Shown here one piece after another: positions 1-64,000 of a stretch of 64,000 bases of DNA. Each line of letters opens with the position of its first letter. Position 1 is the stretch's first letter. The stretch is from positions 64,019 to 128,018 of the forward strand of contig CAYNAR010000001.1 of NCBI GenBank assembly GCA_964395625.1, in the 5' to 3' direction. This DNA is from an uncultured Gammaproteobacteria bacterium (GTDB taxonomy: Bacteria > Patescibacteriota > Patescibacteriia > Patescibacteriales > WJLG01). The notes beneath the pieces were generated by a model, which did no database searches, was not told the origin of the DNA, and saw only the letters and a list, made by a program, of their open reading frames with translations. The translations under genes and the position numbers were made by a program.

Positions 1-1436
1 TCGGTCGTGTGCGTTCTGTCGGCGATGGCATCGCTCGTTTATCTGGTCTTTCCGACGCGATGATGTCGGAGATGCTGGAGTTCAAGACTTCCGCCGGCTC
101 TCGCTATGGTGTGGCTTTGAATTTGGAGGAGGATGGTGTCGGCGCCATAGTTCTCGACGATTGCCAAGATATTAAGGAGGGTGATGAGGTCGTTTCGACC
201 GGCAAGATTTTGGAGGTGCCGGTTTCCGAAAAGATCGTCGGTCGTGTATTGAACGCTTTGGGTAAACCGCTGGATGGTCGCGAACCGATCAAGGCCGACA
301 AATATTATCCGGTGGAGAAGGTCGCTCCAGGCGTCATTACGCGCGAATCGGTGAAGAAGCCTTTGCAGACAGGTATCAAGGCTATCGATGCCATGATTCC
401 GATCGGGCGCGGACAGCGCGAGCTGATCATCGGTGATCGTCAGATCGGCAAGACCGCCATCGCCATCGACACTATAATCAATCAAAAGAACGAGAAGGTT
501 AAATGTATATATGTGGCCATCGGCCAGAAAGAATCTAAAATTGCCAGTTTGGTCGCCAAATTGAAAGAGGCCGGCGCTATGGATTATACGACAGTGATCG
601 TTGCCGGTGCTTCTGACCCAGCCTCTCTTTTGTATCTTGCTCCGTATGCCGGTTGTGCCATGGCCGAATATTTCTTGGATAAAGGTGAGGACGTTTTAAT
701 AGTCTACGATGATTTGACTAAACACGCCGCCGCTTATCGTGAAGTTTCCTTACTGCTTCGAAGACCTCCCGGTCGCGAAGCCTATCCTGGTGATGTCTTT
801 TATCTCCATTCTCGTTTATTGGAACGCGCCTGTAAATTGAATAAAGATTTCGGTGGCGGTTCGATCACCGCCTTGCCGATCATTGAGACGCAGGCCGGTG
901 ATGTGTCGGCCTATATTCCGACCAACGTCATCTCCATAACCGATGGCCAAATCTATTTGGAGCCGGATTTATTCTATCAGGGTAATCGTCCAGCTGTGAA
1001 CGCCGGCATCTCGGTTTCTCGCGTCGGTTCTTCCGCGCAGATTAAGGCGATGAAAAAAGTCGCCGGAAAGATGCGTCTGGAAGTCGCCCAGTTTCGCGAG
1101 CTGGCTGCTTTTGCTCAATTCGGTTCCGACTTGGACGAAGATACTAGGAATAAACTGGAGCGTGGCAAGCGCATCGTGGAGGTTTTGAAACAAGGACAGT
1201 ATGTGCCGATGCCGGTCGAAGAGCAGGTCGCGGTCTTCTTTGCCGTCACCAATGGTTTTATGGATGATGTGGCCATCGAAAAGATAATAGAGTTCGAGGC
1301 GGGGATGTTGGAATATTTGAGAATGAAAGCCGTTGATGCCTTAAAAGAGATAAAATCTAGTGGAGAGTTGTCTGATGAGACTATTGTCAAATTAAAGAAT
1401 TCGATAGAGGAGTATGGAGAAACGGTTGTAAAATAA
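1..1436 (+). CDS. atpA: F1 ATP synthase alpha subunit (5' end outside window)
   Basis: Frame open from window edge; Walker A GDRQIGKT; [21 protein letters not shown] alpha signature; followed by atpG/atpD/atpC. Confidence 0.95.
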
Positions 1437-1441
1437 AAAAA

Positions 1442-1460
1442 AGCAACCTTTTCGGTTGCT
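1442..1460. terminator. Bidirectional hairpin AGCAACC-TTTTC-GGTTGCT
   Basis: 7-bp stem; A-run upstream on + gives a T8 run on the minus strand, directly after the 3' end of minus ORF 1471-1752. Confidence 0.55.
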
Positions 1461-1470
1461 TTGGTATCCA

Positions 1471-1752
1471 TTAAAATGCAATAAGGGTTGTTATTATACT
1501 GACCATGGCTGTAATCGTAAAAACAACCATGGATATAAGGACTTTTTCTTGATTGTTATCTTTCTTTTTTATGTTACACAAAGAGAATGATGCAAGGAAT
1601 TTGCGAGTCGAAAAAAGAAGCATTCCTATTGAAAATAACATGACAACACCAATATCTATTTTAGCCAAGAGCTGTAATTTGTAATGCAGAAAGACGAAGA
1701 AATTCGCATAAATAATTAATAATAGACAGAAGGTAGTGTAGATAAAAGCCAT
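1471..1752 (-). CDS. Small hydrophobic (about 3 TM) protein, antisense between atpA and atpG
   Basis: 93-aa ORF with hydrophobic segments; terminator right after its stop; no homology recognised. Confidence 0.35.
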   Translation of the reverse strand: MAFIYTTFCLLLIIYANFFVFLHYKLQLLAKIDIGVVMLFSIGMLLFSTRKFLASFSLCNIKKKDNNQEKVLISMVVFTITAMVSIITTLIAF

Positions 1753-1821
1753 AAAACAACTCCTTGTTAAGAATATAAAGTACTGTTGATTGTGAAAGTA
1801 TAATTACATCTTTTTACATAA

Positions 1822-4244
<2,423 letters not shown>

Positions 4245-4263
4245 AGCATTAAGATTCAATAAC

Positions 4264-4554
4264 ATGAATAAGTCCATTAACTTCGAAATAGTCACCCCGG
4301 AAAAGACGGTCTTGAAGGAGGAGATCGTTGAAGTGACAATTCCGACAGAGTCGGGCGAGATAACCGTTCTCCCTAAACACGCCCCTTTAGTTTCCGTTTT
4401 AAAGTCCGGAGTTTTGTCTTTTAAAAAAGGGGATGGTTCCTCTTCCGTGGCTTTCGTTTCCGGCGGTTTCGTCGAGGTTTTGAATGACAAAGTAGTCGTT
4501 TTAGCCGACGTGGCCGATCGCGCCGAGGACTTGGATGAGGGTGTCGTTGAATAG
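4264..4554 (+). CDS. atpC: F1 ATP synthase epsilon subunit, N-terminal beta-sandwich part, closed by in-frame TAG
   Basis: NFEIVTPEKTVLKEEIVEVTIPTESGEITVLPKHAPLVSVLKSGVL is typical epsilon; ATG 4264 chosen over track start 4222. Confidence 0.85.
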   Translation: MNKSINFEIVTPEKTVLKEEIVEVTIPTESGEITVLPKHAPLVSVLKSGVLSFKKGDGSSSVAFVSGGFVEVLNDKVVVLADVADRAEDLDEGVVE

Positions 4555-4698
4555 GCGAGAATGCGCGCCGAGGAAGCGATGAAAGGTGTAAGACGTGAGG
4601 ATTCTAAAGAATTTGCCGAGTTGAGCGCCAGTTTGGAGAGGGAATTGGCTAAAAGTCGTACGATTAAAAAATGGAGGAATTTGAATAATAGAAAATAG
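4555..4698 (+). other. In-frame continuation after TAG, encoding an epsilon-like C-terminal helical region
   Basis: Same frame as atpC; 47 codons (ARMRAEEAMKGVRREDSKEFAELSASLERELAKSR...) then TAG 4696-4698; operon terminator follows. Confidence 0.6.
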
Positions 4699-4714
4699 GA
4701 AGATTGAAGATGTG

Positions 4715-4747
4715 AAGACTGCGGTTTGTATCCGCAGTCTTTTTTTG
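4715..4747 (+). terminator. Intrinsic terminator of atp operon
   Basis: AAGACTGCGG-TTTGTAT-CCGCAGTCTT followed by a T run. Confidence 0.85.
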
Positions 4748-4755
4748 TCGAATTA

Positions 4756-4784
4756 TTGACAAAAAATTAAAAATATGCTATCAT
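4756..4784 (+). promoter_or_regulatory. Sigma70-type promoter TTGACA-17-TGcTATCAT
   Basis: Consensus -35, 17-bp spacer, extended -10; about 50 bp upstream of CDS 4832. Confidence 0.6.
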
Positions 4785-4831
4785 TGATTAGACCGAAAAT
4801 TCTATAATTTTCAAATAAACAAGGAGAATCT

Positions 4832-5713
4832 ATGAGCATTCACGAATATTTTTCATTGCTTGGAAGAAATAAGCGAATAATAGCCATTATTATGGTGATT
4901 TTTTTGGGCGCTTCTGTTCTTCTTTCCGCTTCCCAGACTTTTAAGTATAGCGCTAGTGTGAAATTATTGACCATCAATACTTTTAACAACAGCGATCCTT
5001 ATACAGTATCCCGTTCTAACGAATATTTGGGCGGTCTTTTGGCGCAAATCGTCTCTTCCAATTCTTTTTTTGAAAAAGCTAAGAGCGTCAATTCCAGTGT
5101 CGACTTCACTTATTTCGGTGAGACCGATCGTCAGAAGATGAAGAAGTGGGGCAATGCTGTTAAGGCTAGAAGTCTTGGTGATAATGGCGTCATAGCCATC
5201 GAAGTCTATCATCCTGACAAGAGTCAAGCTATCGAGATTGCTCGTGCCGTGGCTTACGTTTTACAGACCGATAATGCTCAATATCATGGTTTTGGTGATA
5301 AGGTTCAGGTTAAAATAATCGATGAGCCTATTGCCTCCAATTATCCTGTTCGTCCGAATTTGTTTTTGAATTTTGGCTTGGCTTTATTTTTTGGCGCTAT
5401 TTTTTCTTTGAGCTATGTCTATCTTTTTCCGGAATCTTCCAGCGCTAGACGTAATGATGTTCAGCATACCAAGAAGAATAAAGTGGAATATGTGAAAGAG
5501 GAGGATGTGGCGGTAAAAAATTCTGCGGTGGAGAGCTTGTATCCGGAAATGTATGATCGCGGGACTTATGTCGAAGAAGATGTTGCGGAGCAGGAGATAG
5601 CTAGCAAAGAGTCGTCCGAAGTCGCCCCGAGCAAGAAAGAAGACTTCAAAGAATATAATGAAGAGTATGATCTTGAAGGTCAAGCCGATATGAGAAACGT
5701 CCTTGGTAGATAA
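4832..5713 (+). CDS. Wzz/CpsC-like polysaccharide chain-length determinant family protein
   Basis: RBS AAGGAG; N-terminal TM after RNKRIIAII; second TM near PVRPNLFLNFGLALFFG; acidic tail. Confidence 0.6.
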   Translation: MSIHEYFSLLGRNKRIIAIIMVIFLGASVLLSASQTFKYSASVKLLTINTFNNSDPYTVSRSNEYLGGLLAQIVSSNSFFEKAKSVNSSVDFTYFGETDRQKMKKWGNAVKARSLGDNGVIAIEVYHPDKSQAIEIARAVAYVLQTDNAQYHGFGDKVQVKIIDEPIASNYPVRPNLFLNFGLALFFGAIFSLSYVYLFPESSSARRNDVQHTKKNKVEYVKEEDVAVKNSAVESLYPEMYDRGTYVEEDVAEQEIASKESSEVAPSKKEDFKEYNEEYDLEGQADMRNVLGR

Positions 5714-5819
5714 ATTTGGATTTTGACATAGAGCCGTTTTAGAAACGGCTCGAGTGAGAGTCCAAAAGGATTCTTGTACTTTAAACTAGAAAATAAACTA
5801 TTAACAAAAGGAGACTTCC

Positions 5820-7622
5820 ATGAGAATGGCGGTTGCGTTTTTTTTAAGTATTTTTGTTTTCGCTGGCAGCGTTAATGCCAATTGGTTAGAAGAAATGTAT
5901 AATTCTGCAAAGAATAAGGTCTTTGGTGTTAAAGCACCGAAAGAAGACAGGGCCACCGTTTGTGAGCAAACTCCTCCTGTACCAGCACCCGTAGAGGAAA
6001 CTTGGTATATGGGCGATACCGTATTTCTTGATAAGTCGATGTTCCCAGTTGATGTCGTTAAGAGGTGTGCTGATTGTCAGTGTGGAAGTGAGATGATGTC
6101 TGTTAGAAAATTCTCCAAGTATAATGATGTGAATCCAACAGAACAGCTTCCTGCTGAAACATGGATTTATATCCCGACTTGCAGTGAGCTGGATGCCTTG
6201 CAGGTAAAAGCACTAAATGCAACGCCTGTTTTATCTTCAACTAAGAAAGGTCCATTTAAATGGGTCGTCGTAGGAGGAGATCCTTTCAATAACAGAGATT
6301 ATGTGAGAGGATTTAGAAAGGCAGGCGTCAGTGAAGAGGTTATTGAGAAGCTGAAAATCTTAGTTGATAACCGAGATTATATCACCTGGAATTTTAGAAA
6401 TGGTGATCGTGCCGAGTGGATGCTGTTTGGTGAGTATAATGTTGTTGGTGTGGGTAATAAATATAAAGGCTTTGAGTATGATGGAGTGGTCGCTGCTTTT
6501 AGGGATATGGTTCTTTTACCAGGACAGATTTATTGTGTTGAAGATAATGGTGTTTTACGCCGTTTCTTTCGTCCTGACATCTGCTTCAATTGGTGCGAGC
6601 TTCCGCCTGTGTCTATTCCACCAAAAGTGGAAAACCCACCTGTTTGGGAGCCACCGGTTGCCGAGCCTACGCCGATACCTGATTCTGTGCCTGAAGAGCC
6701 TCCATTTCCGCCAGCACCTCCAGCTCCTGATATTCCAGATATGGGTCCAAAAGTCTTTCTACGCTTGGATGTATGGCTATCGCACGATATGCCGACCTAT
6801 GGGATGTTTACTCGCTATGGTGCCAATTCTTATGGCACAAAGGGTGATATCCTGTGGAAAGTGAATCGTCATTTAATGCTTGGAGCGACAGCGACGATTG
6901 CCGGTTGGGATGGTGAATCAAGAACCGGTTTCTTTTATAACGGTTTTCAAGCATGTGCCGGTCCTCTTGGATTAATATCTTTTAATAACTATGTCCATTG
7001 GGGATTGGATGTCACTTCCGGAGGGGAATGGGACTGGGGCTGGGGGACCAAGGATTGGAAGTATAGATCTTTTCAATCCGGAGTTCCGCTACGGCTTGGT
7101 ACAACTCTTGATATTGTTGGCAAGAAACTACATTTCTCGTCATGGGGAGGTTATAAGTTCTCTTTTGCGGAAGCGAAGGAATCGAGTATTAATGGTGAGG
7201 TCTTAGATTCTCGTGATGATCAGCCGATTGATAAGGTCGGTGCCGATGGTGGCGCAAGATTGTATTTTTTGGTCGACAAGAAAGTAAATCCGCTGATAGT
7301 GTGGCGGGAGTCTTGGTCCAAGTTTGATGAGTGCCTGTCGACTACAGCCGGTCTTGGAATCAGGTTTTGGGATAGACACGCAGTATTTGAAATCTCTTAT
7401 AAAAACAGAGATAGGTCTATTTACGCCGAAACCAATGGTCATGCCATCGAAGCCCTTTTGAATCTTTCTTGGGGTTTTGGTCGCGGTAGACCGAAGATTA
7501 ATGTCGAAGATCAGACTAAGACGGCCAATACTAACAGCTCATGGTTCGACGAGGAAGATCCTTATGCCGATACTAAATCCTCAACAACAGGAGGCAGTCA
7601 TGCGGAGGATGATACCTGGTAG
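5820..7622 (+). CDS. Secreted protein with Pro-rich linker and W/G/Y-rich beta-rich C-terminal domain
   Basis: RBS AAGGAG; signal peptide MRMAVAFFLSIFVFAGSVNA; PPVSIPPKVENPPVWEPPVAEPTPIP linker. Confidence 0.7.
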   Translation: MRMAVAFFLSIFVFAGSVNANWLEEMYNSAKNKVFGVKAPKEDRATVCEQTPPVPAPVEETWYMGDTVFLDKSMFPVDVVKRCADCQCGSEMMSVRKFSKYNDVNPTEQLPAETWIYIPTCSELDALQVKALNATPVLSSTKKGPFKWVVVGGDPFNNRDYVRGFRKAGVSEEVIEKLKILVDNRDYITWNFRNGDRAEWMLFGEYNVVGVGNKYKGFEYDGVVAAFRDMVLLPGQIYCVEDNGVLRRFFRPDICFNWCELPPVSIPPKVENPPVWEPPVAEPTPIPDSVPEEPPFPPAPPAPDIPDMGPKVFLRLDVWLSHDMPTYGMFTRYGANSYGTKGDILWKVNRHLMLGATATIAGWDGESRTGFFYNGFQACAGPLGLISFNNYVHWGLDVTSGGEWDWGWGTKDWKYRSFQSGVPLRLGTTLDIVGKKLHFSSWGGYKFSFAEAKESSINGEVLDSRDDQPIDKVGADGGARLYFLVDKKVNPLIVWRESWSKFDECLSTTAGLGIRFWDRHAVFEISYKNRDRSIYAETNGHAIEALLNLSWGFGRGRPKINVEDQTKTANTNSSWFDEEDPYADTKSSTTGGSHAEDDTW

Positions 7623-7968
7623 TAGTTTATTTCTAATACTCCTGTTTTCTCTATCTTTTTCTCAGGATAGCCTAAGTAGCGGAGATGCCTTACTTGAGGC
7701 CACTGAAAATTGCGGCATAAATGTCAGCGGTGATCAGTGGTTCTCACTGGCTCTTGTAAAGCTTTTAGCCGATTCTGTTATCAATGTCGGCAAAGAGAAT
7801 CAAGACGCGGAATTCGTTTTTATTCATCATGGGACAAAGAAGACGAAAGTCTCTTATAACGGCAAGACGAAGCGATTCGTCGTTACTAGGAACTATGTTC
7901 CGCCGCCCGTAAAAGGTAAAATGAGGGATCCGGCTACTGGAAAGATAGTGGAAGTAGAATGGGAGTGA
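7600..7968 (+). CDS. Secreted hypothetical protein
   Basis: RBS AGGAGG before ATG 7600 (track start 7477 is inside the upstream gene); signal peptide; terminator at about 7975-8015. Confidence 0.6.
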   Translation: MRRMIPGSSLFLILLFSLSFSQDSLSSGDALLEATENCGINVSGDQWFSLALVKLLADSVINVGKENQDAEFVFIHHGTKKTKVSYNGKTKRFVVTRNYVPPPVKGKMRDPATGKIVEVEWE

Positions 7969-8197
7969 ATTGAAGGTGCTTGGCTTGGCGAAAAAGCCAA
8001 GTCAAGCACCATTTTTATCTTTCATTGACAATAAGTTGAAAATATGCTAAGGTATGGATTGCTTTGATATAAAAAGGCTTTGAAATTGGATAATTTAAGA
8101 AAATATCATTTTCTCAAGTTACGCACTTTCAAAACTTGGCAAAGCGTAAGAAGTGTTTTCAACAATCAATCATAAACTTTTTCGAAGGGAGCTTCAA

Positions 8198-8719
8198 ATG
8201 ATGAAGCGTTTTTCTATCTTTTTTGCACTTGTTGCAATGTTGTCTTCTTCAGTTTTCTCGCAGACGGACTGGGGATGGGGTACGAGCGAATTTCAGCCTT
8301 CTGTCAGTACGAACGGTCTTAAAATCGTTCTTCCCATTTCTGCATGGCAATTAACCAATGCGCCGACTGACACAAAGGATCCAAAAATGCAGTCAAAGCG
8401 TTTTCCGGCCAATGCCAAAATTACGGTAAGTATATATTATGCTTACACCGATGGCGGAAAAACGATCAATGCTGAAAAGCACATCAAGGGCGATATCGAC
8501 TGGGCAAGTCATTCTGTCACAGTTGTGGCAGACATGAATTTACCATCCGCTGGTTCCTTCACTGTAGTCGGGAAAGTTCCTGGTTATAATAAGTCGGAAG
8601 GCGAATCAGTTTTCATTAAGCAGGACGATCCTTATGCCGCTAAAGATGCGGGCGGAAATCCTGTTTACAGGTTTTTTGGAGATTTTCAAAGTTATCGCGT
8701 TGCCAAGTACAAAGGCTAA
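8198..8719 (+). CDS. Secreted hypothetical protein
   Basis: RBS GGGAG; MMKRFSIFFALVAMLSSSVFS signal peptide; terminator hairpin CCCGGAATAA..TTATTCCGGG downstream. Confidence 0.65.
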   Translation: MMKRFSIFFALVAMLSSSVFSQTDWGWGTSEFQPSVSTNGLKIVLPISAWQLTNAPTDTKDPKMQSKRFPANAKITVSIYYAYTDGGKTINAEKHIKGDIDWASHSVTVVADMNLPSAGSFTVVGKVPGYNKSEGESVFIKQDDPYAAKDAGGNPVYRFFGDFQSYRVAKYKG

Positions 8720-8839
8720 GTTTTAATAAGGTTAAACCTTGATAAGACGAGGTCAGCCCCGGAATAAGAAATTATTCCGGGTTTTTTTATACAAAAAAAC
8801 ATGGCTTTCACCATGTTTTTATCCTATGTCGTATGTTTT

Positions 8840-10168
8840 TTATGCTTTCTTCGCCAGTAGTCCGCCGACCAAGGCCCAGAGCGCCCACTGCAGGGCTGTA
8901 TTGGCTAGAATGTTATCCCCTAAACTGATGATGGCGAAACCGGACAACATGGCCAAACAAGCGAAGGTCAAAGATTTCAATCTTGGACGTAATTGTTGGC
9001 GATAGAGGTCGAAGATGGATTTTAGTAGCCAGAAAATCAATGAGCAATAGGCTAGTAGGCCAATGACACCGGCCTCTAACATGACTCTCAAATAGTCGTT
9101 GTGAGCGTCGGAGGAGCCGGCTTCCGGACCACGCTTCTTTAGTATCAACTCCTTGGACGTTCCGGCTCCATAGCCGGTCACCGGTTTATAAGTCGCGTAG
9201 GAAAAGCCGTCTTTCCATAATCCGATGCGCCAGTTTATCGAGCTTCCCGGGTCGCGCGAAGTGAAAGCGTATATTCTTTGATTTATGGCTTGGACCGAGA
9301 AGAAACTAATAGTGATGGCCGTCAAGGAGACGACTAAGAAGAGACGATAACGGCTCACGCCGAGAAGTAGGACGACCAACAACAATCCTAGCCAAGCGCT
9401 ACGCGTGTAAGTGAAGCCGAGGGTGATCAAGAAGACCATGGCGAGAATGCCGAAGATCACTATGGACACTTTCTTCTTGTCGCTGGACAGGAATATCAAG
9501 AAGCAAAGCGTGATAGCCATCAAAAGATAGAAGGCTAGGAGATTGGGGTGGGCGAAGGTACCGTAGACGCGGTTGTAGACGCCTTCCAATGGAATGGTCA
9601 GTCCGGTCTTGGTGAAATATTGCCAGATGGCCAATATCGATGGTACCACTGCCGAGACGATCAGGACTTTAATCAGTTTAGATAGGTCTTTGTTAGTCTC
9701 CGTCAACGTGAAGGCGGCCAGGAATATCAAGAAGATACTGACGAGGCGCATCACTTCTTCCAGTGTCGACGCCGTATTGATCGAGAAGGGCCAACTGACG
9801 GCCATCGCGACTATGAAGGCTAGCCAAGCGCCGATCAACGCGTTCATCTTGAGTTTGTTCCGATGTTGTACCAGAACAGATATGGAGAAAAGGATCGTCA
9901 ACCCGGCGAAGACTCCGGCCGGATTTATTTCCAGTCCTATGACGTTGAGATTATTTTTGGTAAAATAGTCTAAGCAGGGTCTTACCAGTAGAATCAGTAA
10001 TAGTCCGGTGCGCGGTTTTAAGAAGGCTACCAAGAAAAGAGAATAAAAAACGGCGGCCGTCATCGACAGCGTGAAGTTTTCTCCAAAAAGTAGTAGAATA
10101 GAAAATAGGAGTAGCGATGGCAATATCAGTATGACGAATAATTTTCTATTCCTGTTAATAATAGACAT
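8840..10168 (-). CDS. O-antigen ligase/polymerase-like (Wzy_C family) membrane protein
   Basis: Polytopic; YTRSAWLGLL and DAHNDYLRVMLEAGVIGLLAY motifs typical of the O-antigen ligase family. Confidence 0.75.
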   Translation of the reverse strand: MSIINRNRKLFVILILPSLLLFSILLLFGENFTLSMTAAVFYSLFLVAFLKPRTGLLLILLVRPCLDYFTKNNLNVIGLEINPAGVFAGLTILFSISVLVQHRNKLKMNALIGAWLAFIVAMAVSWPFSINTASTLEEVMRLVSIFLIFLAAFTLTETNKDLSKLIKVLIVSAVVPSILAIWQYFTKTGLTIPLEGVYNRVYGTFAHPNLLAFYLLMAITLCFLIFLSSDKKKVSIVIFGILAMVFLITLGFTYTRSAWLGLLLVVLLLGVSRYRLFLVVSLTAITISFFSVQAINQRIYAFTSRDPGSSINWRIGLWKDGFSYATYKPVTGYGAGTSKELILKKRGPEAGSSDAHNDYLRVMLEAGVIGLLAYCSLIFWLLKSIFDLYRQQLRPRLKSLTFACLAMLSGFAIISLGDNILANTALQWALWALVGGLLAKKA

Positions 10169-10190
10169 ATTTTAATCTTCCCATAATTAA

Positions 10191-11162
10191 ATGAAAAAAG
10201 CAACGATAAAAGATATCGTTTTGGCTGTCACATACCGATGTAATTCTCGTTGTCGGATGTGCAGTATATGGAAGATCAACGACCATAGCGACGAGATATC
10301 GCCGGATGTGTTGAAGAATTTACCCCTTGACCTAGAAACATTGAATCTTTCCGGCGGGGAGCCTTTTTTGCGCGCCGATTTGTCGGAGATGATTAAAATC
10401 GCCAAGAAGACTTGTCCGAACATCTCCATTACCATATCGTCCAATGGTTTTGCCACCGACTTGATAATTGAGAGGATGAAGGAGATTCTAAAAATAGATA
10501 GGAATATTTCGGTGGCTATTTCTATTGATGGCATTGGTGAGAAGCATAACGAGATTCGTGGCATACCTGGCGGGTTCGATCGCGCCATCAATACCGTCAA
10601 AAGACTTAAAGAGATGGGGGTTAAAAAATTGCGCCTAGCCTTTACTGCCGCTGATTATAATTTTCAGGAATTGCCGGCAGTATATCAATTGTCGCGCGAA
10701 CTCGGCGTAGAGATGACTTTGGCCGCCGTCCATTCTAGCGATAATTATTTCGGCCAAGAGAACCATATCGTAAAAAATGAGCAGATAGCTTCACAATTAG
10801 AGTGGTTAACTAGGAAAGAATTGTCGTCTTTGCGCCCGAAGAATTGGCTAAGGGCGTATTTCACCTATGGTCTGCAGTATTTTGTGGAAAAGGGGATGAG
10901 GATCCTGCCGGATTATTCCGGCGAGTTGAATTGCTTTATCGATCCGCGTGGCAATATCTATCCTTGTGACGTCTCGACTATCGTTATCGGTAATCTTAAA
11001 AAAGGTTTTGATTTGATTGATGAGAAAGATTATGTCTGCCAGCATAGCTGGATGATTTGCACGGCGCGACAGGCCATTAAAAAACACTGGAAAGAGGCGT
11101 TGTGGTGGGTGATCAAAAGAAAATTAGGCATAGAGTCGCATACAGTCTATCCAAAACAATGA
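10191..11162 (+). CDS. Radical SAM protein
   Basis: CNSRCRMC (CX3CX2C) near N-terminus; LSGGEPFL; ISIDG. Confidence 0.7.
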   Translation: MKKATIKDIVLAVTYRCNSRCRMCSIWKINDHSDEISPDVLKNLPLDLETLNLSGGEPFLRADLSEMIKIAKKTCPNISITISSNGFATDLIIERMKEILKIDRNISVAISIDGIGEKHNEIRGIPGGFDRAINTVKRLKEMGVKKLRLAFTAADYNFQELPAVYQLSRELGVEMTLAAVHSSDNYFGQENHIVKNEQIASQLEWLTRKELSSLRPKNWLRAYFTYGLQYFVEKGMRILPDYSGELNCFIDPRGNIYPCDVSTIVIGNLKKGFDLIDEKDYVCQHSWMICTARQAIKKHWKEALWWVIKRKLGIESHTVYPKQ

Positions 11163-11878
11163 GCAATATTTTATTGAAAATAAAAAAGGCCAACGATTTT
11201 CGGCCTTCTTGGTATTCCATATTCATCAATCCTTATTTTGTCGCCAGAAGGGGACTTTTTTTGCCGATAAGGGATTTCGCTTTTTCTTTCAGGAAGAAGA
11301 GGATTATCGACGTCGGTTGCGGTTCCCGTCCTTATGAGTCGCTTTTTTCCGGAAATGAATACATCGGTATCGATGTCGATGGCGGAGGGCATAAGAAGGA
11401 CGACAAGTTGCCGGATAGTTTCTTCGACGGTCTCAATATTCCTTTCGAGGATAAGTCTTTCGACGTGGCGATTTGTACGGAGGTTTTAGAGCATTCGCCC
11501 GAGCCGGAGAGATTGGTCGCCGATATCGCCAGAGTTTTAAAGCCTAAGGGTAAATTATACGTCAGTGTTCCGTTCGTCTGGTATGAGCACGAGGCGCCGT
11601 ACGATTTTAGGCGTTTCACCAGCTTCGGTTTTAAGAAGCTTTTAGAAGAGGAATTCGTCGTCGAAAGGATAGCCCCGACATCCGGAGTTTTCGGCACCGT
11701 CGGACAAATCATCTCGGCATTCATCATCGAGAATTTCAAGCCGAAGAATTCGATCACCTATCCTTTGGTTTCGGCCTTTGTTTGTGCGCCGATTATGATT
11801 TTTTTCTTGAGTTTGGATAAGATAGTCGGCCGTCGTTATCTACCGCTCGGTTGGACGGCGGTTTGTAAAAAGAAATGA
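11159..11878 (+). CDS. Class I SAM-dependent methyltransferase with C-terminal TM
   Basis: ATGA overlap with rSAM gene; IIDVGCGSRPYE motif I; FDVAICTEVLEH; LKPKGKLYVSVP. Confidence 0.8.
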   Translation: MSNILLKIKKANDFRPSWYSIFINPYFVARRGLFLPIRDFAFSFRKKRIIDVGCGSRPYESLFSGNEYIGIDVDGGGHKKDDKLPDSFFDGLNIPFEDKSFDVAICTEVLEHSPEPERLVADIARVLKPKGKLYVSVPFVWYEHEAPYDFRRFTSFGFKKLLEEEFVVERIAPTSGVFGTVGQIISAFIIENFKPKNSITYPLVSAFVCAPIMIFFLSLDKIVGRRYLPLGWTAVCKKK

Positions 11879-13098
11879 AGATACTTTTGGTCAATAATTA
11901 TCACTATCTTCGCGGCGGCAGCGAGCGCGCTTATTTCGACACTGCCAAAGTCTTGGAGCAGAACGGGCACCAGGTGGCCTTCTTTTCGACCAAGAATCCA
12001 AAGAATAAGCCGACGCCTTGGGATAAGTATTTCATTTCCGATGTCGATTTGGCCTCTCGTCTCTCTTTCTTCGATAAGGCCAAGGCCTTTATCCGTCTTT
12101 TCGCCAATGCCGAGGCCGACAAGAAATTAAGGGAGTTGATCGCCGATTTTAAGCCGGACATAGTCCATCTTCACAATGTCGCCCATCATCTTTCACCATC
12201 GATAATCAGAGTCGTTAAGAGTGCCGGCCTGCCGTTAGTGATGACTTTGCACGACTATCAGTTGATATCACCGAGTCGTAATCTTTTGGTTAGGGGTAGA
12301 GTATGGGAGGAAAGTCGTCCTAATAAATTCTATCGTTGCTTCACCGATCGTTGCATCGGCAACTCTTATTCTAAGAGTTTTGTCGCAATGCTAGAAAGCT
12401 ATTGGCATTATCTTTTTAAATCATATTCCGGAGTGGATTGTTTCGTTTCGCCGAGTGTCTTTTTACTTAAGAAGTTCCATGAATATGGTTTTGATGGCAA
12501 AATATATTATCTACCGAATCCTATATTTGCCGAAGAGATATCGCATATCCTGTCTTGGGAGAATAATCACATACTTTTCTATGGCCGTCTGGATAGCGAG
12601 AAGGGTGTCGACGATCTCTTGACCGCTTATGCGCGCATAGATACCGATGTCAATTTGCATATCGTCGGTGATGGGACGATGGGAGATTATTTAAGGAATA
12701 AGGCTAAGCGTCTTGGCGGTAGGGTGAAATTCTTCGGTCGCTTGGAAGGGGAGAGTCTGTGGCGAATGGTTCGTGGTGCCAGATTCGTCGTCATTCCGTC
12801 GCGCTGGTATGAGAATGCTCCTTACTCCGCGTTGGAACCGATGGCTTTGGGTAGGGCGGTTCTGGCTGCCGATATCGGCGGGTTAGGGGAGATTATCCGT
12901 GATAAGGAGAATGGCTTCCTCTTTAAAGTCGGCGATGTCGACGATTTGGAAAGGAAGATGCGCCATCTGTTGAGTGGCGAAGAGGATTTGAAGAAGGTTG
13001 GTCAGAGGGCCTCTGCCGATGTCCGCGAGAACAATTCCCCGGCCAAGTATTACGATTATCTGATGGAGGTTTATAAGCGTGCCAGGAACGGCGGATAG
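11875..13098 (+). CDS. GT4-family glycosyltransferase
   Basis: ATGA overlap with the upstream gene; C-terminal YENAPYSALEPMALGRAVLAADIGGLGEII (EX7E-type region). Confidence 0.8.
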   Translation: MKILLVNNYHYLRGGSERAYFDTAKVLEQNGHQVAFFSTKNPKNKPTPWDKYFISDVDLASRLSFFDKAKAFIRLFANAEADKKLRELIADFKPDIVHLHNVAHHLSPSIIRVVKSAGLPLVMTLHDYQLISPSRNLLVRGRVWEESRPNKFYRCFTDRCIGNSYSKSFVAMLESYWHYLFKSYSGVDCFVSPSVFLLKKFHEYGFDGKIYYLPNPIFAEEISHILSWENNHILFYGRLDSEKGVDDLLTAYARIDTDVNLHIVGDGTMGDYLRNKAKRLGGRVKFFGRLEGESLWRMVRGARFVVIPSRWYENAPYSALEPMALGRAVLAADIGGLGEIIRDKENGFLFKVGDVDDLERKMRHLLSGEEDLKKVGQRASADVRENNSPAKYYDYLMEVYKRARNGG

Positions 13099-13191
13099 GG
13101 CTTTTTTAAAGAAGAAGATTGAAACAACCCTGATTTAGGGTTGTTTTTGTTTTATATCCAATGTCTTAAGACCTCTCTTTTGTGTCGTTCG

Positions 13192-13220
13192 TTGACATTT
13201 TTACAAAAACGTGCTATCAT
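13192..13220 (+). promoter_or_regulatory. Promoter TTGACA-17-TGcTATCAT
   Basis: Consensus elements 67 bp upstream of CDS 13287. Confidence 0.55.
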
Positions 13221-13286
13221 TATATGATGCCCTGAAAAAGGGCTGTTGATAACTATTATTTGTAATAATATAAGCAAATATTTTAT

Positions 13287-14561
13287 ATGAAAAAGATTGT
13301 AATAATCACCATTCTTTTGTCTTTGGTGGGATCGGCTTTTTTGATAGCCAACCCTGCCAAAAGTAAGGCTAAACCTTATTATTCCGGCGAAGCCACCAGC
13401 TATAATGGCAATGTCTATGTCGGCACCGTGAATAGCGGTAGTTTCGAATTGTTCGCTTTGGAGAATGGCAACTTGTATCGCAAGACTGCTATTCAATCGC
13501 AGGATCGCGAAAGCAAAGAATTCGCCGACCTCCTTTTTTGGAAGGAGAATGGTAAGTTGTTCGTCTTTTTAACTAATGGGCGTTACCTCTACAAGTTCGA
13601 CATCACCAATCCGATCGTGCCGAAGGAGATCTTGAAGATGAAGGATAATTCCTGGGATTGGTTCTTGCGTCTCGATACGATCAATGGAAAATTGGCCACT
13701 ATCGGTTCCAAAGGTATTAAGGTTTGGAATAAGGATATGATTGTGATCGATTCTTATAGCATGGTTAATAATTACAATTTAGGATCAGTTTCTTTTTCTA
13801 AGAATGGCGAGTCGATCTTGAATATGAAGAACGACGCTTTGCGCGTCTATAATACTGCTACTAGGAGTGAAGTTGCTAAGCACTCCGTCGTTTCTAACGA
13901 CGAGAGATCTGTTCGTCAGGCAGTGTTGAATAACGATGGTTCTGTTTATTTCGTGGATGATAAATCTTTGAAGCTTGTCGGCTTGGATGGTCAAACAAAG
14001 AAAGAATTCGAACATATCGCCGACACTGGTTATGACGTGGCTGATTCCATCAACTCCGATTATCTTTATTTTACCGATGGTATCGGTGTAGTGAAGATGG
14101 ATCGTAACACCTTTAAGCCGGTTAAATGGGCTTATTCCTACACCGACACCCCGGCCGGTTCTTGGGCGATGGGTTTGAAGGTTGTCTCCGACGGCTCTAC
14201 TGAAAAGGTTGTCGTCTTTAATGGTTCCAATATTTGGGTCCTTGATAGTAATTTGAAGACTTTGGCTTCCTATGAATCTCGTGAAGAGGACTATCGTCCT
14301 ATCGAGGATTTGTCCTTGGGCATCGATAAGACTTTCGCCGCCGCCGGTTCACAGGTTTCTTTAGTCGGTCAAGGTTTTGGCATCGGTGAGGAAATCAAGA
14401 TCGATTTCGCCGGAGTCAAACAGACTATCGTTAGATCCGACGTCAATGGTCGTTTCTCGACTATCTTGACCGTTCCGACCGTCTTGCCTGGCAATGTCGA
14501 CATCAAAGCCACCGGTCTTTCTACGAAGAGGACTTATAGCATGGCTTTCACTATACAGTAA
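13287..14561 (+). CDS. Secreted repeat (beta-propeller-like) protein with Ig-like C-terminal domain
   Basis: Signal peptide MKKIVIITILLSLVGSAFLIANPA; repetitive beta-strand pattern; fold not verified. Confidence 0.6.
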   Translation: MKKIVIITILLSLVGSAFLIANPAKSKAKPYYSGEATSYNGNVYVGTVNSGSFELFALENGNLYRKTAIQSQDRESKEFADLLFWKENGKLFVFLTNGRYLYKFDITNPIVPKEILKMKDNSWDWFLRLDTINGKLATIGSKGIKVWNKDMIVIDSYSMVNNYNLGSVSFSKNGESILNMKNDALRVYNTATRSEVAKHSVVSNDERSVRQAVLNNDGSVYFVDDKSLKLVGLDGQTKKEFEHIADTGYDVADSINSDYLYFTDGIGVVKMDRNTFKPVKWAYSYTDTPAGSWAMGLKVVSDGSTEKVVVFNGSNIWVLDSNLKTLASYESREEDYRPIEDLSLGIDKTFAAAGSQVSLVGQGFGIGEEIKIDFAGVKQTIVRSDVNGRFSTILTVPTVLPGNVDIKATGLSTKRTYSMAFTIQ

Positions 14562-14616
14562 ATTGAATTTTTATATACCCTCGCTGAAGAAGCGGGGGAA
14601 ATAAGAACTTAATCTT

Positions 14617-15795
14617 ATGAGAATAGCTTTTATCGGACAAAAAGGAATACCGTCGAAATCCGGAGGCGTAGAGAAACACGTCGAGGATTTGGCTGTGCGT
14701 TTGGCAAAGGACGGACACGAGGTTTTCGTTTACACTCGTCCTAATTACACCGATCCAAAAATGACGCAGTATAAGGGCGTTAAGCTTATCTCTTTGCCTA
14801 ATATAGCCACTAAGCATTTGGATGCTATCACTCATACTTTCCGCGCCTGTTTAGATGTCGTGAAAAGAGACGTCGACGTGGTGCATTTCCATTCCATCGG
14901 CCCTTCTTCTCTTATTTGGTTGGTTAAATTGTTGAAGCCTTCTATGCCGGTTGTCTCTACTTTTCATTCTATGTGCTATAAGCATCAGAAATGGGGTGTC
15001 ATTGCCAAGGCTTATTTGAAATTAGGTGAGATGTCTTCTTGTAAGATGGCCGATAAGACCATTACCGTCTCCAAGAATTTGAAGGATTACGCCGCTCGTA
15101 CATACAAGACTTCCGCCGAGTATATACCGAACGGAGTCAGTATTCCGTCCAGTAATTTCTCCGAGAAGGGTATTAAGTATTTCGGTCTCAAGAAAGACGG
15201 ATATATTCTGGCTTTGGGACGTATCGTTAAACACAAAGGTTTACAATATTTAATTAAAGCTTATAAGAACATTAAGACTTATAAGAAGCTGGTTATCGTC
15301 GGAGGCGGAGCTTATACCGATAAGTTCGTCCATAAATTGAAGGACTTGGCCGATGGCGATAAACGGATAATTTTCACCGGACAGCAATCCGGCCCGATAG
15401 TCGACGAATTCTTCGCGAATTGCTATCTATTCGTCCAGCCGTCGGAGTCGGAGGGGCTTTCTATCGCGCTTTTGGAGGCGATGGCTCATGGCAAGACCGC
15501 TCTAGTCTCGGATATTCCCGAGAACAAAGAGGCGATCGGTCATACCGGCTTTACTTTCCGTTCGAAGAATTCCGCCGATTTGATGGGCAAATTGAATTGC
15601 CTGTTGCGCAATCCGGATATCGTCAAGAAGATGGGGCGCATGGAGAGGAATAGGGTTCGCGTCGAGTATAACTGGGCCGACATCGTCAAAAAGATCGAAG
15701 CCTTATACGAGGACGTCATAAAGGAGAAGAAGAACGAGCGTCGTGCCTTGAAGAAGCTCCGATTCGCCCAAAGATTCATGAATTTATTTTTTTAA
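14617..15795 (+). CDS. GT4-family glycosyltransferase
   Basis: MRIAFIGQKGIPSKSGGVEKHVEDLA; SESEGLSIALLEAMAHGKTALVSDI. Confidence 0.8.
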   Translation: MRIAFIGQKGIPSKSGGVEKHVEDLAVRLAKDGHEVFVYTRPNYTDPKMTQYKGVKLISLPNIATKHLDAITHTFRACLDVVKRDVDVVHFHSIGPSSLIWLVKLLKPSMPVVSTFHSMCYKHQKWGVIAKAYLKLGEMSSCKMADKTITVSKNLKDYAARTYKTSAEYIPNGVSIPSSNFSEKGIKYFGLKKDGYILALGRIVKHKGLQYLIKAYKNIKTYKKLVIVGGGAYTDKFVHKLKDLADGDKRIIFTGQQSGPIVDEFFANCYLFVQPSESEGLSIALLEAMAHGKTALVSDIPENKEAIGHTGFTFRSKNSADLMGKLNCLLRNPDIVKKMGRMERNRVRVEYNWADIVKKIEALYEDVIKEKKNERRALKKLRFAQRFMNLFF

Positions 15796-15962
15796 AATAA
15801 GTTTGTAACCTAAGACAAATCCACAATCCTTTTCACTTTTAAAAGGATTATGGGCCGGGATAATCAGCTTTAAGTGGCTGATTTTTCCGGTCTATAACGG
15901 TTCTTTAAAAATTAAAGATACTTAACTATTTTTCATTCAACTTTTCTTAAAGGAGGCCTTTT

Positions 15963-17195
15963 ATGGTCAAGAAGAATTTTTTTTCGCTCGCGTTGGTTAT
16001 TGTCGGTCTGGCCCTTTTTATTTTTAGCTGTGCGGAGAATAATGTCGTTGGTGTCGGTGATGGTTCTGACAATCCGTTCTATGTCGTCGCATCTACTGCG
16101 GAGGAGGATAGTGTCGATACCATACTTATCAATACAACAGTCTTTTTTGTCGTAAAGACGAAGAAGAACTATGCGAATTTCGTTGATTCCATTTTGACTG
16201 TTACGTGGAAGTATAAGGACGGAACAGTCAAAGATGAAAACACCTGCGACAGGGGGCTATGTCAGGGCGAATACAAGTATAAGAAAATGGGTAAACAATC
16301 AGCTCAGATAATAGTATGCATGAAGAGCGGGACGGTATACACGGAAGATGTCTATATCTTCGTAAAAGAGCCCTTGGTGTTTACCGAGGGCGACAAAGAC
16401 TCTCTCTTCAAATGGATTAAATCCGATTCAGTTTCCGGAGTGGCGAATACCTATAAAGTTCGCATTGGTTTTGGTGACGCTGTAATGTCGAAAATAGCCA
16501 GGTTGAAAGGGGTTTCTCTTTCCATTGGGCGCAAAGGACCAACTGGCGACGATTGGACTGGTAGCATTATTCCGGTCACAACAAAAACTTCGGACGATAA
16601 GTTCTATTACTGCGATATTGTTCTGCCAGCAGGCAAGACCTACGATCTTAAAATTTGGTGCAACTCTTCGTCAGATGTCTTTTTGACGAAAGATGAGATG
16701 AGTGGCAACAAATTTTTTGATCAGAATAAGGAGATATTTTCTTTCTCGCTGAAGTACAACGGTCAAGTCGTTCCTAAAACGACTGACTATGGAACACCAA
16801 CAACGCCGATAGACACTACTAATAAGGTGGTTACTACCGATGGTTTGCCAGGTACTAATGGGGATAGCGGATCAAATTGGATTATGCGCTGGTCGTATAA
16901 TTCATTAAAGGACTCCGTTTTCTTCTATTTTCACATGAAAGGAATAGTGCTGTGTGCAACTGAAAGCGCTTGGACGAGAAGTAATATCGGTGGAACGGAA
17001 AACACTAAGACGAATATCGCCATGCTTGGTGACAGTGTTGGTGTGTGGCCTGTCTCACCGTCTCAATTCCCGTCCGGCGGACTGAAGATACTCTCTTATG
17101 GAAGAGGGACTTGCCAATCAGAGTTCGCCAATAGTAGTTATAAGACTACCGATGGGTCTGCATTGATATCTATCAATATAATACCCATCGACTGA
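15963..17195 (+). CDS. Putative lipoprotein, unknown function
   Basis: RBS AGGAGG; LALFIFSCAENN lipobox-like; shares a segment with CDS 17408. Confidence 0.65.
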   Translation: MVKKNFFSLALVIVGLALFIFSCAENNVVGVGDGSDNPFYVVASTAEEDSVDTILINTTVFFVVKTKKNYANFVDSILTVTWKYKDGTVKDENTCDRGLCQGEYKYKKMGKQSAQIIVCMKSGTVYTEDVYIFVKEPLVFTEGDKDSLFKWIKSDSVSGVANTYKVRIGFGDAVMSKIARLKGVSLSIGRKGPTGDDWTGSIIPVTTKTSDDKFYYCDIVLPAGKTYDLKIWCNSSSDVFLTKDEMSGNKFFDQNKEIFSFSLKYNGQVVPKTTDYGTPTTPIDTTNKVVTTDGLPGTNGDSGSNWIMRWSYNSLKDSVFFYFHMKGIVLCATESAWTRSNIGGTENTKTNIAMLGDSVGVWPVSPSQFPSGGLKILSYGRGTCQSEFANSSYKTTDGSALISINIIPID

Positions 17196-17407
17196 TAAGT
17201 TTATCGTTCTTTTTTAAAAGCCTTGGCGCAGAAATGTGTCCAAGGTTTTTTTATTTTTTGTTAATATTTTCTTTAAAATGACATAAAAAATTGTTTTTAG
17301 CAAATTGACTAAAGCCCTCTTGTTTTGTTATAATCTTCTTCTTCCCTGTTATGGGCTTTGCCCGAGAGGGTAATCGTTTTTTTAAAATTTTTTCAAGGAG
17401 GTTCTTC

Positions 17408-17848
17408 ATGAGAGCTTGTTTTTTTATCTTCGTCATGCTTCTTTTTTCTTGCAATAATACCGTGACCGTGACTGATTACGACCAGAAGAAGATGTTCGAT
17501 GTCGAATTCTTGTATTTCGAGGAGACCGACTATGCCAAGGTTCGTTTACTCTTTTCGGTCGATTGCTTCTCTCGCGGTCCGAAGTCTTTCGCTCTCGGGC
17601 CTGTCGATTGGAAGAATTATGTCTTATTGAAAAATTGCAGTAAGACGACCAGAAATGGTGAGGAATACTATTATTATTCCACTACGGTTAGATGTCGAGA
17701 TCTTAAGACGGTTTCCGCGGGATTGGATCTTGATAGAAAGATTTATTTGACCGGAGAGCAGATGGCCGGTTCGCGGTATTTCAACTCTGAAACCGACAAT
17801 TTCGCTTTCGAAGTCACAAGCTACGGTAGTGTTATCGCCGATCCTTAG
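17408..17848 (+). CDS. Putative lipoprotein, paralogous segment to 15963-17195
   Basis: RBS AGGAGG before ATG 17408; MLLFSCNN; LTGEQMAGSRYFNSETDNFAFEV vs LTKDEMSGNKFFDQNKEIFSFSL. Confidence 0.6.
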   Translation: MRACFFIFVMLLFSCNNTVTVTDYDQKKMFDVEFLYFEETDYAKVRLLFSVDCFSRGPKSFALGPVDWKNYVLLKNCSKTTRNGEEYYYYSTTVRCRDLKTVSAGLDLDRKIYLTGEQMAGSRYFNSETDNFAFEVTSYGSVIADP

Positions 17849-17934
17849 AATCAGTTCTTTTTTGATGACCCGGGAATTATTCCGGGTCTTTTATTTTTCT
17901 TGCTAAAATCTTTTTTTCTTGTTATTTTGTCTAT

Positions 17935-18297
17935 ATGATTCTAAATATAGACACTTCCGATAATGAGAATATCAAGCTTTCCTTACAAAGAGAGGACGGT
18001 AAAGTCTTCGATTTGGTTGAGCCGGCTCATCGGCAACAGGGTGAAAAATTATTACCGTCCTTAGAGAAGATGCTAAAGAAGGCTAAAACCAAGCTTTCAG
18101 ATATCAAAGAGGTTCGCGTGGCCAATAGCGGTGGTAGCTTCACTTCTTTGCGTATCGGCGTGACTACAGCGAACGCCTTGGCTTACGCCGTCGGAGCTAG
18201 TATCGGGGCGGATGGTGGGGAGTTGAAGAGTGGGGATTTTGGTGTCGTAGCACCTCTTTATGACCGAGAACCCGATATTGGGGGTAAAAAACAATAA
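17935..18297 (+). CDS. tsaB: TsaB/YeaZ-like protein, short (120 aa, N-terminal domain only)
   Basis: ILNIDTS...; GGSFTSLRIGVTTANALAYAVG matches the TsaB GPGSFTGLRIG region. Confidence 0.6.
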   Translation: MILNIDTSDNENIKLSLQREDGKVFDLVEPAHRQQGEKLLPSLEKMLKKAKTKLSDIKEVRVANSGGSFTSLRIGVTTANALAYAVGASIGADGGELKSGDFGVVAPLYDREPDIGGKKQ

Positions 18298-18420
18298 AAC
18301 TGTGCATTAACTGTTTATAACACTTTTCCACAGGAGACCATAAAAAACAGCAGTTCGCAAGGGCTGTTGTTTTGTTTTTGCTAATATTAGTTTTTGGCTT
18401 AATAAAAAGTGTTAGGGGGC

Positions 18421-18480
18421 GCAGTGGTTGACGGTGGGGCAAAAGTGGTGTATGATATAAGTGTATTGGTGAAAAGTGGG
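18421..18480 (+). promoter_or_regulatory. mraZ promoter (TTGACG-17-TATGAT, 18428-18456) overlapped by AAGTG(G/T) direct repeats (putative MraZ boxes)
   Basis: AAGTG at 18443, 18459 and 18474 (spacing 16 and 15 nt); further GTGG repeats upstream. Confidence 0.5.
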
Positions 18481-18580
18481 GAAGAGCGGTGAACGTCAGG
18501 TTATGGGTCTGGCATTGACCGCAACCCACTTTTGCGGGGAGACAATAAAAAGTCATTGTCTTTCGGCAAAAGCGGGTTTT

Positions 18581-19012
18581 ATGTTCATAGGAGAATATCA
18601 ACACAATTTGGACAATAAGGGGCGCTTAGCCGTACCGGCTAAATTTCGCCAATTACTGGAAGAGGGGGCAGTGGTTACCAAGGGTTTGGATAACTGTCTC
18701 TTTTTATATCCGAAGGACAAGTGGGAAGAGATGGCACATAAATTCGCTAATTTACCGATTAGCCAAGCCAAGGCTCGCGCTTTCGCTCGTCATATGTTGG
18801 CCGGAGCCATGCCTGTAGAATTCGATACGCAGGGTCGCATCACTTTACCGGAGTATCTTAGAAAATTCGCCCAATTGAACAAGGAGACGATTATCGCCGG
18901 CTTGTTCGATCGTTTGGAAATCTGGGATCAAAATAACTGGAATAAATATAAAGAGGATACCGAGAAGGATTCCGGAGAGATCGCCGAAGCTTTGGGTGAG
19001 ATGGGCGTGTAG
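18581..19012 (+). CDS. mraZ: Transcriptional regulator MraZ
   Basis: MFIGEYQHNLDNKGRLAVPAKFR; second half-domain DTQGRITLPEYLR; start ATG 18581 rather than track 18476. Confidence 0.9.
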   Translation: MFIGEYQHNLDNKGRLAVPAKFRQLLEEGAVVTKGLDNCLFLYPKDKWEEMAHKFANLPISQAKARAFARHMLAGAMPVEFDTQGRITLPEYLRKFAQLNKETIIAGLFDRLEIWDQNNWNKYKEDTEKDSGEIAEALGEMGV

Positions 19013-19042
19013 AACGATTAAGGAGATAATGGAAGGAATTTT

Positions 19043-19162
19043 GAAATTTGAATTTGGAAACAAGGTTCTTTGCCAGGGTTTCACCACTGACAATGGCCCT
19101 TGAAGAGGCCCCCGTCTTTTTCTTTTCCCTTGGATAAGGAGAGGATTCCAAATTCAAGTTTC
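19043..19162. repeat. 17-bp inverted repeat arms (19043-19059 / 19146-19162) enclosing about 86 bp between mraZ and rsmH
   Basis: GAAATTTGAATTTGGAA vs reverse complement GAAACTTGAATTTGGAA (16/17). Confidence 0.6.
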
Positions 19163-19245
19163 AGGATTTTTTTCCAATCTTTTGTGGGGTGGGCCGCACG
19201 AGGAGGCGGCTTCACCTTCAAAAGATAATCAAAAGATTTAACTTT

Positions 19246-20172
19246 ATGGATTACGCCCACATCCCCGTAATGCTTAACGAGGCGCTAGATTTTGTTCGGC
19301 CAAAAAAAGGAGGGCGTTATGTCGATTGCACTTTAGGCGGTGGTGGATACACTTCCGTCCTATCGGAAAAATCCGGCAATGACGGATTAGTCGTGTCTTT
19401 TGACCTGGACAAGAAGGCCATAGAGAATTTTTCTAAAAAGAATCCTGGCAACGTTCATCTAGTAAATGATAGTTTCCGCAATCTTGCGGCAAGAGTGGTC
19501 GAAGTGGCTCCTGATGAGCTTTTTGACGGTATAGTGATGGATTTAGGGCTGTCTTCTGCGCAGATAGACGATCCGGAGAGAGGGTTTTCCTTTAAGTTCG
19601 ATTCTTCCTTGGATATGTCGTTTTCCGGAAATTCCGATTTTACCCAGAAGTTGATAAATTACGGCAAGGAAAAGGATCTTTTGAAGATAATTTCCGAATA
19701 CGGAGAAGAGAAGTCGGCCAGAATGATAGTCAAGGCGATAATAGCGAAAAGAGCTGAGGCGCCGATAAAGACGGCTAAAGAATTGTCCAATGTGATAATG
19801 GATTGTCTTCCGGAGAGATTGAAGCACGGGAAGATACATCCGGCCACTAAGACCTTTCAAGCGTTGAGAATGGCTACTAACGACGAGCTGGAAAGCCTTA
19901 AGGAAGTATTGCCCCAAGCTTTGTCGCTTTTAGCTCCCGGTGGTCGTTTGGCGGTTGTTTCCTTTCATAGCCTGGAAGACAGGATAGTCAAAGATTTTTT
20001 TCGCAAAGAGAGCATGGACTGTGTTTGCCCGCCGAGTTTCCCTGTCTGTCGCTGTGGACACGTCAAAAAATTGAAGATAATAACAAAAAAACCGCTTCCG
20101 CCGAGTGTCGAAGAAATAGAGAAGAATGCCCGCTCCCGTAGCGCAAAGCTACGAGTAGCGGAAAAAATATAG
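19246..20172 (+). CDS. rsmH: 16S rRNA m4C1402 methyltransferase RsmH
   Basis: HIPVMLNEAL; DCTLGGGGYT; SFHSLEDRIVK. Confidence 0.92.
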   Translation: MDYAHIPVMLNEALDFVRPKKGGRYVDCTLGGGGYTSVLSEKSGNDGLVVSFDLDKKAIENFSKKNPGNVHLVNDSFRNLAARVVEVAPDELFDGIVMDLGLSSAQIDDPERGFSFKFDSSLDMSFSGNSDFTQKLINYGKEKDLLKIISEYGEEKSARMIVKAIIAKRAEAPIKTAKELSNVIMDCLPERLKHGKIHPATKTFQALRMATNDELESLKEVLPQALSLLAPGGRLAVVSFHSLEDRIVKDFFRKESMDCVCPPSFPVCRCGHVKKLKIITKKPLPPSVEEIEKNARSRSAKLRVAEKI

Positions 20173-20225
20173 ATTATAGCTTTCGAGGAAAAAAAACAAA
20201 AAAGAAATAAAAACAAAAATAAGTT

Positions 20226-20573
20226 ATGACAGAAAGAATTGAAGGCGTTTATTCTTGCGCCCCTATGGTTAATTGCGCTACAAAAAAAATAAGTCTAAAG
20301 ACCGCTAACAAGGTTTTGGCATTTGCATTATTCGTTTGCGGCATCTATTATATAACGACTATAAACGATTTAGTGGTCAAGGGTTTCGTTTTGCAGGATT
20401 TGAAGTCCAAGGCGGGAGTTTTGCGAGAGGATAATCGCAGTATGAATGATCGCGTCGTGGCCCTTAAATCTTGCAACGATTTGTCTTCCAGGATTCAGGC
20501 CCTGGGAATGGTCAGCTCTGATAAGATAGATTATATAAAAGTCGGGAAAGGGGTTTTGGCTTCTTCAAGATAA
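20226..20573 (+). CDS. FtsL/DivIC-like single-TM division protein
   Basis: Position between rsmH and ftsI; one TM (VLAFALFVCGIYYITTI) plus a short coiled segment. Confidence 0.5.
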   Translation: MTERIEGVYSCAPMVNCATKKISLKTANKVLAFALFVCGIYYITTINDLVVKGFVLQDLKSKAGVLREDNRSMNDRVVALKSCNDLSSRIQALGMVSSDKIDYIKVGKGVLASSR

Positions 20574-20574
20574 A

Positions 20575-22629
20575 ATGAGTTTCAAACGCCACAAAGAAAG
20601 AAAGACCGGTGCCAATCGCATTGCCGTACTGACTGCGATTGTTTTTTTATTGGGGCCTATTTTGGGTGTTAAGATGTATTTTCTGCAAGTGGTCAAACAT
20701 GGTTATTATTTTGAGAAGGCTCAGGATCAACATGCCTGGGAAGGGGAGATAATTCCGGAAAGGGGAGAGATATTCTCTTCCGGTAGTGGTGACGAAATCT
20801 ATCCTTTCGCCTCCAATAAGGATTATTATTTGGTTTACGCCATTCCATCCGATATTTCTAATGGAGAAGAATCGCAAAAAATAGCAGATTCTTTGTTTAA
20901 AATTTTTGAAAAAAGCACTGCCGAAGCGGAAATCGACGAATATTTTAAGAAAAAAGACGAGGATGATTTGGCTTACGAATTATCGTTCGCCAAGGGTTTG
21001 TCGGATGATTTAAAGGGCGCCAAAGAAGCCGAGATAAGGAAACGTTTCAATTCTTTAAGGAATGATAAGACTTGGTTGAAGATTAGAGCTGAAGAGAGGA
21101 ATGAAGAGATGGATAAGAAAAGGAAGGAGAAGGAGGTTGATTATTTCGCTAAGCTCAATAAAGGGGATGACCCTTATGAACAGCTTAAGAAAAAAGTATC
21201 GGCTGAGGATCTTGTAGAGCTTTATTCTTTGCTTATGGACGGAATACCTACTTCGTCGATGGAAGTGAAGAATGGCGTCGTCGAAATGACTAATCAGGAT
21301 GGGACAGTGAAGACTGTTAAACCGAAAGGAATCTATCATAGCGTGGAAAAATATCGTTATTATCCGGAAAAGAATATCGGTTCACATCTTTTGGGATATA
21401 TCCGCCTCGAGAAAGAGACCCCGAAGGGATTTTACGGTTTGGAGGGGTTCTTTAATAATGATCTTTCCGGCAAGGTCGGTTATATGAAATCGGAGTTGGC
21501 CGCTCGTCGCAGTATTCAGATTTTAAGCGAACAAGAATATGACAAGGCGTCCAATGGCGTCGACCTAGTTCTGACCATTGATCGTTCCGTGGAGTTCTAT
21601 GCTTGTCAAAAACTCAAAGAGGCTGTAGAAAAGGAAGAGGCGGAAAGCGGTCAGGTGATAGCCATAGACCCTTCTACCGGTGCTATAATCGCCATGTGCT
21701 CTTGGCCTGATTTCGACCCTAATCAATATAATAAAGTCGAGGATATCGCGATATTCAACAATCCGGCCGTCTTTGAACAATATGAGCCTGGTTCGGTTTT
21801 TAAGGTGATAACGATGGCTTCGGCCTTGGATGCCGGCAAAGTGAATCCGGACACTATTTACAAGGACGAGGGGCAGGTTAAGAAGAAAGCTTGGGATCGT
21901 CCAGTCAGTAATTCCGATTTTGCTTCTGTTGGCGGGCATGGTTGGGTAGACATGGTGAAGGTTTTGGAGCTATCCTTGAATACCGGAGCCATATTCGTCA
22001 GAGAGAAGCTTGGGGATAAGGATTTTGTGAAGTATGTAAGAGATTTTGGTTTCGGTGAAAAGACTGGTATAGAATTGGAAGGAGAGAGTTCAGGAAATAT
22101 AGGGAACTTGATCAGTAAGAAGCCTCGAGAGATAGACTTGGACATGGCCTCTTTCGGTCAAGCTATTTCCGTGACTCCTTTGCAAATGGTTATGTCTTAC
22201 GGGGCTTTAGCCAATGGGGGATTGTTGATGAAGCCTTTTCTCGTTAAAAAGATAATCCATGATGACGGAAGTGTGGAAACTATCAGTCCGCGCGAGGTTC
22301 GTAGGGTTATTTCTGACAAAGCGGCCAATCTGGCTTTAGGGATGATGGTTAAAGTCGTAGAGGCCGGGCATGCTAAGAAGGCCAAGATCGACGGGTATTA
22401 TATCGGCGGTAAGACCGGTACGGCGCAAATTCCAGGCCTGGGAGGGTATAGTAGCGATACCATACACACCTTCATAGCGGTCGCTCCGATCGATAACCCT
22501 AAATTCGTCATGTTGACGAAGATCAATCGTCCGAAAAAATCGCAATTCGCCGAAGGCTCAGTTGTTCCACTGTGGCGAGAGATAGCCGATTTTATGATCA
22601 AATATTATCAGATACCAAAGAGTCGTTAA
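20575..22629 (+). CDS. ftsI: Class B penicillin-binding protein (FtsI/PBP2-type transpeptidase)
   Basis: N-terminal TM; SVFK (SXXK); KTGTA; dcw context. Confidence 0.88.
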   Translation: MSFKRHKERKTGANRIAVLTAIVFLLGPILGVKMYFLQVVKHGYYFEKAQDQHAWEGEIIPERGEIFSSGSGDEIYPFASNKDYYLVYAIPSDISNGEESQKIADSLFKIFEKSTAEAEIDEYFKKKDEDDLAYELSFAKGLSDDLKGAKEAEIRKRFNSLRNDKTWLKIRAEERNEEMDKKRKEKEVDYFAKLNKGDDPYEQLKKKVSAEDLVELYSLLMDGIPTSSMEVKNGVVEMTNQDGTVKTVKPKGIYHSVEKYRYYPEKNIGSHLLGYIRLEKETPKGFYGLEGFFNNDLSGKVGYMKSELAARRSIQILSEQEYDKASNGVDLVLTIDRSVEFYACQKLKEAVEKEEAESGQVIAIDPSTGAIIAMCSWPDFDPNQYNKVEDIAIFNNPAVFEQYEPGSVFKVITMASALDAGKVNPDTIYKDEGQVKKKAWDRPVSNSDFASVGGHGWVDMVKVLELSLNTGAIFVREKLGDKDFVKYVRDFGFGEKTGIELEGESSGNIGNLISKKPREIDLDMASFGQAISVTPLQMVMSYGALANGGLLMKPFLVKKIIHDDGSVETISPREVRRVISDKAANLALGMMVKVVEAGHAKKAKIDGYYIGGKTGTAQIPGLGGYSSDTIHTFIAVAPIDNPKFVMLTKINRPKKSQFAEGSVVPLWREIADFMIKYYQIPKSR

Positions 22630-22648
22630 ATAATTTTTCAATAATAAT

Positions 22649-23941
22649 ATGTTTAAGAAGATAGTCGCGGCTAATCTTAGATCACTGGCTAAAGCGATAT
22701 TAAAGAAATATCAACCGAAGATAATCGGCATAACCGGTTCCGTCGGTAAGACTAGCGCTAAAGACGCGGCCTATGCCGTCGTCGCTTCTAAATTCCCATC
22801 TAGGGCGAGTATAAAGAACTATAATAACGAATTAGGCCTCCCGCTTTCCATTATCGGCATGGAGAGTCCTGGTTCGTCCGCCTTGGGTTGGGCCATCGTC
22901 CTATTCAAGGCTTTTATAATCTCTTTAGGGCGCGATAAGGACTATCCGAAAGTCTTAGTCTTGGAAATGGGTGTCGACAAGGCCGGTGATATGGATTTTT
23001 TGAATAGTATAGTGTCTTGCGATATCGGTTTAGTCACTACCATCGGTGTTTCTCATTTGGAACAATTCGGCTCTGTCGATGGGATTCAAAAGGAGAAAGC
23101 CAAAATGATTGCCAACTTGAATAAGGGCGCTTGGGCCATCTTTAATTATGACGACGAGCGCGTCATGACTATGTCTAAATTCAGTAAGGTCAAGATAATG
23201 ACTTATGGTTTCTCGGACGGCGCTGATTTGCGCGCGGAGAATTTGATTTTTAAGTTTGAAGAAACCGGCGATGTGGCTAGCATGGCCGGTGTCTCCTTCA
23301 AATTATCTTATAAGGGTTCTATAGTGCCGGTTGTTTTACCGGATGTCATCGGTACGGCGGCTGTTTATGCCGCTTTGGCTGGCGCAGCCATCGGTATTTC
23401 AATGGGCATGAATTTGGTCGAGGTGGCTGCCGCTTTGGCTAATTTCAAATCTCCGAAAGGAAGGATGAAATTGATCGACGGAATCAAGGGCACTATGATC
23501 ATCGACGATACTTATAACGCCTCTCCACAGTCTTGTTTGGCAGCCATAGATTTTATCGGTCGAATAAATACCGGTAAAGATTTTTCCAAAGTCGCCGTCT
23601 TGGGCGATATGTTAGAGCTCGGATCGGTTAGCGACGAGGCTCACGAGCAAGTCGGTCGTAGTTTGGCCGAGAAGGGTTTCGACCTATTGATAACTTGCGG
23701 AGAGAGGTCTCGCGCCATCGGAGCCGGTGCCTTGAAGGGCGGAATGAAAGAGGAGCAGATATTCCATTTTCCAAATAACGGCGAAGCCGGTCGTTTCGCT
23801 CAAGAGAGAATCAGAAAAGGCGATTTGATATTGGTCAAGGGGTCTCAGGGGGCTCGCATGGAAAAGGTCGTCAAAGAGTTGATGGCTGACCCTCTACATG
23901 CCGAGGATCTTTTGGTGCGTCAGGGTAAGGAGTGGGAATAA
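22649..23941 (+). CDS. murF: UDP-MurNAc-tripeptide--D-Ala-D-Ala ligase
   Basis: GITGSVGKTSAKD P-loop; DDTYNASP; dcw context. Confidence 0.88.
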   Translation: MFKKIVAANLRSLAKAILKKYQPKIIGITGSVGKTSAKDAAYAVVASKFPSRASIKNYNNELGLPLSIIGMESPGSSALGWAIVLFKAFIISLGRDKDYPKVLVLEMGVDKAGDMDFLNSIVSCDIGLVTTIGVSHLEQFGSVDGIQKEKAKMIANLNKGAWAIFNYDDERVMTMSKFSKVKIMTYGFSDGADLRAENLIFKFEETGDVASMAGVSFKLSYKGSIVPVVLPDVIGTAAVYAALAGAAIGISMGMNLVEVAAALANFKSPKGRMKLIDGIKGTMIIDDTYNASPQSCLAAIDFIGRINTGKDFSKVAVLGDMLELGSVSDEAHEQVGRSLAEKGFDLLITCGERSRAIGAGALKGGMKEEQIFHFPNNGEAGRFAQERIRKGDLILVKGSQGARMEKVVKELMADPLHAEDLLVRQGKEWE

Positions 23942-24021
23942 GATAGCCCCCATCTCTTTAAAAGAGCTGTTATATTCGACGTTCTTGACGGTCTTGGTTT
24001 ATTGACCTATCTTATTTGAAT

Positions 24022-24747
24022 ATGAAAGGAATCATTCTTTCGGGCGGCAAAGGCACTCGCTTGCGCCCGCTTACCAAAATAACCTCTAAACAGCTGTTGC
24101 CGGTCTATGATAGGCCGATGATTTATTATCCCTTGAACACGTTGCTCAAGGCCGGCATCAAGGATGTTTTGATAATAGTCTCTCCTGAGTACGCCGATGA
24201 TTATCTGGCATTGCTCGGCTCGGGTCGTGAGTTTGGGGCCAGATTCACCTATGAGATACAGGACGAGCCACGCGGTTTGGCCGATGCTTTTATTTTGGGC
24301 GAGAATTTTATAAACAACGATAATATAGTGATGATATTAGGTGATAATATAATAGAGGATGATGTTTCCGAAGAGATAAAGAATTTTAAAGGAGGTGCCA
24401 AAGTGTTCGCCAAAGATGTCACTGACCCTGAAAGGTTTGGCGTGGTTCGTTTCAATGATGATGGCCGTCCGGTGGAAATAGTCGAGAAACCTAAAGAGAG
24501 AATAAGTAATAGCGCTTTAATAGGTCTGTATATCTACGACAATAGAGTGGTTGAGGTCGCTAAAAATGTCGTTCCAAGCGAAAGAGGTGAATTGGAGATA
24601 GTCGATTTGCATAATTGGTATTTGACTAAAGGAGAATTGGAGGTCGCCAAGATAAAAGGGGAATGGATAGACGCCGGCACTTTCGACAGTCTTTTATACG
24701 CTCAGAATTTCGCCAAAGAGAGAATGAAGGGCAAGATGGTCATATAG
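24022..24747 (+). CDS. Sugar-1-phosphate nucleotidyltransferase (glucose-1-P thymidylyltransferase-like, short form)
   Basis: MKGIILSGGKGTRLRPLT; GDNI; EKPK; ATG 24022 rather than TTG 24016. Confidence 0.85.
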   Translation: MKGIILSGGKGTRLRPLTKITSKQLLPVYDRPMIYYPLNTLLKAGIKDVLIIVSPEYADDYLALLGSGREFGARFTYEIQDEPRGLADAFILGENFINNDNIVMILGDNIIEDDVSEEIKNFKGGAKVFAKDVTDPERFGVVRFNDDGRPVEIVEKPKERISNSALIGLYIYDNRVVEVAKNVVPSERGELEIVDLHNWYLTKGELEVAKIKGEWIDAGTFDSLLYAQNFAKERMKGKMVI

Positions 24748-24769
24748 TCATTTTAAAGTCGTCATTCTT

Positions 24770-25729
24770 ATGGAAGAAGAACAATATAAAAAGATAGTGG
24801 TAGGTTTCATAGTGTTCAACGATAATACCGCCAAGTATTTGCCGGATTTCTTGTCGTCCCTCAAGAGTCAGACCATGCAAGATTTCGACGTCTATGTCTT
24901 TAATAACGGCGATGTGAATGGCGAGAACGTGAAGATGGTTAAAGAGTCTTTTCCGGCCGCCGAGATTTTTGGCGCAGGGGACAATCTCGGTTTTGCCAGA
25001 GGCTACAATCAACTCATTAGAAGAGCCAAAGATGCCGATGCCGATTATTTTTTCATCACCAATCCGGATATGGTTTACAAGGAGGACGCTTTAGAGAAGC
25101 TTGTGGATAGACTTGACGGCGACAATAATTTAGGCGCGGTCTGTCCGAAGTTGTTGCGTTGGGATTTCGAAAAGAAAGACAAGACGGATTTTATCGATAC
25201 GTGCGGTTTGAATTTTAGGGATGGTTTGAAATTCTACGATGTCGGGCAAGGAGAGAAAGACGATTTGAGTTGGCGCTATCCTTATATCGTCGCCCCTGGC
25301 GGAGCTTCCGGGCTTTGGCGTATGAGCGATTTGGAAAGGATTAAGGAGGATGGGGAGTATTTCGATGAAAGGATGTTTATGTATAAAGAGGATTGCGACA
25401 TGGCCTATAGATTTTATCTTTCCGACGGGGAAGTCTCGTTCGTCCCGGAGGCCGTGGGATGGCATGATCGTACGGCGGCCTTGGCCGGCAAGGGCGATTT
25501 GGCGGTCATTAAGGCCAGGCGAAGCAAGTCGGCCAACGTACGACGCTGGTCGGTGGTTAATCAGGAGATTATGTTCAGGAAATATTGGCATTTGCAGACG
25601 AATAAGTCCAAATTCGCTATAACGATATATCGTTTAAAGGTTTTAGCTTGGATTTTACTTATGGAAAGGTTTTTATTGAAAGATTATCTGGCCATTGGCA
25701 AGATAAAGAGATATATTAGGTCTTATTAG
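24770..25729 (+). CDS. GT2-family glycosyltransferase
   Basis: IVVGFIVFNDN..., NLGFARGYN, FITNPDM, MYKEDCDMAYR pattern. Confidence 0.65.
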   Translation: MEEEQYKKIVVGFIVFNDNTAKYLPDFLSSLKSQTMQDFDVYVFNNGDVNGENVKMVKESFPAAEIFGAGDNLGFARGYNQLIRRAKDADADYFFITNPDMVYKEDALEKLVDRLDGDNNLGAVCPKLLRWDFEKKDKTDFIDTCGLNFRDGLKFYDVGQGEKDDLSWRYPYIVAPGGASGLWRMSDLERIKEDGEYFDERMFMYKEDCDMAYRFYLSDGEVSFVPEAVGWHDRTAALAGKGDLAVIKARRSKSANVRRWSVVNQEIMFRKYWHLQTNKSKFAITIYRLKVLAWILLMERFLLKDYLAIGKIKRYIRSY

Positions 25730-25827
25730 CCTCCTCCTTGACTTTTTACGTTTTTTCCTCTAATATATAGGAAGCTTTGTTTTAAGGCTTATTTTTATTT
25801 ATAAAATATTTATAATATTGCAATAAT

Positions 25828-26136
25828 ATGGCTAAAATAGCTGTTATCAAGACTGGCGGCAAACAGTATAAAGTTGCTGAAGGCGATGTGTTGAAAATTG
25901 AAAAATTGGAAAAGAATGCCGGTGAAAAGGTTCAATTCGAGACTCTTTTGATCGCCGACGACAAAGCCATCGAAATCGGTGCCCCTACTTTGGGCGAGAA
26001 GGTCGAGGCTGAAGTCGTCAAAGAGGGCAGGGCCAAGAAGGTTTCTGTCGTCAAATTCAAGAACAAGGTCAGATATCGCCGTAATGTCGGACATCGTCAG
26101 CCTTTCTCTGAAGTCAAGATTATCTCTATCGCTTAA
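25828..26136 (+). CDS. rplU: 50S ribosomal protein L21
   Basis: AVIKTGGKQYKVAEGDVLKIEKL; KVSVVKFKNKVRYRRNVGHRQ. Confidence 0.95.
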   Translation: MAKIAVIKTGGKQYKVAEGDVLKIEKLEKNAGEKVQFETLLIADDKAIEIGAPTLGEKVEAEVVKEGRAKKVSVVKFKNKVRYRRNVGHRQPFSEVKIISIA

Positions 26137-26186
26137 GTTTCTCTATAAAAAATGCCCCCTTCCTTTTTTGGAAGAGGGTGTTTTTT

Positions 26187-26675
26187 TTATATTTCTTTAT
26201 TTTCCCAGCGATGCATACTAAGATGTTCTACCGAGACGGCGCAATTACTATTTCTATAATGGATTGAAATCCATTCTTTAAAAAGTTCGGCCATATAGAC
26301 CGAGCGTTGCCAGCCACCGATGCAACCGAAATATATTTTTAGCTCGTCTTTCGTTTCATTGTTAACAAAGCCACAAACCAGGATGGACACAAGAGAGATT
26401 AGTCCATGCCTTACTTTCTCGCTTTCTTTAGTGAGATAGTTTTTGACTTCCGGGTCAAGGCCGGATTTTTTTAGGGCTAATTTAGAGAAATAAGGATCCG
26501 GTAGGACAGATCGTAAACTTATTATGTGTTGCTCTATTTTTTTACCGGGGTATTGAGGATAGTCTTCTGGGAAATCATGCCCGAAAGAGTAAACGGTTAT
26601 TTTCCTTAACGGTTTTTTCAATTTCAAATCTCCTTGTTGGTAGTTTTGGAAAGAGTGCATTATAAAGGACAACAT
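26187..26675 (-). CDS. Stand-alone RapZ C-terminal-domain-like protein
   Basis: FGCIGGWQRSVYMAE resembles the RapZ GCTGGxHRSV motif; no P-loop N-domain. Confidence 0.4.
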   Translation of the reverse strand: MLSFIMHSFQNYQQGDLKLKKPLRKITVYSFGHDFPEDYPQYPGKKIEQHIISLRSVLPDPYFSKLALKKSGLDPEVKNYLTKESEKVRHGLISLVSILVCGFVNNETKDELKIYFGCIGGWQRSVYMAELFKEWISIHYRNSNCAVSVEHLSMHRWENKEI

Positions 26676-26906
26676 ATCATCTTATTATTTTTGCATATTT
26701 TTGTCAAAGAGCGAAAAAGGCCTTATTTATTTGATTTTTTGCTTGCTTATTGACTTTTGCGGTAAAATAAGCTATACTTACTTATGTGAGTCGTTAAACA
26801 TTTTCCCCCGGATTTCAATAGGAACGAGGGGAAAGAAAATAAGTTAGTTCGAAAATTTTAAAAAACGGTCGAGCTCATATTTAAAAAAGAAAACAAGTTT
26901 TGAAAA

Positions 26907-27209
26907 ATGGCTAAAAAATTATATATCGGCAACCTGTCCTACAGCACTACCGATGAAGGTTTGAAGTCTGCTTGCTCTCAGTTCGGCACCGTCGAGTCTG
27001 CTGTCGTCATCAACGACAAAATGACTGGTCGCTCCAAGGGTTTCGGCTTCGTGGAAATGTCCACTGAAGAAGAGGCTTCTAAGGTCGTTGAGGGTTTAAA
27101 CGGTCAGGAAGTCGATGGTAGAGCTGTCAGAGTCAGCGAGGCCCGTCCTATGGAAGATCGCCCTGCGAGGGGTGGCTTCGGTGGCGGCAATCGCGAGAGA
27201 CGCTGGTAA
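26907..27209 (+). CDS. RRM-type RNA-binding protein with Gly/Arg tail
   Basis: RNP2 LYIGNL and RNP1 KGFGFVEM; C-terminal RGGFGGGNRERR. Confidence 0.9.
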   Translation: MAKKLYIGNLSYSTTDEGLKSACSQFGTVESAVVINDKMTGRSKGFGFVEMSTEEEASKVVEGLNGQEVDGRAVRVSEARPMEDRPARGGFGGGNRERRW

Positions 27210-27346
27210 TTGCTTCATCAATTTCTACATAGAAAACAATCCCGTTAATTCGGGATTGTTTTTGTTTTGAGGGAAGTTTCTTTTTTGTGATGTCGCATTT
27301 AGTTTTTTGACTTTATTTTTTTTATAATTTATAATCTCTTATTATT

Positions 27347-27433
27347 GGTGGGGTGCATGAGTGGTTTAAATGGACAGTCTTGAAAACTGTTGACTCTGAA
27401 AGGGGTCCGTGGGTTCGAATCCCACCTCCACCG
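27347..27433 (+). tRNA. tRNA-Ser (anticodon UGA), type II with long variable arm, no encoded CCA
   Basis: Hand fold: acceptor GGTGGGG/CTCCACC; D stem CAT/ATG; anticodon stem ACAGT/ACTGT with loop CTTGAAA; T arm GTGGG-TTCGAAT-CCCAC. Confidence 0.85.
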
Positions 27434-27471
27434 CATTAAAATAAAAATAACGGCCTAAAGCCGTTGTTTTT
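27418..27471 (+). repeat. Direct repeat copy 1 (tRNA-Ser 3' end plus terminator)
   Basis: 54 bp identical to 27639-27692. Confidence 0.9.
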
Positions 27472-27475
27472 ATTT
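27449..27475 (+). terminator. Intrinsic terminator after tRNA-Ser
   Basis: AACGGC-CTAAA-GCCGTT plus a T-rich run. Confidence 0.75.
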
Positions 27476-27638
27476 TAAGTGATGCAAGGAAAGTGGGATT
27501 CGAACTGGTTGGAAACGAAACAAGACTCGTGAGGGAACGAGCGAGTCGTAGTTGAGTGATCGTCAAGTATTCGGGGAATACTTGACGCCAACCCTGGACA
27601 AGAGAGCGAGGAGCTATTTGGCGACGAGCGAACGCGAA

Positions 27639-27692
27639 AATCCCACCTCCACCGCATTAAAATAAAAATAACGGCCTAAAGCCGTTGTTTTT
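27639..27692 (+). repeat. Direct repeat copy 2 (orphan tRNA-Ser 3' end plus terminator)
   Basis: AATCCCACCTCCACCGCATTAAAATAAAAATAACGGCCTAAAGCCGTTGTTTTT repeated 221 bp downstream. Confidence 0.9.
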
Positions 27693-27784
27693 TATTTTTT
27701 AGCTTTAAATGGTATAATTTAAATAGTATTCGCCGTGTTTTAAAAGTTTGCTTTTTTTATCATTTTGTGTTATAATTTGTTATT

Positions 27785-29134
27785 ATGGCTAGAAATAGCA
27801 AAGATTATAAAAAATACATAGATTCTGACCGTGACGGTCTTACGGACTGGGAAGAGGAGAACGTCTATGGCACCGATCCTCATGATGAGGACACCGACGA
27901 CGACGGCATCGATGATGGCGACGAGGTTTTGCTTGGGCGCAATCCTAATGGCACAGGCTATCTTAAAGACCTTTTTATCCCGCATCGTGGCAATGGATAT
28001 AAGCCGAAGTCTCTACACCACAAGAGGGTGCTTTTTCATGCGATTAGCGCTATTTCTATAAAGATGATAGCCACGGCCTTCGTCTTCTCCTATCCTTTGA
28101 CCGCTTGGCTAACACCTGATTTGGCCGTCGAACAGAGCAAAAAGATAATCTCTTTGACCAATGGCGTTCGTGCTAGTCTTTCTTTGCCGGCTCTGACCGA
28201 GAGTTCAAAATTGAATCAAGCGGCTTTCGCCAAAGTTCAGGACATGTTCGTCGGTCAGTATTTTGCCCATGCTTCGCCAGAAGGGAAGGGTTTGAATTCT
28301 TTTTTGAAGAAAGCAGGTTACGATTATTCCGTAGCCGGTGAGAATTTGGCCATGGGTTTCTCCGGTCCTAATGAGATAGTCGAGGCTTGGAAAAAAAGCC
28401 CCACCCATTATTCCAATTTAGTGGATACTGATTTTAAAGAGATCGGTGTGGCCTTAGCCGATGATATATTCGAAGGTGCTAATACTACTTTGACCGCCCA
28501 ATATTTCGGCTCACCGAATGATGAGGTCAAGCCGGTTCCTGCCGCCAAAGTCGAGCCTAAACCGAAAGCGGATACTATTGTCAAAAAGTCTTCCAATGAC
28601 GTAGTTCTTGGTTCGGCCAGTTCTCAAAACGTTGTCCCGCAAGCCAAAATTGTTGTAGATACTCCTGAAAAGAAGAAGGAGGTCGTGATAAAAGTCGAAG
28701 CGGTTTTGCCTCCAGAAACGAAAGAGGCTTCGGCCTCGGTATTGAATCAGACCGTTCCGCTCGCCAAGACCTACGAAGGTCAATGGCAGGGGAGTAGCGT
28801 TGTTTCAGTGAAAGACCAAGAACCGGTCGTCGTTCCGGCCTCCGTTACGACAGTCGACGAGGGTGGAGAGGTGTCGACCGTGGATTTACCGGCTGAAAAT
28901 ATCTATCCGGTCAAGACTTCTCGTTTGAAGCAGTATTTCATTTTGCGTGACAATCCTAATAAGGTTATGGATAATATAATCAACATCAGTTCCGGTTATT
29001 TTTACTTCATTTTGATTTTGGCGATAATATCACTTGCCCTTAGTATCTTGATCCAGATAAGAAGGCAACATCCGCATATCATCGCTTCCGGCACCGGTTT
29101 AATTATTCTCTTGATTTTGTTGATAGTCTTGTAA
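27785..29134 (+). CDS. CAP/SCP (YkwD-like) domain protein with Asp-rich Ca-binding-type repeats and C-terminal TM anchor
   Basis: DSDRDGLTDWEEENVYGTDPHDEDTDDDGIDDGDE; GENLAMGF...VEAWKKSPTHYSNLVDTDFKEIGVA; hydrophobic C-terminus. Confidence 0.75.
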   Translation: MARNSKDYKKYIDSDRDGLTDWEEENVYGTDPHDEDTDDDGIDDGDEVLLGRNPNGTGYLKDLFIPHRGNGYKPKSLHHKRVLFHAISAISIKMIATAFVFSYPLTAWLTPDLAVEQSKKIISLTNGVRASLSLPALTESSKLNQAAFAKVQDMFVGQYFAHASPEGKGLNSFLKKAGYDYSVAGENLAMGFSGPNEIVEAWKKSPTHYSNLVDTDFKEIGVALADDIFEGANTTLTAQYFGSPNDEVKPVPAAKVEPKPKADTIVKKSSNDVVLGSASSQNVVPQAKIVVDTPEKKKEVVIKVEAVLPPETKEASASVLNQTVPLAKTYEGQWQGSSVVSVKDQEPVVVPASVTTVDEGGEVSTVDLPAENIYPVKTSRLKQYFILRDNPNKVMDNIINISSGYFYFILILAIISLALSILIQIRRQHPHIIASGTGLIILLILLIVL

Positions 29135-29276
29135 TCCAATAATAAATGGCTTATTTTGGTCAAACGATTGGTTTATCGTTTGACTTTTTTGTTATTTTGT
29201 GATATTGTTTGATTGTTCATTGAAAAAGATAAAATCATCAAAAAATAGTCATTCATCAACAACAAAAGGAGAGAGA

Positions 29277-29927
29277 ATGAGAAGTTTTAAAAAGTCCATG
29301 GAGCTTTACAGGGAATTAATGGCTCGCGCCGAAGGAAAGAATTTAGCTGGTGCGGCGCATATTGTTTTCGGCAAAAAGAGGAGGAGTCGGTATTATGAAG
29401 AAAAGATATATGAACTTGGCATCGAATTTAATCGCCAACTCGACATTCTATGCGGTCTTATGCCTGATAGCTGTTCCATTGAAAGAAGGAAGATGTTCAA
29501 GAATAAGGAGTTTAAAGTTATTGCTATGGCTATGTGTCTTGAGAATAAAAAAAGTTTCTTGCCCTTTATTCTTGCCGATGCCTCAATTTTTAAAGCGTTA
29601 ACCGCATTTTGTTTGAAGGACTATATCGAGAATTCTCCGAATGTGATCGGGGAGCAATATGTCATTTTCGATTATAGAGTCGAGAATAAAGCTATTGCCG
29701 ATTACGCGATGATTAAGGAAGGTAAAGAAAATATCCGGTCTCCTTTTTATCTGGCGGAAGAAATCCTTCTGAATAATTGCACAGATGCTTCCGCTGGCGA
29801 GGTTTTTAATGTTCGTTATGGCGTAAGAACCGATTTGAACGGTGGTATCGTCGTTAGTGATTTCGTTAGTGACGATAAAGCAAGACACGATGTCTTTACC
29901 GGAATAAGAGTCGCTTCCTTCGAATGA
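29277..29927 (+). CDS. Hypothetical cytoplasmic protein
   Basis: RBS AAGGAGAG before ATG 29277 (track start 29199 is GTG); terminator-like hairpin downstream. Confidence 0.55.
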   Translation: MRSFKKSMELYRELMARAEGKNLAGAAHIVFGKKRRSRYYEEKIYELGIEFNRQLDILCGLMPDSCSIERRKMFKNKEFKVIAMAMCLENKKSFLPFILADASIFKALTAFCLKDYIENSPNVIGEQYVIFDYRVENKAIADYAMIKEGKENIRSPFYLAEEILLNNCTDASAGEVFNVRYGVRTDLNGGIVVSDFVSDDKARHDVFTGIRVASFE

Positions 29928-30036
29928 TTTTCTTTAATTTCAACTTGCTTGGCATCGCCCGAGCAAGTTTTTTTTAATTTTGGTTGACAATGACGCCTTT
30001 TTTGACTAAAATACTCTAGTAATACCATTATATTTT

Positions 30037-31257
30037 ATGAAAAGATTCGCGTATTTTTTTATCTTCAGTGTGACGATCTCCTCGTCTTTGTTGTCGGGCG
30101 GAGTTTCTGTTTTAGCGGCCGAATACGATTCTTGGCCGGGGCTTTATAGCGGTTGGCAAGATAGTCTGAGCGGTATAGGAGATTCTTCGACGGCTGGTTT
30201 TACTGATTCCTCGGTTATGGCCGGATCATCGAACGATGATTCTTCTATACAGAACTATGGTACGGGCGGCTCTAGTAATCGAAATAATTCCAAAGTAATA
30301 ATAGGCGATGCCGAAACGATTGTTTTTGGTGGGGCGTATCTAAATAATCCGACTGAGGGCAGTGGAGCTATTAATTTTACTGTTGACACTGGTAATTTAA
30401 AAATTGAGAATGCCACGAGTTCATCTTCTGGTGGCTCGTCTTCTGGCGGGTCTTCTGGTGGTTCGTCATCAGGTGGTGGCAGTTCTGGTGGTACTTCATC
30501 TGGTGGAAGTGGCTCTTCTGGTGGTTTGGTGAAAGGTGTACCGATTTTGCCAAATACGGGAAATCCGGATAGTGAAAAGATAACGGAAAATATCGATCAG
30601 ACTATAATAAAAGAAGAGAAGGCTGAAAATGATTTTACTATCAAGGACGATGTGCAAAAAGAAAAAGTCTACGAAAATCTTTATGGTTTGAATAAAGAAG
30701 TGGCGGAATCTATCAGTCGCAAAGAATCTGGTGATGTTTTTGGAAATAAAGAAAGAGTTTCTTTTTCAGGCGGCAATAAGACGGTCTATGATAATTTGAT
30801 AAAAAAATATCCGAAGGCTAGTCAATCGACAAGATTATCAGTCGCTTATTTTATAGAATTCGGTACTCCGACCACCAAGAGATTGGGTTCGGGTGAGCGC
30901 GCCGGAGTCATCAATTCATTTGGCGCGGCCTTCGCCAAAAGCCCCGATAGCGAAGAAGAGTGGCAAGACGTCATCAAGATAGCTAATGGTCGTTGGCCTT
31001 CGGAAAAGTCCGTGACTGCCGAGAACAAGGCTTTGGTGAAATTCAAGAAAGTATATCGCAGGTCTCCAAAGATGACTCAGGCCAATGACAATGCCGCCGT
31101 CACCATAATGGCCTATGGTTTACGCCCGGTTATTAGGAACACGGAAAGCGAGAAAGCCGCCATAAAGTCTTTTAAGTATATTTATGGCAAGAATCCGTCG
31201 ACGGCAGAGGAGTGGGATGTCGTTCGGGCCATTGCTTATTCGGGGGCTAAGAGATAG
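30037..31257 (+). CDS. Secreted protein with Gly/Ser-rich linker
   Basis: Signal peptide; 30418-30525 encodes SSSSGGSSSGGSSGGSSSGGGSSGGTSSGGSGSSGG. Confidence 0.65.
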   Translation: MKRFAYFFIFSVTISSSLLSGGVSVLAAEYDSWPGLYSGWQDSLSGIGDSSTAGFTDSSVMAGSSNDDSSIQNYGTGGSSNRNNSKVIIGDAETIVFGGAYLNNPTEGSGAINFTVDTGNLKIENATSSSSGGSSSGGSSGGSSSGGGSSGGTSSGGSGSSGGLVKGVPILPNTGNPDSEKITENIDQTIIKEEKAENDFTIKDDVQKEKVYENLYGLNKEVAESISRKESGDVFGNKERVSFSGGNKTVYDNLIKKYPKASQSTRLSVAYFIEFGTPTTKRLGSGERAGVINSFGAAFAKSPDSEEEWQDVIKIANGRWPSEKSVTAENKALVKFKKVYRRSPKMTQANDNAAVTIMAYGLRPVIRNTESEKAAIKSFKYIYGKNPSTAEEWDVVRAIAYSGAKR

Positions 31258-31420
31258 GTGTTATCCCTTAATTTATAATACTCGTTTAATATAAGCTTCG
31301 TTTTTAAAATAAAACGGGGCTTTTTTGTTGCCCGTATTGACAGAAGTATAAAAAATGTAATAGTGTGATGAAAAAATCGTACGTTATAAAACACAATACA
31401 ACCCCGTCAAAGGAGATAAA

Positions 31421-32053
31421 ATGGAAACACTTAAACTGATCGATGGTAAAATCTATTGGACAAAAGAAAATATGCTGGAGGATCTGAGAAAAGCCGGCGA
31501 AGATTTGATTAGTGGTGATGGTGAGAAAATCAAAAATTTTAAGTTGGATGTCAATAGCTTAACATTCAAAAAGATAATTTCCGGTGGCGCACCTCTTAGC
31601 ATTATTTCTGGTATTCAGGGGAAAATGGGAGTCTTTATCGTCGAATGGTCTCCTAAAAAAGTAGTACTCTTTTTGCATCAGGAGAATGATGAGTTTGTCG
31701 AACTTTTTTCCCGAGTCTTTGGGCAGGAACACGACAGTCGTGTGTTTAATGACATGATGGGTACTCATGATTTTAAATGGCATAAGGCAATTTCGCCAGA
31801 TGTCGAAAAAAGATTACTTGAGGAGAGAGACTTGGAGATTCCTCGTGAGTTAAAAAGTGAAGAGGGTGTCGAGACTTGTTCGGACGACTCAGGCAGTATC
31901 GTGGTTGAAATTGAGGATGATGGTTTTTCTGATTCCATAATTTCCGACGGCGATGATCTTCAACAGGAGCCATTCGCCAGTTTAGAAGAGTCGGTTCAAG
32001 ATGATGACATGGAGTTGGTTGGAGTTGGCTCTTGGGCTGATGGAGATGAGTGA
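31421..32053 (+). CDS. Hypothetical protein with acidic C-terminus
   Basis: RBS AAGGAG; promoter-like TTGACA about 85 bp upstream. Confidence 0.6.
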   Translation: METLKLIDGKIYWTKENMLEDLRKAGEDLISGDGEKIKNFKLDVNSLTFKKIISGGAPLSIISGIQGKMGVFIVEWSPKKVVLFLHQENDEFVELFSRVFGQEHDSRVFNDMMGTHDFKWHKAISPDVEKRLLEERDLEIPRELKSEEGVETCSDDSGSIVVEIEDDGFSDSIISDGDDLQQEPFASLEESVQDDDMELVGVGSWADGDE

Positions 32054-32177
32054 TTCAAAATAATAAAGAGTTGGGTTATACCAGCTCTTTTTTCTTTGAC
32101 ATTTTTGCATATTTTTGTTAAATTATGATTTGCTTTTAGCACCTTAAAATAGTGAATCTTCAACTAAGGAGGGTTTT

Positions 32178-33431
32178 ATGAGGGTTGTTTTTTCGTCATT
32201 CGCCGTTTTGTTGTTCGTTTCTTGTATGGAGCCTTATAGTTTTCAACCGGATAAAGAGGAATACCCGGAACCTTTAGAGATGAAAGACAGTGTAGATGTT
32301 GTTATTAAAGAGGAATCTCCGATAGCCATCAAAAGCGTCGATACTATAGTTTCGGTAAAAGACACTTCCGCCAGAAATATTGCTATTAAAGAAGAGAATT
32401 TATCCGGTGTTTTCGCCAGAGTTGACCTTGGCAGGTCGGCTAATATTTTTGCCAGTGATTCCCAGTTTTTATTAGCTAAAGCCAAAACAGACAGGTCTTT
32501 GCTGGTGCAATACAGAAAATCAAAAGTCAATTATGTCGAATTCGTTTTTTACGATACGGCGGGTAGGGCCACCAGATTTGTTAGAAAGCAAGATATAAGT
32601 AAAGGTATTTGGGTTGGCGTAGTCATGGTTCCGCCGGGTCTCTACGAAGTCAAGGTGAATCTTTATCATGGACGAAAATTTCCATGGTCGAATTCATGGC
32701 TTTTCGACGAATCTTTCGAGTCGTATGATAGCGTCGATTTGCGTGTTAAAAAAACCGACACCGTGAATTGCGTATTTCGCGAACTGGAATGCATGGATTA
32801 TTTCGTTAAGATGAAGAATGCTCCCGGCAAGTACACGATTGGTAAAAAATACCAAGTAGTGGAGACTACAAGGATGTATTCCAGAGAAAAGGCTTTGTTC
32901 GACAGCAGTGGTGATTTTTGTTATGCCTTGCATTGCACGAATACAAATAAAACGACGGGGACGATGACCGTTTCGTCTGATACCGGGATTAGCTCCTTTT
33001 CGTTTTATTACGATTTAAATACTGTAATGGATGACGATATCGTAGAGGTGAATGGGAGGTATGTCTTGCCATCTTCTAGCGTCTGGGACCATGAATCCCA
33101 GCTTATGGCTACAGGTGTCGTTGTTTATTCCAGTAATCGAGGCTTGTCTGTGAAGTATAATAGAAACACTTTCGTTTATCCGAAACATGAATCTTTTGTT
33201 TTACAGATAATCGGACCATTGCCAAGCGAGATGGATGTTGCCGGAAGTGGAAGTTGGACTTACAACGTTGGGACAATAGATTGGAGTAAAACGATTAACC
33301 TTCCCTTGACTGACGGATCTTATATCATTAAGACTTCCGGGGCGATAGATGAGTATTATAAGAATCTTGCCGATGACGCTTCGTTGCACATTGCTACCGA
33401 ATTCGTTGATACTATCACTATTATAAATTGA
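32178..33431 (+). CDS. Putative lipoprotein, unknown function
   Basis: RBS AAGGAGGG; VLLFVSCMEP lipobox-like. Confidence 0.65.
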   Translation: MRVVFSSFAVLLFVSCMEPYSFQPDKEEYPEPLEMKDSVDVVIKEESPIAIKSVDTIVSVKDTSARNIAIKEENLSGVFARVDLGRSANIFASDSQFLLAKAKTDRSLLVQYRKSKVNYVEFVFYDTAGRATRFVRKQDISKGIWVGVVMVPPGLYEVKVNLYHGRKFPWSNSWLFDESFESYDSVDLRVKKTDTVNCVFRELECMDYFVKMKNAPGKYTIGKKYQVVETTRMYSREKALFDSSGDFCYALHCTNTNKTTGTMTVSSDTGISSFSFYYDLNTVMDDDIVEVNGRYVLPSSSVWDHESQLMATGVVVYSSNRGLSVKYNRNTFVYPKHESFVLQIIGPLPSEMDVAGSGSWTYNVGTIDWSKTINLPLTDGSYIIKTSGAIDEYYKNLADDASLHIATEFVDTITIIN

Positions 33432-33512
33432 TCTTTTTTCTAAGGAGTTCCGCAAAAACGGGACTCCTTTTTTAAAATAAAAAAGAGGTGCTTTAAAAAA
33501 GCACCTCTCTGT

Positions 33513-34586
33513 TCATGGTATCGTTATTTTTCCGTCGATTGCCGTGTCGATGTCTATTTCTATGACATCTATGCATGGCAGTGAATCGTTATAGCTGTTT
33601 GGCTCTATAAGATAGAATAATCCGCCAGCATGCGTTCCTGAAAAATTAGTCAGGACTTTTTCACTGGAGGCGTATATCGGTATATTAAGTTGACGCGATA
33701 AGGCTTCGGCGAAGTTGTTGTTCCTATTTTCTTCATTTTCCATAGCTGTTTCACAAGACAGCATGTAGGACGAACAATTTCTGGAGAACTTTTCGCTAAT
33801 CCTTTTCTGAAATTCACTTGGCCAATAAAAGATATCGCAAACATGATATGATTCTGATTCTCTATTTGGCACGGAAATGGCTTTTTTGTTGCCATGAAAA
33901 GAGAAGATCAGTATTTCAATCGGTTCTTCACAGGATAAATCATTAAGGCAGGAATCTAGTCCCTCTTTCGTTTTTGGCATGTAAAAGAAGATTTCATGCG
34001 TTTGCGGGGCAATCTTCTCTCTGTTGAAGACGACAGGGGACCATCTTTCTTCGAGGATGATATTTGGGTCGTTCAATATAGGACGCCCTTCGCTGATTAT
34101 CAGGGCAGAGGAGTCAAGCATCCTCATGCCGACGTCTCGACCAACAAGGATTAATACTTTTTTCCCTTCCGGATTTCCTATTCTGATGAAATCATAATTA
34201 GGATTTTCCAAGCTATCTTCTATTACCACTTTAACGGTGGTAACTTCGAAGATATTCGAGTTCGAGCGTGAGAAATAGAAGGACAATTCCGAATTATTGA
34301 AGACGTAAAGCTTGTCCTTGACCAATATCTTTTCGGCATTTACCTCGTTTTTATTAGCTACGTAAACTCGAGGTTGGCCTTCTTTGATATTTGTCAGGGA
34401 GATTATTCGTCCGCTGCAATTTTTGCTCCTCTCTATTATTATTTCCTGGTTATCGTCTTTCGCGGAGTCTTCTGTTTTTTCAGTAATCAGAGTGTCGTTT
34501 TTACCGCCCTCTTCGTTCTCATAAAAAGGCGAAGCGCAGAAATTGATAAAAACGAAGGTTGCCATTAGGAAGAAAATTCTAGCCAT
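33513..34586 (-). CDS. Secreted CHAT/caspase-like cysteine protease domain protein
   Basis: Start ATG 34586 (MARIFFLMATFVFINFCAS); FSFHGNK ... YMLSCETA ... FAEALSRQLNIPIYASSEKV fits the CHAT His/Cys dyad layout. Confidence 0.45.
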   Translation of the reverse strand: MARIFFLMATFVFINFCASPFYENEEGGKNDTLITEKTEDSAKDDNQEIIIERSKNCSGRIISLTNIKEGQPRVYVANKNEVNAEKILVKDKLYVFNNSELSFYFSRSNSNIFEVTTVKVVIEDSLENPNYDFIRIGNPEGKKVLILVGRDVGMRMLDSSALIISEGRPILNDPNIILEERWSPVVFNREKIAPQTHEIFFYMPKTKEGLDSCLNDLSCEEPIEILIFSFHGNKKAISVPNRESESYHVCDIFYWPSEFQKRISEKFSRNCSSYMLSCETAMENEENRNNNFAEALSRQLNIPIYASSEKVLTNFSGTHAGGLFYLIEPNSYNDSLPCIDVIEIDIDTAIDGKITIP

Positions 34587-35727
34587 TGGAAATCTCTTTT
34601 CTATTTTTTGTTTTTCTGTAGAGTAATTTGAGGATTTCTGAAAAGCAATCATTTCTTAACTGCTCAACCTCATCTTTAGAGAAAGTTGTGTTGAAATTTT
34701 TTTCCAAAGAGGAAATGAAATTAATGGTCGCTATGCCGTTGATGAAATTTCTTTCAATTGAGTCCAAGAAAAGACTGTCACTTCTTTTTCTGTTGGAATT
34801 CTGCCAAATAAGAAATCTTATCCTTGCTTCATTATTCATTCCTTCCCAGTTTTCCGGTTTCCTTTGTTTTTTCATTTTCGCCGTTATTAATATATTAATT
34901 ATGGCGAAGATGAAGCTCGTGATTAGCACTATTTCTAGGAACAAAAAGCCTTGCCAGGCTCCGAAAGCCTTACCTAGAGTTATCGCTGGAAAGGCTACGG
35001 AAAAGATATAGATCATTGGCATTTTGAAGCTAGCCAGTATACCGACGAGCGAAAGTATTAAAAAAAGCATTATTATCAGTATGCCCATATTATTCCTTAC
35101 CGAGATGTCGGCAGGTATCGTCAATGCACTCATGACAATTATTAATATTGGGTATATCGCCATGATAATAATATCGTTTACCATCCTTTTTTTAATCATG
35201 AAGGCTGTTGCGGTAAACCAATGCAGACATCTTCTTCCATGAAAGAGGAATGAAGCCGAAAGAATGGCTATCAAGGAAATAATAATTCCCTTCCAAATTT
35301 TTCCATAGTGGTTAACGATTGTGCTTTCTTTGAAGATTTTTCTCCATCCGTAGCCTTCATCGAAGTACACCGAATATTTTCTCATTGAAACGCTGTCTCC
35401 AGCTGAAAATAGCGTCCCTATGAAGCGGGAGTCGAGGATGGAGTCTTTGATTGATATAGTGTCTTTTTTGAAGAATGCATCTAATAATTTCTTTTTACCA
35501 ATCCCTTTGGGGTGATTTCCTGATAGACCAAAGACTTTTTTGGTGTTATGGATTCGTCCGTCAGCAATGAAGCTGGAGTCATAATTCTTGGAACAAATGG
35601 CGAAACCGTTTTCCCAGGGGATTATTTCACAACTGGAATAGGTCGTATCTTCCGGCGCTATCTCGCAGAAGCAAGAAAAGGCACAAGAAACAGTAAGTAG
35701 AACGATAAAAGTAGAACGGAATAGCAT
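34579..35727 (-). CDS. Polytopic membrane protein (extracytoplasmic N-domain, about 5 TM, cytoplasmic tail)
   Basis: Signal/TM MLFRSTFIVLLTVSCAFSC; overlaps downstream CHAT-like gene by 8 nt. Confidence 0.6.
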   Translation of the reverse strand: MLFRSTFIVLLTVSCAFSCFCEIAPEDTTYSSCEIIPWENGFAICSKNYDSSFIADGRIHNTKKVFGLSGNHPKGIGKKKLLDAFFKKDTISIKDSILDSRFIGTLFSAGDSVSMRKYSVYFDEGYGWRKIFKESTIVNHYGKIWKGIIISLIAILSASFLFHGRRCLHWFTATAFMIKKRMVNDIIIMAIYPILIIVMSALTIPADISVRNNMGILIIMLFLILSLVGILASFKMPMIYIFSVAFPAITLGKAFGAWQGFLFLEIVLITSFIFAIINILITAKMKKQRKPENWEGMNNEARIRFLIWQNSNRKRSDSLFLDSIERNFINGIATINFISSLEKNFNTTFSKDEVEQLRNDCFSEILKLLYRKTKNRKEISNG

Positions 35728-35867
35728 GTAAGCCTCCTTATTGTTGGTGTTTTTTTGTCAAAGAACTATTATGATATTTAATCATAAAAGTATAAAAAAG
35801 TCAACAGAGGGGGTTGTTTATTATTTATTTAATATTGGCTAAATAAATCTTGTAAAAGGACTTGCTA

Positions 35868-35896
35868 TTGACATATTTTATTTTTTGTGATATAGT
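35868..35896 (+). promoter_or_regulatory. Promoter TTGACA-17-TGaTATAGT
   Basis: Consensus -35, 17-bp spacer, extended -10; no ORF downstream. Confidence 0.6.
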
Positions 35897-35902
35897 ATAG
35901 AC

Positions 35903-35978
35903 ATAGAACACAAAGTTCTAAACAACAAAACCCTTGAGACAGTTCTCGAAAGCAAAGAGAAAAATCTCAAGGGTTTTT
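35903..35978 (+). ncRNA. Candidate orphan small RNA (about 76 nt)
   Basis: Hairpin AGAAC-ACAA-GTTCT, then 10-bp stem ACCCTTGAGA/TCTCAAGGGT plus T5 terminator. Confidence 0.45.
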
Positions 35979-36057
35979 CATAAATACGCCGTCTCGCACC
36001 ACTTTTTGGGAATTTTATGATATAATTTAAAAAGAATTCAAATTAACTCACAAAATT

Positions 36058-36384
36058 ATGTACAAAGAACCAGGATTCGATATGCCGGTCATGGAGAATG
36101 AGACCGGTGAAGAAAAAGAAAAGATGGAGGATTTTCAGATAAGCGGAGTGTTTATGATAGATTACGCCGCTTTCATGCATCATTGCTATGGTGACGTTGG
36201 TGATATAGAGATTCCGGAGGGCGAAATGCAGGACATCCTGTTGGATTTAGTAGATAAGAAAAGAGGTTGGGAGGCAGAAGCTGCTAATCTTAATCCTGAA
36301 AATGACGAGGAAGAGGTTAATGAATTGTTGAAGAAAGTCGATATTGCCAGAAAGATGATTGAGCACTATTCCGAAGAGCAGTAA
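36058..36384 (+). CDS. Small acidic hypothetical protein
   Basis: 108-aa ORF; terminator-like hairpin at about 36410-36440. Confidence 0.5.
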   Translation: MYKEPGFDMPVMENETGEEKEKMEDFQISGVFMIDYAAFMHHCYGDVGDIEIPEGEMQDILLDLVDKKRGWEAEAANLNPENDEEEVNELLKKVDIARKMIEHYSEEQ

Positions 36385-36490
36385 TTGTTTCGCGATAAAT
36401 ATATTTAAAACAGGCCCGCTCGGGTCTGTTTTTTTTGTAATAAAAAAGCCGGTATTTTTTACCGGCCATACTTATTCCCTCTTTTTTGTT

Positions 36491-37150
36491 TTAAGCGCTT
36501 CGCAATTCGCAGGACGGAGCGACGAGATTCTTCTCTCTCGGATCGAATCCGGTGTATGAACCAGAAGCAGAAAGCATTTCTATTTTTCCCTTCTCATTTC
36601 TTCTTAAGAAAGGATGAGCTGTTTTATTGACGTAGGAGCCGGTTGCGAATATTTGGTATTTGCCGAAATAGGGGAATTGAATGAGTAAGCTGACTATTTC
36701 GACGTCCGTCAGACCGAATCTTTTGCGGCTCTGTTTGGCCTTTAGCTCGTCGACACTTTGTCTCTTTTCTATTTCTTCGATTTCAAGACCCAAGAGACAA
36801 TATGGCTTATTCGGGCAGGTTGCAATGTCGGATGTTTCCAATGGGTTGATGTTTTTAGCCAGTGTGCCAAGTGACGACACTTGGTCGTAGATGCTTTTGA
36901 AATTTTTCGGCACGACAAGAAGAAAATTAAATGGCAGATTATCGGTCTTTTTTACCGTATTGACAAACACTTGGTTCACGAACTTGGTTTCGTTTGCGTC
37001 GAAGAAAGAAAGGATTCCCTCCTGATATCCGGCTTGGCGGAGGTTTTCCACCTGTCTTCTTATCTCTTCTCTTATCTCGTCTTTCTCCAATCTATTCTCT
37101 TTTATTTGTTCGCTGGTGATTTCAGTGTGTTTTAAAGGCGTGATCATCAT
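36491..37150 (-). CDS. Hypothetical protein
   Basis: RBS AAGGAG before ATG 37150 (track start 37186 is less likely). Confidence 0.55.
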   Translation of the reverse strand: MMITPLKHTEITSEQIKENRLEKDEIREEIRRQVENLRQAGYQEGILSFFDANETKFVNQVFVNTVKKTDNLPFNFLLVVPKNFKSIYDQVSSLGTLAKNINPLETSDIATCPNKPYCLLGLEIEEIEKRQSVDELKAKQSRKRFGLTDVEIVSLLIQFPYFGKYQIFATGSYVNKTAHPFLRRNEKGKIEMLSASGSYTGFDPREKNLVAPSCELRSA

Positions 37151-37318
37151 CGGTAACTCCTTTTTTAAATAAATATTTGTTTTCAAAGAACGTTTTAATT
37201 TAACAAGAAAAAAGATTTTTGTAAAGCCTTGGGGTCGTATAAAAATTATTCCGGTTAGCGTTATATTAAAAACCCGACAAGCATGTACTTATCGGGTTAA
37301 TAATGACTTCCAATCAAA

Positions 37319-37780
37319 TTAGAAATAAATAATACCACTTCTTCTTATCACGGAATATTTCGCGCAAGAAAAAGAAAGGTCATTCGCCAGGTTGGCATCT
37401 TCCCAGAAAAACGAACCGGCGATTTCGAAATTTTCATCATCGAGTCTGTGCACCATTTTGATTAGCGCATTAACGCAAACGGTTCGATGGAACAATTCTG
37501 AATTTTGGAAGAAGGGGACGTTCTGTATTTCGAATGAGACTCTTCGCTTCCTGTCCTTAATTGAATCAAATAGAGATACAGACAAGTCGAACAGTGACGG
37601 ACCTTTTCCTTGGGTTAGGTGAAATTTGTGTTCGTGGAAGTTGATGCCTGGGTAATAGTAGAGATTTGAGTCGGTGCATTTGTCGACATAGTCCCTCCAA
37701 TTTTTTATTCCCCCCAAATTCTTTTCAAACAACCCTTTGATGAGATCGTCGGTGATGAAATTTTTTTCTTGGCAAGCCAT
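37319..37780 (-). CDS. Hypothetical protein
   Basis: RBS AAGGAGAG; minus-strand promoter TTGACA-17-TGtTATACA about 110 nt upstream. Confidence 0.55.
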   Translation of the reverse strand: MACQEKNFITDDLIKGLFEKNLGGIKNWRDYVDKCTDSNLYYYPGINFHEHKFHLTQGKGPSLFDLSVSLFDSIKDRKRRVSFEIQNVPFFQNSELFHRTVCVNALIKMVHRLDDENFEIAGSFFWEDANLANDLSFSCAKYSVIRRSGIIYF

Positions 37781-38340
37781 ACAGCTCTCCTTTTTTAAAA
37801 AGAACGGCCTCTGTTTTTGGCAAGAGGATTAAGCCCTTATCTGTCTTTTGGACAAACGACCTTGCTCATACAAGCAAAGAATTGTTTTAATTGTATAACA
37901 TTTTTTTAAAGTAATGTCAATTTTAAAAATAATATAAAAAAGTGGATAGTAGGAGACATGCGGAACTTTTGTAAAAATACATGAATTTTTCTAAGTTTTA
38001 AGACGTGCAACTGTTTAAAGGGTGTTTTTAAAATGGTTTTTTTGTTTTTTATATAAAAAAGGATTGAATTATCTTCGATCCTGATATGAAAAATGGTTTA
38101 TCTGGGAATGCTTTTGACTTTTAAATCCAGATTATCTATTTTTCTTCGATTTTCGCTGAAATTGAAAGAATGCCCGCGACCATGGGTCCGGGTTTTTTGA
38201 TATAAAAAGGCTGTTTTCCGATTGTTTGAAGCTTTAAAATGGGGTATTTTTCTTTTTTCTTGGAAAAATTTGACGTCTTTAAAATATGCTGTTATATTAG
38301 TTAGTTATATTTAATATTTTTTAAAAAGCATAATACTTTT

Positions 38341-39288
38341 ATGAACGATTCAGAATTATACCTTTCCGTGGCCGTCCCGGTCTATAATGAAGAAGGGGCG
38401 ATAGCCGACTTGCACGCCAAGATCTTGGCCGCCTGCCAGAAGATAAATAAACCCTTCGAAATCATTTTCGTCAACGACGGATCCAAAGACAAGACTTTGG
38501 AGATTTTGAAGACCCTTAAGCCGGTCAAGGTCGTAAACTTCCGCAAGAATTTCGGCCAGACCGCCGCTATGGATGCCGGTATAAAGGCCGCTAAGGGTTT
38601 CTACGTCGCCACTTTGGACGGCGATGGTCAGAACGACCCGGCCGACATCGAGCGCTTGATCGCTAAATTGGAGGCCGAGGATTTGGATGTGGTTTCCGGA
38701 TGGCGTAAGAACCGTAAAGATAAATTCTTCAAGAAATTCTTTTCGCGCTGCGCCGCTTTTGTTAGAAAAATACTCATCAATGACGGTATTCATGACAGCG
38801 GTTGCTCTCTTAAAGTATATAAAAGGGAATGCTTTAAGCATATCGACCTTTTCGGCGAGATGCATCGTTTCATTCCGGCGCTCTTAAAGGTCAAAGGTTT
38901 TAGAATAGGCGAATTGGAAGTTGCTCATCATCCGCGCACCACGGGAAAGACGAAGTATAATTTCAAGAGGGGATTCAAGGGTATCCTGGATATGTGCTCG
39001 ATCTGGTTCTGGAAGAAGTATAACAGCCGTCCTTTGCACTTCTTCGGGGCCATCGGCTTGGGCTTGGTCTCCTTATCGATTCTCTCCGCCATAATCGCCG
39101 CCTTCAAGAAGATTTTCCAACACCAAGATTTGTCCGACACCTCTTTGACCGTGCTTTCGATGTTCGGCTTCATGATCGGCATCCAGTTCTTCGTCTTCGG
39201 CCTTCTTGCCGACATCCTCTCCAAGACCTACTTCAACGTCACACGCGACAAGGTCTATGATATAAAAGAAACGATAGAGAACAAATAG
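38341..39288 (+). CDS. GT2 polyprenyl-phosphate glycosyltransferase (DPM1/ArnC-like) with C-terminal TMs
   Basis: LSVAVPVYNEE; IIFVNDGSKDKT; LDGDGQNDPADI; two C-terminal TM helices. Confidence 0.78.
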   Translation: MNDSELYLSVAVPVYNEEGAIADLHAKILAACQKINKPFEIIFVNDGSKDKTLEILKTLKPVKVVNFRKNFGQTAAMDAGIKAAKGFYVATLDGDGQNDPADIERLIAKLEAEDLDVVSGWRKNRKDKFFKKFFSRCAAFVRKILINDGIHDSGCSLKVYKRECFKHIDLFGEMHRFIPALLKVKGFRIGELEVAHHPRTTGKTKYNFKRGFKGILDMCSIWFWKKYNSRPLHFFGAIGLGLVSLSILSAIIAAFKKIFQHQDLSDTSLTVLSMFGFMIGIQFFVFGLLADILSKTYFNVTRDKVYDIKETIENK

Positions 39289-39358
39289 CGCAAAGATAGA
39301 ACAGGGTCTTTGTGACAGTATAGAAAACCATTGAACTTTTTCAACACAGGAGGTCGTT

Positions 39359-39988
39359 ATGCTCACTGATTATGCTCTTGCCATTTTTTCATGTAAAAGG
39401 GAGATGATTCGTGCGATTGGACATCTCGAGCGCGCTGGTTTCAAAGAATTATTTCTTGATGGCTCAGGTCTTTACGACAGAGAATGTCTGCGTCGTAAAG
39501 ATTTTGAGGCAGAGAAGGGGAACGATTTTGATTTTGCTATTTGGGGAATAGGGTCATCCTTTCCTCAAATGGAAATACTCAACCATCGCTTTAAGATGAT
39601 GGATGTTATAGAGATGCTTAAGAAGGTCGAAAGCAAAGTTGAAATTGAGAGAGGCTTCGATCTGATGAGTGTTCCAGGCCTTGCAGAAATAGATTTTAAG
39701 GCGTGGATCGGTGATCGTATAATAAGCCAGCAGTACAAGCACGAAGACGAAGTGATAACCGGAATAGAAATGAGTCCCGATGGTCAGATTGGTTATACAT
39801 ATTCGTACTGGATATTTGAAGATTGCGATTCTCACATGGATTGCGAAGGCCATTGGCGTGATTATTATGGTAATTATATAAAGGATTTCGCATTCCTTGC
39901 CAATAGCCCCAGACCCAGAAAGACTCCTAAGACTATGGATATAAAAAGAGATGCATCAGGAAAGATAGTCTCTTTTCTTATCAGCTAA
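39359..39988 (+). CDS. Hypothetical protein
   Basis: RBS AGGAGG; terminator hairpin fused to an R1 right-end fragment. Confidence 0.55.
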   Translation: MLTDYALAIFSCKREMIRAIGHLERAGFKELFLDGSGLYDRECLRRKDFEAEKGNDFDFAIWGIGSSFPQMEILNHRFKMMDVIEMLKKVESKVEIERGFDLMSVPGLAEIDFKAWIGDRIISQQYKHEDEVITGIEMSPDGQIGYTYSYWIFEDCDSHMDCEGHWRDYYGNYIKDFAFLANSPRPRKTPKTMDIKRDASGKIVSFLIS

Positions 39989-40036
39989 CTAGGTATGAAC
40001 AAAAGGGCGTTTTAAAACGTCCTTTTTTATTTTTTT

Positions 40037-40067
40037 AAAGTCTTAATTCCAGACCTGCCCCCAAAAT
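40037..40067 (+). repeat. R1 repeat, right-end fragment (copy 0)
   Basis: AAAGTCTTAATTCCAGACCTGCCCCCAAAAT matches the right terminus of the full copy 47847-47877. Confidence 0.8.
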
Positions 40068-40104
40068 AAAAAAAGGGCCGAAATATTTTCGGCCCATAGG
40101 GAAT

Positions 40105-40347
40105 TTAATGATCTGCCGGCAAGTAGACGCATTTTATGTTGATTTCACTCATCATGCTCTGAATTTCTTCAGACAAACTGTCGATGACAGGTTGGTTGCC
40201 GGCGTTGTTTTTTATCTCTACCATCATAGCCTGTATTTTGGACATTTTTTTTATGTCCGAAGCATGTTTTTGAGCAGTAAAGACAACTATCGCTATGCCA
40301 ACGATTACGAAAATAACGCCGATGCCTATAAGCAGTTTTTTCTTCAT
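40105..40347 (-). CDS. Small single-TM protein
   Basis: RBS GGAGG 5 nt before ATG 40347; MKKKLLIGIGVIFVIVGIAIVVF. Confidence 0.55.
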   Translation of the reverse strand: MKKKLLIGIGVIFVIVGIAIVVFTAQKHASDIKKMSKIQAMMVEIKNNAGNQPVIDSLSEEIQSMMSEINIKCVYLPADH

Positions 40348-40690
40348 TGAAACCTCCAAAATAGTTTTTAGTTATGATTCTCGATTTTTTGACTGAAATT
40401 CCGCGATTTCTTGTTACCAGTTCATTCATTTTTATATCCTTTTTTGGTTGTTAACGAACGTTTTTTATATTAATATTATATCATATTTTATACATATTGT
40501 CAATTTTAGTGATCCGGGTTATGGGGAGAAGGGTTGTAGAGAGCCGGGTCCTGACGAGTATTGGGACCAAAGCGCATGTGAAGATACTTATTACTTTGGC
40601 TGTGAAAAGTTGTATTTAGTAAAAATCAAAGAAGACTATTGAAATTTAAAGGCCCGAGGCGATATGCCCTGGCTTTTTAATATAAGAAGC

Positions 40691-40997
40691 AGGGAGGTCT
40701 GGAATAATGCATCGCATCTGTGGTATAATAGTTAAGTATTGAGTTGTGAGTTTTAAAAATATTTTTCAGTATTCTGCCCGCCGGTAAAGGATTTGGCCGA
40801 CCCTCCTTGGCCTTATTCGATGCCAGTGGACAGAATTCTGCCAAAAACAGGCCTTACAAGGGCTTGTTTTTGGTTTATGGAAGGATTTGGGTGGGTGAGC
40901 GGTATTGTGTAGCGGAAGTGAAGCAAGGCGAGGTGTGTTGGTAAATACTGCCAGTTTTTTGTTTAAAACCTTATAATTAAAGACCTGACCCAAAAAC
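40691..40997 (+). repeat. R1 repeat copy 1 (left TIR-like end, part A, T1 hairpin, right end; promoter region replaced)
   Basis: GGAGGTCTGGAATAAT left end; part A 40751-40870 about 85-90% identical to copies 5 and 8; ends AGACCTGACCCAAAAAC. Confidence 0.85.
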
Positions 40998-41151
40998 AAA
41001 AAGTGTCCTTAAAAAAGTGGCAGTAGTTCACTGATTGGTTTGGCGGTTATCTTCTTGATAGCCGTTTTTTTATTTTTTGTGAGGCACTAATTGTGAGAGT
41101 GTGTTTTCTTGAATAAAAAAGCCCTTCATTTTTTAAAATGAAGGGGTGATT

Positions 41152-41940
41152 TTATAAATTCCAGCCAATAGTATTTAGACCAATAAAGAACGTTGGTTTT
41201 ATGGAGGTATTTGATTCTTTGCCGAGTCGCGTTGTGTGTACCTTTGTCGGGTAAAATATGCCAGCCTCGACTCCGAGAAATTTAGCACTCAAGGAGATTG
41301 GCAAATGATGACTTAAGCTATAAATTGTCCGGTCATCACCATTCGAACTGCAATTCTTTTCTGCTTGAAGATGAAAATAGGAAATAAATCCTTTCACTGA
41401 AAAGTAGTCATTAAAAAGATATTCGACGTATGCCTCTGGAGAGATTGCCAAAAAATTATCAAAATCCGGACTCTTTGTTCTGGGAATTACTCCATTCTTT
41501 TTGAAGGTTGTGTAGTATGGTGTTTCGTAAAAATTCCTTGTCCCAGTGCTATTGCTAACGGGTACCCAATAACCACCGGAATGTCCTTTTTCAGGTATGG
41601 TGATATTCCAGTTTAATCCAACGCCAACACTGACCGGCTCAAGGTCGAAATCAAAACGATGCGACAATTCGATCAACAATCCGCTGCGGGAGCGATATTT
41701 TTCTTTCTCAATAACTTGTGTGCGACTCATGTCGAATTTAATCTCATCATAGTATTTTGGCGGCCAAAGCGAAACAGTTCGAATCTCAAGCGGCATATTT
41801 TTAATAACAAGATCATTCGGTCCGATGTATTTTATCGTGACATTATTACAGAGATAATCACCGCTTTCGCCTTTAAGGTTTTGAGTAAATACAAGAGGAG
41901 TGACAATCGCCATTATTTTGGCGCCGGATAATAACTTCAT
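41152..41940 (-). CDS. Secreted beta-rich hypothetical protein
   Basis: 262 aa; N-terminal hydrophobic segment; alternating beta-strand-like pattern; unknown family. Confidence 0.55.
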   Translation of the reverse strand: MKLLSGAKIMAIVTPLVFTQNLKGESGDYLCNNVTIKYIGPNDLVIKNMPLEIRTVSLWPPKYYDEIKFDMSRTQVIEKEKYRSRSGLLIELSHRFDFDLEPVSVGVGLNWNITIPEKGHSGGYWVPVSNSTGTRNFYETPYYTTFKKNGVIPRTKSPDFDNFLAISPEAYVEYLFNDYFSVKGFISYFHLQAEKNCSSNGDDRTIYSLSHHLPISLSAKFLGVEAGIFYPTKVHTTRLGKESNTSIKPTFFIGLNTIGWNL

Positions 41941-42054
41941 TTAGCACCACCTTTTTGAAAGTTTGGTTTGGAAAAAATGTTAATCTCTAAAATAAATATT
42001 TGATTGTGAAAAAACGAAATCATATTATTATATTTAAAAAACGTCATTTTGTCA

Positions 42055-42290
42055 AAAAATAAGCCTCGCGATGGCTTGTTTTTGGTTTACACAATGGTTT
42101 GGGTTGTGTGGCGGTGATTTATATTATCCTGAAAAATAGGCGGTTTTTAGGGCATTTCAGGGCCTTAAAAACGCTTGCAAATTCTATTTTTTCGTGTTAT
42201 ATTATGGCTTAATCCAAAAATGGCAAATATTGCCAGTTTTTTCGTTTAAAACGCTAAAAGCAAAGACCCGCTCTTAAAGTGATCCAAAAA
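42055..42290 (+). repeat. R1 repeat copy 2 (starts at T1 hairpin; promoter and T2 present)
   Basis: AAGCCTCGCGATGGCTTGTTTTTGGTTT...TATTATCCTGAAAAATAGGCGG...CTTGCAAATTCTATTTTTTCGTGTTATATTATGGCTT...TGGCAAATATTGCCAGTTTTTT. Confidence 0.85.
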
Positions 42291-42331
42291 CCGTGTTCAT
42301 TAAAAAAACTTAAAATGAAAAGGAGTGAAAA

Positions 42332-42826
42332 ATGACAAGGTATTGCTTGGTGTTGTTGTCCATGTCCATAGCTTCCGTGATTTCCGGAATGCTTTACGTC
42401 CAATTTTTCGATTCGTTTAGAAGTAGGAAATTTTTGAAATTATTTCTATATTCAATCGGATTGACTGCTGTCGCCGGAATCTGTTTCACCTTGATGAATG
42501 ATTTTCAGCAAAAACTCGTTCCCATCGACTTTGTGAAAAGCGTAGCGTTCTATGGAGGGATGGTTATCGCTTTGCCGGTAGTTTTTTTCATCGTCTTTTC
42601 TTTGTTCCTTCATCCTTTCCTTGGTTGCAAGCCAGCTATTGGCAACAACCAATTGGCTTATGCCCTTTTATCATGCATAGCGTTTCTTCTTCCGTTGATT
42701 TTTGTAAAAGGAGTGATAATGACCGAGCCTCCAAGTTTCTTCGTTCTACTATTTGGGGTTTGTACTTGCTCCCCGGTCATAATTATCTTATTCGTTGCTA
42801 AAAATTTTAAAAAATCACTTGCTTAA
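42332..42826 (+). CDS. Polytopic membrane protein (about 5 TM), unknown function
   Basis: RBS AAGGAG; hydrophobic throughout. Confidence 0.6.
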   Translation: MTRYCLVLLSMSIASVISGMLYVQFFDSFRSRKFLKLFLYSIGLTAVAGICFTLMNDFQQKLVPIDFVKSVAFYGGMVIALPVVFFIVFSLFLHPFLGCKPAIGNNQLAYALLSCIAFLLPLIFVKGVIMTEPPSFFVLLFGVCTCSPVIIILFVAKNFKKSLA

Positions 42827-42986
42827 ATGGTCCATTTGCGAGGCCTCAAGAATATTTTCTTGAGGCTTTTAATTTAAACTTATAATTTGTATTGTCCTAT
42901 AAAATTATTTGAAAACGCTTACATGGATATGGCGATTCCGAAGATGAAGACCTTTTTGATGATGATTTTTAAGTTTATAATAAAAT

Positions 42987-43256
42987 ATGAATTTCAATAA
43001 ATTAGAAATTGGTAAGCCAATATTAAGTATCACGGGCAGAGCTAGTTATGGAATAATAGGAATAGGGAAGGATGATTCTTGTGTTTATTACAAAAGAATA
43101 AATACTGGATCAGAAGAAAAAATAGAGAAAACAAAACTGGAAGAAATCAAGAGAATGAAAGAGGCTGGGAAAAAGATCAATACAAAAACCATTAAAGAAA
43201 TCGTTCCAAGAAAGCAGTCGCCGGCATTGGCAATACTAAAGAAGCTTGAAGAGTAA
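42987..43256 (+). CDS. Small basic hypothetical protein
   Basis: 89-aa ORF; its last about 8 codons recur as a remnant at 45016-45048. Confidence 0.45.
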   Translation: MNFNKLEIGKPILSITGRASYGIIGIGKDDSCVYYKRINTGSEEKIEKTKLEEIKRMKEAGKKINTKTIKEIVPRKQSPALAILKKLEE

Positions 43257-43285
43257 TACAACAAAGCTTAACCCAAGGCCCGATA

Positions 43286-43418
43286 TTGTTTTAAAGTCTT
43301 TTTTATGCTAAGGTTAGATTTAATAATAAAACAGACAAGTTTGATCACATTCCGGAGGGACTAATGAGATGGACGATAAAGATTTGAACAAGGCAAGATG
43401 TGGCCTTGTTTTTGTTTT
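43286..43418 (+). promoter_or_regulatory. F2 module copy a: promoter TTGTTT-17-TGcTAAGGT, RBS plus 7-codon mini-ORF (43364-43387), terminator (43388-43418)
   Basis: GGAGGG-4nt-ATGAGATGGACGATAAAGATTTGA abuts stem ACAAGGC/GCCTTGT plus T run; 3' ~60 nt identical in copy b. Confidence 0.6.
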
Positions 43419-43436
43419 CTCGTTAATCTTTATAAA

Positions 43437-43895
43437 ATGAATATCATTATCACTAAACCTCAAGATGAGGAAATAGATATAGTTAAAGATGTTACCGAGA
43501 AAGCCTATAAAGAACCGTATCATGAAAACAGTCTAATCACCCAATTCAAGGAAGCCGATGATTTGAGAGAGAAATTCGTTAACGGTGAAATCGGCATAGT
43601 CGTTGCCCGTATTAATGATCAAATAGTTGGCTCGGTTAGATACAAGATAAAAGAAACCGGTGAATTGTATCTATTCAAATTAGCCGTCTTGAAAGAGTTT
43701 AGAAAAAATGGCATAGCTTCGAAGCTTCTATTGGCAATAGAAGAAGAGGCGAGAAGAATTAATATTTTAACAATAAAGCTGGATTGCGCTCAAGAAAAAT
43801 TCCTGCCGCCATTTTATGAAAGACACGGATATAAAATAGATGAAATCAGAGAACACGGCGATCATCATGATGTCTATATGTCGAAAGTCGTTTGA
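43437..43895 (+). CDS. GNAT-family N-acetyltransferase
   Basis: Start MNIIITK; LAVLKEFRKNGIASKLLLAIEEEA (motif A R/QxxGxA); YERHGYK. Confidence 0.8.
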   Translation: MNIIITKPQDEEIDIVKDVTEKAYKEPYHENSLITQFKEADDLREKFVNGEIGIVVARINDQIVGSVRYKIKETGELYLFKLAVLKEFRKNGIASKLLLAIEEEARRINILTIKLDCAQEKFLPPFYERHGYKIDEIREHGDHHDVYMSKVV

Positions 43896-43910
43896 TTATT
43901 TAAATTTTTT

Positions 43911-43985
43911 AGGTAGCCATGAAAACACCCCGCGGGGTGTTTTTTGTGCTTTTAAGGTTTGTTTTTGGTTTAGGGGCGGGCGACT
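43911..43985 (+). repeat. R1-related degenerate fragment (copy 3) with terminator module
   Basis: AGGTAG..GAAAACACCCCGCGGGGTGTTTTTT plus AAGGTTTGTTTTTGGTTTAGGGG. Confidence 0.6.
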
Positions 43986-44119
43986 AAAATAATATTTTAA
44001 AATGTAATTTTGTGATATTATTATTTTAGGAGGGAAACGTAGAAAAATTTTTTTGGCGCATAAAAAGCCGAAATCAACCACTATGCCCCTTTAGGTGGTG
44101 GTATTTTTTTAATTTTTTT

Positions 44120-44752
44120 ATGATTTATGCTTATATAGATGAATCTGGTAATCTTGGCTACAATGAAGGATATTTTATTATTGCCATGTTATCTTCCAAT
44201 AATCCGAAGCGACTAAAAAATATAATAAAATCATTTTGCGCCTATAAATCATTGTCAGAAGTTCATGCAACCGACCTATCTTTCCCTGATAAGCAATACT
44301 TGGTAAACAAACTAGTAAAGCAAAAGGATTACAGCATTTCCTATGTCATTGCCGACAAAATGATGATTGAAAATAAAAAATTATTTGATAATAACAACAT
44401 ACTTTTTAATTATCTTTTCTCTTTTTTAGTTAAAGATATTATTGCTGCCAATACGGGCGATATAGTTTTGCATTTAGATAATAGAACGCAAAAAGTAGCG
44501 TCAGCTAATTCGTTAAAGGATTATATACATATAAAAGCCTTTGCCGAGTGGGGGTTTGATAAAAATCTTGTGATAAGCTATATAGATTCAAAACATTCCA
44601 AGGCTGTGCAAATGGCCGATTTGGTAGCCAACTGCATACATCGCAAGTATCGTCATGGCGTAAGTGATTTTTATTCGCGCTTAAATATTGTGAAGTCCAT
44701 CAAATTTCCAAGTTTAAGTTTTAGAGAAAATTTATTTTTAAAAGATAGTTGA
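44120..44752 (+). CDS. DUF3800-family protein
   Basis: N-terminal MIYAYIDESGNLG; C-terminal Q.ADLVAN region. Confidence 0.7.
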   Translation: MIYAYIDESGNLGYNEGYFIIAMLSSNNPKRLKNIIKSFCAYKSLSEVHATDLSFPDKQYLVNKLVKQKDYSISYVIADKMMIENKKLFDNNNILFNYLFSFLVKDIIAANTGDIVLHLDNRTQKVASANSLKDYIHIKAFAEWGFDKNLVISYIDSKHSKAVQMADLVANCIHRKYRHGVSDFYSRLNIVKSIKFPSLSFRENLFLKDS

Positions 44753-44776
44753 CAAAAAGATATAAATTGATAGTAT
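44749..44776 (+). promoter_or_regulatory. Promoter TTGACA-16-TGaTAGTAT overlapping the DUF3800 stop codon
   Basis: Consensus -35; extended -10. Confidence 0.45.
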
Positions 44777-44782
44777 TATAAT

Positions 44783-44876
44783 ATACATAAATCCTATAGG
44801 GAGCTCTAAGGAGTAAGCGGCGTTTCCGCCGTCGAACTATAGGTAGTTGTGAAAACACCCTGAGGGGTGTTTTTTA
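44783..44876 (+). ncRNA. Candidate small RNA (about 90 nt) downstream of DUF3800
   Basis: Closing helix CCTATAG(44793-99)/CTATAGG(44837-43), inner hairpin CGGCG-TTTC-CGCCG, terminator ACACCC-TGAG-GGGTGT plus T5. Confidence 0.45.
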
Positions 44877-45012
44877 GTATAACCTAAGGCTTGTTTTTGG
44901 TTCCTAGAAGGATTTAGGCAGGGAGGGGGTATTTATATTATCCTGAAAAATAGGCGGTTTTCAGGCTATTTTGGGGCCTGCAAAACGCTTGTAGTTTCTA
45001 TTTTTCATCTAT
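44841..45012 (+). repeat. R1 repeat copy 4 (terminator module, T1 half, part B; promoter degenerate)
   Basis: AAGGCTTGTTTTTGGTTCCTAGAAGGATTT...TATTATCCTGAAAAATAGGCGGTTTTCAGGC...CTTGTAGTTTCTATTTTTCA. Confidence 0.8.
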
Positions 45013-45015
45013 TAC

Positions 45016-45077
45016 AAAAGGGCAATATTGAAGAAGCTTGAAGAGTAATACAACAAAGCTTAACCCAAGGCCCGATA
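45016..45077 (+). repeat. Duplicate of the 3' end and downstream flank of CDS 42987-43256
   Basis: GGCAATATTGAAGAAGCTTGAAGAGTAATACAACAAAGCTTAACCCAAGGCCCGATA vs 43227-43285, nearly identical. Confidence 0.8.
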
Positions 45078-45106
45078 TTGTTTTAAGGTCGTTTTTATGC
45101 TAAGGT
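45078..45106 (+). promoter_or_regulatory. F2 promoter copy c (TTGTTT-17-TGcTAAGGT), no mini-ORF or terminator
   Basis: Same promoter as 43286 and 46064; reads directly into CDS 45144. Confidence 0.55.
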
Positions 45107-45143
45107 TGGATTCAATACAACACCGAATTAAAATAAATAATTG

Positions 45144-46073
45144 ATGAAAAAAATTGAAAGAATAAAAGACATTCTAAGTAGAATTGATAATGATAGTTTG
45201 CTTAGAATCAAGCAGGAAATTAAGGATAAGGAATTACTATTGATATCTTTGGCGGAAAAAGGGGAGATAAGCGACAAAACTTGTGAAGACTCCGTCTTTG
45301 ATTATTTAAAATTGAGTAAAAATCCGCCCCGGCCAAAAAATTTAAACGAGCTCATGGTTCAATTTATCGGTAGTGCGTTCAGTTACAATAGAATAAGAAT
45401 ACAAATGCGCAAGATTCATAGAGAAAGATTTGGCAATCCCGATTTTCCGATAAAAAGCGAGCACAAAAAGATATTGTCATATATTTTTAACGATCAAAGA
45501 TTGAATGACGATTTTTTTTGGCACCCAGAAAGGTTGGGAATTCTAATGGATGAGATTGAGAGTAGGGGGGACTATAATAACCCGATGATTATAACACCGT
45601 ATTGGCTTGGGCGTATAATGTCTACCTTGCTGACAGCGCCGAAAAGAATAATGGAGATTACAGGTGGCGACATATCTGCTTTCTATAAAAAAATCGACGA
45701 AATGTGCAATGACGAATGCCAAGGCGACATCTTTGAAAAATCCAAAAGATTATGGAATTTTGCCAAAGAGATTAGTGTTGGAGTAAAGAATGTAGGCCCC
45801 AATCTGGTTTGTGATTTTTTGAAAGAATCCGGTTTTACAGCCTACGCCAAAATGGATGTCCACCTAATGAGGAGTATGGGGAATTTCTTACATAATTTTA
45901 AAGATGAGAAACTTGATGATTTTGAATCCTTTGTTACCGCGCAGTGGTTTGCCGATAAGATAGGAATGACGCCGTATAGATTTGATAAGATTTTGTTTGT
46001 CTGGGGTATTCAATATCCACAAAAAAATAAAAAAGCGAAGTGCAAGAAAGAAACCACCCAATGTTGTTTTTAA
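45144..46073 (+). CDS. Hypothetical protein with possible HhH-GPD (endonuclease III-like glycosylase) C-terminal motif
   Basis: GVKNVGPNLVCDFLKESGFTAYAKMDVHLMRSMG resembles GVGxKTAxxV...xxVDxHxxR. Confidence 0.35.
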   Translation: MKKIERIKDILSRIDNDSLLRIKQEIKDKELLLISLAEKGEISDKTCEDSVFDYLKLSKNPPRPKNLNELMVQFIGSAFSYNRIRIQMRKIHRERFGNPDFPIKSEHKKILSYIFNDQRLNDDFFWHPERLGILMDEIESRGDYNNPMIITPYWLGRIMSTLLTAPKRIMEITGGDISAFYKKIDEMCNDECQGDIFEKSKRLWNFAKEISVGVKNVGPNLVCDFLKESGFTAYAKMDVHLMRSMGNFLHNFKDEKLDDFESFVTAQWFADKIGMTPYRFDKILFVWGIQYPQKNKKAKCKKETTQCCF

Positions 46074-46198
46074 GCTGTTTTTGTGCTAAGGTTGGATTTA
46101 ACAAAGAAATAGACAAGTTTAATCACATTCTGAGGGGATTAATGAGATGGACGATAAAGATTTGAACAAGGCAAGATGTGGCCTTGTTTTTGTTTTTT
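46064..46198 (+). promoter_or_regulatory. F2 module copy b: promoter, mini-ORF (46142-46165), terminator (46166-46198)
   Basis: -35 overlaps the stop of CDS 45144-46073; mini-ORF MRWTIKI identical to copy a. Confidence 0.6.
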
Positions 46199-46203
46199 AG
46201 TAT

Positions 46204-46380
46204 ATGATAAAAAAGATTTGCACGGATGAAGATAAATTGAGGTGTCCTAATTGTGGTGGTGAATTATATTTTGCTGCAGAGTTTAAGAAAGAAGATGTAA
46301 TATATTACGAATGTCGCAGTTGTGAGAGCGGAAAAAATCAGTCCAAGGTAAGAGTAGTTGGGGGCTTAGTTTGTTGGTGA
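46204..46380 (+). CDS. Small zinc-ribbon protein (58 aa; below ORF-track cutoff)
   Basis: MIKKICTDEDKLRCPNCGGELYFAAEFKKEDVIYYECRSCESGKNQSKVRVVGGLVCW; CxxC...CxxC. Confidence 0.55.
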   Translation: MIKKICTDEDKLRCPNCGGELYFAAEFKKEDVIYYECRSCESGKNQSKVRVVGGLVCW

Positions 46381-46402
46381 ATTTTTAAAATAAAATTAAA
46401 AT

Positions 46403-47269
46403 ATGAAAATTATAGGCATATTAAAAAAAGGTGAAGAAGAAAAGAAAAATATTCTTTACAATCTTTTAAACTCTTACTATTTTGGCAAAATAGAAAGGTG
46501 GAAGAGGAAGGGCGTTTCAGAAGATGATGCTTTTGATAAATATTTAAACTTCTTTATTGCATTGAATATTGCTTATAATCTTTGGGCAAATATAGATAAT
46601 CCAAATTTTAATCCTATTGGAAGCGATGCATCTGCGTTTAAAAAAATAGGCTCCGATTTGTTGAATGATTTAGGTGATGGTGGCAATAGTTACTTGCAGG
46701 GGTTAATTAATATTCTTGATAGTAATCATCTTTTTTTAAATGTTGGCACACAAAATAAAAAAGAAGATATTAAAAATGTTTTCGCAAGAGCTCATGCTAG
46801 TAATGATGTTAAAAAAATAAAAGAAATTGCTTGGGAATCATTTTATTCTGCTAGATGCAATCTAGTACATGGTGTGAAAGGTTATGAAATTTTTCAGGCC
46901 GTGCTTCTTGGATTTATGAACGATGAGCTCTTGAAGCATATAGAAGAAATTATTAAACAGTTAAAAATTTTAAGTGATTTATTAACTATTAATCTGAAAA
47001 TTAAAAAAGATTGTGAGTTTGATAGTGTGGGCGGTGGTGGTAGGTATAAAATTATTAGCAATGACGATGTTGTTGTGAAAATAAAGAGATTGAATGCGGT
47101 TTACGCAGAAAGAGAGTATCCTGTTAAGATGAGTGAGCTTTTGGAAATATTAACAAATTTTTATGGAAAAAGAGGAGAGATAAATACAAGCACCATCGAT
47201 CTGTATGTTTCTGGAAGAGAGTCACTGGCTATGGCAATTTTAAAGCATTGTGAAATTGTAGAAAATTAA
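46403..47269 (+). CDS. Hypothetical protein with RX4H (HEPN-like) motif
   Basis: ESFYSARCNLVHGVKG contains R-x4-H followed by G; N-terminal all-helical pattern. Confidence 0.35.
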   Translation: MKIIGILKKGEEEKKNILYNLLNSYYFGKIERWKRKGVSEDDAFDKYLNFFIALNIAYNLWANIDNPNFNPIGSDASAFKKIGSDLLNDLGDGGNSYLQGLINILDSNHLFLNVGTQNKKEDIKNVFARAHASNDVKKIKEIAWESFYSARCNLVHGVKGYEIFQAVLLGFMNDELLKHIEEIIKQLKILSDLLTINLKIKKDCEFDSVGGGGRYKIISNDDVVVKIKRLNAVYAEREYPVKMSELLEILTNFYGKRGEINTSTIDLYVSGRESLAMAILKHCEIVEN

Positions 47270-47306
47270 TAGTAATTTTTAAAATAATTAGTTTAAAACT
47301 ATATTT

Positions 47307-47534
47307 ATGCAAGAGATAAAAATTGAGGACAAACAAAAATATCTTAATGAACACTATCTTTTTGCGCCTGTTCCTAAGATTGAAGAGAAAATGGTATGTG
47401 CTCATTGTGATTCCGTTTTTACAGTTGGTGATTATAGAGTGTATAAAGATGAAACTGGTTTCGAGGCTATTTGTTGTCCTAATGCACCAGAATGCAAGGG
47501 AACAATTATAGATTGGGTGTCAAAAGAAGAATAA
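47307..47534 (+). CDS. Small zinc-ribbon-like protein
   Basis: CAHC...CCPNAPEC Cys pairs; 75 aa. Confidence 0.5.
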   Translation: MQEIKIEDKQKYLNEHYLFAPVPKIEEKMVCAHCDSVFTVGDYRVYKDETGFEAICCPNAPECKGTIIDWVSKEE

Positions 47535-47650
47535 ATTTTGGGTCAAGTCTTGAATCGTGAATTTTAAAAATATTTTCCAGCACTCTGTCTGCTGGCAAAA
47601 GATCTGGCCAACCCTCCTTGACCTATTTAATGCCAGTGGACAGAATTCTG

Positions 47651-47683
47651 CCCAAAACAAGCCCCTCAAAGGCTTGTTTTGGG
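47651..47683 (+). terminator. R1 internal hairpin T1 (13-bp perfect stem)
   Basis: CCCAAAACAAGCC-CCTCAAA-GGCTTGTTTTGGG. Confidence 0.6.
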
Positions 47684-47771
47684 TTTTGGAGGGGTGAAAC
47701 AGGCTGTCATTGTGTATTTTGTCGCTCAGAAAAAGAGGGGGTTACGAGACTGTTTTAAGCCCCAAAAACAC

Positions 47772-47800
47772 TTGCAAATTATATTTTTTCGTGGTATATT
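47772..47800 (+). promoter_or_regulatory. R1 internal promoter TTGCAA-17-TGgTATATT
   Basis: Conserved in 6 R1 copies (42.2, 47.8, 48.96, 50.7, 52.0 and 54.4 kb). Confidence 0.6.
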
Positions 47801-47812
47801 ATGGCTTAAATT

Positions 47813-47839
47813 AAAAATGGCAAATATTGCCAGTTTTTT
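47813..47839. terminator. R1 internal hairpin T2 (bidirectional terminator)
   Basis: AAAAA-TGGCAA-ATA-TTGCCA-G-TTTTTT. Confidence 0.65.
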
Positions 47840-47923
47840 GTTTAAAAAAGTCTTAATTCCAGACCTGACCCCAAAATTAATTTAAACTTGTAATTTGCAT
47901 ATAGATAATATATGTATAATAGC

Positions 47924-47951
47924 TTGACATACGGATTATTAATGGTATAAT
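47924..47951 (+). promoter_or_regulatory. Promoter TTGACA-16-TGgTATAAT
   Basis: Consensus hexamers plus extended -10 upstream of the NYN leader. Confidence 0.65.
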
Positions 47952-47957
47952 TAATTT

Positions 47958-48019
47958 ATACATCTTCTGTCGCTTCGGTGGCAGAATGCGGGGTTGCAGA
48001 AATGCAACCCTTGCTTTTT
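47958..48019 (+). ncRNA. Structured leader/short RNA ending in a terminator 12 nt before the NYN start codon
   Basis: Hairpin TTCTGTCGC-TTCG-GTGGCAGAA (47965-86); GGGTTGCA-GAAA-TGCAACCC plus TTGCTTTTT (47991-48019). Confidence 0.5.
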
Positions 48020-48030
48020 AAATACGATAT

Positions 48031-48723
48031 ATGCGAGCATGCGTTTATGTTGACGGCTTCAATCTTTTTTACGGAAGCTTGAAAGGGGGTAAATATAAAT
48101 GGCTTGATATCGATAAACTTGTAAAGAATTATTTTCCTTCGTACTCAATAGAAAAAATAAAATATTTTTCCGCTCCGACTAAGGCGCGAAAAAACGATCT
48201 TAATAAACCTGTCCGGCAACAGATGTATTTTAGGGCATTAAGAACAAACCCGAACACAGAAATAATCCTCGGATCGTTTTTGGAAAATGAGGTTTGTTTT
48301 TTTGTTCCATCAAAAACTAAAAATGGCACACAGCAAAAAGCAAAAGTTTCTGTGTTAAAGAACGAAATGAGCTTGCCTTTGGTTGATCCGAATTATTTGA
48401 TAGTCAAAAAAACGGAGGAAAAAGGGTCAGACGTAAATTTAGGAGCTCATTTGGTTATGGATGCGTATGAAAAAAGATTTGACGTAGCTATTGTTGTTTC
48501 CAATGATTCAGATTTAGTTGAGCCAATTAGAATAGTTAACAATATGAACAATCTAAGAGTCAGGTTGTTAAATCCCTACCCTACAACACAAGAAAAGTTA
48601 AAGAAGGTCACGGCGAACACTGGAATAAAATACATAAGACAAAGCGTGCTACAAATTTCTCAATTCCCAGAGAACATGAAAGATATTGTTGGTTGTTTTC
48701 ATATACCGCAAAATTGGAAGTAA
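48031..48723 (+). CDS. NYN (LabA/DUF88-like) domain protein, putative RNase
   Basis: ACVYVDGFNLFYG; EKGSDVNLGAHLVMDA; DVAIVVSNDSDLVEPI. Confidence 0.75.
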   Translation: MRACVYVDGFNLFYGSLKGGKYKWLDIDKLVKNYFPSYSIEKIKYFSAPTKARKNDLNKPVRQQMYFRALRTNPNTEIILGSFLENEVCFFVPSKTKNGTQQKAKVSVLKNEMSLPLVDPNYLIVKKTEEKGSDVNLGAHLVMDAYEKRFDVAIVVSNDSDLVEPIRIVNNMNNLRVRLLNPYPTTQEKLKKVTANTGIKYIRQSVLQISQFPENMKDIVGCFHIPQNWK

Positions 48724-48753
48724 AGAGTAATATGAAATAATGGGTCTTTGTAG

Positions 48754-48990
48754 AAACAAGCCTCTTGGGGTTTGTTTTTGGTTTCTAGAGGGACACAAAG
48801 CATGTCACCCCGAGCGTAGCCGAGGGATCATAATAATTCTTACTCCTTATTATCCTGAAAAATAGGCGGTCTTAAGGCTGTTTTGGGGCTCTAGTTGTTA
48901 TTGCGAGGCCGGTATTTCCGGCCGTGGCAATCCAGTATTAAAATCACCTAAAAACACTTGCAAATTATATTTTTTCGTGGTATATTATGA
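48754..48990 (+). repeat. R1 repeat copy 6 (T1, part B with two small insertions, promoter; T2 and right end absent)
   Basis: AAACAAGCCTCTTGGGGTTTGTTTTTGGTTTCTAGAGGG ... TATTATCCTGAAAAATAGGCGG ... CTTGCAAATTATATTTTTTCGTGGTATATT. Confidence 0.85.
48958..48986 (+). promoter_or_regulatory. R1 promoter copy driving the methyltransferase-rSAM-peptide operon
   Basis: TTGCAA-17-TGgTATATT; no T2 hairpin before ATG 49051. Confidence 0.6.
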
Positions 48991-49050
48991 CTTCCTCAAA
49001 ATCGTTATAAAATAAAATTTATTTTTTGATAGTATGTTAATGCGAGACTT

Positions 49051-49521
49051 ATGAATAATTTTTTAGAAGAATTTATAAAGGAAAAATATGGATCAAACGT
49101 TGGCTCGGCTTTGGATTTTGGCGCCGGTAAAGGTGTTGATGTTCGCGAGCTACAAAAAATAGGCTGGGATGTCAAAGGCCTTGATCTTCCCAGTAATGAT
49201 CTTAACTTTCCTTATAAGACCGATAAACAAGTTGATTTTATTTATTCCATAGCAGTAATCCAGTTTATCAAAGATAAGGAAGTTTTTGTTAGAAATATTA
49301 TCGACAATCTTAAGGATGATGGTTGGTTTTTTATTTTAACCTTTTCTAAGAATGATGTTTTCTTTGGTGAGAAAGGCGGTATGTCAAAAGAAGATTTAGA
49401 AGGTCTTTTTAAAGAATTTAAAAATGTAAAAACCGAAAACAAAGATTTTTTCGATAATGACATAGGGCATAATCATTGGCATAAATTACTTATAGTAACA
49501 GGACAAAAAAGGGGGGAGTGA
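49051..49521 (+). CDS. Class I SAM-dependent methyltransferase
   Basis: ALDFGAGKGVDVRELQKIGWDVKGLDL; DFIYSIAVIQFI; LKDDGWFFILTF. Confidence 0.7.
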   Translation: MNNFLEEFIKEKYGSNVGSALDFGAGKGVDVRELQKIGWDVKGLDLPSNDLNFPYKTDKQVDFIYSIAVIQFIKDKEVFVRNIIDNLKDDGWFFILTFSKNDVFFGEKGGMSKEDLEGLFKEFKNVKTENKDFFDNDIGHNHWHKLLIVTGQKRGE

Positions 49522-50270
49522 TGAGTAGATTTTATTTGCAAATGCACATTACAAATAAGTGTAATAATCGATGCTCGCATTGTTATCAGTCTGACTATGG
49601 CGGAGAAGATATGAGTGTCGATTCGGCAAAGTTGATTTTTAAAGAGCTTTCTTCGATTTGTAAAAAAGTTTCAGTAAGGTCGGAAGTTTCAATTACTGGA
49701 GGTAGTCCCGTATTGGCGGATGGTTTTATTGAAATAGTCGAGACAGCCAGGGAGCTTTGCGATGTCGTAAGGATTCTTGGCAATCCAGAAGGATTGAGTG
49801 ATGAAATAGTTTTGTTTTTAAAAAAGGTCGGAGTGGATGGTTTTCAACTGTCCCTTGATGGCTCAAGACAGACCCACGATTCTTTAAGAAGTAGCGGTAG
49901 TTTTGACAGGACTATAAGTGCTATGAAGAAGCTATCGTCGGAAGGAATTTTAGTTTTTGTTAATTCTACTTTATCTGATAATAATCGCCACGAAATAAGT
50001 CTTATTAATGAAATCGCAGAAGCTAATGGCGCCAGTCATGTTTCTTTTGAAGAGTATGTTCCGTATGGTTTGGATTGTTCCGGAAAATGTAATTGTAGTT
50101 TGGGCTCCGCCACAATGGCCATTTTGCCGGATCTTACAATTATGGCTTGTCGAAGGACTCCGTCTAGTATTCTTGGAAAATGGACCAAGGAGCGTGGATT
50201 ATTTTATCATTTAGCCAAAAATGAAAAAATGATAGAGTATAGGAGAAGGAAGGCGTTGAAAAATGCATAA
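49518..50270 (+). CDS. Radical SAM enzyme with short C-terminal Cys-rich (twitch/partial SPASM-like) region
   Basis: Overlaps upstream stop (GTGATG); CNNRCSHC = CX3CX2C; ITGGSPVL; LSLDG; C-terminal CSGKCNCSLGSATMAILPDLTIMAC. Confidence 0.8.
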   Translation: MMSRFYLQMHITNKCNNRCSHCYQSDYGGEDMSVDSAKLIFKELSSICKKVSVRSEVSITGGSPVLADGFIEIVETARELCDVVRILGNPEGLSDEIVLFLKKVGVDGFQLSLDGSRQTHDSLRSSGSFDRTISAMKKLSSEGILVFVNSTLSDNNRHEISLINEIAEANGASHVSFEEYVPYGLDCSGKCNCSLGSATMAILPDLTIMACRRTPSSILGKWTKERGLFYHLAKNEKMIEYRRRKALKNA

Positions 50271-50306
50271 TATAATCAACCTTAAAAAAGAAAGGAGTAA
50301 GTGCCC

Positions 50307-50414
50307 ATGTCACAAGAGCTTGAACTTCAAAACTTGAAGCTGGCTGGCGTTTTTGATGAAGCTTGTACGCTTTGTATCAATGTCGGCACCGGTGGCGGAT
50401 CGGATAATGATTAA
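50307..50414 (+). CDS. Candidate RiPP precursor peptide (35 aa), not in ORF track
   Basis: RBS AGGAG; MSQELELQNLKLAGVFDEACTLCINVGTGGGSDND; 36 nt after the rSAM stop; terminator follows. Confidence 0.6.
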   Translation: MSQELELQNLKLAGVFDEACTLCINVGTGGGSDND

Positions 50415-50430
50415 TTATCATATCCTCCTG

Positions 50431-50459
50431 GACTACAACGTTCGTTGTAGTCCTTTTTA
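50431..50459 (+). terminator. Intrinsic terminator of RiPP operon 1
   Basis: GGACTACAAC-GTTC-GTTGTAGTCC plus T5. Confidence 0.85.
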
Positions 50460-50530
50460 TTTAGTGATTTAAAATATGGTTGTTGTGAGTAAGACAAAAC
50501 AGTGTTGAGACGGAATCGCTAAAAGTAAAG

Positions 50531-50801
50531 TTCTGATTCCAAAATGCCAAAAATAAGCCTCCTGTGAGCTGCACCCCGTTTAGTAGACACGAATAAAATA
50601 CTAGCGGTTCTCTAAAAGGGTTTAGAAGGGGTCTGGCAATTTGTATTATCCTGAAAAGTAGGCGGTTTTCAGGCCATTTTGTGGCCTTGAAAGCGCTTGC
50701 AAATTCTATTTTTTCGTGGTATATTATGGCTTAAATTAAAAATGGCAAATATTGCCAGTTTTTTGTTTAAAACCTTATAGCTAAAGACCTGGCCCCAAAA
50801 T
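50531..50801 (+). repeat. R1 repeat copy 7 (degenerate left part; part B, promoter, T2, right end)
   Basis: TATTATCCTGAAAAGTAGGCGGTTTTCAGGCC...CTTGCAAATTCTATTTTTTCGTGGTATATTATGGCTTAAATTAAAAATGGCAAATATTGCCAG...AGACCTGGCCCCAAAAT. Confidence 0.85.
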
Positions 50802-50825
50802 TTGAAAACACCCTGAGCAAACTAA

Positions 50826-50850
50826 AAACCAACCCGTTAAGGTTGGTTTT
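50826..50850. terminator. Bidirectional hairpin after the minus-strand HEPN pair
   Basis: AAACCAACC-CGTTAA-GGTTGGTTT. Confidence 0.65.
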
Positions 50851-50861
50851 TGACTAACTAA

Positions 50862-51218
50862 CTATTCAGTATCTTTGGATTTTATTATATTAGCATAATG
50901 CACCGTATTTCCGTTTACCTTTTCATTTTCTATAATCGATCCCGACTTAAATTGCATTAATTCTTGAATAAGGTGTTCGGTCTCGGGGTAAATAGCTATT
51001 CTGGCTATTTCACTAACTTCTTCAGGACTTAATGAGTCAATAATATTTTTGCGAATAATATTGAACACTTCTTCTCTGTTTTCATCATTTGCCCAGGGAG
51101 CACAAAAAACAATCGTCCATTTATCAACGAATTCATCCATTTTGAGTAAAGCAAAAATCGTAACTTCGCTTTTTTCCTCCTCAATTTTTTCTATTATTTC
51201 TTTAAATTTTTCTAACAT
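50862..51218 (-). CDS. Hypothetical acidic protein, downstream partner of the HEPN gene
   Basis: Overlaps the HEPN ORF by 7 nt; no nucleotidyltransferase motif seen. Confidence 0.55.
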   Translation of the reverse strand: MLEKFKEIIEKIEEEKSEVTIFALLKMDEFVDKWTIVFCAPWANDENREEVFNIIRKNIIDSLSPEEVSEIARIAIYPETEHLIQELMQFKSGSIIENEKVNGNTVHYANIIKSKDTE

Positions 51219-51667
51219 ATAATATTTTTCTCTATAAGTGGGATTATTCCATCTGGCTTTTTCGTGAGAAAAGTATATAAATTTTTTGTAATTTTTTCAT
51301 CGAACTGAGTAAGCGTATCATACCTAATGTCAGTCCATCTTCCTATTTTTGAGTATTCTTGTGTGAAACCCGACCAACTACTAGCGCCTTCTCCGGACAG
51401 CTCAAATATTTCAGAAGCGCCGGAAATAGGGAGCAACAAATCAAAATCATGTGTCAAAAAATAACTAGTTATCTTTGGATTTTTAGTTTTTTTTATTTCT
51501 GGATAATTTTTTAAATTAAGCACTTTGCATGCCGATGCCTTCAATATGCATTCTAACACAAACCCCATTAGATATACAGCAACGCCCCATTCCTGATTGG
51601 ATATTAAAATATCGACCGTTTTAAGGCGATTTTTAGCTAAGGTAAGAAAATCATTGCAATTAGCCAT
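51212..51667 (-). CDS. HEPN-domain protein
   Basis: FLTLAKNRLKTVDILISNQEWGVAVYLMGFVLECILKA; THDFDLLL; C-terminal IRYD, matching classical HEPN helix layout. Confidence 0.55.
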   Translation of the reverse strand: MANCNDFLTLAKNRLKTVDILISNQEWGVAVYLMGFVLECILKASACKVLNLKNYPEIKKTKNPKITSYFLTHDFDLLLPISGASEIFELSGEGASSWSGFTQEYSKIGRWTDIRYDTLTQFDEKITKNLYTFLTKKPDGIIPLIEKNIIC

Positions 51668-51792
51668 AATAATTTTAAAATAGCATAAAAATATTATTAA
51701 GGCAAGTTTGCAGAAGTGACCATAAAAACAGATCTTTAACGATATTTACTTGGAAATATTTGTTTTTTTATGTTACGCTAAAGCTTAATATG

Positions 51793-52026
51793 AAAATATT
51801 TTCCAGTATTCTGTCCGCCGGCAAAGAGCTGGCCGACCCTCCTCGGCCTGCTTGATGCCAGTGGACAGAATTCTGCCAAAAACAGGCCTCGCAAGGGCTT
51901 GTTTTTGGTTTCTGGAAGGATTTAATCGTGGTTGTGGTGTTTGTATTATCCTGAAAAATAGGCGGTTTTAAGGCTATTTTGGGGTCTTGAAAGCACTTGC
52001 AATTTCTATTTTTTCGTGGTATAAAA
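51793..52026 (+). repeat. R1 repeat copy 8 (part A, T1, part B, promoter; T2 and right end absent)
   Basis: AAAATATTTTCCAGTATTCTGTCCGCCGGCAAAGAGCTGGCCGACCCTCCTCGGCC...CTTGCAATTTCTATTTTTTCGTGGTATAAA. Confidence 0.85.
51997..52025 (+). promoter_or_regulatory. R1 promoter copy (TTGCAA-17-TGgTATAAA) driving the rSAM-peptide-HExxH operon
   Basis: No T2 hairpin; RBS AGGAGG and GTG 52077 lie 50 nt downstream. Confidence 0.6.
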
Positions 52027-52076
52027 AATAGAAATGTTTTTTGATAGAGCACTTTAAATTTTTACAGGAGGTTTTT

Positions 52077-53384
52077 GTGATTTACAGAAGTTTAACAGCT
52101 CCAATATCTTGCCAAATTGAATTGACAACGGCTTGTCAGCTTAAGTGTGTTCATTGTTATAATCACTGGAGATGCTTAAGTTGCGACAACGATTTGTTTA
52201 TGACCGAAAAAGAGGCGGAGTTTGTCGCTAATCAGATTATTGATGCAAAGGTATTTCAGGTGACTCTAACCGGTGGAGAACCTTTGCTTAACCGCAAGGC
52301 ATTATTTCGTATTCTTGATTTACTGAAAGATGAAAGAATTGAAATCGGGTTAAATTCTAACTTGATTAGTCTGAGTGAGAAGGATGTTGATATTCTGCAT
52401 GCTGGAAATGTTAAATCCGTTTTAACTTCGTTTGCTTCATCTAGCGAAAGTGTGAATGATAGTATAATGAAGCTTGACGGGGCGCAAAAAAGAATAATCA
52501 AAGGGATCGAGTTGGTTGTGGAAACTGGTTTTAGTGTTGGTTGTAGCATGGTTGTCACCAAAATGAATCTTGATGATGTTGTTGAGACCGGATTATTCCT
52601 TCAGAGTCTTGGTGTGACTAATTTTTACGCCACAAAGGGTTCCCCACCGCTAAACTCCAAAGGTTTTGATAACTTTATGCTTTCCGGCGATGAATTGTTG
52701 AAGGTGATGGATGATTTGAGCTTATTAAAGGAAAGACACGGCCTTGAAGTTGGGATTTTGGAATGTTACCCGGTTTGTTTTTATTGTTTCCAGGAAAAAT
52801 ACCCTTTTACTGTCGGTAAGCGTTGTAGTGCTGGGTCGACGGCTTGTGCTATTGGTTCTGCTGGTGACGTTAGGGCTTGTACTCATTCAGACGTTATTTA
52901 CGGTAATATCTTTAAAGGAGGTTTAAAGGAAGCGTGGGGTGAAATGAGGGACTGGAGAGATGGGGCTAGGATTTCCTCGACTTGTAGAACGTGTGTTTAT
53001 TTTCCTGAATGTAGCGGTGGATGTAGAGTTGATGCTGAATTTTGCGGTGGTGCTAAGGATTCCATGGATCCTTATGCTGATAAAAATCAGATAGCAAGTG
53101 TCAGCTTGCTTAAAAAAGATGTATTGGTTGAATTTTCCGAAGAACAAAGATTTTTTGTAAAAAAAATAAAATTTAGAAAAGAGATTGACTCTGTTTTATG
53201 CGCAAGCCTTGATCGCGTGCATAGTCCGGTTTTGTTGACGGTGGATATGTTTGATTTTCTTGTTGAAATGAGTGAAAAGACCTTTACATTGTCGGAAATG
53301 TCAAGTATAATCAACTTGGATATTAATTCTTGTAAGGAATTGTGTTCATGTCTTTTTAAGGATGGATTGCTAAGTGTTCTTTAA
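52077..53384 (+). CDS. Radical SAM/SPASM-domain peptide maturase with C-terminal PqqD/RRE-like extension
   Basis: GTG 52077 with RBS AGGAGG (track TTG 52041 unlikely); CQLKCVHC; TGGEPLL; CSAGSTACAIGSAGDVRAC; CRTCVYFPECSGGC...C (CX2CX5CX3C). Confidence 0.85.
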   Translation: MIYRSLTAPISCQIELTTACQLKCVHCYNHWRCLSCDNDLFMTEKEAEFVANQIIDAKVFQVTLTGGEPLLNRKALFRILDLLKDERIEIGLNSNLISLSEKDVDILHAGNVKSVLTSFASSSESVNDSIMKLDGAQKRIIKGIELVVETGFSVGCSMVVTKMNLDDVVETGLFLQSLGVTNFYATKGSPPLNSKGFDNFMLSGDELLKVMDDLSLLKERHGLEVGILECYPVCFYCFQEKYPFTVGKRCSAGSTACAIGSAGDVRACTHSDVIYGNIFKGGLKEAWGEMRDWRDGARISSTCRTCVYFPECSGGCRVDAEFCGGAKDSMDPYADKNQIASVSLLKKDVLVEFSEEQRFFVKKIKFRKEIDSVLCASLDRVHSPVLLTVDMFDFLVEMSEKTFTLSEMSSIINLDINSCKELCSCLFKDGLLSVL

Positions 53385-53403
53385 AAAGAAAGGAGGTAAT
53401 TGC

Positions 53404-53544
53404 ATGAAAGAGAAGAAGAGCTTCGGATACGTTTCTTTGTTGCTCGATACATCTGTCGAGAATAAAAAAGACGATTCTAAAGCAGCTGTTTCGATGTCTT
53501 GTTACTGCAATTGTAATAGTTGCAATTGTTATGTGACAAAGTAA
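53404..53544 (+). CDS. Candidate Cys-rich RiPP precursor peptide (46 aa), not in ORF track
   Basis: RBS GGAGG; MKEKKSFGYVSLLLDTSVENKKDDSKAAVSMSCYCNCNSCNCYVTK; starts 19 nt after the rSAM stop. Confidence 0.7.
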   Translation: MKEKKSFGYVSLLLDTSVENKKDDSKAAVSMSCYCNCNSCNCYVTK

Positions 53545-53559
53545 AGTTTCTTGTTTTAT

Positions 53560-53578
53560 GGGCATCAATTTGATGCCC
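53560..53578 (+). other. Perfect stem-loop between precursor ORF and HExxH gene
   Basis: GGGCATCA-ATT-TGATGCCC; no clean T run. Confidence 0.6.
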
Positions 53579-53588
53579 TATTATATTT

Positions 53589-54299
53589 ATGCTAAAAAAG
53601 ATAGGTTTAAAATTTGTTTCAAATAAAAATAACGATGTGGAGGAATTTTTTCGTCTCTGGCATGGGCACGAAAATCTTAGAGTTGGCTTAATGGATTTTG
53701 TAAATAACAATTCGAACAATATCATACACCCCGATATTGCCCCGTCGAAAGATATTTTGGCTTTGGCTGTGAAAAGTAGATACGAGATGGATGAGAAAAA
53801 GATCGTTAAAACGTTATTTTTTGCGGAGAACAAATGGTGCGAAATAGAACCGTTATTTTATGATTTAGTCGGCAAGATATTTAAGAAGGATTTTTCCTTT
53901 GATAAAATAATAAAGGTCTATGTTTCAGTGCTTCCGTTTTTTGTAAGAAATTTGGATGAAGGGCGTGTCTCTATTCCGTATAACACAAGCAATGAAAACG
54001 AGCCAGTTTTTGTTTTAGCTCATGAGCTCTTGCATGTTATTTTCTATTCTTACATTCATGATAATTATGAAGAATTAAGAGAAAGTCTTTCTAGTAAGAA
54101 GGTTTGGGATTTTTCTGAAGCTATAAACGTCGTTATACAGGGGCAGGTTGAGTGGGTGAATATTTTTAAAATAGAGCCCAGCTTTTATCCCGAGCACGAA
54201 GCGTTGTACTTAGCACTGAATAAAAAGTGGGAAAAAGATAAAGACATAGATTCTTTGATAAGGGATTTTTTGGTTAATGTGGCAGAACGGCAAAATTAA
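53589..54299 (+). CDS. Putative HExxH zinc metallopeptidase
   Basis: VFVLAHELLHVIFYSY; same operon as rSAM and precursor. Confidence 0.5.
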   Translation: MLKKIGLKFVSNKNNDVEEFFRLWHGHENLRVGLMDFVNNNSNNIIHPDIAPSKDILALAVKSRYEMDEKKIVKTLFFAENKWCEIEPLFYDLVGKIFKKDFSFDKIIKVYVSVLPFFVRNLDEGRVSIPYNTSNENEPVFVLAHELLHVIFYSYIHDNYEELRESLSSKKVWDFSEAINVVIQGQVEWVNIFKIEPSFYPEHEALYLALNKKWEKDKDIDSLIRDFLVNVAERQN

Positions 54300-54518
54300 A
54301 AACAAGCCTTTTGGGGCTTGTTTTTGGTTTCTGGAAGGATTTAATCGTGGTTGCGGTGTTTGTTTGTCCTGAAAAATAGGTGGTTTTAAGGCCATTTTGG
54401 GGTCTTGAAAACACTTGCAATTTCTATTTTTTTGTGTTATATTATGGCTTAATCTAAAAATGGCAAATATTGCCAGTTTTTTGTTTAAAAAGTCTTAATC
54501 ACAAATCCGACCTCAAAA
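54297..54518 (+). repeat. R1 repeat copy 9 (T1, part B, promoter, T2, degenerate right end)
   Basis: AAACAAGCCTTTTGGGGCTTGTTTTTGGTTTCTGGAAGGATTTAATCGTGG...CTTGCAATTTCTATTTTTTTGTGTTATATTATGGCTT...TGGCAAATATTGCCAG. Confidence 0.85.
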
Positions 54519-54528
54519 CAAAGTATTT

Positions 54529-56403
54529 ATGCAACTAATTAAAAAAATTTCGTTAAAAGGTTTGTTTTGTTTTGTAATATTGCCTATTTTTTTAAGTTTA
54601 TTTTCTTTACCAAAAACAGAAACAAGGGAAATAAATATAAATAAAGAAGATTTTCCCTACATACTTAATTATGATTGGGGGAACAACAAGGATGAACATT
54701 CGCTTAAGTATGTGTTTTTAAAGATGTTGGATTCAACATTAAAATTGGAATTTTATAACATATGCTTAAACAATGATTCGTATATAGAGAAAAATGGTAA
54801 AATAATTTTAAGAGATGATTTAGTGCCGCCAATGGGAAATCTAAGCGTTGACGTATATCCTTTAGCTGAAAATTTCAAAATATATAATTACTTTCAATTT
54901 TTAAAATATAGAAACAAGGACTTTATTGATTACAGCGGAAAAGGATTAGAATATAGTAAGACCTTGATTTCGGAGCCCGGGAAAACAAGATGTTTGAAGC
55001 AATTAACAGATGAAGATGGTTTTTTGTTTACTGGCATAAAAATAAAGACTCTTGGCGCCACCTGGATTGGTATTAAGGATGATTCTGGGGGACATTCGGT
55101 GACCGTAGACACTGATACGTATGTGGAATTTTTTGGTAATTCCAAAATATTTATAAAAACAAACTGGTTGGCGTTATTAATTAAATTTTTTATTTTATTT
55201 TTTCTTTTTGAAGGAATAATTCTCATGTTATCGTCTGTGGTAGAAAAAGTAATTAAAAAACAGATAGCACGATTTAAACAAATAGAAAATCCAATGAAAA
55301 AAATCCTAATTCTTAACTACGAATTCCCGCCCTTGGGCGGCGGTGCAGCCAACGCCACATACTACCTATTAAAGGAATTTTCCAAATTCCCGGATTTAGA
55401 ATTGGATTTAGTAACTTCTTCTGTCGATAAGTTTAGAGTCGAGCAATTCAGTGACAATATTCGCATTCATTACTTAGATATAAACAAAAAAGGCAATCTT
55501 CACTACCAAAGCATTAAAGATCTTTTAACTTATTCTTGGAAAGCCTATAAATACTGTAAAGAATTAAAGAAAAAAGAAAAGTTTGATTTGATTCACGCTT
55601 TTTTTGGCATACCTTGTGGTTACATAGCGATGAAATTGAAAATTCCATACATTATAAGCTTAAGAGGTACGGATGTTCCATTTCATAAAAAAAGATTTTA
55701 TTGGCTGGATAAGCTGGTGTTTAAAAATTTAAGCAAGAAAGTTTGGAAAAATGCAAAAGCTGTTATTTCCAATTCTAAGGGGCTTAAAGAACAAGCGCAA
55801 AAAACAAATGAAAAACAAATAATAGATGTTATTTGCAACGGCGTTGACACTGATTTTTTTTGCCCATTATTGAATAAGCAAGTTGGCAACAAAATAAAAT
55901 TAATTTCCGTCGGCAGATTAGCCCCGGAAAAAGGTTATGATTATCTAATTAAAGCATTTGGTGGGCTTAAAGATTTTGAATTAACACTGATCGGCTCCGG
56001 AAAAGCAGAAGAAGATTTAAAAACCCTAGCAAATGAATATAAAGTTAAGGTTAATTTTCTTGGTCGGCAAGAAAAAGAAGTTGTTAAAAAAGAATTTCAA
56101 AATTCAGATATATACATTTTGTCATCACTAAAAGAGGGGATGTCTAACTCCATGATGGAGGGCATGGCCTGTGGCTTGCCGGTAATAGCAACAAACGTTA
56201 GTGGTAGCGAAGAATTAATAAAAGGCAATGGATTTATTGTTGAAAAAGGTGATTCCAAGGCTATTTCTGAAAAGCTTAAGGTTTTTCAAGATGATAAAAA
56301 TTTGATTTTAACAATGGGTAAAATTTCCAGGGATTTAGCGGAAAAAATGAGCTGGAAAAATGTTGCCGATGAATATTTAAATATCTATAATTTAAAACCA
56401 TGA
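54529..56403 (+). CDS. Fusion ORF: N-terminal unknown TM domain plus C-terminal GT4 glycosyltransferase (internal ATG 55294)
   Basis: MKKILILNYEFPPLGGGAANATYYLL begins at residue 256; SLKEGMSNSMMEGMACGLPVIATNVSG. Confidence 0.7.
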   Translation: MQLIKKISLKGLFCFVILPIFLSLFSLPKTETREININKEDFPYILNYDWGNNKDEHSLKYVFLKMLDSTLKLEFYNICLNNDSYIEKNGKIILRDDLVPPMGNLSVDVYPLAENFKIYNYFQFLKYRNKDFIDYSGKGLEYSKTLISEPGKTRCLKQLTDEDGFLFTGIKIKTLGATWIGIKDDSGGHSVTVDTDTYVEFFGNSKIFIKTNWLALLIKFFILFFLFEGIILMLSSVVEKVIKKQIARFKQIENPMKKILILNYEFPPLGGGAANATYYLLKEFSKFPDLELDLVTSSVDKFRVEQFSDNIRIHYLDINKKGNLHYQSIKDLLTYSWKAYKYCKELKKKEKFDLIHAFFGIPCGYIAMKLKIPYIISLRGTDVPFHKKRFYWLDKLVFKNLSKKVWKNAKAVISNSKGLKEQAQKTNEKQIIDVICNGVDTDFFCPLLNKQVGNKIKLISVGRLAPEKGYDYLIKAFGGLKDFELTLIGSGKAEEDLKTLANEYKVKVNFLGRQEKEVVKKEFQNSDIYILSSLKEGMSNSMMEGMACGLPVIATNVSGSEELIKGNGFIVEKGDSKAISEKLKVFQDDKNLILTMGKISRDLAEKMSWKNVADEYLNIYNLKP

Positions 56404-56828
56404 AACACATAATACGTTGCATTTGGTTTATATTTTTTATTAAATCAAAGGTTGTTTTTTTAAGATTGCTCGGGGTAAAAATAGGAACCAATGTGAGAAT
56501 ATATACAAAAATAAGCAATTTAGATTTGCTGTATATAAAAAATTTAAGCATTGGTAATAATGTGACTATAACAAAAGATTGCAAAATATTTGTTCACAAT
56601 GGAGCAGTTTCCCAGTTAAAAAGAATGGGGGTGGAAAAAGACTTGATAGCACCTGTTAAAATAAAGGACGATGTTTTTATTGGTAGCGGTTCTATTGTTT
56701 TGCCGGGCATAGAGATTGGCTCCAATAGCATTATTGGAGCTGGTAGTGTGGTTACGAAGTCGGTTCCTGGTAACTGTATCGTGGCGGGCAACCCAGCAAA
56801 AGTAATAAAAACTTCCGTTGATTATTAA
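56400..56828 (+). CDS. Hexapeptide-repeat (LbH) acetyltransferase
   Basis: IGSGSIVLPGIEIGSNSIIGAGSVVTKSVPGNCIVAGNPAKVIK. Confidence 0.8.
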   Translation: MKHIIRCIWFIFFIKSKVVFLRLLGVKIGTNVRIYTKISNLDLLYIKNLSIGNNVTITKDCKIFVHNGAVSQLKRMGVEKDLIAPVKIKDDVFIGSGSIVLPGIEIGSNSIIGAGSVVTKSVPGNCIVAGNPAKVIKTSVDY

Positions 56829-56838
56829 ATATTAAAAC

Positions 56839-57771
56839 ATGAAGAAAGTTTCCATAGGAATACTAAATAGAAATGGTATTGATAGACTTAAAAAAACCGT
56901 AAACTCAGTGTTGAATCAGGACTATGAAGATCTTGAAGTTGTATTTTTTGACAATGGATCAACCGACCAGAGTATTGATTTTTTGCGTAAATTTGAACAA
57001 ATAAAAATTGTTCAATCAGACAGCAATCTTGGTTATGGGAAAGGAAAGAATAGGTTGGTGGAAAGTTGTTCTGGTGAATACATCTTACTTCTGGATAATG
57101 ACATAGAATTAAGAGATGCAAAAACTATCTCTAAATTACTTAGAGCATGCGAAGAGTGTGGCGGGGAATGTTTTATTTCTCCTTTAGTTTTGGATGATGG
57201 ATCGGACACAACAACAACCGGCCTTTTTTATTCAAAAGTTTCGAAACCACAAAAGCTTAATAAAATAGAAAATTTTGGATTGATTGAAATCGGTGCCTAT
57301 AGAGGAAATACCGTTTTCTTCAAAAAAGATGTTTTTTTGAGGCTTGGAATGTATGATGAGATATACCCTTTTAATATAGATGATTATGACATGAGCGCTA
57401 GAGCAAGTATCAACGGACTAAAAATTTTCACTTACACGGATTGCGTAGTGATACATCACGGAATAGAAAGTCGCATAAACGCCAGTTCTTTGGCTTGGAA
57501 GTATAAATATCATTTTTGTGGATTCTGCAGGATGATGGTAAAAAATTACGCATTAAAAAATTTACTCTTTTGGTTTCCGATTGTTTTTGTTTGGATTACA
57601 ATTAAGGCTATAAGAAATTCTTTTTTATCAAAGAGTTTGAAGCCTTTTTTTTCCCACCTGCTTTCAATCTCTTATTTCATAAGAGATATTAAAAGCTCTC
57701 TAGCTGAGAGAAAAAAAATTCAATCACACAGGAAGAATAAATTAGATTCGTTTTTAGCAATAAAACCTTAA
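56839..57771 (+). CDS. GT2-family glycosyltransferase
   Basis: VSIGILNRNG; VVFFDNGSTDQS; ILLLDNDIE (DxD). Confidence 0.75.
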   Translation: MKKVSIGILNRNGIDRLKKTVNSVLNQDYEDLEVVFFDNGSTDQSIDFLRKFEQIKIVQSDSNLGYGKGKNRLVESCSGEYILLLDNDIELRDAKTISKLLRACEECGGECFISPLVLDDGSDTTTTGLFYSKVSKPQKLNKIENFGLIEIGAYRGNTVFFKKDVFLRLGMYDEIYPFNIDDYDMSARASINGLKIFTYTDCVVIHHGIESRINASSLAWKYKYHFCGFCRMMVKNYALKNLLFWFPIVFVWITIKAIRNSFLSKSLKPFFSHLLSISYFIRDIKSSLAERKKIQSHRKNKLDSFLAIKP

Positions 57772-57777
57772 TAAAAA

Positions 57778-58653
57778 ATGAAAAAAAGAATTTTGTTTAT
57801 AATTAAATTGCTTATATTTTTAGTTATATTTTTTTATTTATTTAAAAAGACAAATTTTAGCGATCTTTTAAATAATTTATCAAAAGTAAAAATTGTATAC
57901 TTAATTTTGTCGATGTTTTTATCTGCGTTTACGACCTTTTTAATGTCCACTAGACAAAGGATGATTTTGGGACTTAAAGGGGTTCGTATTGGAAGACTGA
58001 GAGCCTTTTTGATAAATTATTACGCACAGTTTATAAATAATTTCTTTTTTGGTTTTGTTGGTGGCGATGCCTACACAACCATGTCTATAGAAGGCGATAA
58101 AAAGACTGTTGTTAAGGGTGTTTTATTGGATCGCCTTACTGGAATGTTCGTTTTAATTTTAATGTCAGTTCCTGGTGTTATTTTTTATTTTTTTAATAGA
58201 AATGAATATTCAAATGTTGTGCAAATAAAGATTCCTTTTGCGATTGTCTTGTTTATTTGTTTCTTTTTGGTTGCTGTTTATTTTTTTATTTTTAAAAAAG
58301 ACTTTTTTTTAAGCAAATTAAATAGTATAAAAAAAATACTTCTTCATAGAAATATTTTGTTTTTGGCAATAGCCATACAAATTTTGATGATTTTAAATTT
58401 GAATTTAATTTTTTTATCTCTTGGTTGGCATATATCTTATTTAAATCTTTTTCTTTTTGTTCCGTTAATAAATTTAATAATAACTTTACCAATTAGCATA
58501 AAAGGCTATGGTTTTAGGGAGTTACTAATATCGGTGTTTTTTGGGATAAACATTAGCGAGGTTCTGGTTTTTACTATTGTAAATACAGCCGTTACTATAT
58601 TGCACACTTCAATTGGTGCTAGCTTAAATATCATTAATAATAAAAAAAATTAG
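57778..58653 (+). CDS. Polytopic membrane protein, flippase-like (LPG-synthase TM-region-like)
   Basis: About 8 TM; N-terminal KKRILFIIKLLIFLVIFFYLFKK pattern; weak assignment. Confidence 0.4.
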   Translation: MKKRILFIIKLLIFLVIFFYLFKKTNFSDLLNNLSKVKIVYLILSMFLSAFTTFLMSTRQRMILGLKGVRIGRLRAFLINYYAQFINNFFFGFVGGDAYTTMSIEGDKKTVVKGVLLDRLTGMFVLILMSVPGVIFYFFNRNEYSNVVQIKIPFAIVLFICFFLVAVYFFIFKKDFFLSKLNSIKKILLHRNILFLAIAIQILMILNLNLIFLSLGWHISYLNLFLFVPLINLIITLPISIKGYGFRELLISVFFGINISEVLVFTIVNTAVTILHTSIGASLNIINNKKN

Positions 58654-60593
58654 TTGGTATTATTTGAAAACAGCATAACTCCCTCTTTTTTGTATATTTG
58701 TTCGAGATTGTTGTTTTTAATGAAGTTTATAAAAGCATCATCTTTGTATTGGTTGGTATCTAAAATTAGATATACTTTATCATTCAATTTGTTAAATTCT
58801 ATAGTATTGGCAAAAGGTAGACCATCGTAATAATCAACCTCAACTCCAGCAGCGTTGAAATATATTTTGGAAACTTTTCTTTTGATTGTATAATTAGCGT
58901 TTACTCCGTAGTAACCAGAAATAAGTCCATTTCCGGTTATGATTATTCCCCCCTTTTCCTTATCATTTGTTTCATTGTTAAGATATGCAGATGCTTCTCT
59001 CCATGAGTATCTGTTTTTTTGTAGAGATGAGTTGTAGGCTATTTTGGATGATGGGAGTAAAAAAGCATCCCTTATTGACGAAATTGAAGTTAAAATTAGG
59101 ATTAATGTTATTAAAAAAGCAAGTTTCTTTTTGTTTGTCGAGGATGACGTAAGTAGATACAAGTTTCTTATTCCAAGAATTAACACAACTGGGTATGTAT
59201 ATATTATATATCTCTCAACCTTTGTCACTAACACAAAACTCATAACAAAAAAAGAATACATAACAAATATGAACAATGCTATGCTGATATTTTTTGTTTT
59301 TTTATTATCTCGCAGAGCTAATAAGGGGCTTATTAAGAATAGTAAACTTAAAAATAAAAAATTATTATAAAATAGTTTTACATAAAAAAGCACCCCATTA
59401 TCTAGAAAACTGTATCTAATAGCCTTAAACAGGAAATATATTACTGTTTCATGAAAGAAAAAAAATAGAATTAATATCATTAATACAAAAGATATTAATA
59501 TGCTATTTCTTTTGATTTTACTCATTGAATCCCTTGTCTTATAAATATTAAGACAAACAACGAAAAATACAAACGGTAGTATAACTGATAAAAGTTGATG
59601 GTTTATTACAGATAAGGACGTTGCCGCAATTAATAAGATTAAATTTAGATTATTTTTTTGGTATGTAAAATTGTATAAATAAATTATAATTAAGTGAACC
59701 AATAAAATTGTTAATGCGTAAAATCTAATTTCTCTCGAGTAGTTTATTAACCATAAAGAAAGACATACACCCACAGCTGTTAGTAATGCTATTTTTTTAG
59801 AATTAAATATTTTTTTTACTACTATGTAGTTTACCGGTATTGTTAAAGACCCTATGATTGCGAAAGGAATTCTTGCTGTCAACTCTGACACTTTATTTAA
59901 TAAAAAACTCAACGATAAAATAAAGATGGACGGCAAGCTAAAGAAATAGTTATTCCCAGATGGCAAAGTCATTCCGCTGCCGCTTAAAAAATTTTTTGTT
60001 ACCAGAACTAAAACTACTTCATCATTCCAAAAAGAAGGTAGTCCAAGATTTTTTATTCTCACATAAATACCGGTGATTGTTATAAAAATGAGACTAATTA
60101 TTATTATTGATTTGTTTTTTATTTTTTTGTTATCAAAAGATTGTTTGATGCGATCATTGTCGGTTATTTCAATATCACTTTTTTTATTTGTTGTATTGTT
60201 TTTGAAATAAAAAGTAAAGAGACCAAAGATAATAAAAAGAATTAATAAGTATTCATAGTTTTGTTCTAGAAGAGTTGTTATTTTTAGGATGTGGCTGTTT
60301 TTAATAAATTCAAGACAGTTTTTTGCTATTATGGCTATCGTGAAAAAATAAAAACCAACTTTAAAGATGGTTTTTATTTTTTTATGTATGATTCCTGCGT
60401 TTTGTTTGCTGAAAAAAAATAACCAGGCGAAGAAAAAAATAATATCAAAAGAAATGAGCCAATGACTGTCTGCGAATGTACTAAAAGATGAAATTGATAA
60501 GTAATTTAAAATAGTTAATATAAAACACAGGCAATATAAATTGCCAAAAAATAAAGCAAAAGACAACCTGTTTTTTTTAAAGAAATTTTCCAT
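58650..60593 (-). CDS. GT-C fold (ArnT/PMT-like) membrane glycosyltransferase
   Basis: About 12 TM; SFWNDEVVLV (DE loop motif); large C-terminal soluble domain. Confidence 0.5.
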   Translation of the reverse strand: MENFFKKNRLSFALFFGNLYCLCFILTILNYLSISSFSTFADSHWLISFDIIFFFAWLFFFSKQNAGIIHKKIKTIFKVGFYFFTIAIIAKNCLEFIKNSHILKITTLLEQNYEYLLILFIIFGLFTFYFKNNTTNKKSDIEITDNDRIKQSFDNKKIKNKSIIIISLIFITITGIYVRIKNLGLPSFWNDEVVLVLVTKNFLSGSGMTLPSGNNYFFSLPSIFILSLSFLLNKVSELTARIPFAIIGSLTIPVNYIVVKKIFNSKKIALLTAVGVCLSLWLINYSREIRFYALTILLVHLIIIYLYNFTYQKNNLNLILLIAATSLSVINHQLLSVILPFVFFVVCLNIYKTRDSMSKIKRNSILISFVLMILILFFFFHETVIYFLFKAIRYSFLDNGVLFYVKLFYNNFLFLSLLFLISPLLALRDNKKTKNISIALFIFVMYSFFVMSFVLVTKVERYIIYTYPVVLILGIRNLYLLTSSSTNKKKLAFLITLILILTSISSIRDAFLLPSSKIAYNSSLQKNRYSWREASAYLNNETNDKEKGGIIITGNGLISGYYGVNANYTIKRKVSKIYFNAAGVEVDYYDGLPFANTIEFNKLNDKVYLILDTNQYKDDAFINFIKNNNLEQIYKKEGVMLFSNNTN

Positions 60594-62285
60594 TTATTTT
60601 TTTACTTTAATTTTTATTTTACATAGTTCACCCATACCATAGAGTGAGAGTGTTGTGCTTTTGTTTTCTGTTAGTAATATTTTTTTATCGGAATTTTTAG
60701 AGGCGGAAACCGTTGGTATGATTTTAATGATATTTATTTTCCCTTGTAAATAATTTGCACCGCCATGTTTTGATAATCCAATTGTTAAATCAACTTTATT
60801 GTCGCCATAATCTTTGTAGATTGTTTCATTAGCAAAATATTCACGACCGGCAAAAACGCCATCAACGAAAAGTTCGATGTAGCCGTTAGTTGTTGGTTGC
60901 TGACAAATACTTTCTTCTATAACAACTGGATTCCCGCCTTCGCGGGAATGACAAGCGGAGGATGTTGCCGTAGAAACAGGGGAATAGACGGCAAGGAGGG
61001 TGTGCGGCTTATTAAAGAAAGCTTCGTTTACATTGTAGGATATGCTATATGCTGGTCCAGTTGATGATGACATGCGACCAACTCTAAAATAAACAGCATT
61101 CTCATTCTGCCATATTTCCCAATTGTAGTGGCCAATGATCTGTTGGCCATTTTCGGCCTTTTCCGGCGTCCATTCGGCGTAAACGGTAAAAGGGCCATCT
61201 TCGAATTTATCGGCGGTGTTGGGCATTACAAGGCGTGTAGAACCATCTAGGACGATGGAATCGTCTTTGGTGTCGATCAATGACGGTTTTACGGGGTGAA
61301 ACAAAAAGGATTGGACTGCGGATGTTCTTGATACGCGAAGCGGTGGAAGTGTCATTCCTAGCCATTCTTTGGAGGCTATGGAGGAGTTGGCCTCGCCGTC
61401 GATTTGCGATTTCTCTTCTTTTGCGATGACCATGCTTACAGCCTTGGCGTTCTCGTTCTTGTCGGTAGTAAGGTAAAGGTTTTGGCCGTCGAAAGCGACG
61501 ATGGCTGTTCTTTTCTCTCCAAGGAAATAATCCGGAAGCTGGTATTTAAGAGTTTGATCTTTGTATTTTAAGACCATCTCTTTTTGGTTTTGGGTCAAGG
61601 AGATGTCGCCGGTTAAGAGGGGGACGGATTTTTTGGCCAGCCAGGTCAATTCAAGGGAGAATCCTTGATAGAAGCGCTTCGATTCATAATTGCCAACCAT
61701 GAGAGGTTCGTCGTTCTCTTCATAAGGAAGTTGGGCGCACAACCCATTTCTTTTGCCGACAGCACTGCAATCAATTCCTTTTAGATTGGAATTGATTATC
61801 ACGTTTTTTATCGGTTCCGATTCGGTGTTCTGGAATTTTTCGAAGATTTGTTTTTCGGATAGTTCGGCTTGGAAGTATTGTTCTATGTTCTGGGCGTTCC
61901 AATCGTAGTCCCATTTAACGTCGGTAAGGTCTGGTGGCAAAATGAAAGACACGCCGGAGGAGGCGGTGAGTTCGGCTTCGATGGTGGCATTTCTTAGAAC
62001 GACTTTCGGTTCATAGACCGCATAGGCTAAGCCGTCGAGGTAACGGAAGGTTTGGCCGTCTAATTCTTGTCTGGCACCCAGCGCCGGGCTCATTTCGAGG
62101 CGAAATTCGCCTTTGTCGTCGTTTTTAGCGCCGACATTTATGGTTAGGGTCTTTTGGTAGCCGAAGGGGAGGAAATTGAGGTAGAGGATGGTTAAAAGGA
62201 CCGCGGCGGGGATGACCCAGGCGGCGATCAATATGTAGTTCGGCTTTTTGAGAAGCTCTATGAGTCTATTTAAAAATTGTTTCAT
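60594..62285 (-). CDS. N-terminally anchored LamG/ConA-like lectin-fold protein
   Basis: TM near N-terminus; GYIELFVDGVF...DLTIGLSKHGGANYLQGKINIIKI; carries an in-frame palindromic insert at 60925-60955. Confidence 0.55.
   Translation of the reverse strand: MKQFLNRLIELLKKPNYILIAAWVIPAAVLLTILYLNFLPFGYQKTLTINVGAKNDDKGEFRLEMSPALGARQELDGQTFRYLDGLAYAVYEPKVVLRNATIEAELTASSGVSFILPPDLTDVKWDYDWNAQNIEQYFQAELSEKQIFEKFQNTESEPIKNVIINSNLKGIDCSAVGKRNGLCAQLPYEENDEPLMVGNYESKRFYQGFSLELTWLAKKSVPLLTGDISLTQNQKEMVLKYKDQTLKYQLPDYFLGEKRTAIVAFDGQNLYLTTDKNENAKAVSMVIAKEEKSQIDGEANSSIASKEWLGMTLPPLRVSRTSAVQSFLFHPVKPSLIDTKDDSIVLDGSTRLVMPNTADKFEDGPFTVYAEWTPEKAENGQQIIGHYNWEIWQNENAVYFRVGRMSSSTGPAYSISYNVNEAFFNKPHTLLAVYSPVSTATSSACHSREGGNPVVIEESICQQPTTNGYIELFVDGVFAGREYFANETIYKDYGDNKVDLTIGLSKHGGANYLQGKINIIKIIPTVSASKNSDKKILLTENKSTTLSLYGMGELCKIKIKVKK
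60930..60949. repeat. Small palindromic element ATTCCCGC-CTTC-GCGGGAAT inside a coding sequence
   Basis: 8-bp perfect stem; translates as HSREGGNP in the LamG-like protein. Confidence 0.7.
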
Positions 62286-62449
62286 AATAATACCGGTTGA
62301 TTGGAAAAAAATATGGCCGAAATTGGCCTTTTTGGTTTTCGTTAAATAGTAACTAAAATTTGCTAAAATGTCAATGGTGGTTTGTTCGAATATTCGTTTT
62401 ATGGTAAATTAGACATTAGGGAGGGGAAAATGATAAAAATGCTTTGTAT

Positions 62450-62477
62450 TTGACATTTTTTATCATCGTGTTATAAT
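62450..62477 (+). promoter_or_regulatory. Promoter TTGACA-16-TGtTATAAT
   Basis: Consensus hexamers plus extended -10; upstream gene is divergent. Confidence 0.65.
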
Positions 62478-62483
62478 TATTAT

Positions 62484-62590
62484 ATTGAATCAATCAATTG
62501 ATTGGCAGATTATTGAAGAAAGGCTGAAAAATCCATTGTTTTACTAAATCCCCACCCCATTCCCGCAAGGGAGTGCGGTGGGTTTTTTTT
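62484..62590 (+). ncRNA. Structured leader/short RNA ending in a strong terminator 10 nt before the NYN start
   Basis: Palindrome CAATCAATTGATTG; 14-bp stem CCCACCCCATTCCC-GCAA-GGGAGTGCGGTGGG plus T8 (62551-62590). Confidence 0.5.
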
Positions 62591-62600
62591 GGGGAATTTT

Positions 62601-63164
62601 ATGTCTAAAAAAACAAAAAGAGTGGCTATTTTTATTGATGGAAGTAATTTGTATTATAAATTAAAAGATTTGAAGGTTAAAAATAAAACCAAATTTGATT
62701 ATTTTGGTTTTTGTGGCTTATTGGCTGTTGATAGAGAAATAGTTTTTTGTAAGTACTATGTTGGAGAGGTTAGAGCAAAGAAGGGTGATGAAAAATCTCG
62801 TATAATGTTGTCTATGCAACAAAAGCTATTTAGTCATCTTGTTAAACAAGGAATTGTTGTAGAAAGAGGGTATTTAATGGAAAATGATGGCAAGTTTCAT
62901 GAAAAAGGTGTTGATGTGAAAATAGCGACGGATATAATAATAGGCGCTTATGAAAATATTTATGATGTGGCGATTATAATTTCCTCTGACACGGATTTGA
63001 TCCCTGCCATTAAACAAGCACGAAAGTTAAATAAAACTATTGAGCACATCGGATTTTCTCATGCCCCAACATTTGGCCTGCAAAAACACTCTGATTTTAC
63101 TAGGTTGTTTATTTATAATGACTTGAAAGAGTTCATAGAAGAAGACGATATTGAAGTAAAATAA
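62601..63164 (+). CDS. NYN (LabA/DUF88-like) domain protein, second copy
   Basis: VAIFIDGSNLYYKL; EKGVDVKIATDIIIGA; DVAIIISSDTDLIPAIK. Confidence 0.75.
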   Translation: MSKKTKRVAIFIDGSNLYYKLKDLKVKNKTKFDYFGFCGLLAVDREIVFCKYYVGEVRAKKGDEKSRIMLSMQQKLFSHLVKQGIVVERGYLMENDGKFHEKGVDVKIATDIIIGAYENIYDVAIIISSDTDLIPAIKQARKLNKTIEHIGFSHAPTFGLQKHSDFTRLFIYNDLKEFIEEDDIEVK

Positions 63165-63323
63165 AAAAGGGGCCTTTGATGTTATCGCAGGGACCTTTTT
63201 CGTCTTGATAATTATAGTATATACCGTAGTTGCTCAATTGCCAATAATTTGGTTGCAGATTAATGTGGTAATTTAATTTTACAATGAAAAAAGGAGTTGC
63301 ATTTGGCAACTCCTTTAAAAATG

Positions 63324-63956
63324 TTAGGCGTATTTTTCCTCGTAATAATCAAGGTCGATTGAGGTTCTGAATTCTTTGTTTGAAATGGTTTTAACCTTTT
63401 CAATTTTATTTCCCCAATCGTTTGGCGTATTGGGGTATCTTTCGGAGTGATAATCTTTTTCTTCCTGAAATCTTTTTAAGAAGGCATCAAGAAGAAGTAT
63501 CTTATCTTCGTCTGCACAGGAAACAACTGTAAGAAATACGGCGAAATCCATTATGGCCGGCATAATATCAACAATACCAAAGAGCCGGTAGATGTTGTTT
63601 TTGACGGTTTTCTCATCAAGTATTTCAAAGAAAGTTTCTTCGGCAAGGGTTAGTCGTGCGAATGGCTCGCATCCAAAGTAGCAAGACTTTGAGAATAGCT
63701 CAATTACTAATGAGTGATCACTTACTTCAATCTTCATTCTTCCTGAGCCGGTTGTGTGGGTAAGAATCCCATCCTGTTCATTGTTCCATGGCCCGAAGCA
63801 CGGAAAGGAGTTGTCTTCATCGTTTATTTCGGCAGCGATTACCATTGCCTGATAGAGATCGTCGATTGTGTTGATTTCGTTCAGCACATTAATTTCAGGG
63901 GCGCATCCGTGCCCTAATCTTCTTGAAATTTCTCCGGCGATTCGTGCAAAATTCAT
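63324..63956 (-). CDS. Hypothetical protein
   Basis: 210-aa ORF with AAAGGA RBS-like sequence; hairpin terminator at about 63290-63320. Confidence 0.5.
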   Translation of the reverse strand: MNFARIAGEISRRLGHGCAPEINVLNEINTIDDLYQAMVIAAEINDEDNSFPCFGPWNNEQDGILTHTTGSGRMKIEVSDHSLVIELFSKSCYFGCEPFARLTLAEETFFEILDEKTVKNNIYRLFGIVDIMPAIMDFAVFLTVVSCADEDKILLLDAFLKRFQEEKDYHSERYPNTPNDWGNKIEKVKTISNKEFRTSIDLDYYEEKYA

Positions 63957-64000
63957 TTCCTAATCCTTTGATTGTGTGGAAAAATATTATTTGTTTTTTA

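Follow-up and report, generated by a model that had tools for sequence, protein, structure and literature searches.

Introduction

Integrons carry gene cassettes that are mostly promoterless, lie in one orientation and are read from a common promoter; their attC sites are imperfect hairpins of 57 to 141 nt (RYYYAAC...GTTRRRY, with inner L''/L' pairing), the tyrosine recombinase gene intI lies beside the array, and a CALIN needs no intI. Here, we describe a locus in a 64-kb window (the whole stretch of patescibacterial DNA analyzed, to which all coordinates refer) where 14.5 kb of small defense, toxin, and peptide-modification units, punctuated by copies of a repeat termed R1, lie between two glycosyltransferase genes. 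Like integron arrays and CALINs, the locus combines small units in one orientation (mostly orphans, with toxin-like genes and a GNAT), a conserved structured repeat between them, a fixed site whose content varies between relatives, and occasional reversed units with promoters of their own. Unlike integrons, it has neither intI nor the R''/L''...L'/R' attC architecture; R1 is 2 to 5 times the length of attC and holds a predicted promoter, a predicted terminator, and a putative small-RNA gene, its cassettes are not promoterless at the consensus level, and its boundaries are not uniform. To our knowledge, a regulatory linker of 230 to 340 bp repeated between every unit has not been described.

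Putative mobile promoters were defined by at least 80% identity over 50 to 100 nt upstream of non-homologous genes (Matus-Garcia et al. 2012, PMC3488235). The R1 array shares with them similar promoter regions before non-homologous genes in one genome and also between genomes, but R1 is stacked at one locus in one orientation, within a composite with a terminator and a putative small-RNA gene, and its edges coincide with gene-content breakpoints. Flexible (additive) glycosylation islands of Alteromonas (PMC3698932) are likewise strain variable, hold a conserved position beside cell envelope glycosyltransferase genes, and gain and lose cassettes between close relatives; the additive islands on record are, for the most part, associated with tRNA genes, integrases, or integrons, in which the R1 array differs. 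The dif modules of Acinetobacter plasmids (PMC6449649, PMC13141974) are comparable in being small accessory modules, toxin-antitoxin included, with short conserved sites and no recombinase inside the array, since their enzymes act in trans. However, the R1 array is chromosomal, gave no match to a 28-bp XerC/XerD-type site, does not alternate in orientation, and has long, regulatory linkers. Finally, tandem islands at the ends of tRNA, tmRNA, or small-RNA genes resemble it in units stacked at one target, in direct repeats that are full or partial copies of a small-RNA gene end (here A-B, B alone, or the 3' arm of B, in the module terms below), and in the relics of the GT4 5' end found in relatives. 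They differ in that no integrase was found in any R1-array unit, that these units are far smaller than known islands, and that R1 extends past the RNA gene through promoter and leader.

Results

Ten copies of R1, all on the + strand, were recovered at the places named by a sequence-only reading of this DNA. They are confined to 40009-54518, and self-BLAST of both strands of the other 49.5 kb of the window returned none; searches with each R1 module gave 4 to 5 matches against 0.00 expected in shuffled sequence. The copies are modular and unequal, from 58 to 335 nt long. From 5' to 3', the modules are A, a small-RNA-like hairpin of ~70 nt; B, a predicted bidirectional intrinsic terminator with 11-nt inverted arms around a 6- to 7-nt spacer; C-D, phased A/T tracts; E, a predicted extended -10 promoter of the sigma-70 type (at the consensus level, TTGCAA-17-TATATT with TG upstream in six copies); F, a palindrome plus T-run of 34 to 35 nt at the predicted transcript start; and G, a C-rich motif marking the right end. 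The D-E-F core is 80 to 97% identical across the six copies with promoter E, and F is identical in three full window copies and over 32 to 35 nt in 9 of 10 copies from relatives. Terminator-like sites numbered 37 against 13.4 expected, and several units, the reversed ones included, have their own promoters matching the consensus at 12/12 positions. The promoters and terminators earlier ascribed to the repeat, and the separate promoters of reversed units, are thus seen at the consensus level, from which we infer that promoter E and terminator B are active. Copies in which E faces a gene precede non-related genes, as described for putative mobile promoters.

The left flank is GT2 (38341-39288, + strand; Pfam PF00535, 5.9e-34), whose position is conserved in all relatives, with orthologues 72 to 88% identical in amino acids (L013, L023, L026, L010, L015, and L029). 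A 209-aa ORF with no assigned function (39359-39988, +; no Pfam or PADLOC match) is absent at the matching position in L013 and L023, and in L013 terminator B directly follows GT2; this ORF is therefore probably the first variable unit. R1 copy 1 (40009-40066) consists of an unrelated terminator hairpin with a T-run and then motif G only (40039-40066). It is followed by a small membrane-protein unit (40105-40359, -) with its own 12/12 promoter (40503-40475) and by copy 2 (40713-40996; 40731-40996 in the list of repeat coordinates), where an extended -10 promoter, TGGTATAAT, is accompanied by hairpin A (40756-40842), B (40843-40876), a degenerate F (40939-40968), and G (40969-40996), without D or E. 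Next lies a 262-aa orphan (41152-41940, -; own 12/12 promoter, 42055-42027) whose single homologue among 5.8 billion proteins searched is in L013. Copy 3 (42055-42278, B-C-D-E-F-G') is 99.6% identical to its L013 counterpart and leads to a + strand unit (42332-43895) made up of a 164-aa membrane protein, an 89-aa protein, the linker R2 (43229-43436), and the GNAT (43398-43895).

Copy 4 (43910-43971) joins a foreign terminator to the 3' arm of B alone. The DUF3800 gene that follows (44120-44752, +; PF12686, 6.5e-14) encodes a protein 88.8% identical in amino acids to one in L004, where its gene lies directly upstream of GT4. Copy 5 (44840-45005) has a foreign terminator, the B 3' arm, C, D, and only the 5' half of E, and it runs into R2 (45021-45117); the unit beyond (45141-47534, +) contains a 310-aa orphan, R2 again (46057-46214), a 58-aa zinc ribbon, a 288-aa orphan, and a 75-aa zinc ribbon. 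The complete module set occurs in copy 6 alone (47542-47876, A-B-C/D'-E-F-G), which has an inverted G-like motif at its left end and is 92.8% identical to L023 positions 16117-16421, where the neighboring genes are unrelated. The NYN-domain cassette downstream (47924-48723, +; Pfam NYN, 7e-9; PADLOC HEC-09, 2.9e-36) combines a leader hairpin with a 12/12 promoter of its own (47924-47951).

Copy 7 (48751-49001) contains two insertions besides B, D, and E, and it lacks F and G. It precedes a + strand unit (49051-50414) that encodes a methyltransferase, a radical-SAM protein akin to the ACGX class, and a peptide of 35 aa (50307-50414). In copy 8 (50546-50800), the 5' arm of B is followed by C-D-E-F-G, and its promoter points at a convergent unit of two overlapping ORFs of 118 and 151 aa, at most a candidate toxin-antitoxin or HEPN pair (50862-51667, -; no Pfam match, only weak PADLOC matches). 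Copy 9 (51793-52023, A-B-C-D-E) leads straight from its promoter into the radical-SAM gene of a + strand unit (52077-54299) comprising a radical-SAM/SPASM maturase, a Cys-rich 46-aa peptide (53404-53544), and a HELLH protein. Copy 10 (54297-54518, B-C-D-E-F-G) is directly upstream of the reading frame of the right flank, GT4 (54529-56403, +), in which the N-terminal 255 codons form an extension in frame with the canonical start, MKKILILNYEFPP, at 55296; homologues align over just 58% of the ORF. The accessory array of cassette-like units first read from the letters, fixed in place between glycosyltransferase genes, thus stands. So do most of the gene assignments, with the GNAT, DUF3800, NYN, methyltransferase, GT2, GT4, and two radical-SAM proteins (one SPASM) recognized by Pfam and the HELLH motif and two Cys-rich peptides present; the "HEPN pair" and the "HhH-like" protein found no profile support.

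Independent short-read contigs of the same strain match single cassette-R1 junctions at 99.9 to 100% identity. Every such contig ends within R1, so the order of the cassettes is that of the source assembly alone.

Homology between copies ends on the right at the same base after G in five window copies, four L004/L008 junctions, and two L023 linkers, independently of what comes next. Three classes of right end occur overall (after G, after F, and inside E), and left ends are ragged. Three half-copies of B are each broken within the 6- to 7-nt loop, whose sequence varies between copies, and no conserved motif was found on the cassette side of the junctions. Exact tracts common to R1 copies measure 20 to 66 nt; paralogous copies within one genome differ by 6 to 25%, and orthologous copies across genomes are 93 to 99.6% identical.

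Hairpin A has an invariant apical loop, CCCUCC(U), that resembles an anti-Shine-Dalgarno sequence, and its folding z-scores range from -5.5 to -8.9. In an alignment of seven copies, 92.3% of pairs are formed and 18 of 41 pairs show compensatory changes; none of 500 shuffles covaried as well, and a slide control reached at most 0.152 versus 0.416. Three or more of the seven copies have promoter-like sequence of their own ahead of the hairpin, and one copy, in L013, is a free-standing unit that has its own promoter and ends in a different terminator. A second small-RNA-like unit (44749-44875, +), linked to the DUF3800 gene, has a promoter, a hairpin (CCTATAG...CTATAGG), and a terminator. Its window and L004 versions hardly differ: the segment is 90.8% identical and the hairpin ~100%, against 81.4% in the coding sequence. 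Rfam 15 gave no family at threshold over hairpin A or the DUF3800-linked RNA; the only threshold match in the window is a tRNA-Ser (27347-27433), and a permissive scan of the array yielded sub-threshold chance matches only.

R1 arrays occur at the equivalent GT2/GT4 locus in related Patescibacteria contigs, and the cassettes differ. Distinct sets were found in L013, L023, L010, and L004/L008/L011, as in flexible genomic islands, and L015, L017, and L029 keep the flanking genes and have no R1. Altogether, the window and its R1-bearing relatives have ~23 copies in ~34 kb of array, and ~70 kb outside the arrays in these genomes is free of R1 except for the stand-alone small-RNA copy in L013; in L013, L023, and L004, R1 is restricted to sequence that follows GT2 or precedes GT4. 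Across 185,579 species genomes, a module E 28-mer matched only three contigs, and a 28-mer scan of the other contigs of two genome-collection MAGs found no R1. A module F 22-mer matched six metagenome contigs, three of which carry other R1 modules; phage, plasmid, and viral collections gave no R1 match.

Cassettes and linkers held in common are 81 to 99.6% identical, against 69 to 79% for flanking genes. At the nucleotide level, the window and L013 share a cassette block at 92.5% and R1 at 99.6% versus 79.3% for GT2; with L023, the values are 89.3% for the GNAT segment, 95.6% for a 135-nt piece, and 92.8% for R1 versus 69 to 70% for the flanks; and with L004, the DUF3800 segment is 81.3% and GT4 72.5% identical. 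The evidence that was to undermine a cassette platform, invariant content and normal vertical descent, is not what these comparisons returned: content varies, and cassettes and linkers are far more alike between lineages than the flanks are, a pattern that suggests a non-vertical history. Linkers are also more conserved than synonymous sites of adjacent genes, which points to selection on their sequence. L004 and L008 are 99.6 to 100% identical, yet they differ by a 729-bp indel and an extra linker/unit before GT4. The breakpoints that separate genomes, and those that separate strains, match linker edges, joins are located at short shared motifs (e.g., GAAAACACCC), relics of the GT4 5' end lie within the arrays of L023 and L029, and contigs of many assemblies terminate inside arrays.

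The reported lack of an integrase or transposase held: Pfam found no integrase, transposase, or recombinase domain in 59 window ORFs, which are essentially all non-overlapping ORFs of at least 120 aa plus the small cassette ORFs. Likewise, no recombinase appeared among the ORFs checked at the array loci of relatives (3 ORFs in L004; 11 to 17 kb each in L013, L023, and L029). A scan of 39901-54600 on both strands with our own RYYYAAC...GTTRRRY hairpin pattern, cruder than the IntegronFinder covariance model, found no attC-like site, with 0.04 expected in shuffles. A search for CATAA-N6-TTATGTTAAAT that tolerated as many as 3 mismatches found nothing either, although the dif site of this lineage may diverge. 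Terminal inverted repeats were not consistent in three of the four full-length R1 copies examined; the copy at 47542-47876 and its L023 orthologue carry the inverted G-like motif at the left end, with 14 of 16 positions matching. No target-site duplications were seen at R1 ends. Partial A-B copies and GT4 5' relics are present, with no integrase in any visible unit.

Discussion

For R1, a regulatory intergenic linker that has been duplicated, and that also holds a putative small-RNA gene, is the better description. The dissimilarity to attC noted from the sequence was borne out, and R1 is rejected as an attC site; with no attC-like sites or intI in the window and cassettes that are not promoterless, a place in the integron family finds no support. 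We favor, tentatively and with somewhat less than even confidence, an intergenic landing pad that was duplicated by recombination as units accreted, each linker insulating and driving its unit. A single ancestral R1 region between the GT2 and GT4 glycosylation operons of this patescibacterial lineage would have been that pad. Small foreign units of 1 to 3 genes, in either orientation, would have been added by recombination with the linker as homology, whether by single crossover of a circle, by unequal crossing-over, or, once DNA had been taken up, by a double crossover involving two linkers; the first capture of a gene would have been an illegitimate join. Each event would copy all or part of the linker, and in relatives also the first 45 to 85 nt of GT4, leaving an array in one orientation of partial and full linkers. 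The partial copies built of different module subsets support duplication, as do the GT4 5' relics of L023 and L029 and the joins at short motifs, and the exact tracts of 20 to 66 nt would make homologous recombination feasible; the direction of events and homologous recombination as the engine are inferred.

This reading accounts for the uniform right end after G in rearrangements but not in first gene capture, where ragged ends would be expected. Given the 6 to 25% divergence, RecA recombination between R1 copies of the same genome would also be inefficient. The apparent selection on linker sequence, beyond that at synonymous sites nearby, counts against this reading too. Moreover, the half-copies of B broken in the loop, and its 11-spacer-11 geometry, would suit a tyrosine-recombinase core site. 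The half-copies also favor an integron-like, site-specific alternative, which we consider unlikely: a recombinase whose gene lies at another place in the genome, or is carried by a helper element, would act on R1 (at the B hairpin, the boundary at the G end, or the long hairpin A) to insert and excise units of 0.5 to 2.5 kb, too small to be autonomous. The sharp, identical boundary after G in many copies and all four strain-level junctions fits such an enzyme. So do the units in either orientation after G beside linkers all in one orientation, the integron-typical content of orphans, toxin-like genes, and a GNAT, and the GT4 relics and partial small-RNA copies, which resemble the att duplications of elements that target gene ends. 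However, recombinase domains are missing from the window and the checked array ORFs of four relatives, as are attC-like or dif-like sites; the cassette side lacks a conserved motif, the differing B loops would block strand exchange by a tyrosine recombinase, and there are three classes of right end, with ragged left ends.

R1 might instead be a mobile promoter with a small-RNA gene, copied before accessory genes to place them under one control circuit, in an island that varies by ordinary processes and with no part for R1 in gene movement. One promoter and leader at 80 to 97% identity ahead of unrelated genes matches the published definition (PMC3488235), and an extreme degree of conservation, in F and across the linker as a whole, suggests sequence-specific regulation. 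Even so, this explanation is doubtful: several copies have no gene to drive (2 and 8 point at convergent units, 1 is G only, and 4 is half of B), breakpoints among genomes and strains coincide with linker edges, and contigs of many assemblies end inside arrays. The other earlier suggestion, copies of a non-autonomous transposon (MITE) piled up at this locus and carrying promoter and terminator by chance, is very improbable and, as a classic MITE, rejected, since a fitting non-coding length of 230 to 340 bp and the inverted G-like motif of the complete copy and its L023 counterpart are set against remaining copies without terminal inverted repeats, no visible target-site duplications, a single orientation and locus across the genomes seen (the window, L004, L013, and L023), no copy in the ~70 kb of flanking sequence or (28-mer scan) in the other contigs of two MAGs, and no transposase.

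To conclude, the array looks like a gene-swapping platform without a visible integrase, and the new kind of cassette platform first suggested for it is possible. Under the landing-pad reading, terminator B would halt transcription of the upstream unit and promoter E would drive the downstream one, so that each unit would be insulated and separately expressed, and linkers held in common would let lineages of these Patescibacteria exchange units.

Results

Repeat finding, self-BLAST and MAFFT alignment of the intergenic regions delineated R1, the modular repeat (modules A to G) between the gene units of the array, as a single family of 10 copies, every one on the + strand, and recovered the ten positions and common orientation that a sequence-only reading of this DNA had proposed. 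The copies lie at 40009-40066, 40731-40996, 42055-42278, 43910-43971, 44840-45005, 47542-47876, 48751-49001, 50546-50800, 51793-52023, and 54297-54518, and sum to 2,070 nt, or 14% of the array interval. Three R1 module probes returned 4-5 matches each versus 0.00 in shuffled sequence, and self-BLAST found no copy on either strand of the remaining 49.5 kb of the window. The cassette order is taken from one assembly; exact-protein look-ups with the window cassette proteins yielded no strain-level variants and returned only collinear short contigs from the same strain. The R1 array is real and nonrandom, and its architecture is conserved across several related lineages.

Except for 47542-47876, the sole copy with all modules, R1 copies are module subsets. 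Module A is a ~70-nt imperfect hairpin with three window copies (folding z-scores of -5.5 to -8.9 versus shuffled sequence), and module B is a predicted bidirectional intrinsic terminator, AAAAACAAGCC-(6-7 nt)-GGCTTGTTTTTGG, reduced to its 3' arm behind a different terminator at 43910-43971 and 44840-45005 and to its 5' arm at 50546-50800. Modules C-D consist of A/T tracts with a phasing of ~10-11 nt, as read directly off the sequence. Module E (six window copies) reads TTGCAA-17 nt-TATATT with a TG one base 5' of the -10 hexamer; the copies at 44840-45005, 48751-49001, and 51793-52023 end inside it. Module F is a perfect palindrome, TGGCAAATATTGCCA, followed by GTTTTTTGTTTAAAA, and module G is AGACCTGACCCCAAAA, right after which sequence likeness ends. 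The F element of 34-35 nt is identical in three window copies and, over the 32-35 nt aligned, in 9 of 10 copies from relatives whose flanks are 21-30% diverged. Terminator-like sites are in excess in the array region (37 observed versus 13.4 expected), and reverse-strand units have their own promoters with a 12/12 consensus match. The F palindrome was ruled out by inspection as a sigma-54 site, its GG-to-GC spacing being two bases short; R1 was also ruled out as coding sequence, since the ORFs spanning it vary among copies and are broken by indels. Module D carries GGCGGT in five of six window copies (e.g., 42136-42141 and 51958-51963), GGTGGT in the sixth, and GGCGAT in the related contig L004. 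The ops/JUMPStart core, with which RfaH works in the polysaccharide operons of other bacteria, opens with this GGCGGT hexamer. The likeness is probably coincidental, and D sits 5' of promoter E.

Module A is a small-RNA-like gene. In the consensus fold of five copies from three genomes, 10 pairs are compensated and the apical loop, CCCTCCT, is invariant and similar to the 16S anti-Shine-Dalgarno sequence; none of the Rfam families matches this hairpin. A covariance model built from those five copies retrieved seven distinct full-length copies (three in the window, two in L013, and one each in L004 and L023). In the seven-copy alignment, which was fitted to the covariance model and hence favors the structure, 92.3% of pair cells are paired, both sides have changed in 18/41 pairs, none of 500 shuffles matches the observed values, and the covariation score is 0.416, against at most 0.152 when partners are slid. 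Promoter-like sequence precedes three copies: TGGTATAAT at window position 40714, TTGCAA-17-TATAAT in L004, and TTGAAT-17-TATTAT in L013. The last of these copies (L013 11059-11189, - strand) lies 5' of the glycosyltransferase gene GT2, outside the array; its own promoter and different terminator make it a free-standing transcription unit, and thus RNA A exists apart from the linker. Pairing of RNA A with ribosome-binding sites is a plausible role.

Two further elements accompany the array. A second linker family, R2 (43229-43436, 45021-45117, and 46057-46214; L013 2870-3005), comprises a promoter-like stretch, a GGAGGG Shine-Dalgarno/ribosome-binding site, a 7-codon ORF (MRWTIKI), and a terminator hairpin, a layout that resembles a leader-peptide attenuator. 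The GNAT start codon falls within the loop of the R2 terminator hairpin. Directly 3' of the DUF3800 gene, the stretch at 44749-44875 combines a TTGACA...TATAAT promoter, a hairpin (CCTATAG...CTATAGG), and a terminator; it is nearly invariant relative to L004 ~3880-4000, the DUF3800 gene being just 81% identical, and looks like a candidate DUF3800-linked small RNA. All Rfam families, including the published DUF3800 motifs, scored below threshold on it.

Pfam supports GNAT, DUF3800, NYN, methyltransferase, and two radical-SAM enzymes in the window, as well as the flanking glycosyltransferases GT2 (38341-39288) and GT4 (54529-56403). These earlier labels therefore stand, and those of a "HEPN pair" and an "HhH-like" protein drew zero profile support. 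The NYN cassette protein matches PADLOC candidate HEC-09 (2.9e-36), and a HELLH protein and two short peptides rich in Cys are encoded alongside the radical-SAM genes. The peptides at 50307-50414 (...DEACTLCINVGTGGGSDND) and 53404-53544 (...SMSCYCNCNSCNCYVTK), which adjoin radical-SAM genes, look like candidate precursors of modified peptides; the 250-aa radical-SAM protein matches an ACGX-class model over its N-terminal half alone. PDB sequence searches with the 310-aa and 288-aa orphan proteins gave zero matches, and a 262-aa cassette protein has one homologue among 5.8 billion proteins, in L013. The array locus is chromosomal, judging by the surrounding ATP synthase, cell-division, wall-synthesis, and polysaccharide synthesis genes, and the nearest named relatives of the window are Patescibacteria.

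The array surroundings have features of their own. The GT4 frame carries an in-frame N-terminal extension (54529-55295, 255 codons, hydrophobic start) ahead of a canonical GT4 start (MKKILILNYEFPP) at 55296, most homologues being ~365 aa long. Possibly this extension is a unit that was fused or captured, in which case the array would in fact end, on its right side, at ~55295. The 560 nt 5' of GT2 (37781-38340) hold a good promoter (38270-38298), no + strand ORF of at least 40 aa, and no R1 modules. A second NYN-domain gene (62589-63164; Pfam 1.4e-19) lies outside the array, ~8 kb 3' of it. GC content is ~0.40-0.50 up to ~33 kb and 0.27-0.39 thereafter, and GC skew is positive along the entire window, so the + strand is probably leading.

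About six related lineages underlie the R1 comparison. Across the genomes of 185,579 species, a module-E 28-mer matched just three contigs, of which two (L004 and L005) are real multicopy R1 loci, and a module-F 22-mer matched six metagenome contigs, three with further R1 modules (L008, L010, and L011, the last an exact match to L004). The remaining hits are probably due to chance: L006, from a Clostridia MAG in the genome scan, has a 31-34-nt promoter-core match alone, and L007, L009, and L012, from the metagenome scan, match the F palindrome alone, all without other R1 modules. Protein-guided look-ups added L013 (a longer sequence of the L005 contig), L023-L029, L015, and L017. L023/L024/L025 represent an additional lineage with R1; L026-L028, a GT2 relative, have a B-like fragment on a contig that stops shortly past GT2; and L015, L017, and L029 have the flanking genes without R1. 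In every R1-bearing lineage, copies lie 3' of the GT2 orthologue or 5' of the GT4 orthologue, oriented as they are in the window. Independent assemblies contain many contigs that stop within arrays, as expected from repeats combined with strain heterogeneity. The L005/L013 contig, CAZJPG010000002.1, is labeled "uncultured Gammaproteobacteria"; given its 79-99.6% nucleotide identity to the Patescibacteria-like window locus, the contig was probably misbinned or misclassified.

The cassette sets at the GT2/GT4 site differ among relatives. L013 holds three reversed and three forward orphans, a 487-aa protein, and a block of 262-aa and 164-aa proteins shared with the window; L023 holds GNAT, a weak HEPN-like protein, Bro-N, SocA_Panacea with its partner, a small lipoprotein-like protein, a zinc ribbon, and a DUF3800-like protein; and L004 holds an SPFH protein and DUF3800. 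In L010, the unit beside GT2 (1249-2304) encodes a ParA/MinD-like ATPase (AAA_31, 1.4e-29), a type of gene frequent on plasmids and mobile elements. Among loci devoid of R1, the order is GT2, UDP-glucose dehydrogenase, epimerase, and GT4 in L015 and GT2, three other genes, and a GT4 in L029, and the gene 5' of GT4 in L017 is unrelated. L029 repeats a terminator hairpin of its own (AACTACAGAG.TA.CTCTGTAGTTATAAAAATAT; ~2420-2455 and ~4065-4100) between the genes intervening between GT2 and GT4, and linker-punctuated insertion here may thus extend beyond the R1 family.

Nucleotide identities suggest that the history of the array is not vertical. Between the window and L013, a cassette block is 92.5% and an R1 copy 99.6% identical, against 79.3% in the GT2 flank; for L023, GNAT (89.3%), a 135-nt piece (95.6%), and an R1 copy (92.8%) stand against GT2 (70.0%) and its upstream gene (68.7%); and for L004, a DUF3800 segment (81.3%) stands against GT4 (72.5%). 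The genes neighboring the R1 copy common to the window and L023 are unrelated between the two genomes. Linker 41941-42331 matches L013 at 98-99.6% identity, versus 91-92% in the adjoining coding sequences, where changes are mostly at third positions. L004 and L008 are 99.6-100% identical, yet differ by a 729-bp indel taking out most of DUF3800 and by one extra linker or unit ahead of GT4.

Discussion

Three kinds of footprint at this locus suggest that an intergenic landing pad was duplicated repeatedly: R1 partial copies of varied composition; the first 45-85 nt of GT4 as truncated relics, each followed by a G-like motif, in the arrays of L023 (13207-13290 and 16034-16078) and L029 (~4270-4310), with none in the window array; and joins at short shared motifs, as in L023, where the counterpart of window 43428-43931 is joined to that of 50802-50935 at GAAAACACCC. 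R1 copies have common exact tracts of 20-66 nt, which reach or exceed the pairing length usually needed by RecA. The footprints and these tracts together favor recombination on the linker itself as the process that would build the array, with illegitimate joins when a gene is first captured.

Alternatively, a trans-acting recombinase could insert small units at a defined linker site, the G end or the B loop, which would amount to an unrecognized cassette-capture system of candidate-phylum bacteria; we consider this unlikely. Whatever sequence lies beyond, the point past G where homology stops is identical in five window copies, four L004/L008 junctions, and two L023 linkers; the three B half-copies are broken within the loop of an arm-spacer-arm structure that has the geometry of a tyrosine-recombinase core site; and R1 paralogues are 6-25% different versus orthologues that are 93-99.6% identical. 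The better conservation of linker 41941-42331 than of neighboring coding sequence, together with that of F, points to selection at the sequence level. All these facts keep a site-specific trans mechanism alive. No recombinase or transposase domain was found in 59 window ORFs, i.e., essentially all nonoverlapping ones of at least 120 aa plus small cassette ORFs, and for these the sequence-only reading was right in reporting neither enzyme; the three ORFs scanned at the L004 locus likewise include no recombinase, nor did one come to light at the loci of L013, L023, and L029 (11-17 kb each). If this mechanism were true, each captured unit would automatically be supplied with a terminator for insulation, a strong promoter, and a regulatory small RNA linked to the unit, so that the system would function as an "expression-ready integron" without attC or IntI.

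Integrons are the nearest functional match, since their arrays likewise consist of small units in one orientation, most of them orphan or toxin-like, that vary among relatives. The integron-like layout seen in the first reading holds to that extent, but all defining features tested fail: integrase domains and Rfam matches are absent, and our own scan, cruder than IntegronFinder's covariance model, found zero attC-like sites in the array, in keeping with the earlier remark that R1 is unlike attC. dif modules (PMC6449649) also lack a recombinase within the array, but no dif-like site was found here, which argues against Xer/dif modules. Tandem islands at RNA-gene ends share partial-gene repeats with this locus, but no integrase was seen in any visible unit here. 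The alternative first suggested, a local pile-up of a MITE, was rejected as regards a classic MITE because the inverted end motif occurs in one copy alone. A phage or plasmid source of R1 was rejected on the absence of R1 module patterns (n = 3) from 2.9 million viral contigs and of a full R1 copy, by BLAST, from 72,556 plasmids and 50,697 phages.

The array fits the definitions of both putative mobile promoters (PMC3488235) and flexible genomic islands beside glycosylation genes (PMC3698932), but a stacked, linker-punctuated array lies outside either concept. Our literature search turned up no account of an array of this kind in Patescibacteria. We read the locus as a flexible island plus a propagated promoter, and consider it unlikely to be a truly new cassette system, as it would be if a dedicated enzyme takes part.

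Patescibacteria have tiny genomes and few recognized mobile elements, and their acquisition of accessory and defense genes is poorly understood. At this compact site, structured by repeats, such genes turn over and cross between lineages whose flanks are 21-31% diverged, and no recombinase is visible. The linker also yields a new family of covarying small RNAs whose loop resembles an anti-Shine-Dalgarno sequence, which is directly testable, and in F a 34-35-nt leader element, invariant or nearly so between lineages and equally open to direct testing. If recombination on a duplicated regulatory linker suffices to build and exchange an expression-ready cassette array, this would be a simple modular route of gene gain, and other streamlined genomes could be screened for it.

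Follow-up and report, generated by a model that had tools for sequence, protein, structure and literature searches.

The window analysed here, a stretch of 64,000 nucleotides, is a piece of bacterial chromosome that holds ATP synthase genes, mraW, genes for a penicillin-binding protein and a Mur ligase, and one tRNA-Ser. Its G+C content drops from ~0.44 to 0.27–0.38 across ~40–60 kb, and the section at ~40–55 kb is an island made up as a mosaic of short cassettes, with repeated intergenic modules between them. Among the island cassettes are a GNAT acetyltransferase, a DUF3800 protein, a NYN protein matching the defence candidate HEC-09, radical-SAM enzymes together with small Cys-rich peptides, and several orphans. 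Relics of recombination are found in the island, namely a 28-nt gene end within one of the repeat copies described below (copy c) and half terminators at 43950 and 44880. No integrase was present among the ORFs scanned in the window. Shine-Dalgarno (SD) sequences are used sparingly: the SD core precedes only 12 of the 50 plus-strand genes, and 4 of 16 in the island. Where present in window genes, the SDs are AAGGAGG-like and placed 5–8 nt from the ATG. Throughout the window, starts lacking an SD are found in A/T-rich context, often 10–25 nt past the T tract of a terminator. Outside the island, the 3′ end of the tRNA-Ser(TGA) gene (27347–27434) and the terminator following it are repeated 221 nt downstream (27418–27476 compared to 27639–27697, 97% identical), an arrangement similar to the scar that integration at a tRNA gene leaves.

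The island harbours F2, a unit of ~130 bases that is present on the plus strand in two full copies, a (43286–43418) and b (46064–46196), offset by 2778 nt. Copy a begins with a promoter-like site (43286–43314) comprising the −35 hexamer TTGTTT (43286–43291), a 17-nt spacer, the dinucleotide TG (43306–43307) and the −10 hexamer TAAGGT (43309–43314). With transcription starting putatively near 43321, the 5′ part of the leader (43321–43363) contains the SD GGAGGG (43354–43359) 4 nt from the ATG, its GGAGG core (43354–43358) being 5 nt before the ATG. The mini-ORF thus preceded (43364–43387) consists of the codons ATG AGA TGG ACG ATA AAG ATT TGA, encodes the peptide MRWTIKI and ends with the stop TGA at 43385–43387. 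An intrinsic terminator (43386–43418) follows, with the stem GAACAAGGC/GCCTTGTTT (43386–43411) closed by the 8-nt loop AAGATGTG, and a T tract that extends to 43418. The stop codon abuts the stem at a distance of 0 nt, as an earlier note on this DNA had it, and the G and A of the TGA in fact already form the base of the stem. The GNAT acetyltransferase gene (43437–43895; Pfam match), which has no SD, starts 19 nt after the T tract.

Copy b has the same promoter elements (46064–46092), with the stop codon of the upstream 309-aa gene (46071–46073) located inside the spacer, 1 nt past the −35 hexamer. Its mini-ORF (46142–46165) is identical to that of copy a and is preceded by the SD GAGGGG (46132–46137); its terminator (46164–46196) is likewise identical. 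The genes after copy b (46204–47269, plus strand) encode a 58-aa zinc-ribbon protein (46204–46380) and a 288-aa protein (46403–47269), neither with an SD. In both copies, the hairpin and T tract lie 72–104 nt past the −10 element and 8–19 nt before the downstream ATG. A 31-nt pattern combining ORF and stem occurs exactly twice in the window, with no occurrence expected by chance. Both hairpins were also picked up by a terminator scan. All elements of F2 that the earlier note had described, from promoter, SD and mini-ORF to the stem and the spacing to GNAT, were found in their places.

A third, partial copy informs on the promoter. Copy c (45021–45117, plus strand) is 94% identical to copy a and contains the F2 promoter (45078–45106), with no mini-ORF and no terminator; it includes a 28-nt relic from the 3′ terminus of a gene paralogous to the 89-aa gene located upstream of copy a. 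It is placed 37 nt before the 309-aa gene (start at 45144), so that the promoter leads directly to a gene. Occurrence of the promoter before a gene without the mini-ORF/terminator block was counted against an attenuation reading of F2. In all three copies, the −35, TG and −10 elements are invariant and the spacer varies at 6 of 14 positions; the probability that all variable promoter sites fall in the spacer by chance is p = 0.006. Relative to consensus, 6 of 12 positions match, in addition to the extended −10 TG, which explains why the site was not listed by a consensus scan. Given the invariant elements and the location of copy c directly before a gene, the F2 promoter is probably real.

The hairpin of F2 has a folding energy of −11.6 kcal/mol, and its stem pairs are formed with probabilities of 0.98–1.0 in the full leader; folding of the nascent leader as far as the loop leaves the 5′ arm of the terminator unpaired. 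RNA folding revealed no competing or antiterminator helix against the terminator in either copy. F2 is hence not a classical switch, and opening of the terminator requires an occluding ribosome or a protein factor on the 5′ arm. A single weak helix upstream in the leader would, on folding, sequester the SD. The fold z-scores of F2 (−1.5 to −1.9) are not significant, with 9–15 of 200 shuffles folding equally well. Searched against Rfam at the gathering threshold, the window returned the tRNA-Ser as its only match; on F2 there was no match even at E = 10, leader models included, and a weak Phe_leader match (E = 2.9) is located elsewhere in the window, on the opposite strand. F2 as an RNA switch was rejected for want of an alternative fold, and F2 as a known cis-regulatory RNA (riboswitch, T-box, protein-binding leader) for want of an Rfam match. 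In its form, AACAAGsC...GsCTTGTTTTTGkTTT, the terminator is of the genome's ordinary gene-end type, and this was counted against attenuation.

The mini-ORF is led by an SD whose form and spacing are those of real SD-led genes in the genome, and although 4 substitutions have occurred within 10 nt, neither copy has lost this SD (GGAGGG compared to GAGGGG); both observations were counted in favour of attenuation. A 5-mer SD, an ATG and a stop located within −6 to +3 nt of the stem were recovered together in 1.7% of dinucleotide shuffles of the F2 leader, and ~20 chance short ORFs with SD and ATG exist across both strands of the window. Since many intergenic regions were inspected, the arrangement of SD, ATG, stop and stem is suggestive, not compelling. 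The geometry that it would offer to a ribosome is, as read from the sequence, sound. A ribosome covers roughly 12 nt downstream of its A site. The 9-nt 5′ arm, which begins at 43386, falls within this footprint, so that a ribosome with the UGA in the A site would cover the arm completely; the occlusion envisaged in the earlier note is therefore sterically workable. In collided ribosome–polymerase complexes, the distance from the P site to the polymerase active site is roughly 30–40 nt, and a ribosome on the last codon would consequently abut a polymerase on the T tract.

Timing is the more demanding part. The distance from the ATG to the release site is only ~54 nt, and a ribosome would have to initiate and arrive at the stop codon while the polymerase transcribes roughly 50 nt more. 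Read from the sequence, there is no TTNTTT RNA polymerase pause motif between 43364 and 43402, the sole TTGTTT near the copy a mini-ORF being that in the 3′ arm and T tract, and no pause hairpin between the mini-ORF ATG and the terminator. With only ~54 nt available between ATG and release, and with no pause signal, a freshly initiating ribosome would normally reach the mini-ORF stop too late. The peptide MRWTIKI exhibits no codon run, hence no hint from its codons of a sensed signal.

Comparison of copies a and b reveals an uneven distribution of substitutions. Differences are found at 15 of 76 positions (20%) before the terminal block, in agreement with the earlier remark that the preceding sequences differ, and at 0 of 57 positions within it (p = 4e-6 under uniform divergence); in the stretch 43321–43363, 9 of 41 positions differ. 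The identical block, put at 60 nt in the earlier note, is real and measures 57 nt (43362–43418). It covers 8 loop and 7 wobble positions, whose identity has p = 0.037 under a model of selection on peptide and stem alone, in which these sites are free to drift at the neighbouring 20% divergence. Because loop and wobble positions are identical too, identity of the copies is no evidence of constraint. Copy a is itself a mosaic, its left part c-like and its right part b-like. A recent conversion tract, plausible since the island demonstrably shuffles segments, would explain the 57-nt identity as well as constraint does.

The search for further F2 copies, as advised in the earlier note, yielded the promoter-only copy c and none more with a mini-ORF. 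With nhmmer, profiles built on the complete module and on its leader retrieved only copies a, b and c along with same-strain Logan contigs that break inside the repeat. No F2 homologue was found in GTDB genomes, JGI metagenomes, IMG/VR, or collections of phages or plasmids, which was counted against attenuation. An exact scan with 20–24-mers of the 5′ anchor gave 3 chance matches only in GTDB representatives; the ORF/stem junction gave 4 chance matches in unrelated sequence of JGI metagenomes, the pattern used there spanning the ORF/terminator junction and thus being unable to detect an intact parent gene. Three patterns searched against IMG/VR returned 0, 0 and 1 match, the last a chance occurrence inside a coding region, and blastn of F2 against phages and plasmids returned no match. 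A 30-codon open frame through F2 gave four borderline matches, all in unrelated repeat proteins and regarded as chance, and the differences between copies a and b in this frame are mostly non-synonymous; F2 as the relic of a longer coding frame was rejected, with only these chance-like matches to repeat proteins at hand. Also rejected, on motif spacing, were a sigma-54 reading of the repeats and an integron attC boundary, whose inverse core RYYYAAC and core GTTRRRY are not matched by the arms TTTGAAC and GTTTTTG as read from the sequence.

The neighbouring genes do not bring F2 with them elsewhere. The 89-aa protein encoded upstream of copy a was an orphan in the homologue search. F2 is absent upstream of the two GNAT homologues (79% and 48% identity), and so it is from a defence island that encodes a homologue of the 309-aa protein with 47% identity. 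This island is on a JGI contig (L018; Ga0216336_10000003, the homologue at ~4001–4876), where the homologue is surrounded by a serine recombinase gene and by Shedu-like (SduA_C), PLD, Eco57I-type and Endonuclease_NS genes. Longer homologues of the 309-aa protein carry a HIT-family domain (PF01230, PF11969).

How the genes downstream are reached depends on the copy. In copy b, the ATG follows the T tract at a distance of 7 nt and no −10-like hexamer exists at a usable distance; with no room for a promoter of its own, the gene is reachable only through the terminator. At its longest, the GNAT ORF of copy a reaches back to 43398, a position within the hairpin loop. The start at 43437, and with it the 19-nt gap that the earlier note had reported, is confirmed by a 79%-identical homologue (P0003) that begins MNITISKPQ. 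A leaderless GNAT transcript arising from the −10-like TAATCT, 7 nt before the ATG, is a possible, weak option for copy a judging from the sequence; the related contig L012 has TAACTT in this position and copy b is without an equivalent. In L012, a gene for a 40-aa peptide and a terminator precede a GNAT gene 79% identical to that of copy a, and homology with the window begins only ~20 nt before the GNAT ATG. Both between copies a and b and between window and L012, homology of the cassettes breaks exactly at the terminator T tract. The gene sets after copies a and b are unrelated to each other, which was counted against attenuation. Pfam and PADLOC returned nothing for the 288-aa protein (46403–47269), in whose sequence an R-x4-H motif (ARCNLVHG) like that of HEPN nucleases can be read.

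Based on the collective evidence, F2 is a real repeated module, with a promoter that is probably functional and a strong terminator on the path to promoter-less genes. Whether the 7-codon ORF controls this terminator, by a ribosome-dependent attenuation similar to that of msrDL, is a tentative proposal that we consider possible and somewhat doubtful. F2 would then represent a portable promoter–leader module whose terminator gates the only evident transcription route into cassette genes lacking both promoter and SD. The promoter, with its putative start near 43321, would mostly deliver a terminated RNA of ~95 nt containing an efficiently initiated 7-codon ORF. Without a competing RNA, read-through would need the 5′ arm to be physically covered, and a ribosome on the last codons or the UGA could provide such cover, because the stop codon constitutes the base of the stem. 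Read-through into GNAT, or into the zinc-ribbon and 288-aa genes, would rise with a ribosome that is close behind the polymerase or lingers at the UGA, and it would fall when translation initiation lags. Both translation of the mini-ORF and the dependence of read-through on it are what we infer from the arrangement.

By analogy, the nearest known mechanism would be that of msrDL. In this 6-codon leader of streptococcal mefA/msrD, a ribosome stalled at the stop codon obstructs an intrinsic terminator, so that transcription goes on; stalling is dependent on a macrolide and on the specific peptide, the stop is UAA, and a NusG-dependent TTNTTT pause site is present inside the ORF (PMC10314930). 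F2 and msrDL share a very short ORF (7 compared to 6 codons), a strong ribosome-binding site and an intrinsic terminator just downstream, with no elaborate antiterminator; in terms of geometry, a ribosome at the end of the F2 ORF would likewise cover the 5′ arm of the terminator. In F2, however, the stop is UGA, the TTNTTT pause motif is missing, no ligand is known, and the two cassettes downstream are unrelated and without an ABC-F gene; msrDL and F2 show no sequence similarity.

Other leader systems are related to F2 in layout. In trpL, pheL, hisL and thrL, mutually exclusive 1:2, 2:3 and 3:4 helices are combined with a pause hairpin and runs of regulatory codons, and the position of the ribosome decides about termination. 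F2 has in common with them a promoter, a short SD-led ORF and an intrinsic terminator in a leader before structural genes, whereas it lacks a competing helix, an evident pause structure and a regulatory codon run. In pyrBI, a ribosome closely behind the RNA polymerase suppresses termination, which is thus a read-out of coupling; its leader ORF, 44 codons long, extends across the terminator, and UTP-sensitive pausing determines how wide the gap is. The F2 ORF, by contrast, ends at the foot of the stem, and a neighbouring leader in the island (47985–48020) comes closer to pyrBI. Operons for RiPPs and lantibiotics involve a precursor-peptide gene and a leaky terminator, the downstream gene being expressed via read-through. 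This layout resembles F2 in the sequence of a short SD-led ORF, a terminator and, within 10–25 nt, an SD-less gene dependent on read-through, and it is seen in the window at 53404–53589 and in L012. It is distinct from F2 in that the peptides have 35–46 aa and the stops are placed 15–45 nt before the hairpin, compared to 7 residues and a stop within the stem in F2.

The main rival to control of the terminator by the 7-codon ORF, and about equally likely, supposes that a small-gene cassette has collapsed, a gene start having been joined to a gene end by internal deletion or recombination and the product then copied in the island. The terminator would be merely leaky, giving a constitutive low level of read-through, and the 7-codon ORF would have no regulatory role. 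Taken by itself, such an origin is conceivable and likewise uncertain. It is consistent with a terminator of genome-wide gene-end form and with the closeness of stop and hairpin, since genes here normally end 0–47 nt ahead of a hairpin; a 236-aa gene, for example, stops 1 nt before its terminator (54299/54301). The succession of short SD-led ORF, terminator, 10–25 nt and SD-less gene is found again after the peptide gene at 53404–53544, and the peptide gene and terminator of L012 precede a homologous GNAT. The relics in the island (the gene end in copy c, the half terminators, an SD without a start codon), the break of homology at the T tract and an identity that includes loop and wobble sites, as fits recent copying, are in line with it too. 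Against it, the search turned up no intact parent gene, with just chance matches of the 5′ anchor in GTDB representatives and the 30-codon frame matching repeat proteins only at chance level; moreover, the SD survives 4 nearby substitutions, and it would be costly to keep a strong terminator without a purpose on the way from a constrained promoter to the only genes it serves.

The hairpin could also serve as the terminator of the upstream 89-aa and 309-aa genes, with promoter and mini-ORF as chance features of long 3′ UTRs. Neither of these genes has another terminator before F2, the promoter matches consensus at just 6 of 12 positions, and chance short ORFs with SD and ATG are common in the window. 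We nevertheless consider this unlikely: at 18 ordinary gene ends in the window, the hairpin is found 1–47 nt after the stop codon, and the F2 hairpins, at 129 and 90 nt past the upstream stops, are outside of this range, which was counted in favour of attenuation. The substitution pattern (p = 0.006) indicates a constrained promoter, copy c has this promoter directly before a gene, and the joint chance of SD, ATG and abutting stop is ~0.017. About as improbable is an independent small-RNA gene, possibly of dual function with a micro-peptide, whose 57-nt part acts in trans and whose position is incidental. Promoter, ~95 nt and terminator are the canonical architecture of such genes, the two copies have a variable 5′ and an invariant 3′ part, and identity at every base of the block, loop included, would be expected from a function at the RNA level; yet there is no structure beyond the terminator, no Rfam match and no homologue, and the promoter-less genes downstream would still require read-through of the terminator. 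Translational coupling, finally, would have the mini-ORF recruit ribosomes for re-initiation at the SD-less start downstream, a device similar to the short ORF in the attI1 leader of class 1 integrons. The absence of SDs from the downstream genes would suit it, and the hairpin brings stop and downstream ATG within 15–26 nt of one another through its base. The linear distance, however, is 49 nt (copy a) and 38 nt (copy b) across a hairpin of −11.6 kcal/mol, most SD-less genes in the genome have no such ORF upstream, and the T tract is left unexplained, so that coupling of this kind is very improbable.

Should control of the terminator by the 7-codon ORF be real, F2 would rank among the smallest attenuators known, working by pure steric occlusion at the stop codon. 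It would represent a modular unit placed before unrelated genes, in a little-studied bacterium in which only about one quarter of the genes have an SD, and it would provide a simple, testable example of how recombination can spread ready-made regulatory units through an accessory-gene island. A wider extension of the idea, rather improbable in our judgement, is that F2 constitutes a mobile "coupling sensor": recombination would place the F2 cassette before otherwise silent accessory or defence-type genes, and the cassette would open only with a ribosome on the UGA, without the help of any antiterminator RNA. Expression downstream would in that case report on the state of translation, for instance on termination-factor availability or on a disturbance induced by phage, and F2 would be one case of a wider practice, in this genome, of gating SD-less genes by leader terminators, with 47924–48031, 62451–62602 and the F1 module described below as others. 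If the ORF exerts no control, the lesson is one of caution, in that mosaic islands can join the start of a gene to the end of one in a way that mimics a leader-peptide attenuator.

The layout of promoter, leader, terminator and SD-less ATG recurs with unrelated sequences at 47924–48031 and 62451–62602, a recurrence that was counted in favour of attenuation. At 47924–48033, a perfect consensus promoter (TTGACA-16-TATAAT with TG) is followed by a leader of 73 nt with an SD-like GGTGG and an 11-codon ORF (47985–48020), which runs through a terminator-like hairpin (47990–48011) and T run and ends 10 nt short of the NYN/HEC-09 gene, whose start has no SD; this arrangement is pyrBI-like and unrelated to F2. 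At 62430–62453, a second 7-codon ORF (MIKMLCI) with a GGAGGGG SD overlaps another perfect consensus promoter (TTGACA at 62451–62456, 17-nt spacer, TATAAT). A leader of ~110 nt follows the latter, and it ends in a strong hairpin with T8 (~62556–62592), 10 nt before an SD-less ATG at 62602. At 43996–44120, what looks from its sequence like a decayed gene start comprises a promoter-like site, then AGGAGGG (about 44029–44035) without a start codon, and a hairpin CCACC..GGTGG with T run directly 5′ of the SD-less DUF3800 gene.

The intergenic module F1 is present in 6–7 copies within 40788–54518 (e.g., 42055–42278, 47598–47875, 50596–50800 and 54297–54518). Its elements are, in order, a terminator AAACAAGCC..GGCTTGTTTTTGGTTT, then CTGGAAGGATTT and TATTATCCTGAAAAATAGGCGGTTTTCAGGC, a well conserved promoter TTGCAA-17-(TG)nTATATT, and thereafter ATGGCTTAA, the perfect palindrome TGGCAAATATTGCCA and GTTTTTTGTTT. 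By virtue of this palindrome and the GTTTTTTGTTT following it, F1 also has a hairpin and T run just past its promoter, before unrelated cassette genes. The F1 terminator stems differ among copies by paired changes. Radical-SAM genes, one with a SPASM domain, are followed by a small SD-led peptide gene at 49518–50414 and 52041–53544 of the window and at 2670–4290 of L012. The window peptides have 35 aa (MSQELELQNLKLAGVFDEACTLCINVGTGGGSDND) and 46 aa, the latter with the Cys-rich tail CYCNCNSCNCYVTK; the 40-aa peptide of L012 ends VCMCCNAGD, and its gene is followed by that for GNAT. These loci are probably RiPP clusters.

Follow-up and report, generated by a model that had tools for sequence, protein, structure and literature searches.

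The BOX elements of Streptococcus pneumoniae and the BIME/REP sequences of enterobacteria are short, hairpin-rich, modular intergenic repeats that affect the transcription or termination of neighboring genes, and Correia elements are present in hundreds of copies, nearly all of which carry both 26-bp terminal inverted repeats (TIRs) and a TA duplication. The genomes of Patescibacteria (the Candidate Phyla Radiation) are tiny, and very few mobile elements or regulatory RNAs have been described from this group. [quoted passage not shown]

Here we describe R1, a family of modular repeats in a 64-kb stretch of DNA (hereafter the window) from a Patescibacteria-like genome, as indicated by ATP synthase, MraZ/MraW, PBP, Mur ligases, and L21 and by the closest homologues. 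With slightly better than even confidence, we read R1 as a modular junction element, specific to this lineage, that separates the cassettes of a hypervariable island and ends in a recurrent recombination joint. Compared by description, R1 resembles BOX and BIME/REP in its fixed module order, variable subsets of modules, and hairpins, whereas BOX and BIME number about 100 or more copies dispersed around the chromosome and R1 occupies one island in one orientation; unlike them, it also carries a predicted strong promoter, a covarying small RNA, and a nucleotide-precise right joint. The focal copy at 47535-47877 is like Correia elements (CREE/NEMIS of Neisseria) and other MITEs in its TIRs, possible TA/TAA duplication, intergenic position, and predicted internal promoter and terminator. 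However, two ends are found in only 1 of ~20 R1 copies, there is no duplication elsewhere, and the family is not dispersed. With IS200/IS605-type ends, their non-autonomous PATE derivatives, and the one-ended IS91/ISCR elements, R1 further shares a conserved end near a hairpin, a precise boundary, the lack of a consistent TIR or duplication, variable sequence past the end, and adjacent-deletion-like events from the end. It differs from this group in that no Y1/Y2 HUH transposase, TnpB, or conserved target tetranucleotide was found and in that its hairpins bear transcribed-RNA signatures. The island itself is reminiscent of integron arrays and CALINs (attC clusters without an integrase), in that its small genes, unrelated to one another and for the most part without an evident promoter, occupy a fixed locus between same-orientation hairpin-prone sites, with content that varies between relatives and, as in CALINs, no integrase nearby. 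In contrast to integrons, no R''/R' attC cores and no IntI were found, and its junctions consist of 200-340 bp of transcription signals plus a small RNA, each with its own predicted promoter, unlike integron cassettes. The confinement to an island, the fixed orientation, the combination of a covarying small RNA with a strong promoter, and the precise one-sided joint, beside which no recombinase could be recognized, set R1 apart from the known mosaic intergenic repeats (BOX, BIME, Correia) and cassette arrays.

R1 copies are confined to a low-GC island at 40.0-54.5 kb, with none in the window's other 49 kb, dispersal being judged from about half of the 128-kb contig and from the relatives' contig ends. 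Past about 32 kb of the window, the GC content drops from about 45% to 32-36%. The island is flanked by two glycosyltransferase genes, GT2 (38341-39288) and GT4 (54529-56403), and sits inside a glycan-biosynthesis locus. Its genes are small and unrelated, encoding GNAT, DUF3800, NYN, and methyltransferase proteins, two radical-SAM enzymes, and several proteins without a family. The NYN protein hits HEC-09, a candidate defence family in PADLOC (E = 2.9e-36), and its gene has a perfect predicted promoter of its own at 47924-47951. The island also contains a DUF3800-I-like RNA. Nearly every intergenic gap of the island carries R1 pieces, all in one orientation, even beside minus-strand genes. The focal copy consists of the following features, its promoter, terminators, and small RNA being read from sequence and covariation:

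47535-47572, no strand assigned: left arm, an inverted right-end motif with its core at 47537-47550, and then an A/T-rich leader.
47573-47650, + strand: part A, a predicted hairpin RNA of ~75 nt in three segments, with the apical loop CCCUCC.
47651-47690, + strand: T1, a predicted intrinsic terminator with a perfect 13-bp stem and a U-rich tail.
47691-47766, + strand: part B', a divergent part B without the CCTGAAAA/TTTTCAGG hairpin of other copies.
47772-47800, + strand: predicted promoter of sigma-70 type, TTGCAA-17-TATATT, with an upstream TG (extended -10).
47807-47840, + strand: leader and T2, the latter a perfect palindrome TGGCAAATATTGCCA between an A-run and a T-run.
47841-47877, + strand: right end (R-end), GTTTAAAA, a variable stretch, and then AGACCTGACCCCAAAAT, with its 3' edge at 47877.

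The other copies in the window are as follows:

40030-40067, + strand: solo R-end after the terminator of gene 39359-39988, the island's first junction (family D4).
40691-40996, + strand: copy 1, with an extended -10 promoter, part A, T1, an unrelated spacer, a T2 variant, and the R-end.
42056-42278, + strand: copy with T1, part B, promoter, T2, and a degenerate R-end.
44886-45005, + strand: fragment with the 3' half of T1, part B, and only the -35 and spacer of the promoter.
48751-49001, + strand: copy with T1, part B (two insertions), and promoter, leading straight into gene 49051.
50596-50801, + strand: copy with part B, promoter, T2, and R-end.
51790-52023, + strand: copy with part A, T1, part B, and promoter, leading straight into the radical-SAM gene 52041.
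54297-54518, + strand: copy with T1, part B, promoter, T2, and a degenerate R-end, which forms the final junction ahead of the conserved GT4 gene at 54529.

As the initial annotation had recognized, these other copies are mosaics, made of contiguous subsets of the modules with insertions and deletions. Inspection of the sequence also agreed with its description of a 343-bp segment at 47535-47877, and the hairpins T1 (arms 47651-63 and 47671-83, 13 of 13 positions paired) and T2 (47818-32) and the near-consensus promoter at 47772-47800 are present in the focal copy. The proposed internal order of part A, T1, part B, promoter, and T2 is correct, except that the two part-B hairpins it included, CCTGAAAA..TTTTCAGG and AGGCC..GGCCT, are both absent from the focal copy in the alignment of copies. 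Because its part B is divergent and lacks both hairpins, the focal copy is not canonical, contrary to its designation as the only full-length R1 copy. The part B' variant is shared with L007, a metagenome contig, where its nearest relative lies (L007rc 2230-2360). The part-B hairpin was rejected as a conserved structure, its central pair being broken in several copies without compensation.

Outside the window, the R1 family was found in three sources only: a Patescibacteria MAG (L005/L012/L013), another MAG (L006/L021), and the metagenome contig L007. Exact-pattern scans returned only L005 and L006 among genome contigs and only L007 among metagenome contigs; among viral contigs they gave nothing for T2 and one chance match within a coding region (L011), and blastn against plasmids and phages gave no match to the element. 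Within the part of each genome that was covered, the relatives carry R1 only in the syntenic island. In L006, other cassettes follow GT2, and two cassettes are common with the window at 92.5% identity; the breakpoints that separate window from L006 lie at differing module borders, and the common block ends away from R-end motifs. In L005, a DUF3800 cassette lies directly before GT4. L008, which is more distantly related, lacks R1, and its GT2 and GT4 genes are separated by just two sugar-nucleotide genes. No R1 was present at the GT4-homologue loci (L008-L010) or at the DUF3800-homologue loci of other Patescibacteria (L014-L019), where only the DUF3800-adjacent RNA is conserved. Units truncated at their 5' side directly follow an R-end in L006 and L007. 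In the scanned ORFs of the window (~64 kb), Pfam showed no transposase or integrase domain, nor do the gene tables for L012 and L021, which cover ~29 kb of related loci, list any.

Part A displays the signature of a conserved RNA structure. Its fold has MFE z-scores of -5.4 to -9.6 over five copies and -7.1 in the focal copy, which matches at 115 bits a covariance model that was built from four copies and that found two more, both in L021. In the alignment of six sequences from three lineages, fitted to this model, 91.6% of cells are paired and compensatory changes occur in 18 of 42 pairs, a level of covariation matched by 0 of 500 shuffles; slid controls pair at most 49%. T1 constitutes helix 2 of the alignment, with 7 compensatory pairs. 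The G-U pairs are restricted to the + strand, and the CCCUCC loop is invariant. The copy in L005 has its own predicted promoter, and a standalone copy outside the array (L021:11064-11189) has its own predicted promoter, TTGAAT-17-TATTAT, and a different terminator. In view of this standalone, promoter-driven copy, together with the covariation, fold, and G-U evidence, part A is best read as a putative small-RNA gene in its own right, not dependent on R1. Compensatory changes, G-U pairs on one strand, and a predicted promoter and terminator, all seen among the part A copies, characterize structured small-RNA genes.

The focal part A lies directly after the stop codon of gene 47307-47534, and a promoter consensus scan found no convincing promoter ahead of it, which suggests that it is probably made as a 3'-UTR RNA of the 46403-47534 operon. 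T1, which also occurs at 40843, 42065, 48751, 51878, and 54297 (repeat family D8), would then end part A and the upstream operon 46403-47534 alike. A search of 47500-48040 against Rfam 15, at gathering thresholds and permissive E-values, gave nothing at threshold, the best match being SraG with 22.7 bits against a gathering score of 50. Part A is like the DUF3800-I, drum, and skipping-rope RNAs in being compact, highly structured, and terminator-ended (PMC5737381), but it has no Rfam family, is not tied to one protein family, and lies within a repeated junction module. The sequence of the CCCUCC loop suggests an anti-Shine-Dalgarno-like role. Dedicated targets for the loop were sought and rejected; the GGAGGG sites are ordinary Shine-Dalgarno-like sites without enrichment in the island.

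The R1 promoter is the most conserved module of the family, with six copies in the window (repeat family D3). In two window copies it runs straight into a gene without T2 (48958 to 49051 and 51997 to 52041), indicating that it could act as a cassette promoter. T2 scores as terminator-like on both strands and is predicted to be a weak bidirectional terminator. In L005 the interval between promoter and T2 holds an extra two-hairpin RNA (the "C module"), which suggests that this slot may itself be a small transcription unit. Across 39.9-54.6 kb there are 36 terminator-like sites, compared to 10.5 expected. Promoter use and expression of these RNAs are likewise predictions from sequence. Two other readings of this region were discarded: a small ORF (MANIASFLFK…) across T2 and the R-end, which is unconserved in frame and length between copies and has no Shine-Dalgarno sequence, and T2 as a sigma-54 promoter, for which the GG-to-GC spacing is 2 nt short.

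The right end behaves differently from the rest of the element. The ~20 related copies, in the window and three related metagenome genomes, share one nucleotide-precise right end, with the edge immediately after AGACCTGACCCCAAAAT, in one orientation. Its core is AGACCTGACCCCAA(A/T)A, preceded by GTTTAAAA and a variable stretch, and at no fewer than 15 junctions across four genomes the sequence is unrelated immediately past this core. Consistent termini and a target duplication had been anticipated among the copies; the right termini bear this out, whereas the left terminus is inconsistent, the ~20 copies having no common left end and no target duplication. Between L005 and L007, whose identity is 99.6-100%, there are two rearrangements, each with one breakpoint exactly after GACCCTAATA. 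In the first, a deletion of 729 bp reaches into the DUF3800 gene; in the second, the downstream neighbor differs and is a 5'-truncated part A. The other breakpoint of each lies at a non-homologous position. Such precision is unexpected from homologous recombination alone and suggests a site-specific or end-specific activity; judging from these junctions, the R-end edge appears to behave like an active recombination joint of the kind seen in mobile DNA. In sequence, the R-end is also similar to part A, namely to its 3' arm together with the first bases ahead of T1 (z about 4-5, 0 of 200 shuffles; TTAATGCCAGTGGACAGAATTCTGCCCAAAA vs TTAATTCCAG--AC------CTGACCCCAAAA), and is probably a shortened relative of that arm.

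In the focal copy, this right end has an inverted counterpart. As first annotated, the left end, ATTTTGGG-TCAAGTCTTGAAT, matches the reverse-complemented right end, ATTTTGGGGTCAGGTCTGGAAT, across a single indel. Aligned locally, the two ends score 21, a value reached by 0 of 500 shuffles (mean 8.6, maximum 15), and with 3 or fewer mismatches allowed, the window has 4 occurrences of the 16-mer core motif (0.18 expected), every one at 40.0-47.9 kb; the inverted repeat is therefore real and not a product of chance. The ends pair with each other in a single-strand fold. The repeat extends 5 nt past the proposed termini (AATAAATTTTGGG vs CCCAAAATTAATT, 12 of 13; spelled outward, AATAA/ATTTT… vs …AAAAT/TAATT, with the slash at the terminus) and at lower identity reaches about 39-42 nt. 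Both flanking TAA triplets are present (47532-34 and 47878-80), but their interpretation as a target duplication is ambiguous, because they fall inside the 5-nt extension and are indistinguishable from inverted-repeat sequence; a 3-nt match in DNA of 68% A+T is, moreover, weak evidence for a duplication. The flanks of other right ends are AAA, AAA, TTG, and AAA, and TAA stands on both sides at the focal copy only.

The left arm directly adjoins the stop codon of gene 47307-47534, and 47542-47572 is homologous to copy 1 at 40731-40761 (repeat family D10). The motif at 47537-47550 is the sole inverted occurrence of the right-end motif in the window, L005, L006, L007, and L021, all others being in direct orientation. 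It is absent from copy 3, the L005 copy, and both L021 part A copies, one of which (L021:330-446) also follows a + strand gene yet lacks it. The initial annotation had seen a left-end-like sequence in copy 1 as well; GGAGGTCTGGAAT is indeed present there, but the likeness is not significant (89 of 500 and 127 of 500 shuffles reach the score), and the 11-nt match AGGTCTGGAAT sits at the -35 position of copy 1's own part A promoter. In our judgment, which is drawn from one case, the focal "terminal inverted repeat" is one extra inverted R-end upstream of part A and not a family-defining terminus; since the repeat is statistically real, the label "incidental" is a matter of that judgment. A function of the left arm as a small-RNA seed pairing with R-end leaders was considered and dropped, being unconserved in other part A copies.

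The initial annotation pointed toward a transposon-like element. On this view, 47535-47877 would be an intact non-autonomous DDE transposon with TIRs of ~21-26 bp and a TAA duplication, served in trans by an IS5- or IS630-like transposase, other copies being decayed or one-ended. Such a MITE would fit the significance of the inverted repeat (0 of 500 shuffles), the exact stop of the element at the family-wide right boundary with the left end as its exact mirror, the TAA on both sides, the pairing of the ends in a single-strand fold, and the adjacent-deletion-like polymorphisms that start at the right end. Nevertheless, the inverted left terminus, and with it both ends together, is found in 1 of ~20 copies in four genomes, no duplication exists at other copies, and the focal TAA lies inside the extended inverted repeat. 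We found neither TIRs in most copies, nor a duplication of constant length, nor dispersed copies with empty sites, which define MITEs: the copies cluster in one island with none in the window's other 49 kb, and the empty site of the focal element (TAA joined directly to TAATTTAAAC) is absent from the contigs spanning the left junction (L002-L004) or the right junction (L020), all of which carry the element. No transposase was found in the scanned window ORFs by Pfam and no similar DNA in plasmid, phage, or viral collections that might represent an autonomous partner, while the internal modules are predicted to be independently functional units, part A also occurring alone. The transposon with its TA/TAA duplication is thus unsupported, and we regard it as very unlikely. 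If the two inverted R-ends were instead the sites of an invertase, the 343-bp promoter segment would flip and switch the NYN cassette on and off. The length, the inverted repeats of about 21-40 bp, and the internal outward-facing promoter fit known invertons, as does the surface-glycan, defence-type locus; invertons of the fimS and Bacteroides types likewise have inverted repeats of about 20-40 bp around a promoter at a surface-polysaccharide locus. Although inverted repeats do surround a short promoter-bearing segment here, neither both orientations nor an invertase gene was found in the material covered: the window and four independent metagenome contigs (L002-L004 and L020; Logan, different runs), five independent assemblies, all show one orientation, assemblies reporting the majority form only, and the window contains no invertase gene. 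The NYN gene has its own perfect promoter, T2 lies between that gene and the R1 promoter, and the sibling R1 promoters have no inverted partner, all of which makes inversion highly improbable.

An integron-like cassette system would place the emphasis on the right edge alone. The R-end, perhaps with the part A hairpin, would be the site of a tyrosine or HUH recombinase encoded elsewhere, cassettes would be inserted or deleted exactly at the R-end edge, and the R1 promoter would be the cassette promoter. This agrees with the sites lying in one orientation between unrelated cassettes regardless of cassette gene orientation, with cassette content that varies across strains at a fixed chromosomal locus, with the precise 3' joint and unrelated sequences beyond, and with the relation of the R-end to an arm of a conserved hairpin. 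The two strain indels, with one breakpoint at the joint and the other non-homologous, look like adjacent deletions or secondary-site events, and the 5'-truncated units directly after an R-end in L006 and L007 also fit. Yet the scanned window ORFs contain no integrase, transposase, or HUH domain and the L012/L021 tables list none; an IntI with attI and Pc beside the array is not indicated by any Phage_integrase-type match in the window, although CALINs are also without one. Moreover, a rough pattern-plus-pairing scan of both strands of 39.9-54.6 kb for the R''/R' cores of attC (RYYYAAC and GTTRRRY, paired L''/L', 50-150 bp apart) gave 0 matches vs 0.1 in shuffles. The common block of window and L006 ends away from R-end motifs, just two polymorphisms were observed, and the RNA signals of part A (promoters, terminator, G-U pairs) could explain its conservation as that of a predicted expressed RNA, without a role at the DNA level. 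We consider an integron-like system unlikely. A mosaic produced by recombination alone, in which duplicated regulatory DNA is shuffled homologously or illegitimately and the sharp edge and inverted repeat are by-products without dedicated machinery, would accommodate the window/L006 breakpoints at various module borders, the patchworks of contiguous subsets with insertions and deletions, and the lack of a recombinase among the window ORFs and related gene tables. It does not accommodate the recurrence of the same nucleotide edge at 15 or more junctions, in four genomes, and in both strain polymorphisms, and random breakpoints would sometimes leave shared sequence past the edge, where there is none; we judge it quite unlikely.

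As a modular junction element, R1 would consist of two small transcription units in tandem. In the first, the part A hairpin RNA would be closed by T1, which in the focal copy would also terminate the upstream operon; in the second, the extended -10 promoter would fire into a leader of ~40 nt ending at the weak T2, with read-through past T2 entering the next cassette. R1 would close with the R-end of ~20 nt, whose 3' edge would serve as the recurrent, nucleotide-precise recombination joint. Hence R1 may insulate neighboring cassettes, provide a portable promoter and attenuator, carry a small regulatory RNA, and mark the points at which cassettes are exchanged. A precise joint implies an enzyme, and none was found in the 64-kb window or the ~29 kb of related loci, an observation that counts against our reading. 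A bolder proposal, which we think unlikely, is that the R-end, as a relic of the 3' arm of the part A hairpin, is the recombination site of a previously undescribed cassette-capture system in Patescibacteria, an integron analogue without IntI or attC. Genes would be inserted or deleted at the precise joint beside a portable module of small RNA, terminator, and promoter, and the focal 343-bp copy between two inverted sites would be a minimal "empty" or excisable unit.

For Patescibacteria, the locus illustrates how a variable island of accessory or defence-type genes can be assembled compactly from cassettes that would each come with a terminator, a small RNA, and a promoter. It adds a new hairpin RNA, supported by covariation, whose CCCUCC loop resembles an anti-Shine-Dalgarno sequence, and a repeat edge that appears to act as a precise recombination joint without a known recombinase nearby. 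If the joint is enzyme-specific, it would represent a new mechanism of gene capture; if it is not, R1 would still be useful for recognizing hypervariable islands and for explaining breaks in assemblies of these genomes.

The DNA immediately beyond R1, the repeat found at cassette junctions, is also modular, because the same A/T-rich module follows the R-end (the right-end motif) of the focal R1 copy at one site and a gene terminator at another. Its occurrences, at 22/24 identity, are as follows:

window 47877–47900, 24-nt A/T-rich module TTAATTTAAACTTRTAATTTGYAT
window 42869–42892, same module
L006 (an R1-bearing relative), about 6005, same module

Within R1, copies in the Patescibacteria relative L005 carry an insertion between promoter and T2 hairpin, the C module, which is absent from all R1 copies in the window and whose second hairpin covaries among copies. 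A standalone RNA resembling part A, the hairpin RNA of R1, lies off the cassette array in the genome of L006, 5' of the GT2 gene, with a promoter of its own and a different terminator.

L005 2060–2135, 2868–2920 and 4140–4200, C module: two hairpins and a G-rich GGGGAGGG segment
L021 (same MAG as L006) 11064–11240, minus strand, part A-like hairpin RNA with a CCCCUCC loop

The intergenic regions also carry a second repeat family, R2, which combines a Shine-Dalgarno sequence, GGAGGG, with a mini-ORF of 7 codons (MRWTIKI) and a terminator, and looks like a leader-peptide attenuator. Two further structured RNAs accompany island genes.

window 43229–43436, 45021–45117 and 46057–46214, and L006 6069–6204, R2 copies (84–94% identity)
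window 43386–43411 and 46164–46189, R2 terminators
window 44761–44882, plus strand, structured RNA that has a promoter (TTGACA-16-TAGTAT) and a terminator of its own
window 47924–48020, plus strand, promoter, RNA and terminator directly 5' of the NYN (HEC-09) gene at 48031

The RNA at 44761–44882, positioned just 3' of the DUF3800 gene, is probably a divergent DUF3800-I RNA. It scored 28 bits against that Rfam family (E = 0.0095 in a 161-nt search), short of the gathering score of 44.2, and is about 86% conserved beside DUF3800 homologues of distant Patescibacteria (L014–L019), where the protein is less conserved than the adjoining RNA. The promoter at 47924 is a perfect consensus (TTGACA-16-TATAAT with TG) and drives an RNA of about 60 nt with two hairpins (fold z = −5.4), ending in a terminator at 47990–48011; no match was found in Rfam, and the RNA is a leader/attenuator or else a distinct sRNA. 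A second NYN-domain gene (window 62589–63164, Pfam E = 1.4e-19) is located beyond the R1 array, about 14 kb 3' of the NYN/HEC-09 cassette.

After each of the two radical-SAM genes comes a short ORF whose Shine-Dalgarno sequence is good and whose peptide product contains Cys; gene and ORF together form a RiPP-like pair.

window 49518–50414, radical-SAM cassette 1
window about 50307–50414, its Cys-peptide ORF, MSQELELQNLKLAGVFDEACTLCINVGTGGGSDND
window 52041–53544, radical-SAM cassette 2, with a SPASM domain
window about 53404–53544, its Cys-peptide ORF, …SMSCYCNCNSCNCYVTK

The tRNA-Ser(TGA) region (window 27347–27697) is partially duplicated: a 59-nt direct repeat of the tRNA 3' end and its terminator (27418–27476 versus 27639–27697, 97% identity) recurs 221 bp further downstream, and resembles an att scar left by an element that integrated and was later lost.

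The genes and synteny of CAZJPG010000002.1 (L006/L021) agree with the Patescibacteria-like window at 76–92% DNA identity, and its label, "uncultured Gammaproteobacteria bacterium", is probably taxonomically wrong. Among L002–L004, L013, L020, L012 and L021, nearly all short-read contigs bearing island genes terminate within R1 copies, and the array also contains the ends of both MAG contigs; R1 is a systematic assembly breaker for this lineage.

Follow-up and report, generated by a model that had tools for sequence, protein, structure and literature searches.

We uncovered a small RNA gene, previously undescribed and predicted from comparative sequence analysis, that accompanies genes for NYN domain nucleases in more than ten phyla and forms a conserved pair with its cognate neighbor, the NYN gene of the HEC-09 family. 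On balance, we favor the view that the two genes constitute an RNA–protein module in which the RNA would restrain the NYN nuclease in the manner of a type III antitoxin. The protein family is already known as the candidate HEC-09; the novelty lies in the RNA that goes with it, in how this RNA is structured and in its almost universal linkage to the NYN gene.

The NYN locus of the window

The window, i.e., the whole 64,000-nucleotide stretch of DNA that was analyzed, carries two NYN genes on its plus strand (hereinafter copy 1 and copy 2), each with a structured leader. The preliminary description of copy 1 had reported a consensus promoter (TTGACA-16-TGgTATAAT), a UUCG-capped 9-bp hairpin and a terminator ending 12 nt before the ATG at 48031 with no Shine-Dalgarno sequence, and all these elements were recovered at the positions that follow. 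The extended sigma-70 promoter of the small RNA spans 47924–47951 (plus strand) and agrees with the consensus at 12 of 12 positions, with TTGACA at 47924–47929, TG at 47943–47944, TATAAT at 47946–47951, a spacer of 16 nt between the two hexamers and a predicted transcription start at about 47958. The predicted NYN-associated small RNA of about 60 nt (47957–48019, plus strand) scores 89.3 and 70.8 bits, respectively, against the two covariance models described below (R1 and R2) and consists of a single-stranded 5′ AUACAUC, hairpin 1, hairpin 2 and a U-run. Hairpin 1 (47965–47986, plus strand), defined by folding and by covariation at nine of its nine pairs, has a 9-bp stem that includes two G·U pairs and is closed by the UUCG tetraloop. 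Hairpin 2, with 11 bp, one bulged U and a GAAA loop (stem 47988–48014), is followed by TTTTT at 48015–48019, and the two together form a predicted intrinsic terminator (47988–48019, plus strand); a consensus scan placed 47990–48011 among the strongest terminator-like sites of the window. The sequence AAAUACGAUAU lies directly 5′ of the ATG at 48031, 12 nt separate that ATG from the end of the terminator, and there is no Shine-Dalgarno sequence in it; such sequences are present at other genes of the genome, e.g., AAGGUGGUG before 41940 and AGGA before 40429 (minus strand).

The folding energy of the window leader is −31.5 kcal/mol (z = −3.85), and none of 200 shuffled sequences was equally stable. 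Perfect promoters of the form TTGACA-N15–18-TATAAT occur four times in the 64-kb window, against an expectation of 0.03, and each NYN gene has one of them in front of it. The preliminary description had also stated that tandem RNA repeats are missing here, and a TRF search indeed detected none in the leader of either copy. The claim that expression of the NYN gene needs read-through is plausible. A weak TTGCAG-N18-TTAAAT could give a leaderless NYN mRNA; it is found in the window only and is not conserved in the family, and such an internal promoter is kept as a minor caveat. Two candidates were discarded: a leader peptide encoded by an 11-codon ORF starting at 47986, given that the relatives have no ATG there, and anti-Shine-Dalgarno pairing of the C-rich 5′ arm with G-rich Shine-Dalgarno sequences, which is impossible in the window sequence and not conserved.

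The gene downstream of the RNA (48031–48723, plus strand) codes for a 230-residue NYN nuclease of the LabA/MARF1 type that belongs to the HEC-09 family, as identified by Pfam, the PADLOC HEC-09 profile and an AlphaFold2 model; its start at 48031 is supported by 32 homologues, whose N-termini coincide with it. The Pfam NYN domain (PF01936; 36.8 bits with a cut-off of 24.2) and the HEC-09 HMM (E = 2.9e-36, 123 bits) are its sole matches in Pfam and PADLOC, respectively. A Foldseek search with the model (pLDDT 92.7) retrieved as best PDB matches the LabA-like structure 2qip (E = 4.5e-7) and the MARF1 NYN domain (E = 2e-4), and the fold agrees with the NYN structures 5yaa and 6fdl as well. Across 33 sequences the residues D8, D134, D159 and D161 never vary and, placed on this fold, would form a conserved acidic metal-binding pocket of the PIN-like type. 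In the subfamily of copy 1, a beta-hairpin region has been inserted and the C terminus is prolonged by a conserved extension (QFP...D..G.F.KP..W). A bacterial CRISPR-associated NYN protein from Bacteroides fragilis is a Mn-dependent, sequence-nonspecific single-stranded RNA nuclease, which acts on a structured RNA precursor in crRNA maturation (bioRxiv 10.1101/2024.04.08.588522). By analogy, RNase activity of that type would plausibly be toxic if unrestrained, making the NYN protein a candidate toxin.

The locus makes up one cassette in a variable array, where promoter and terminator repeats abound and where the cassettes neighboring the NYN gene are of the DUF3800, methyltransferase, radical SAM and unknown kinds. 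A terminator-like hairpin 3′ of the NYN gene (AAACAAGCC-N6-GGUUUGUUU followed by Us; 48754–48779, plus strand), recognized by reading the sequence and by its membership in the repeat family D8, belongs to an intergenic repeat that bounds the NYN cassette. The window's intergenic repeats do not include the NYN-associated RNA motif itself.

Conservation and placement of the small RNA

A scan of metagenomes with the single NYN protein returned three loci only. From homologues with 64–79% protein identity, which come from other metagenomes, we built a covariance model of seven sequences (R1). In these close relatives hairpin 1 is identical throughout, and hairpin 2 displays compensatory changes at 6 of its 11 pairs, with 100% of the cells paired. 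When used to search a set of 80 distant homologues (37–48% protein identity), R1 found the motif beside most of them, with the lineages represented including Chloroflexota, Acidobacteriota, Proteobacteria, Gemmatimonadota, Actinomycetota, Verrucomicrobiota, Leptospirales and Patescibacteria, among others. The 60 best matches, with 58 distinct sequences, served for the covariation analysis, and the model was rebuilt (R2). Among the 58 distinct sequences compensatory changes are seen in 18 of the 20 base pairs, i.e., all nine of hairpin 1 and nine of the 11 of hairpin 2, and across the 60 best matches 97.8% of the cells are paired as opposed to about 42% when the partner column is slid.

The preliminary description had called for a survey of the leaders of NYN homologues and had named their absence from homologous loci as a refutation; in 87 of 90 sources, which span more than ten phyla, R2 matches an RNA adjoining the NYN gene. 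It misses three: in L082 the sequence is a variant with unchanged layout, in L050 the contig stops 23 nt past the gene, and in L078 the gene is truncated at its N-terminal end. In 592 kb R2 produced one other match below E = 1, a weak terminator-like one in L095. Thus, the type III-like layout that had been proposed gains support from an RNA unit with its terminator beside the NYN gene in 87 of the 90 sources and from strong covariation.

The consensus of the RNA reads yAUAUCCCCCCUGUCGC-UUCG-GUGGCAGGGy-GCGAGGCCGCC-(loop 3–16 nt)-GGCGGCCUCUGCU-UUUU. Its near-invariant positions are C9, the UUCG loop (91–100%) and the GC/GC base of hairpin 2, while the loop of hairpin 2, with 3–16 nt, is the sole variable segment and there is no evident variable guide segment. 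Both sequence and structure are kept with the NYN gene across phyla at protein identities of 37–79%. The fold is specific to the transcribed strand because G·U pairs are frequent, and these strand-specific pairs, along with the association with promoters, disfavor a palindrome or recombination site acting at the DNA level. Searches of Rfam 15 with the window leaders, a consensus-like homologue and 20 homologous loci gave no relevant match, whether at the gathering threshold or with E ≤ 10 allowed, and we found no description of such an RNA in the literature on NYN proteins with small RNAs, ncRNAs, RNA motifs or type III toxin–antitoxin systems.

Several features point to the RNA being a gene in its own right. 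A near-consensus sigma-70 promoter precedes the motif in nearly every locus, whatever the arrangement, and an exact TTGACA is found before the RNA in 42 of the 88 matches, among them some from genomes of about 70% G+C. The commonest distance from the end of the −10 box to the first position of the model is 5 nt, which places the start of the motif at the 5′ end of the transcript; at the other end, 72 of the 88 matches have a T-run behind hairpin 2. Hence, the predicted product is a terminated RNA of about 60–70 nt. Its placement relative to the NYN gene takes four forms. It lies upstream in the sense orientation in 62 cases, with a median of 16.5 nt to the start codon, too short a distance to accommodate a conventional promoter behind the terminator. 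It lies upstream in the divergent orientation in 13 cases (Acidobacteriota), downstream and convergent in eight, mostly from actinobacteria (Solirubrobacterales, Acidimicrobiales; e.g., L064), and downstream in tandem on the same strand in one (L081); additionally, in L080 two copies of the RNA flank the NYN gene, one on each side. These four placements suggest that the RNA is an independent partner gene and not only a leader, and the divergent, convergent and downstream classes, which a pure cis-acting leader leaves unexplained, argue that RNA and protein are functionally tied in trans. By the same token, since about one locus in four has its RNA gene downstream or on the opposite strand, coupling by read-through is not universal. 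Nor is the terminator universal as a device that sets the ratio of the two products, since four close relatives of the window locus have no U-run and one relative has a strong Shine-Dalgarno sequence.

An all-against-all BLAST comparison of the flanking ORFs found no conserved protein neighbor, with the largest cluster covering 4 of 82 loci. This rules out a conserved second protein and implies that the module consists of the RNA and the NYN gene and nothing else.

Other NYN subfamilies, plasmids and defense contexts

The preliminary description had noted that the same design recurs at the second NYN gene of the window with an unrelated leader sequence, and this holds: the leader is not matched by R2 and is itself conserved. 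The promoter of this module (62450–62477, plus strand; 12 of 12 consensus matches) has TTGACA at 62450, a 16-nt spacer and TGt-TATAAT at 62469–62477. It is followed by a predicted leader or small RNA of about 105 nt (62484–62590, plus strand), delimited by comparison of homologous leaders, whose 5′ part is variable and whose conserved elements are CUAAAUC, a hairpin and U8. The hairpin (62551–62582) is formed by 14 + 14 nt with 13 bp, a C·C mismatch and a GCAA loop, and T8 follows at 62583–62590. A weak GGGGA lies upstream of the ATG at 62601, and the gene (62601–63164, plus strand; Pfam NYN, 71.6 bits) codes for a protein of 187 residues, which shares 37% identity with that of copy 1 over the core. 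The copy 2 family is widespread in Patescibacteria (CPR), with homologues named Patescibacteria, Falkowbacteria and Moranbacteria. Those with 56–63% protein identity keep the promoter, the variable 5′ part, the motif CUAA(A/C)ACCACCC, a long hairpin with the conserved C·C mismatch and a U·G wobble, and a U-run 8–25 nt before the start codon; in five such leaders compensatory changes affect 4 of the 13 pairs, with 98% of the cells paired. Since R2 finds no match in it, the copy 2 leader appears to be a different RNA built to the same plan; membership in the same RNA family was rejected, a shared UGUC/GGCA stem with a U·G wobble being too weak to indicate homology. In the few CPR loci examined, the copy 2 homologues sit among ordinary genes such as those for L33, HU and a pseudouridine synthase, a context that suits a toxin no better than it suits a housekeeping RNase with an autoregulatory leader.

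The NYN-based family amounts to 4,696 protein clusters at E ≤ 1e-3 and is found on 448 PLSDB plasmids, many of just 3.4–6.9 kb. It is rare in phages, where three weak records led us to discard the idea of phage carriage of the module. Tandem repeats, which are missing from the window, do occur in related NYN loci on plasmids. On the Klebsiella plasmid NZ_AP022149.1 (4.5 kb), a 33-nt unit, CCUGUGGCGUGCCGCAGGCGAAGAAACAACCCU, is repeated in tandem 3.8 times ahead of the NYN gene, and between this array and the start codon lie a strong terminator, AAAAAAACCGCAGAUGCGGUUUUUUUU, and a Shine-Dalgarno sequence. Each unit holds a hairpin, CCUGUGG-CGUG-CCGCAGG, that resembles hairpin 1 in its CCUGU.../...GCAGG stem with the same U·G wobble, and the last unit together with the terminator aligns to the two-hairpin model R2 at 21 bits. 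This 3.8 × 33-nt leader is present in 17 mobilizable plasmids, namely 15 from E. coli and one each from Klebsiella and Salmonella, all of about 4.6 kb except for one of 9.3 kb. Judged by their sequence, these repeat loci are laid out as the published criteria for type III toxin–antitoxin loci describe (PMC12283969). Other plasmid-borne NYN subfamilies have different structured RNAs, each with a terminator abutting the start codon: pSE11-4 displays two imperfect repeats of about 55 nt before its NYN gene, while a leader type with the hairpin 'GCGAUUAAGUU' is found on Klebsiella IncR, Pseudomonas and Xanthomonas plasmids. The R2-type RNA is also borne by the E. coli plasmid pKMi006_5 and by a Leptospira plasmid. 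Natural plasmids of the tandem-repeat type include CP057030.1, and NZ_CP091696.1 is one of the two-hairpin type.

A further set of homologues adjoins defense genes. HEC-09 was described as a single candidate defense gene coding for an NYN/MARF1-like protein, embedded in Hma (helicase–methylase–ATPase) systems, with no mention of an RNA component, and when cloned with its native upstream region it conferred no protection against any of the coliphages tested (Payne et al., bioRxiv 10.1101/2024.01.29.577857). The window protein matches the HEC-09 HMM, and in two of the loci studied here (L023 and L076) the RNA–NYN pair sits between HmaA and HmaB just as described for HEC-09; in another (L001) HmaB is downstream. 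Two loci (L043 and L065) adjoin type II/III methylases and one (L040) adjoins a MADS component. What differs from HEC-09 as described is the conserved small RNA gene as a second component, and that the window copy is placed not inside Hma or another defense system but in the cassette array of a Patescibacteria-like genome. Taken together, plasmids, Hma systems, methylases and a cassette array are contexts typical of toxin–antitoxin and defense genes.

Comparison with type III systems and rival readings

As of 2025, toxIN, cptIN and tenpIN together with AvcID and AbiF make up the type III systems (PMC12283969). The criteria for a type III locus, in the form in which Blower et al. 2012 is quoted in PMC12283969, include a terminator before the toxin gene, tandem direct repeats and a single promoter. 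At the window locus the Rho-independent terminator lies immediately before the NYN gene, and the perfect promoter at 47924–47951 stands ahead of both RNA and NYN gene, with the weak TTGCAG-N18-TTAAAT also present. Between promoter and terminator there are no tandem direct repeats, and the NYN protein is unrelated to ToxN, CptN and TenpN; thus, we do not file the locus as a member of type III, yet the layout suggests that it most likely works like such a system. It shares with ToxIN, CptIN and TenpIN the succession of one promoter, a non-coding RNA, a Rho-independent terminator and an endoribonuclease gene as well as the occurrence on plasmids and in defense loci, and its relatives on E. coli and Klebsiella plasmids carry a tandem RNA array like that of ToxI. 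It differs from them in the fold of the predicted toxin, which is NYN (PIN-like and metal-dependent) rather than ToxN-like, and in that the RNA is mostly a single two-hairpin unit without repeats whose orientation can be divergent or convergent. AvcID and AbiF, RNA-antitoxin systems of a non-repeat or atypical type III kind, likewise place beside the effector gene a small RNA that is proposed to restrain the effector, with activation upon loss of the RNA supply (PMC12283969); their effectors, a cytidine deaminase and an Abi_2/HEPN protein, are unrelated to NYN, and so are their RNAs. The LabA/MARF1-type NYN proteins, including the CRISPR-associated one of B. fragilis, share the fold and the acidic active-site residues but have neither a dedicated adjacent small RNA gene nor the inserted beta-hairpin and C-terminal extension of the copy 1 subfamily.

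We propose that a strong constitutive promoter would drive synthesis of the approximately 60-nt RNA, whose second hairpin would double as intrinsic terminator. In the arrangement seen in the window the terminator would stop most transcripts, and a minority would read through into the NYN coding sequence. Together with the lack of a Shine-Dalgarno sequence, termination with rare read-through would place the RNA in large excess over the protein. The RNA would act in trans by binding the NYN protein via hairpin 1, the proposed protein-recognition unit, and the conserved base of hairpin 2, and would, like a type III antitoxin, keep the RNase activity in check. When the supply of RNA falls, e.g., because a phage shuts off host transcription or the plasmid or island is lost, NYN protein set free would cleave RNAs of the cell or the phage. 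The second NYN gene would follow the same design with a different cognate RNA.

RNase III, RNase E and Regnase-1 control their own messages, and the main rival to the antitoxin reading is accordingly a cis-acting autoregulatory leader, in which the NYN protein would bind or cleave its own 5′ region and thereby control termination, stability or translation. The 62 of 88 RNA copies that lie directly upstream on the same strand, at a median of 16.5 nt from the start, fit such a leader, as do the ordinary neighbors of the copy 2 (CPR-type NYN2) homologues in the loci examined and the relatives without a U-run, in which the RNA would stay attached to the NYN mRNA. However, the 22 of 88 RNA genes that are divergent, convergent or downstream and have their own promoter and terminator cannot belong to the NYN mRNA, and an array of 3.8 tandem copies is unexpected for a simple operator; we therefore consider a purely cis-acting role unlikely. 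Alternatively, the NYN protein may require the RNA as a cofactor, substrate or specificity element, which might scaffold or activate the nuclease, be processed by it or direct it as in an RNP enzyme. The linkage and covariation that speak for the antitoxin reading serve this one equally; the part played by the CRISPR-associated NYN protein in crRNA maturation (bioRxiv 10.1101/2024.04.08.588522) and the failure of HEC-09 alone to give a defense phenotype (bioRxiv 10.1101/2024.01.29.577857) are also in its favor. Yet, no variable guide segment is evident, the loop of hairpin 2 being the only part that varies, and an RNA in excess over a terminator-limited protein, along with tandem repeats, is among the hallmarks of antitoxin RNAs (PMC12283969), so that we regard a cofactor role as rather improbable.

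That the window locus lies in a cassette array with many promoter and terminator repeats could also suggest that the RNA has no specific function and is a mere 5′ stabilizer joined to a terminator for insulation, or a site that acts at the DNA level, e.g., in cassette recombination. The retention of the RNA with NYN across phyla despite the divergence of the protein, the nearly invariant UUCG loop and helix bases, the G·U pairs that make the fold strand-specific, the promoter of its own in every arrangement and the absence of the motif from the window's intergenic repeats make this very improbable. Certain observations run against the antitoxin reading too: HEC-09 with its native upstream region gave no coliphage protection (bioRxiv 10.1101/2024.01.29.577857), the window RNA is a single unit beside a protein unrelated to ToxN, CptN and TenpN, the U-run is missing in four close relatives, and the copy 2 family resides among ordinary genes.

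We would give an even chance to the broader proposal that the HEC-09-type NYN proteins and their hairpin RNAs form a large unrecognized type III-like family of toxin–antitoxin or abortive-infection systems with a new toxin fold, ranging from single RNAs of about 60 nt to tandem arrays, spread over more than ten phyla including the CPR and hundreds of enterobacterial plasmids, with promoter–RNA–terminator–NYN as a general rule for several NYN subfamilies. If this is true, it would greatly widen the type III class, which now holds three related toxin families and a few special cases. The RNA component is also a possible reason why HEC-09, scored as a single gene, showed no protection, and it should inform the way in which that system is cloned and assayed. 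The RNA, being structured, covarying and phylogenetically broad, is fit for addition to RNA databases, and the natural E. coli plasmids of about 4.6 kb offer a tractable model for the restraint of a PIN-like/NYN RNase by RNA. Moreover, the module is present in Patescibacteria, in which mobile defense and addiction modules are almost unstudied.

Promoters and repeats around the NYN genes

Four perfect consensus promoters (TTGACA-N15-18-TATAAT) occur in the window, two of them before the NYN genes. The remaining two, at 40475-40503 (-) and 42027-42055 (-), precede ordinary, Shine-Dalgarno-led genes on the minus strand (ATG 40429 and ATG 41940, respectively), and at both of these a terminator between promoter and gene is absent. 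Hence, among the perfect promoters of the window, the inserted terminator is specific to the NYN genes.

The surroundings of the first NYN gene (48031..48723, +) look like a cassette array spanning 40000-55000, in which cassettes of one or two genes are set apart by a recurring composite intergenic repeat of 250-330 nt (copies at about 40730-41000, 42055-42280, 44840-45005, 47542-47875, 48751-49001, 50596-50800, 51793-52040 and 54297-54518). The cassettes code for DUF3800, GNAT, methyltransferase plus radical SAM, radical SAM/SPASM, NYN and unknown proteins, and glycosyltransferase genes lie on the flanks. While this organization recalls the variable region of an integron, the intergenic repeats do not resemble attC sites, nor was an integrase seen. 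The DUF3800 gene (44120-44752) lies in a neighboring cassette; several DUF3800-associated RNA motifs are catalogued in Rfam, and none was detected in the window at the Rfam gathering threshold.

Within the composite repeat we also noted a promoter-like element, TTGCAA-17-TATATT with an extended TG, followed about 25 nt downstream by the hairpin UGGCAAAUAUUGCCA and a U-run. Element and hairpin are found together at 42166-42243, 47763-47840, 50688-50765 and 54406-54483, and the element without the hairpin at 48949-49001 and 51988-52040. This is a further predicted unit of promoter, very short RNA and terminator, with 4-6 copies in the window.

RNA arrangement at homologous loci

In 13 acidobacteriotal loci (L009, L013, L016, L018, L031, L032, L039, L042, L045, L057, L059, L061 and L066), the gene for the small RNA and the NYN gene are divergently oriented, with 54-95 nt between the 5′ end of the RNA and the NYN start codon (32 nt in L031 by the automated start call). 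The promoter of the RNA itself takes up most of this gap, and the search for a plus-strand promoter yielded no good candidate. The NYN mRNA of these loci may begin within the small-RNA gene and run in partial antisense to it. At another homologous locus, L095, a second, weak match to the covariance models of the RNA (1818-1865) precedes the true RNA by about 55 nt; this element, GGUCGCC-GUAU-GGCGGCCUCUGCUUUU, is a near-duplicate of hairpin 2 and its U-run, and is the predicted terminator of the preceding gene.

NYN homologues on plasmids and in a prophage

More distant NYN subfamilies, with about 30% identity, are borne by enterobacterial, Pseudomonas and Xanthomonas plasmids (L109, E. coli pSE11-4; L110, a 5.2-kb Klebsiella plasmid; L111, L112 and L115). 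Their leader differs and shares the motif GCGAUUAAGUU, seen in pSE11-4 as two imperfect repeats of ~55 nt; it is followed by a strong terminator immediately 5′ of the NYN start codon. It is likely that this leader represents a second family of RNAs associated with NYN.

Certain homologues, such as those in the plasmid records of P. syringae UMAF0158 (H39) and Klebsiella OW849292.1 (H41), are labeled “6-hydroxy-3-succinoylpyridine 3-monooxygenase HspA/nicB”; this label is apparently a mis-annotation that has been passed on between records. A further homologue (34% identity) is encoded by the Mycobacterium phage prophiGD43A-1 (H66, 3279-3896), as gene 6 of this M. abscessus prophage; it sits close to the genome end, where mycobacteriophages often carry defence genes.
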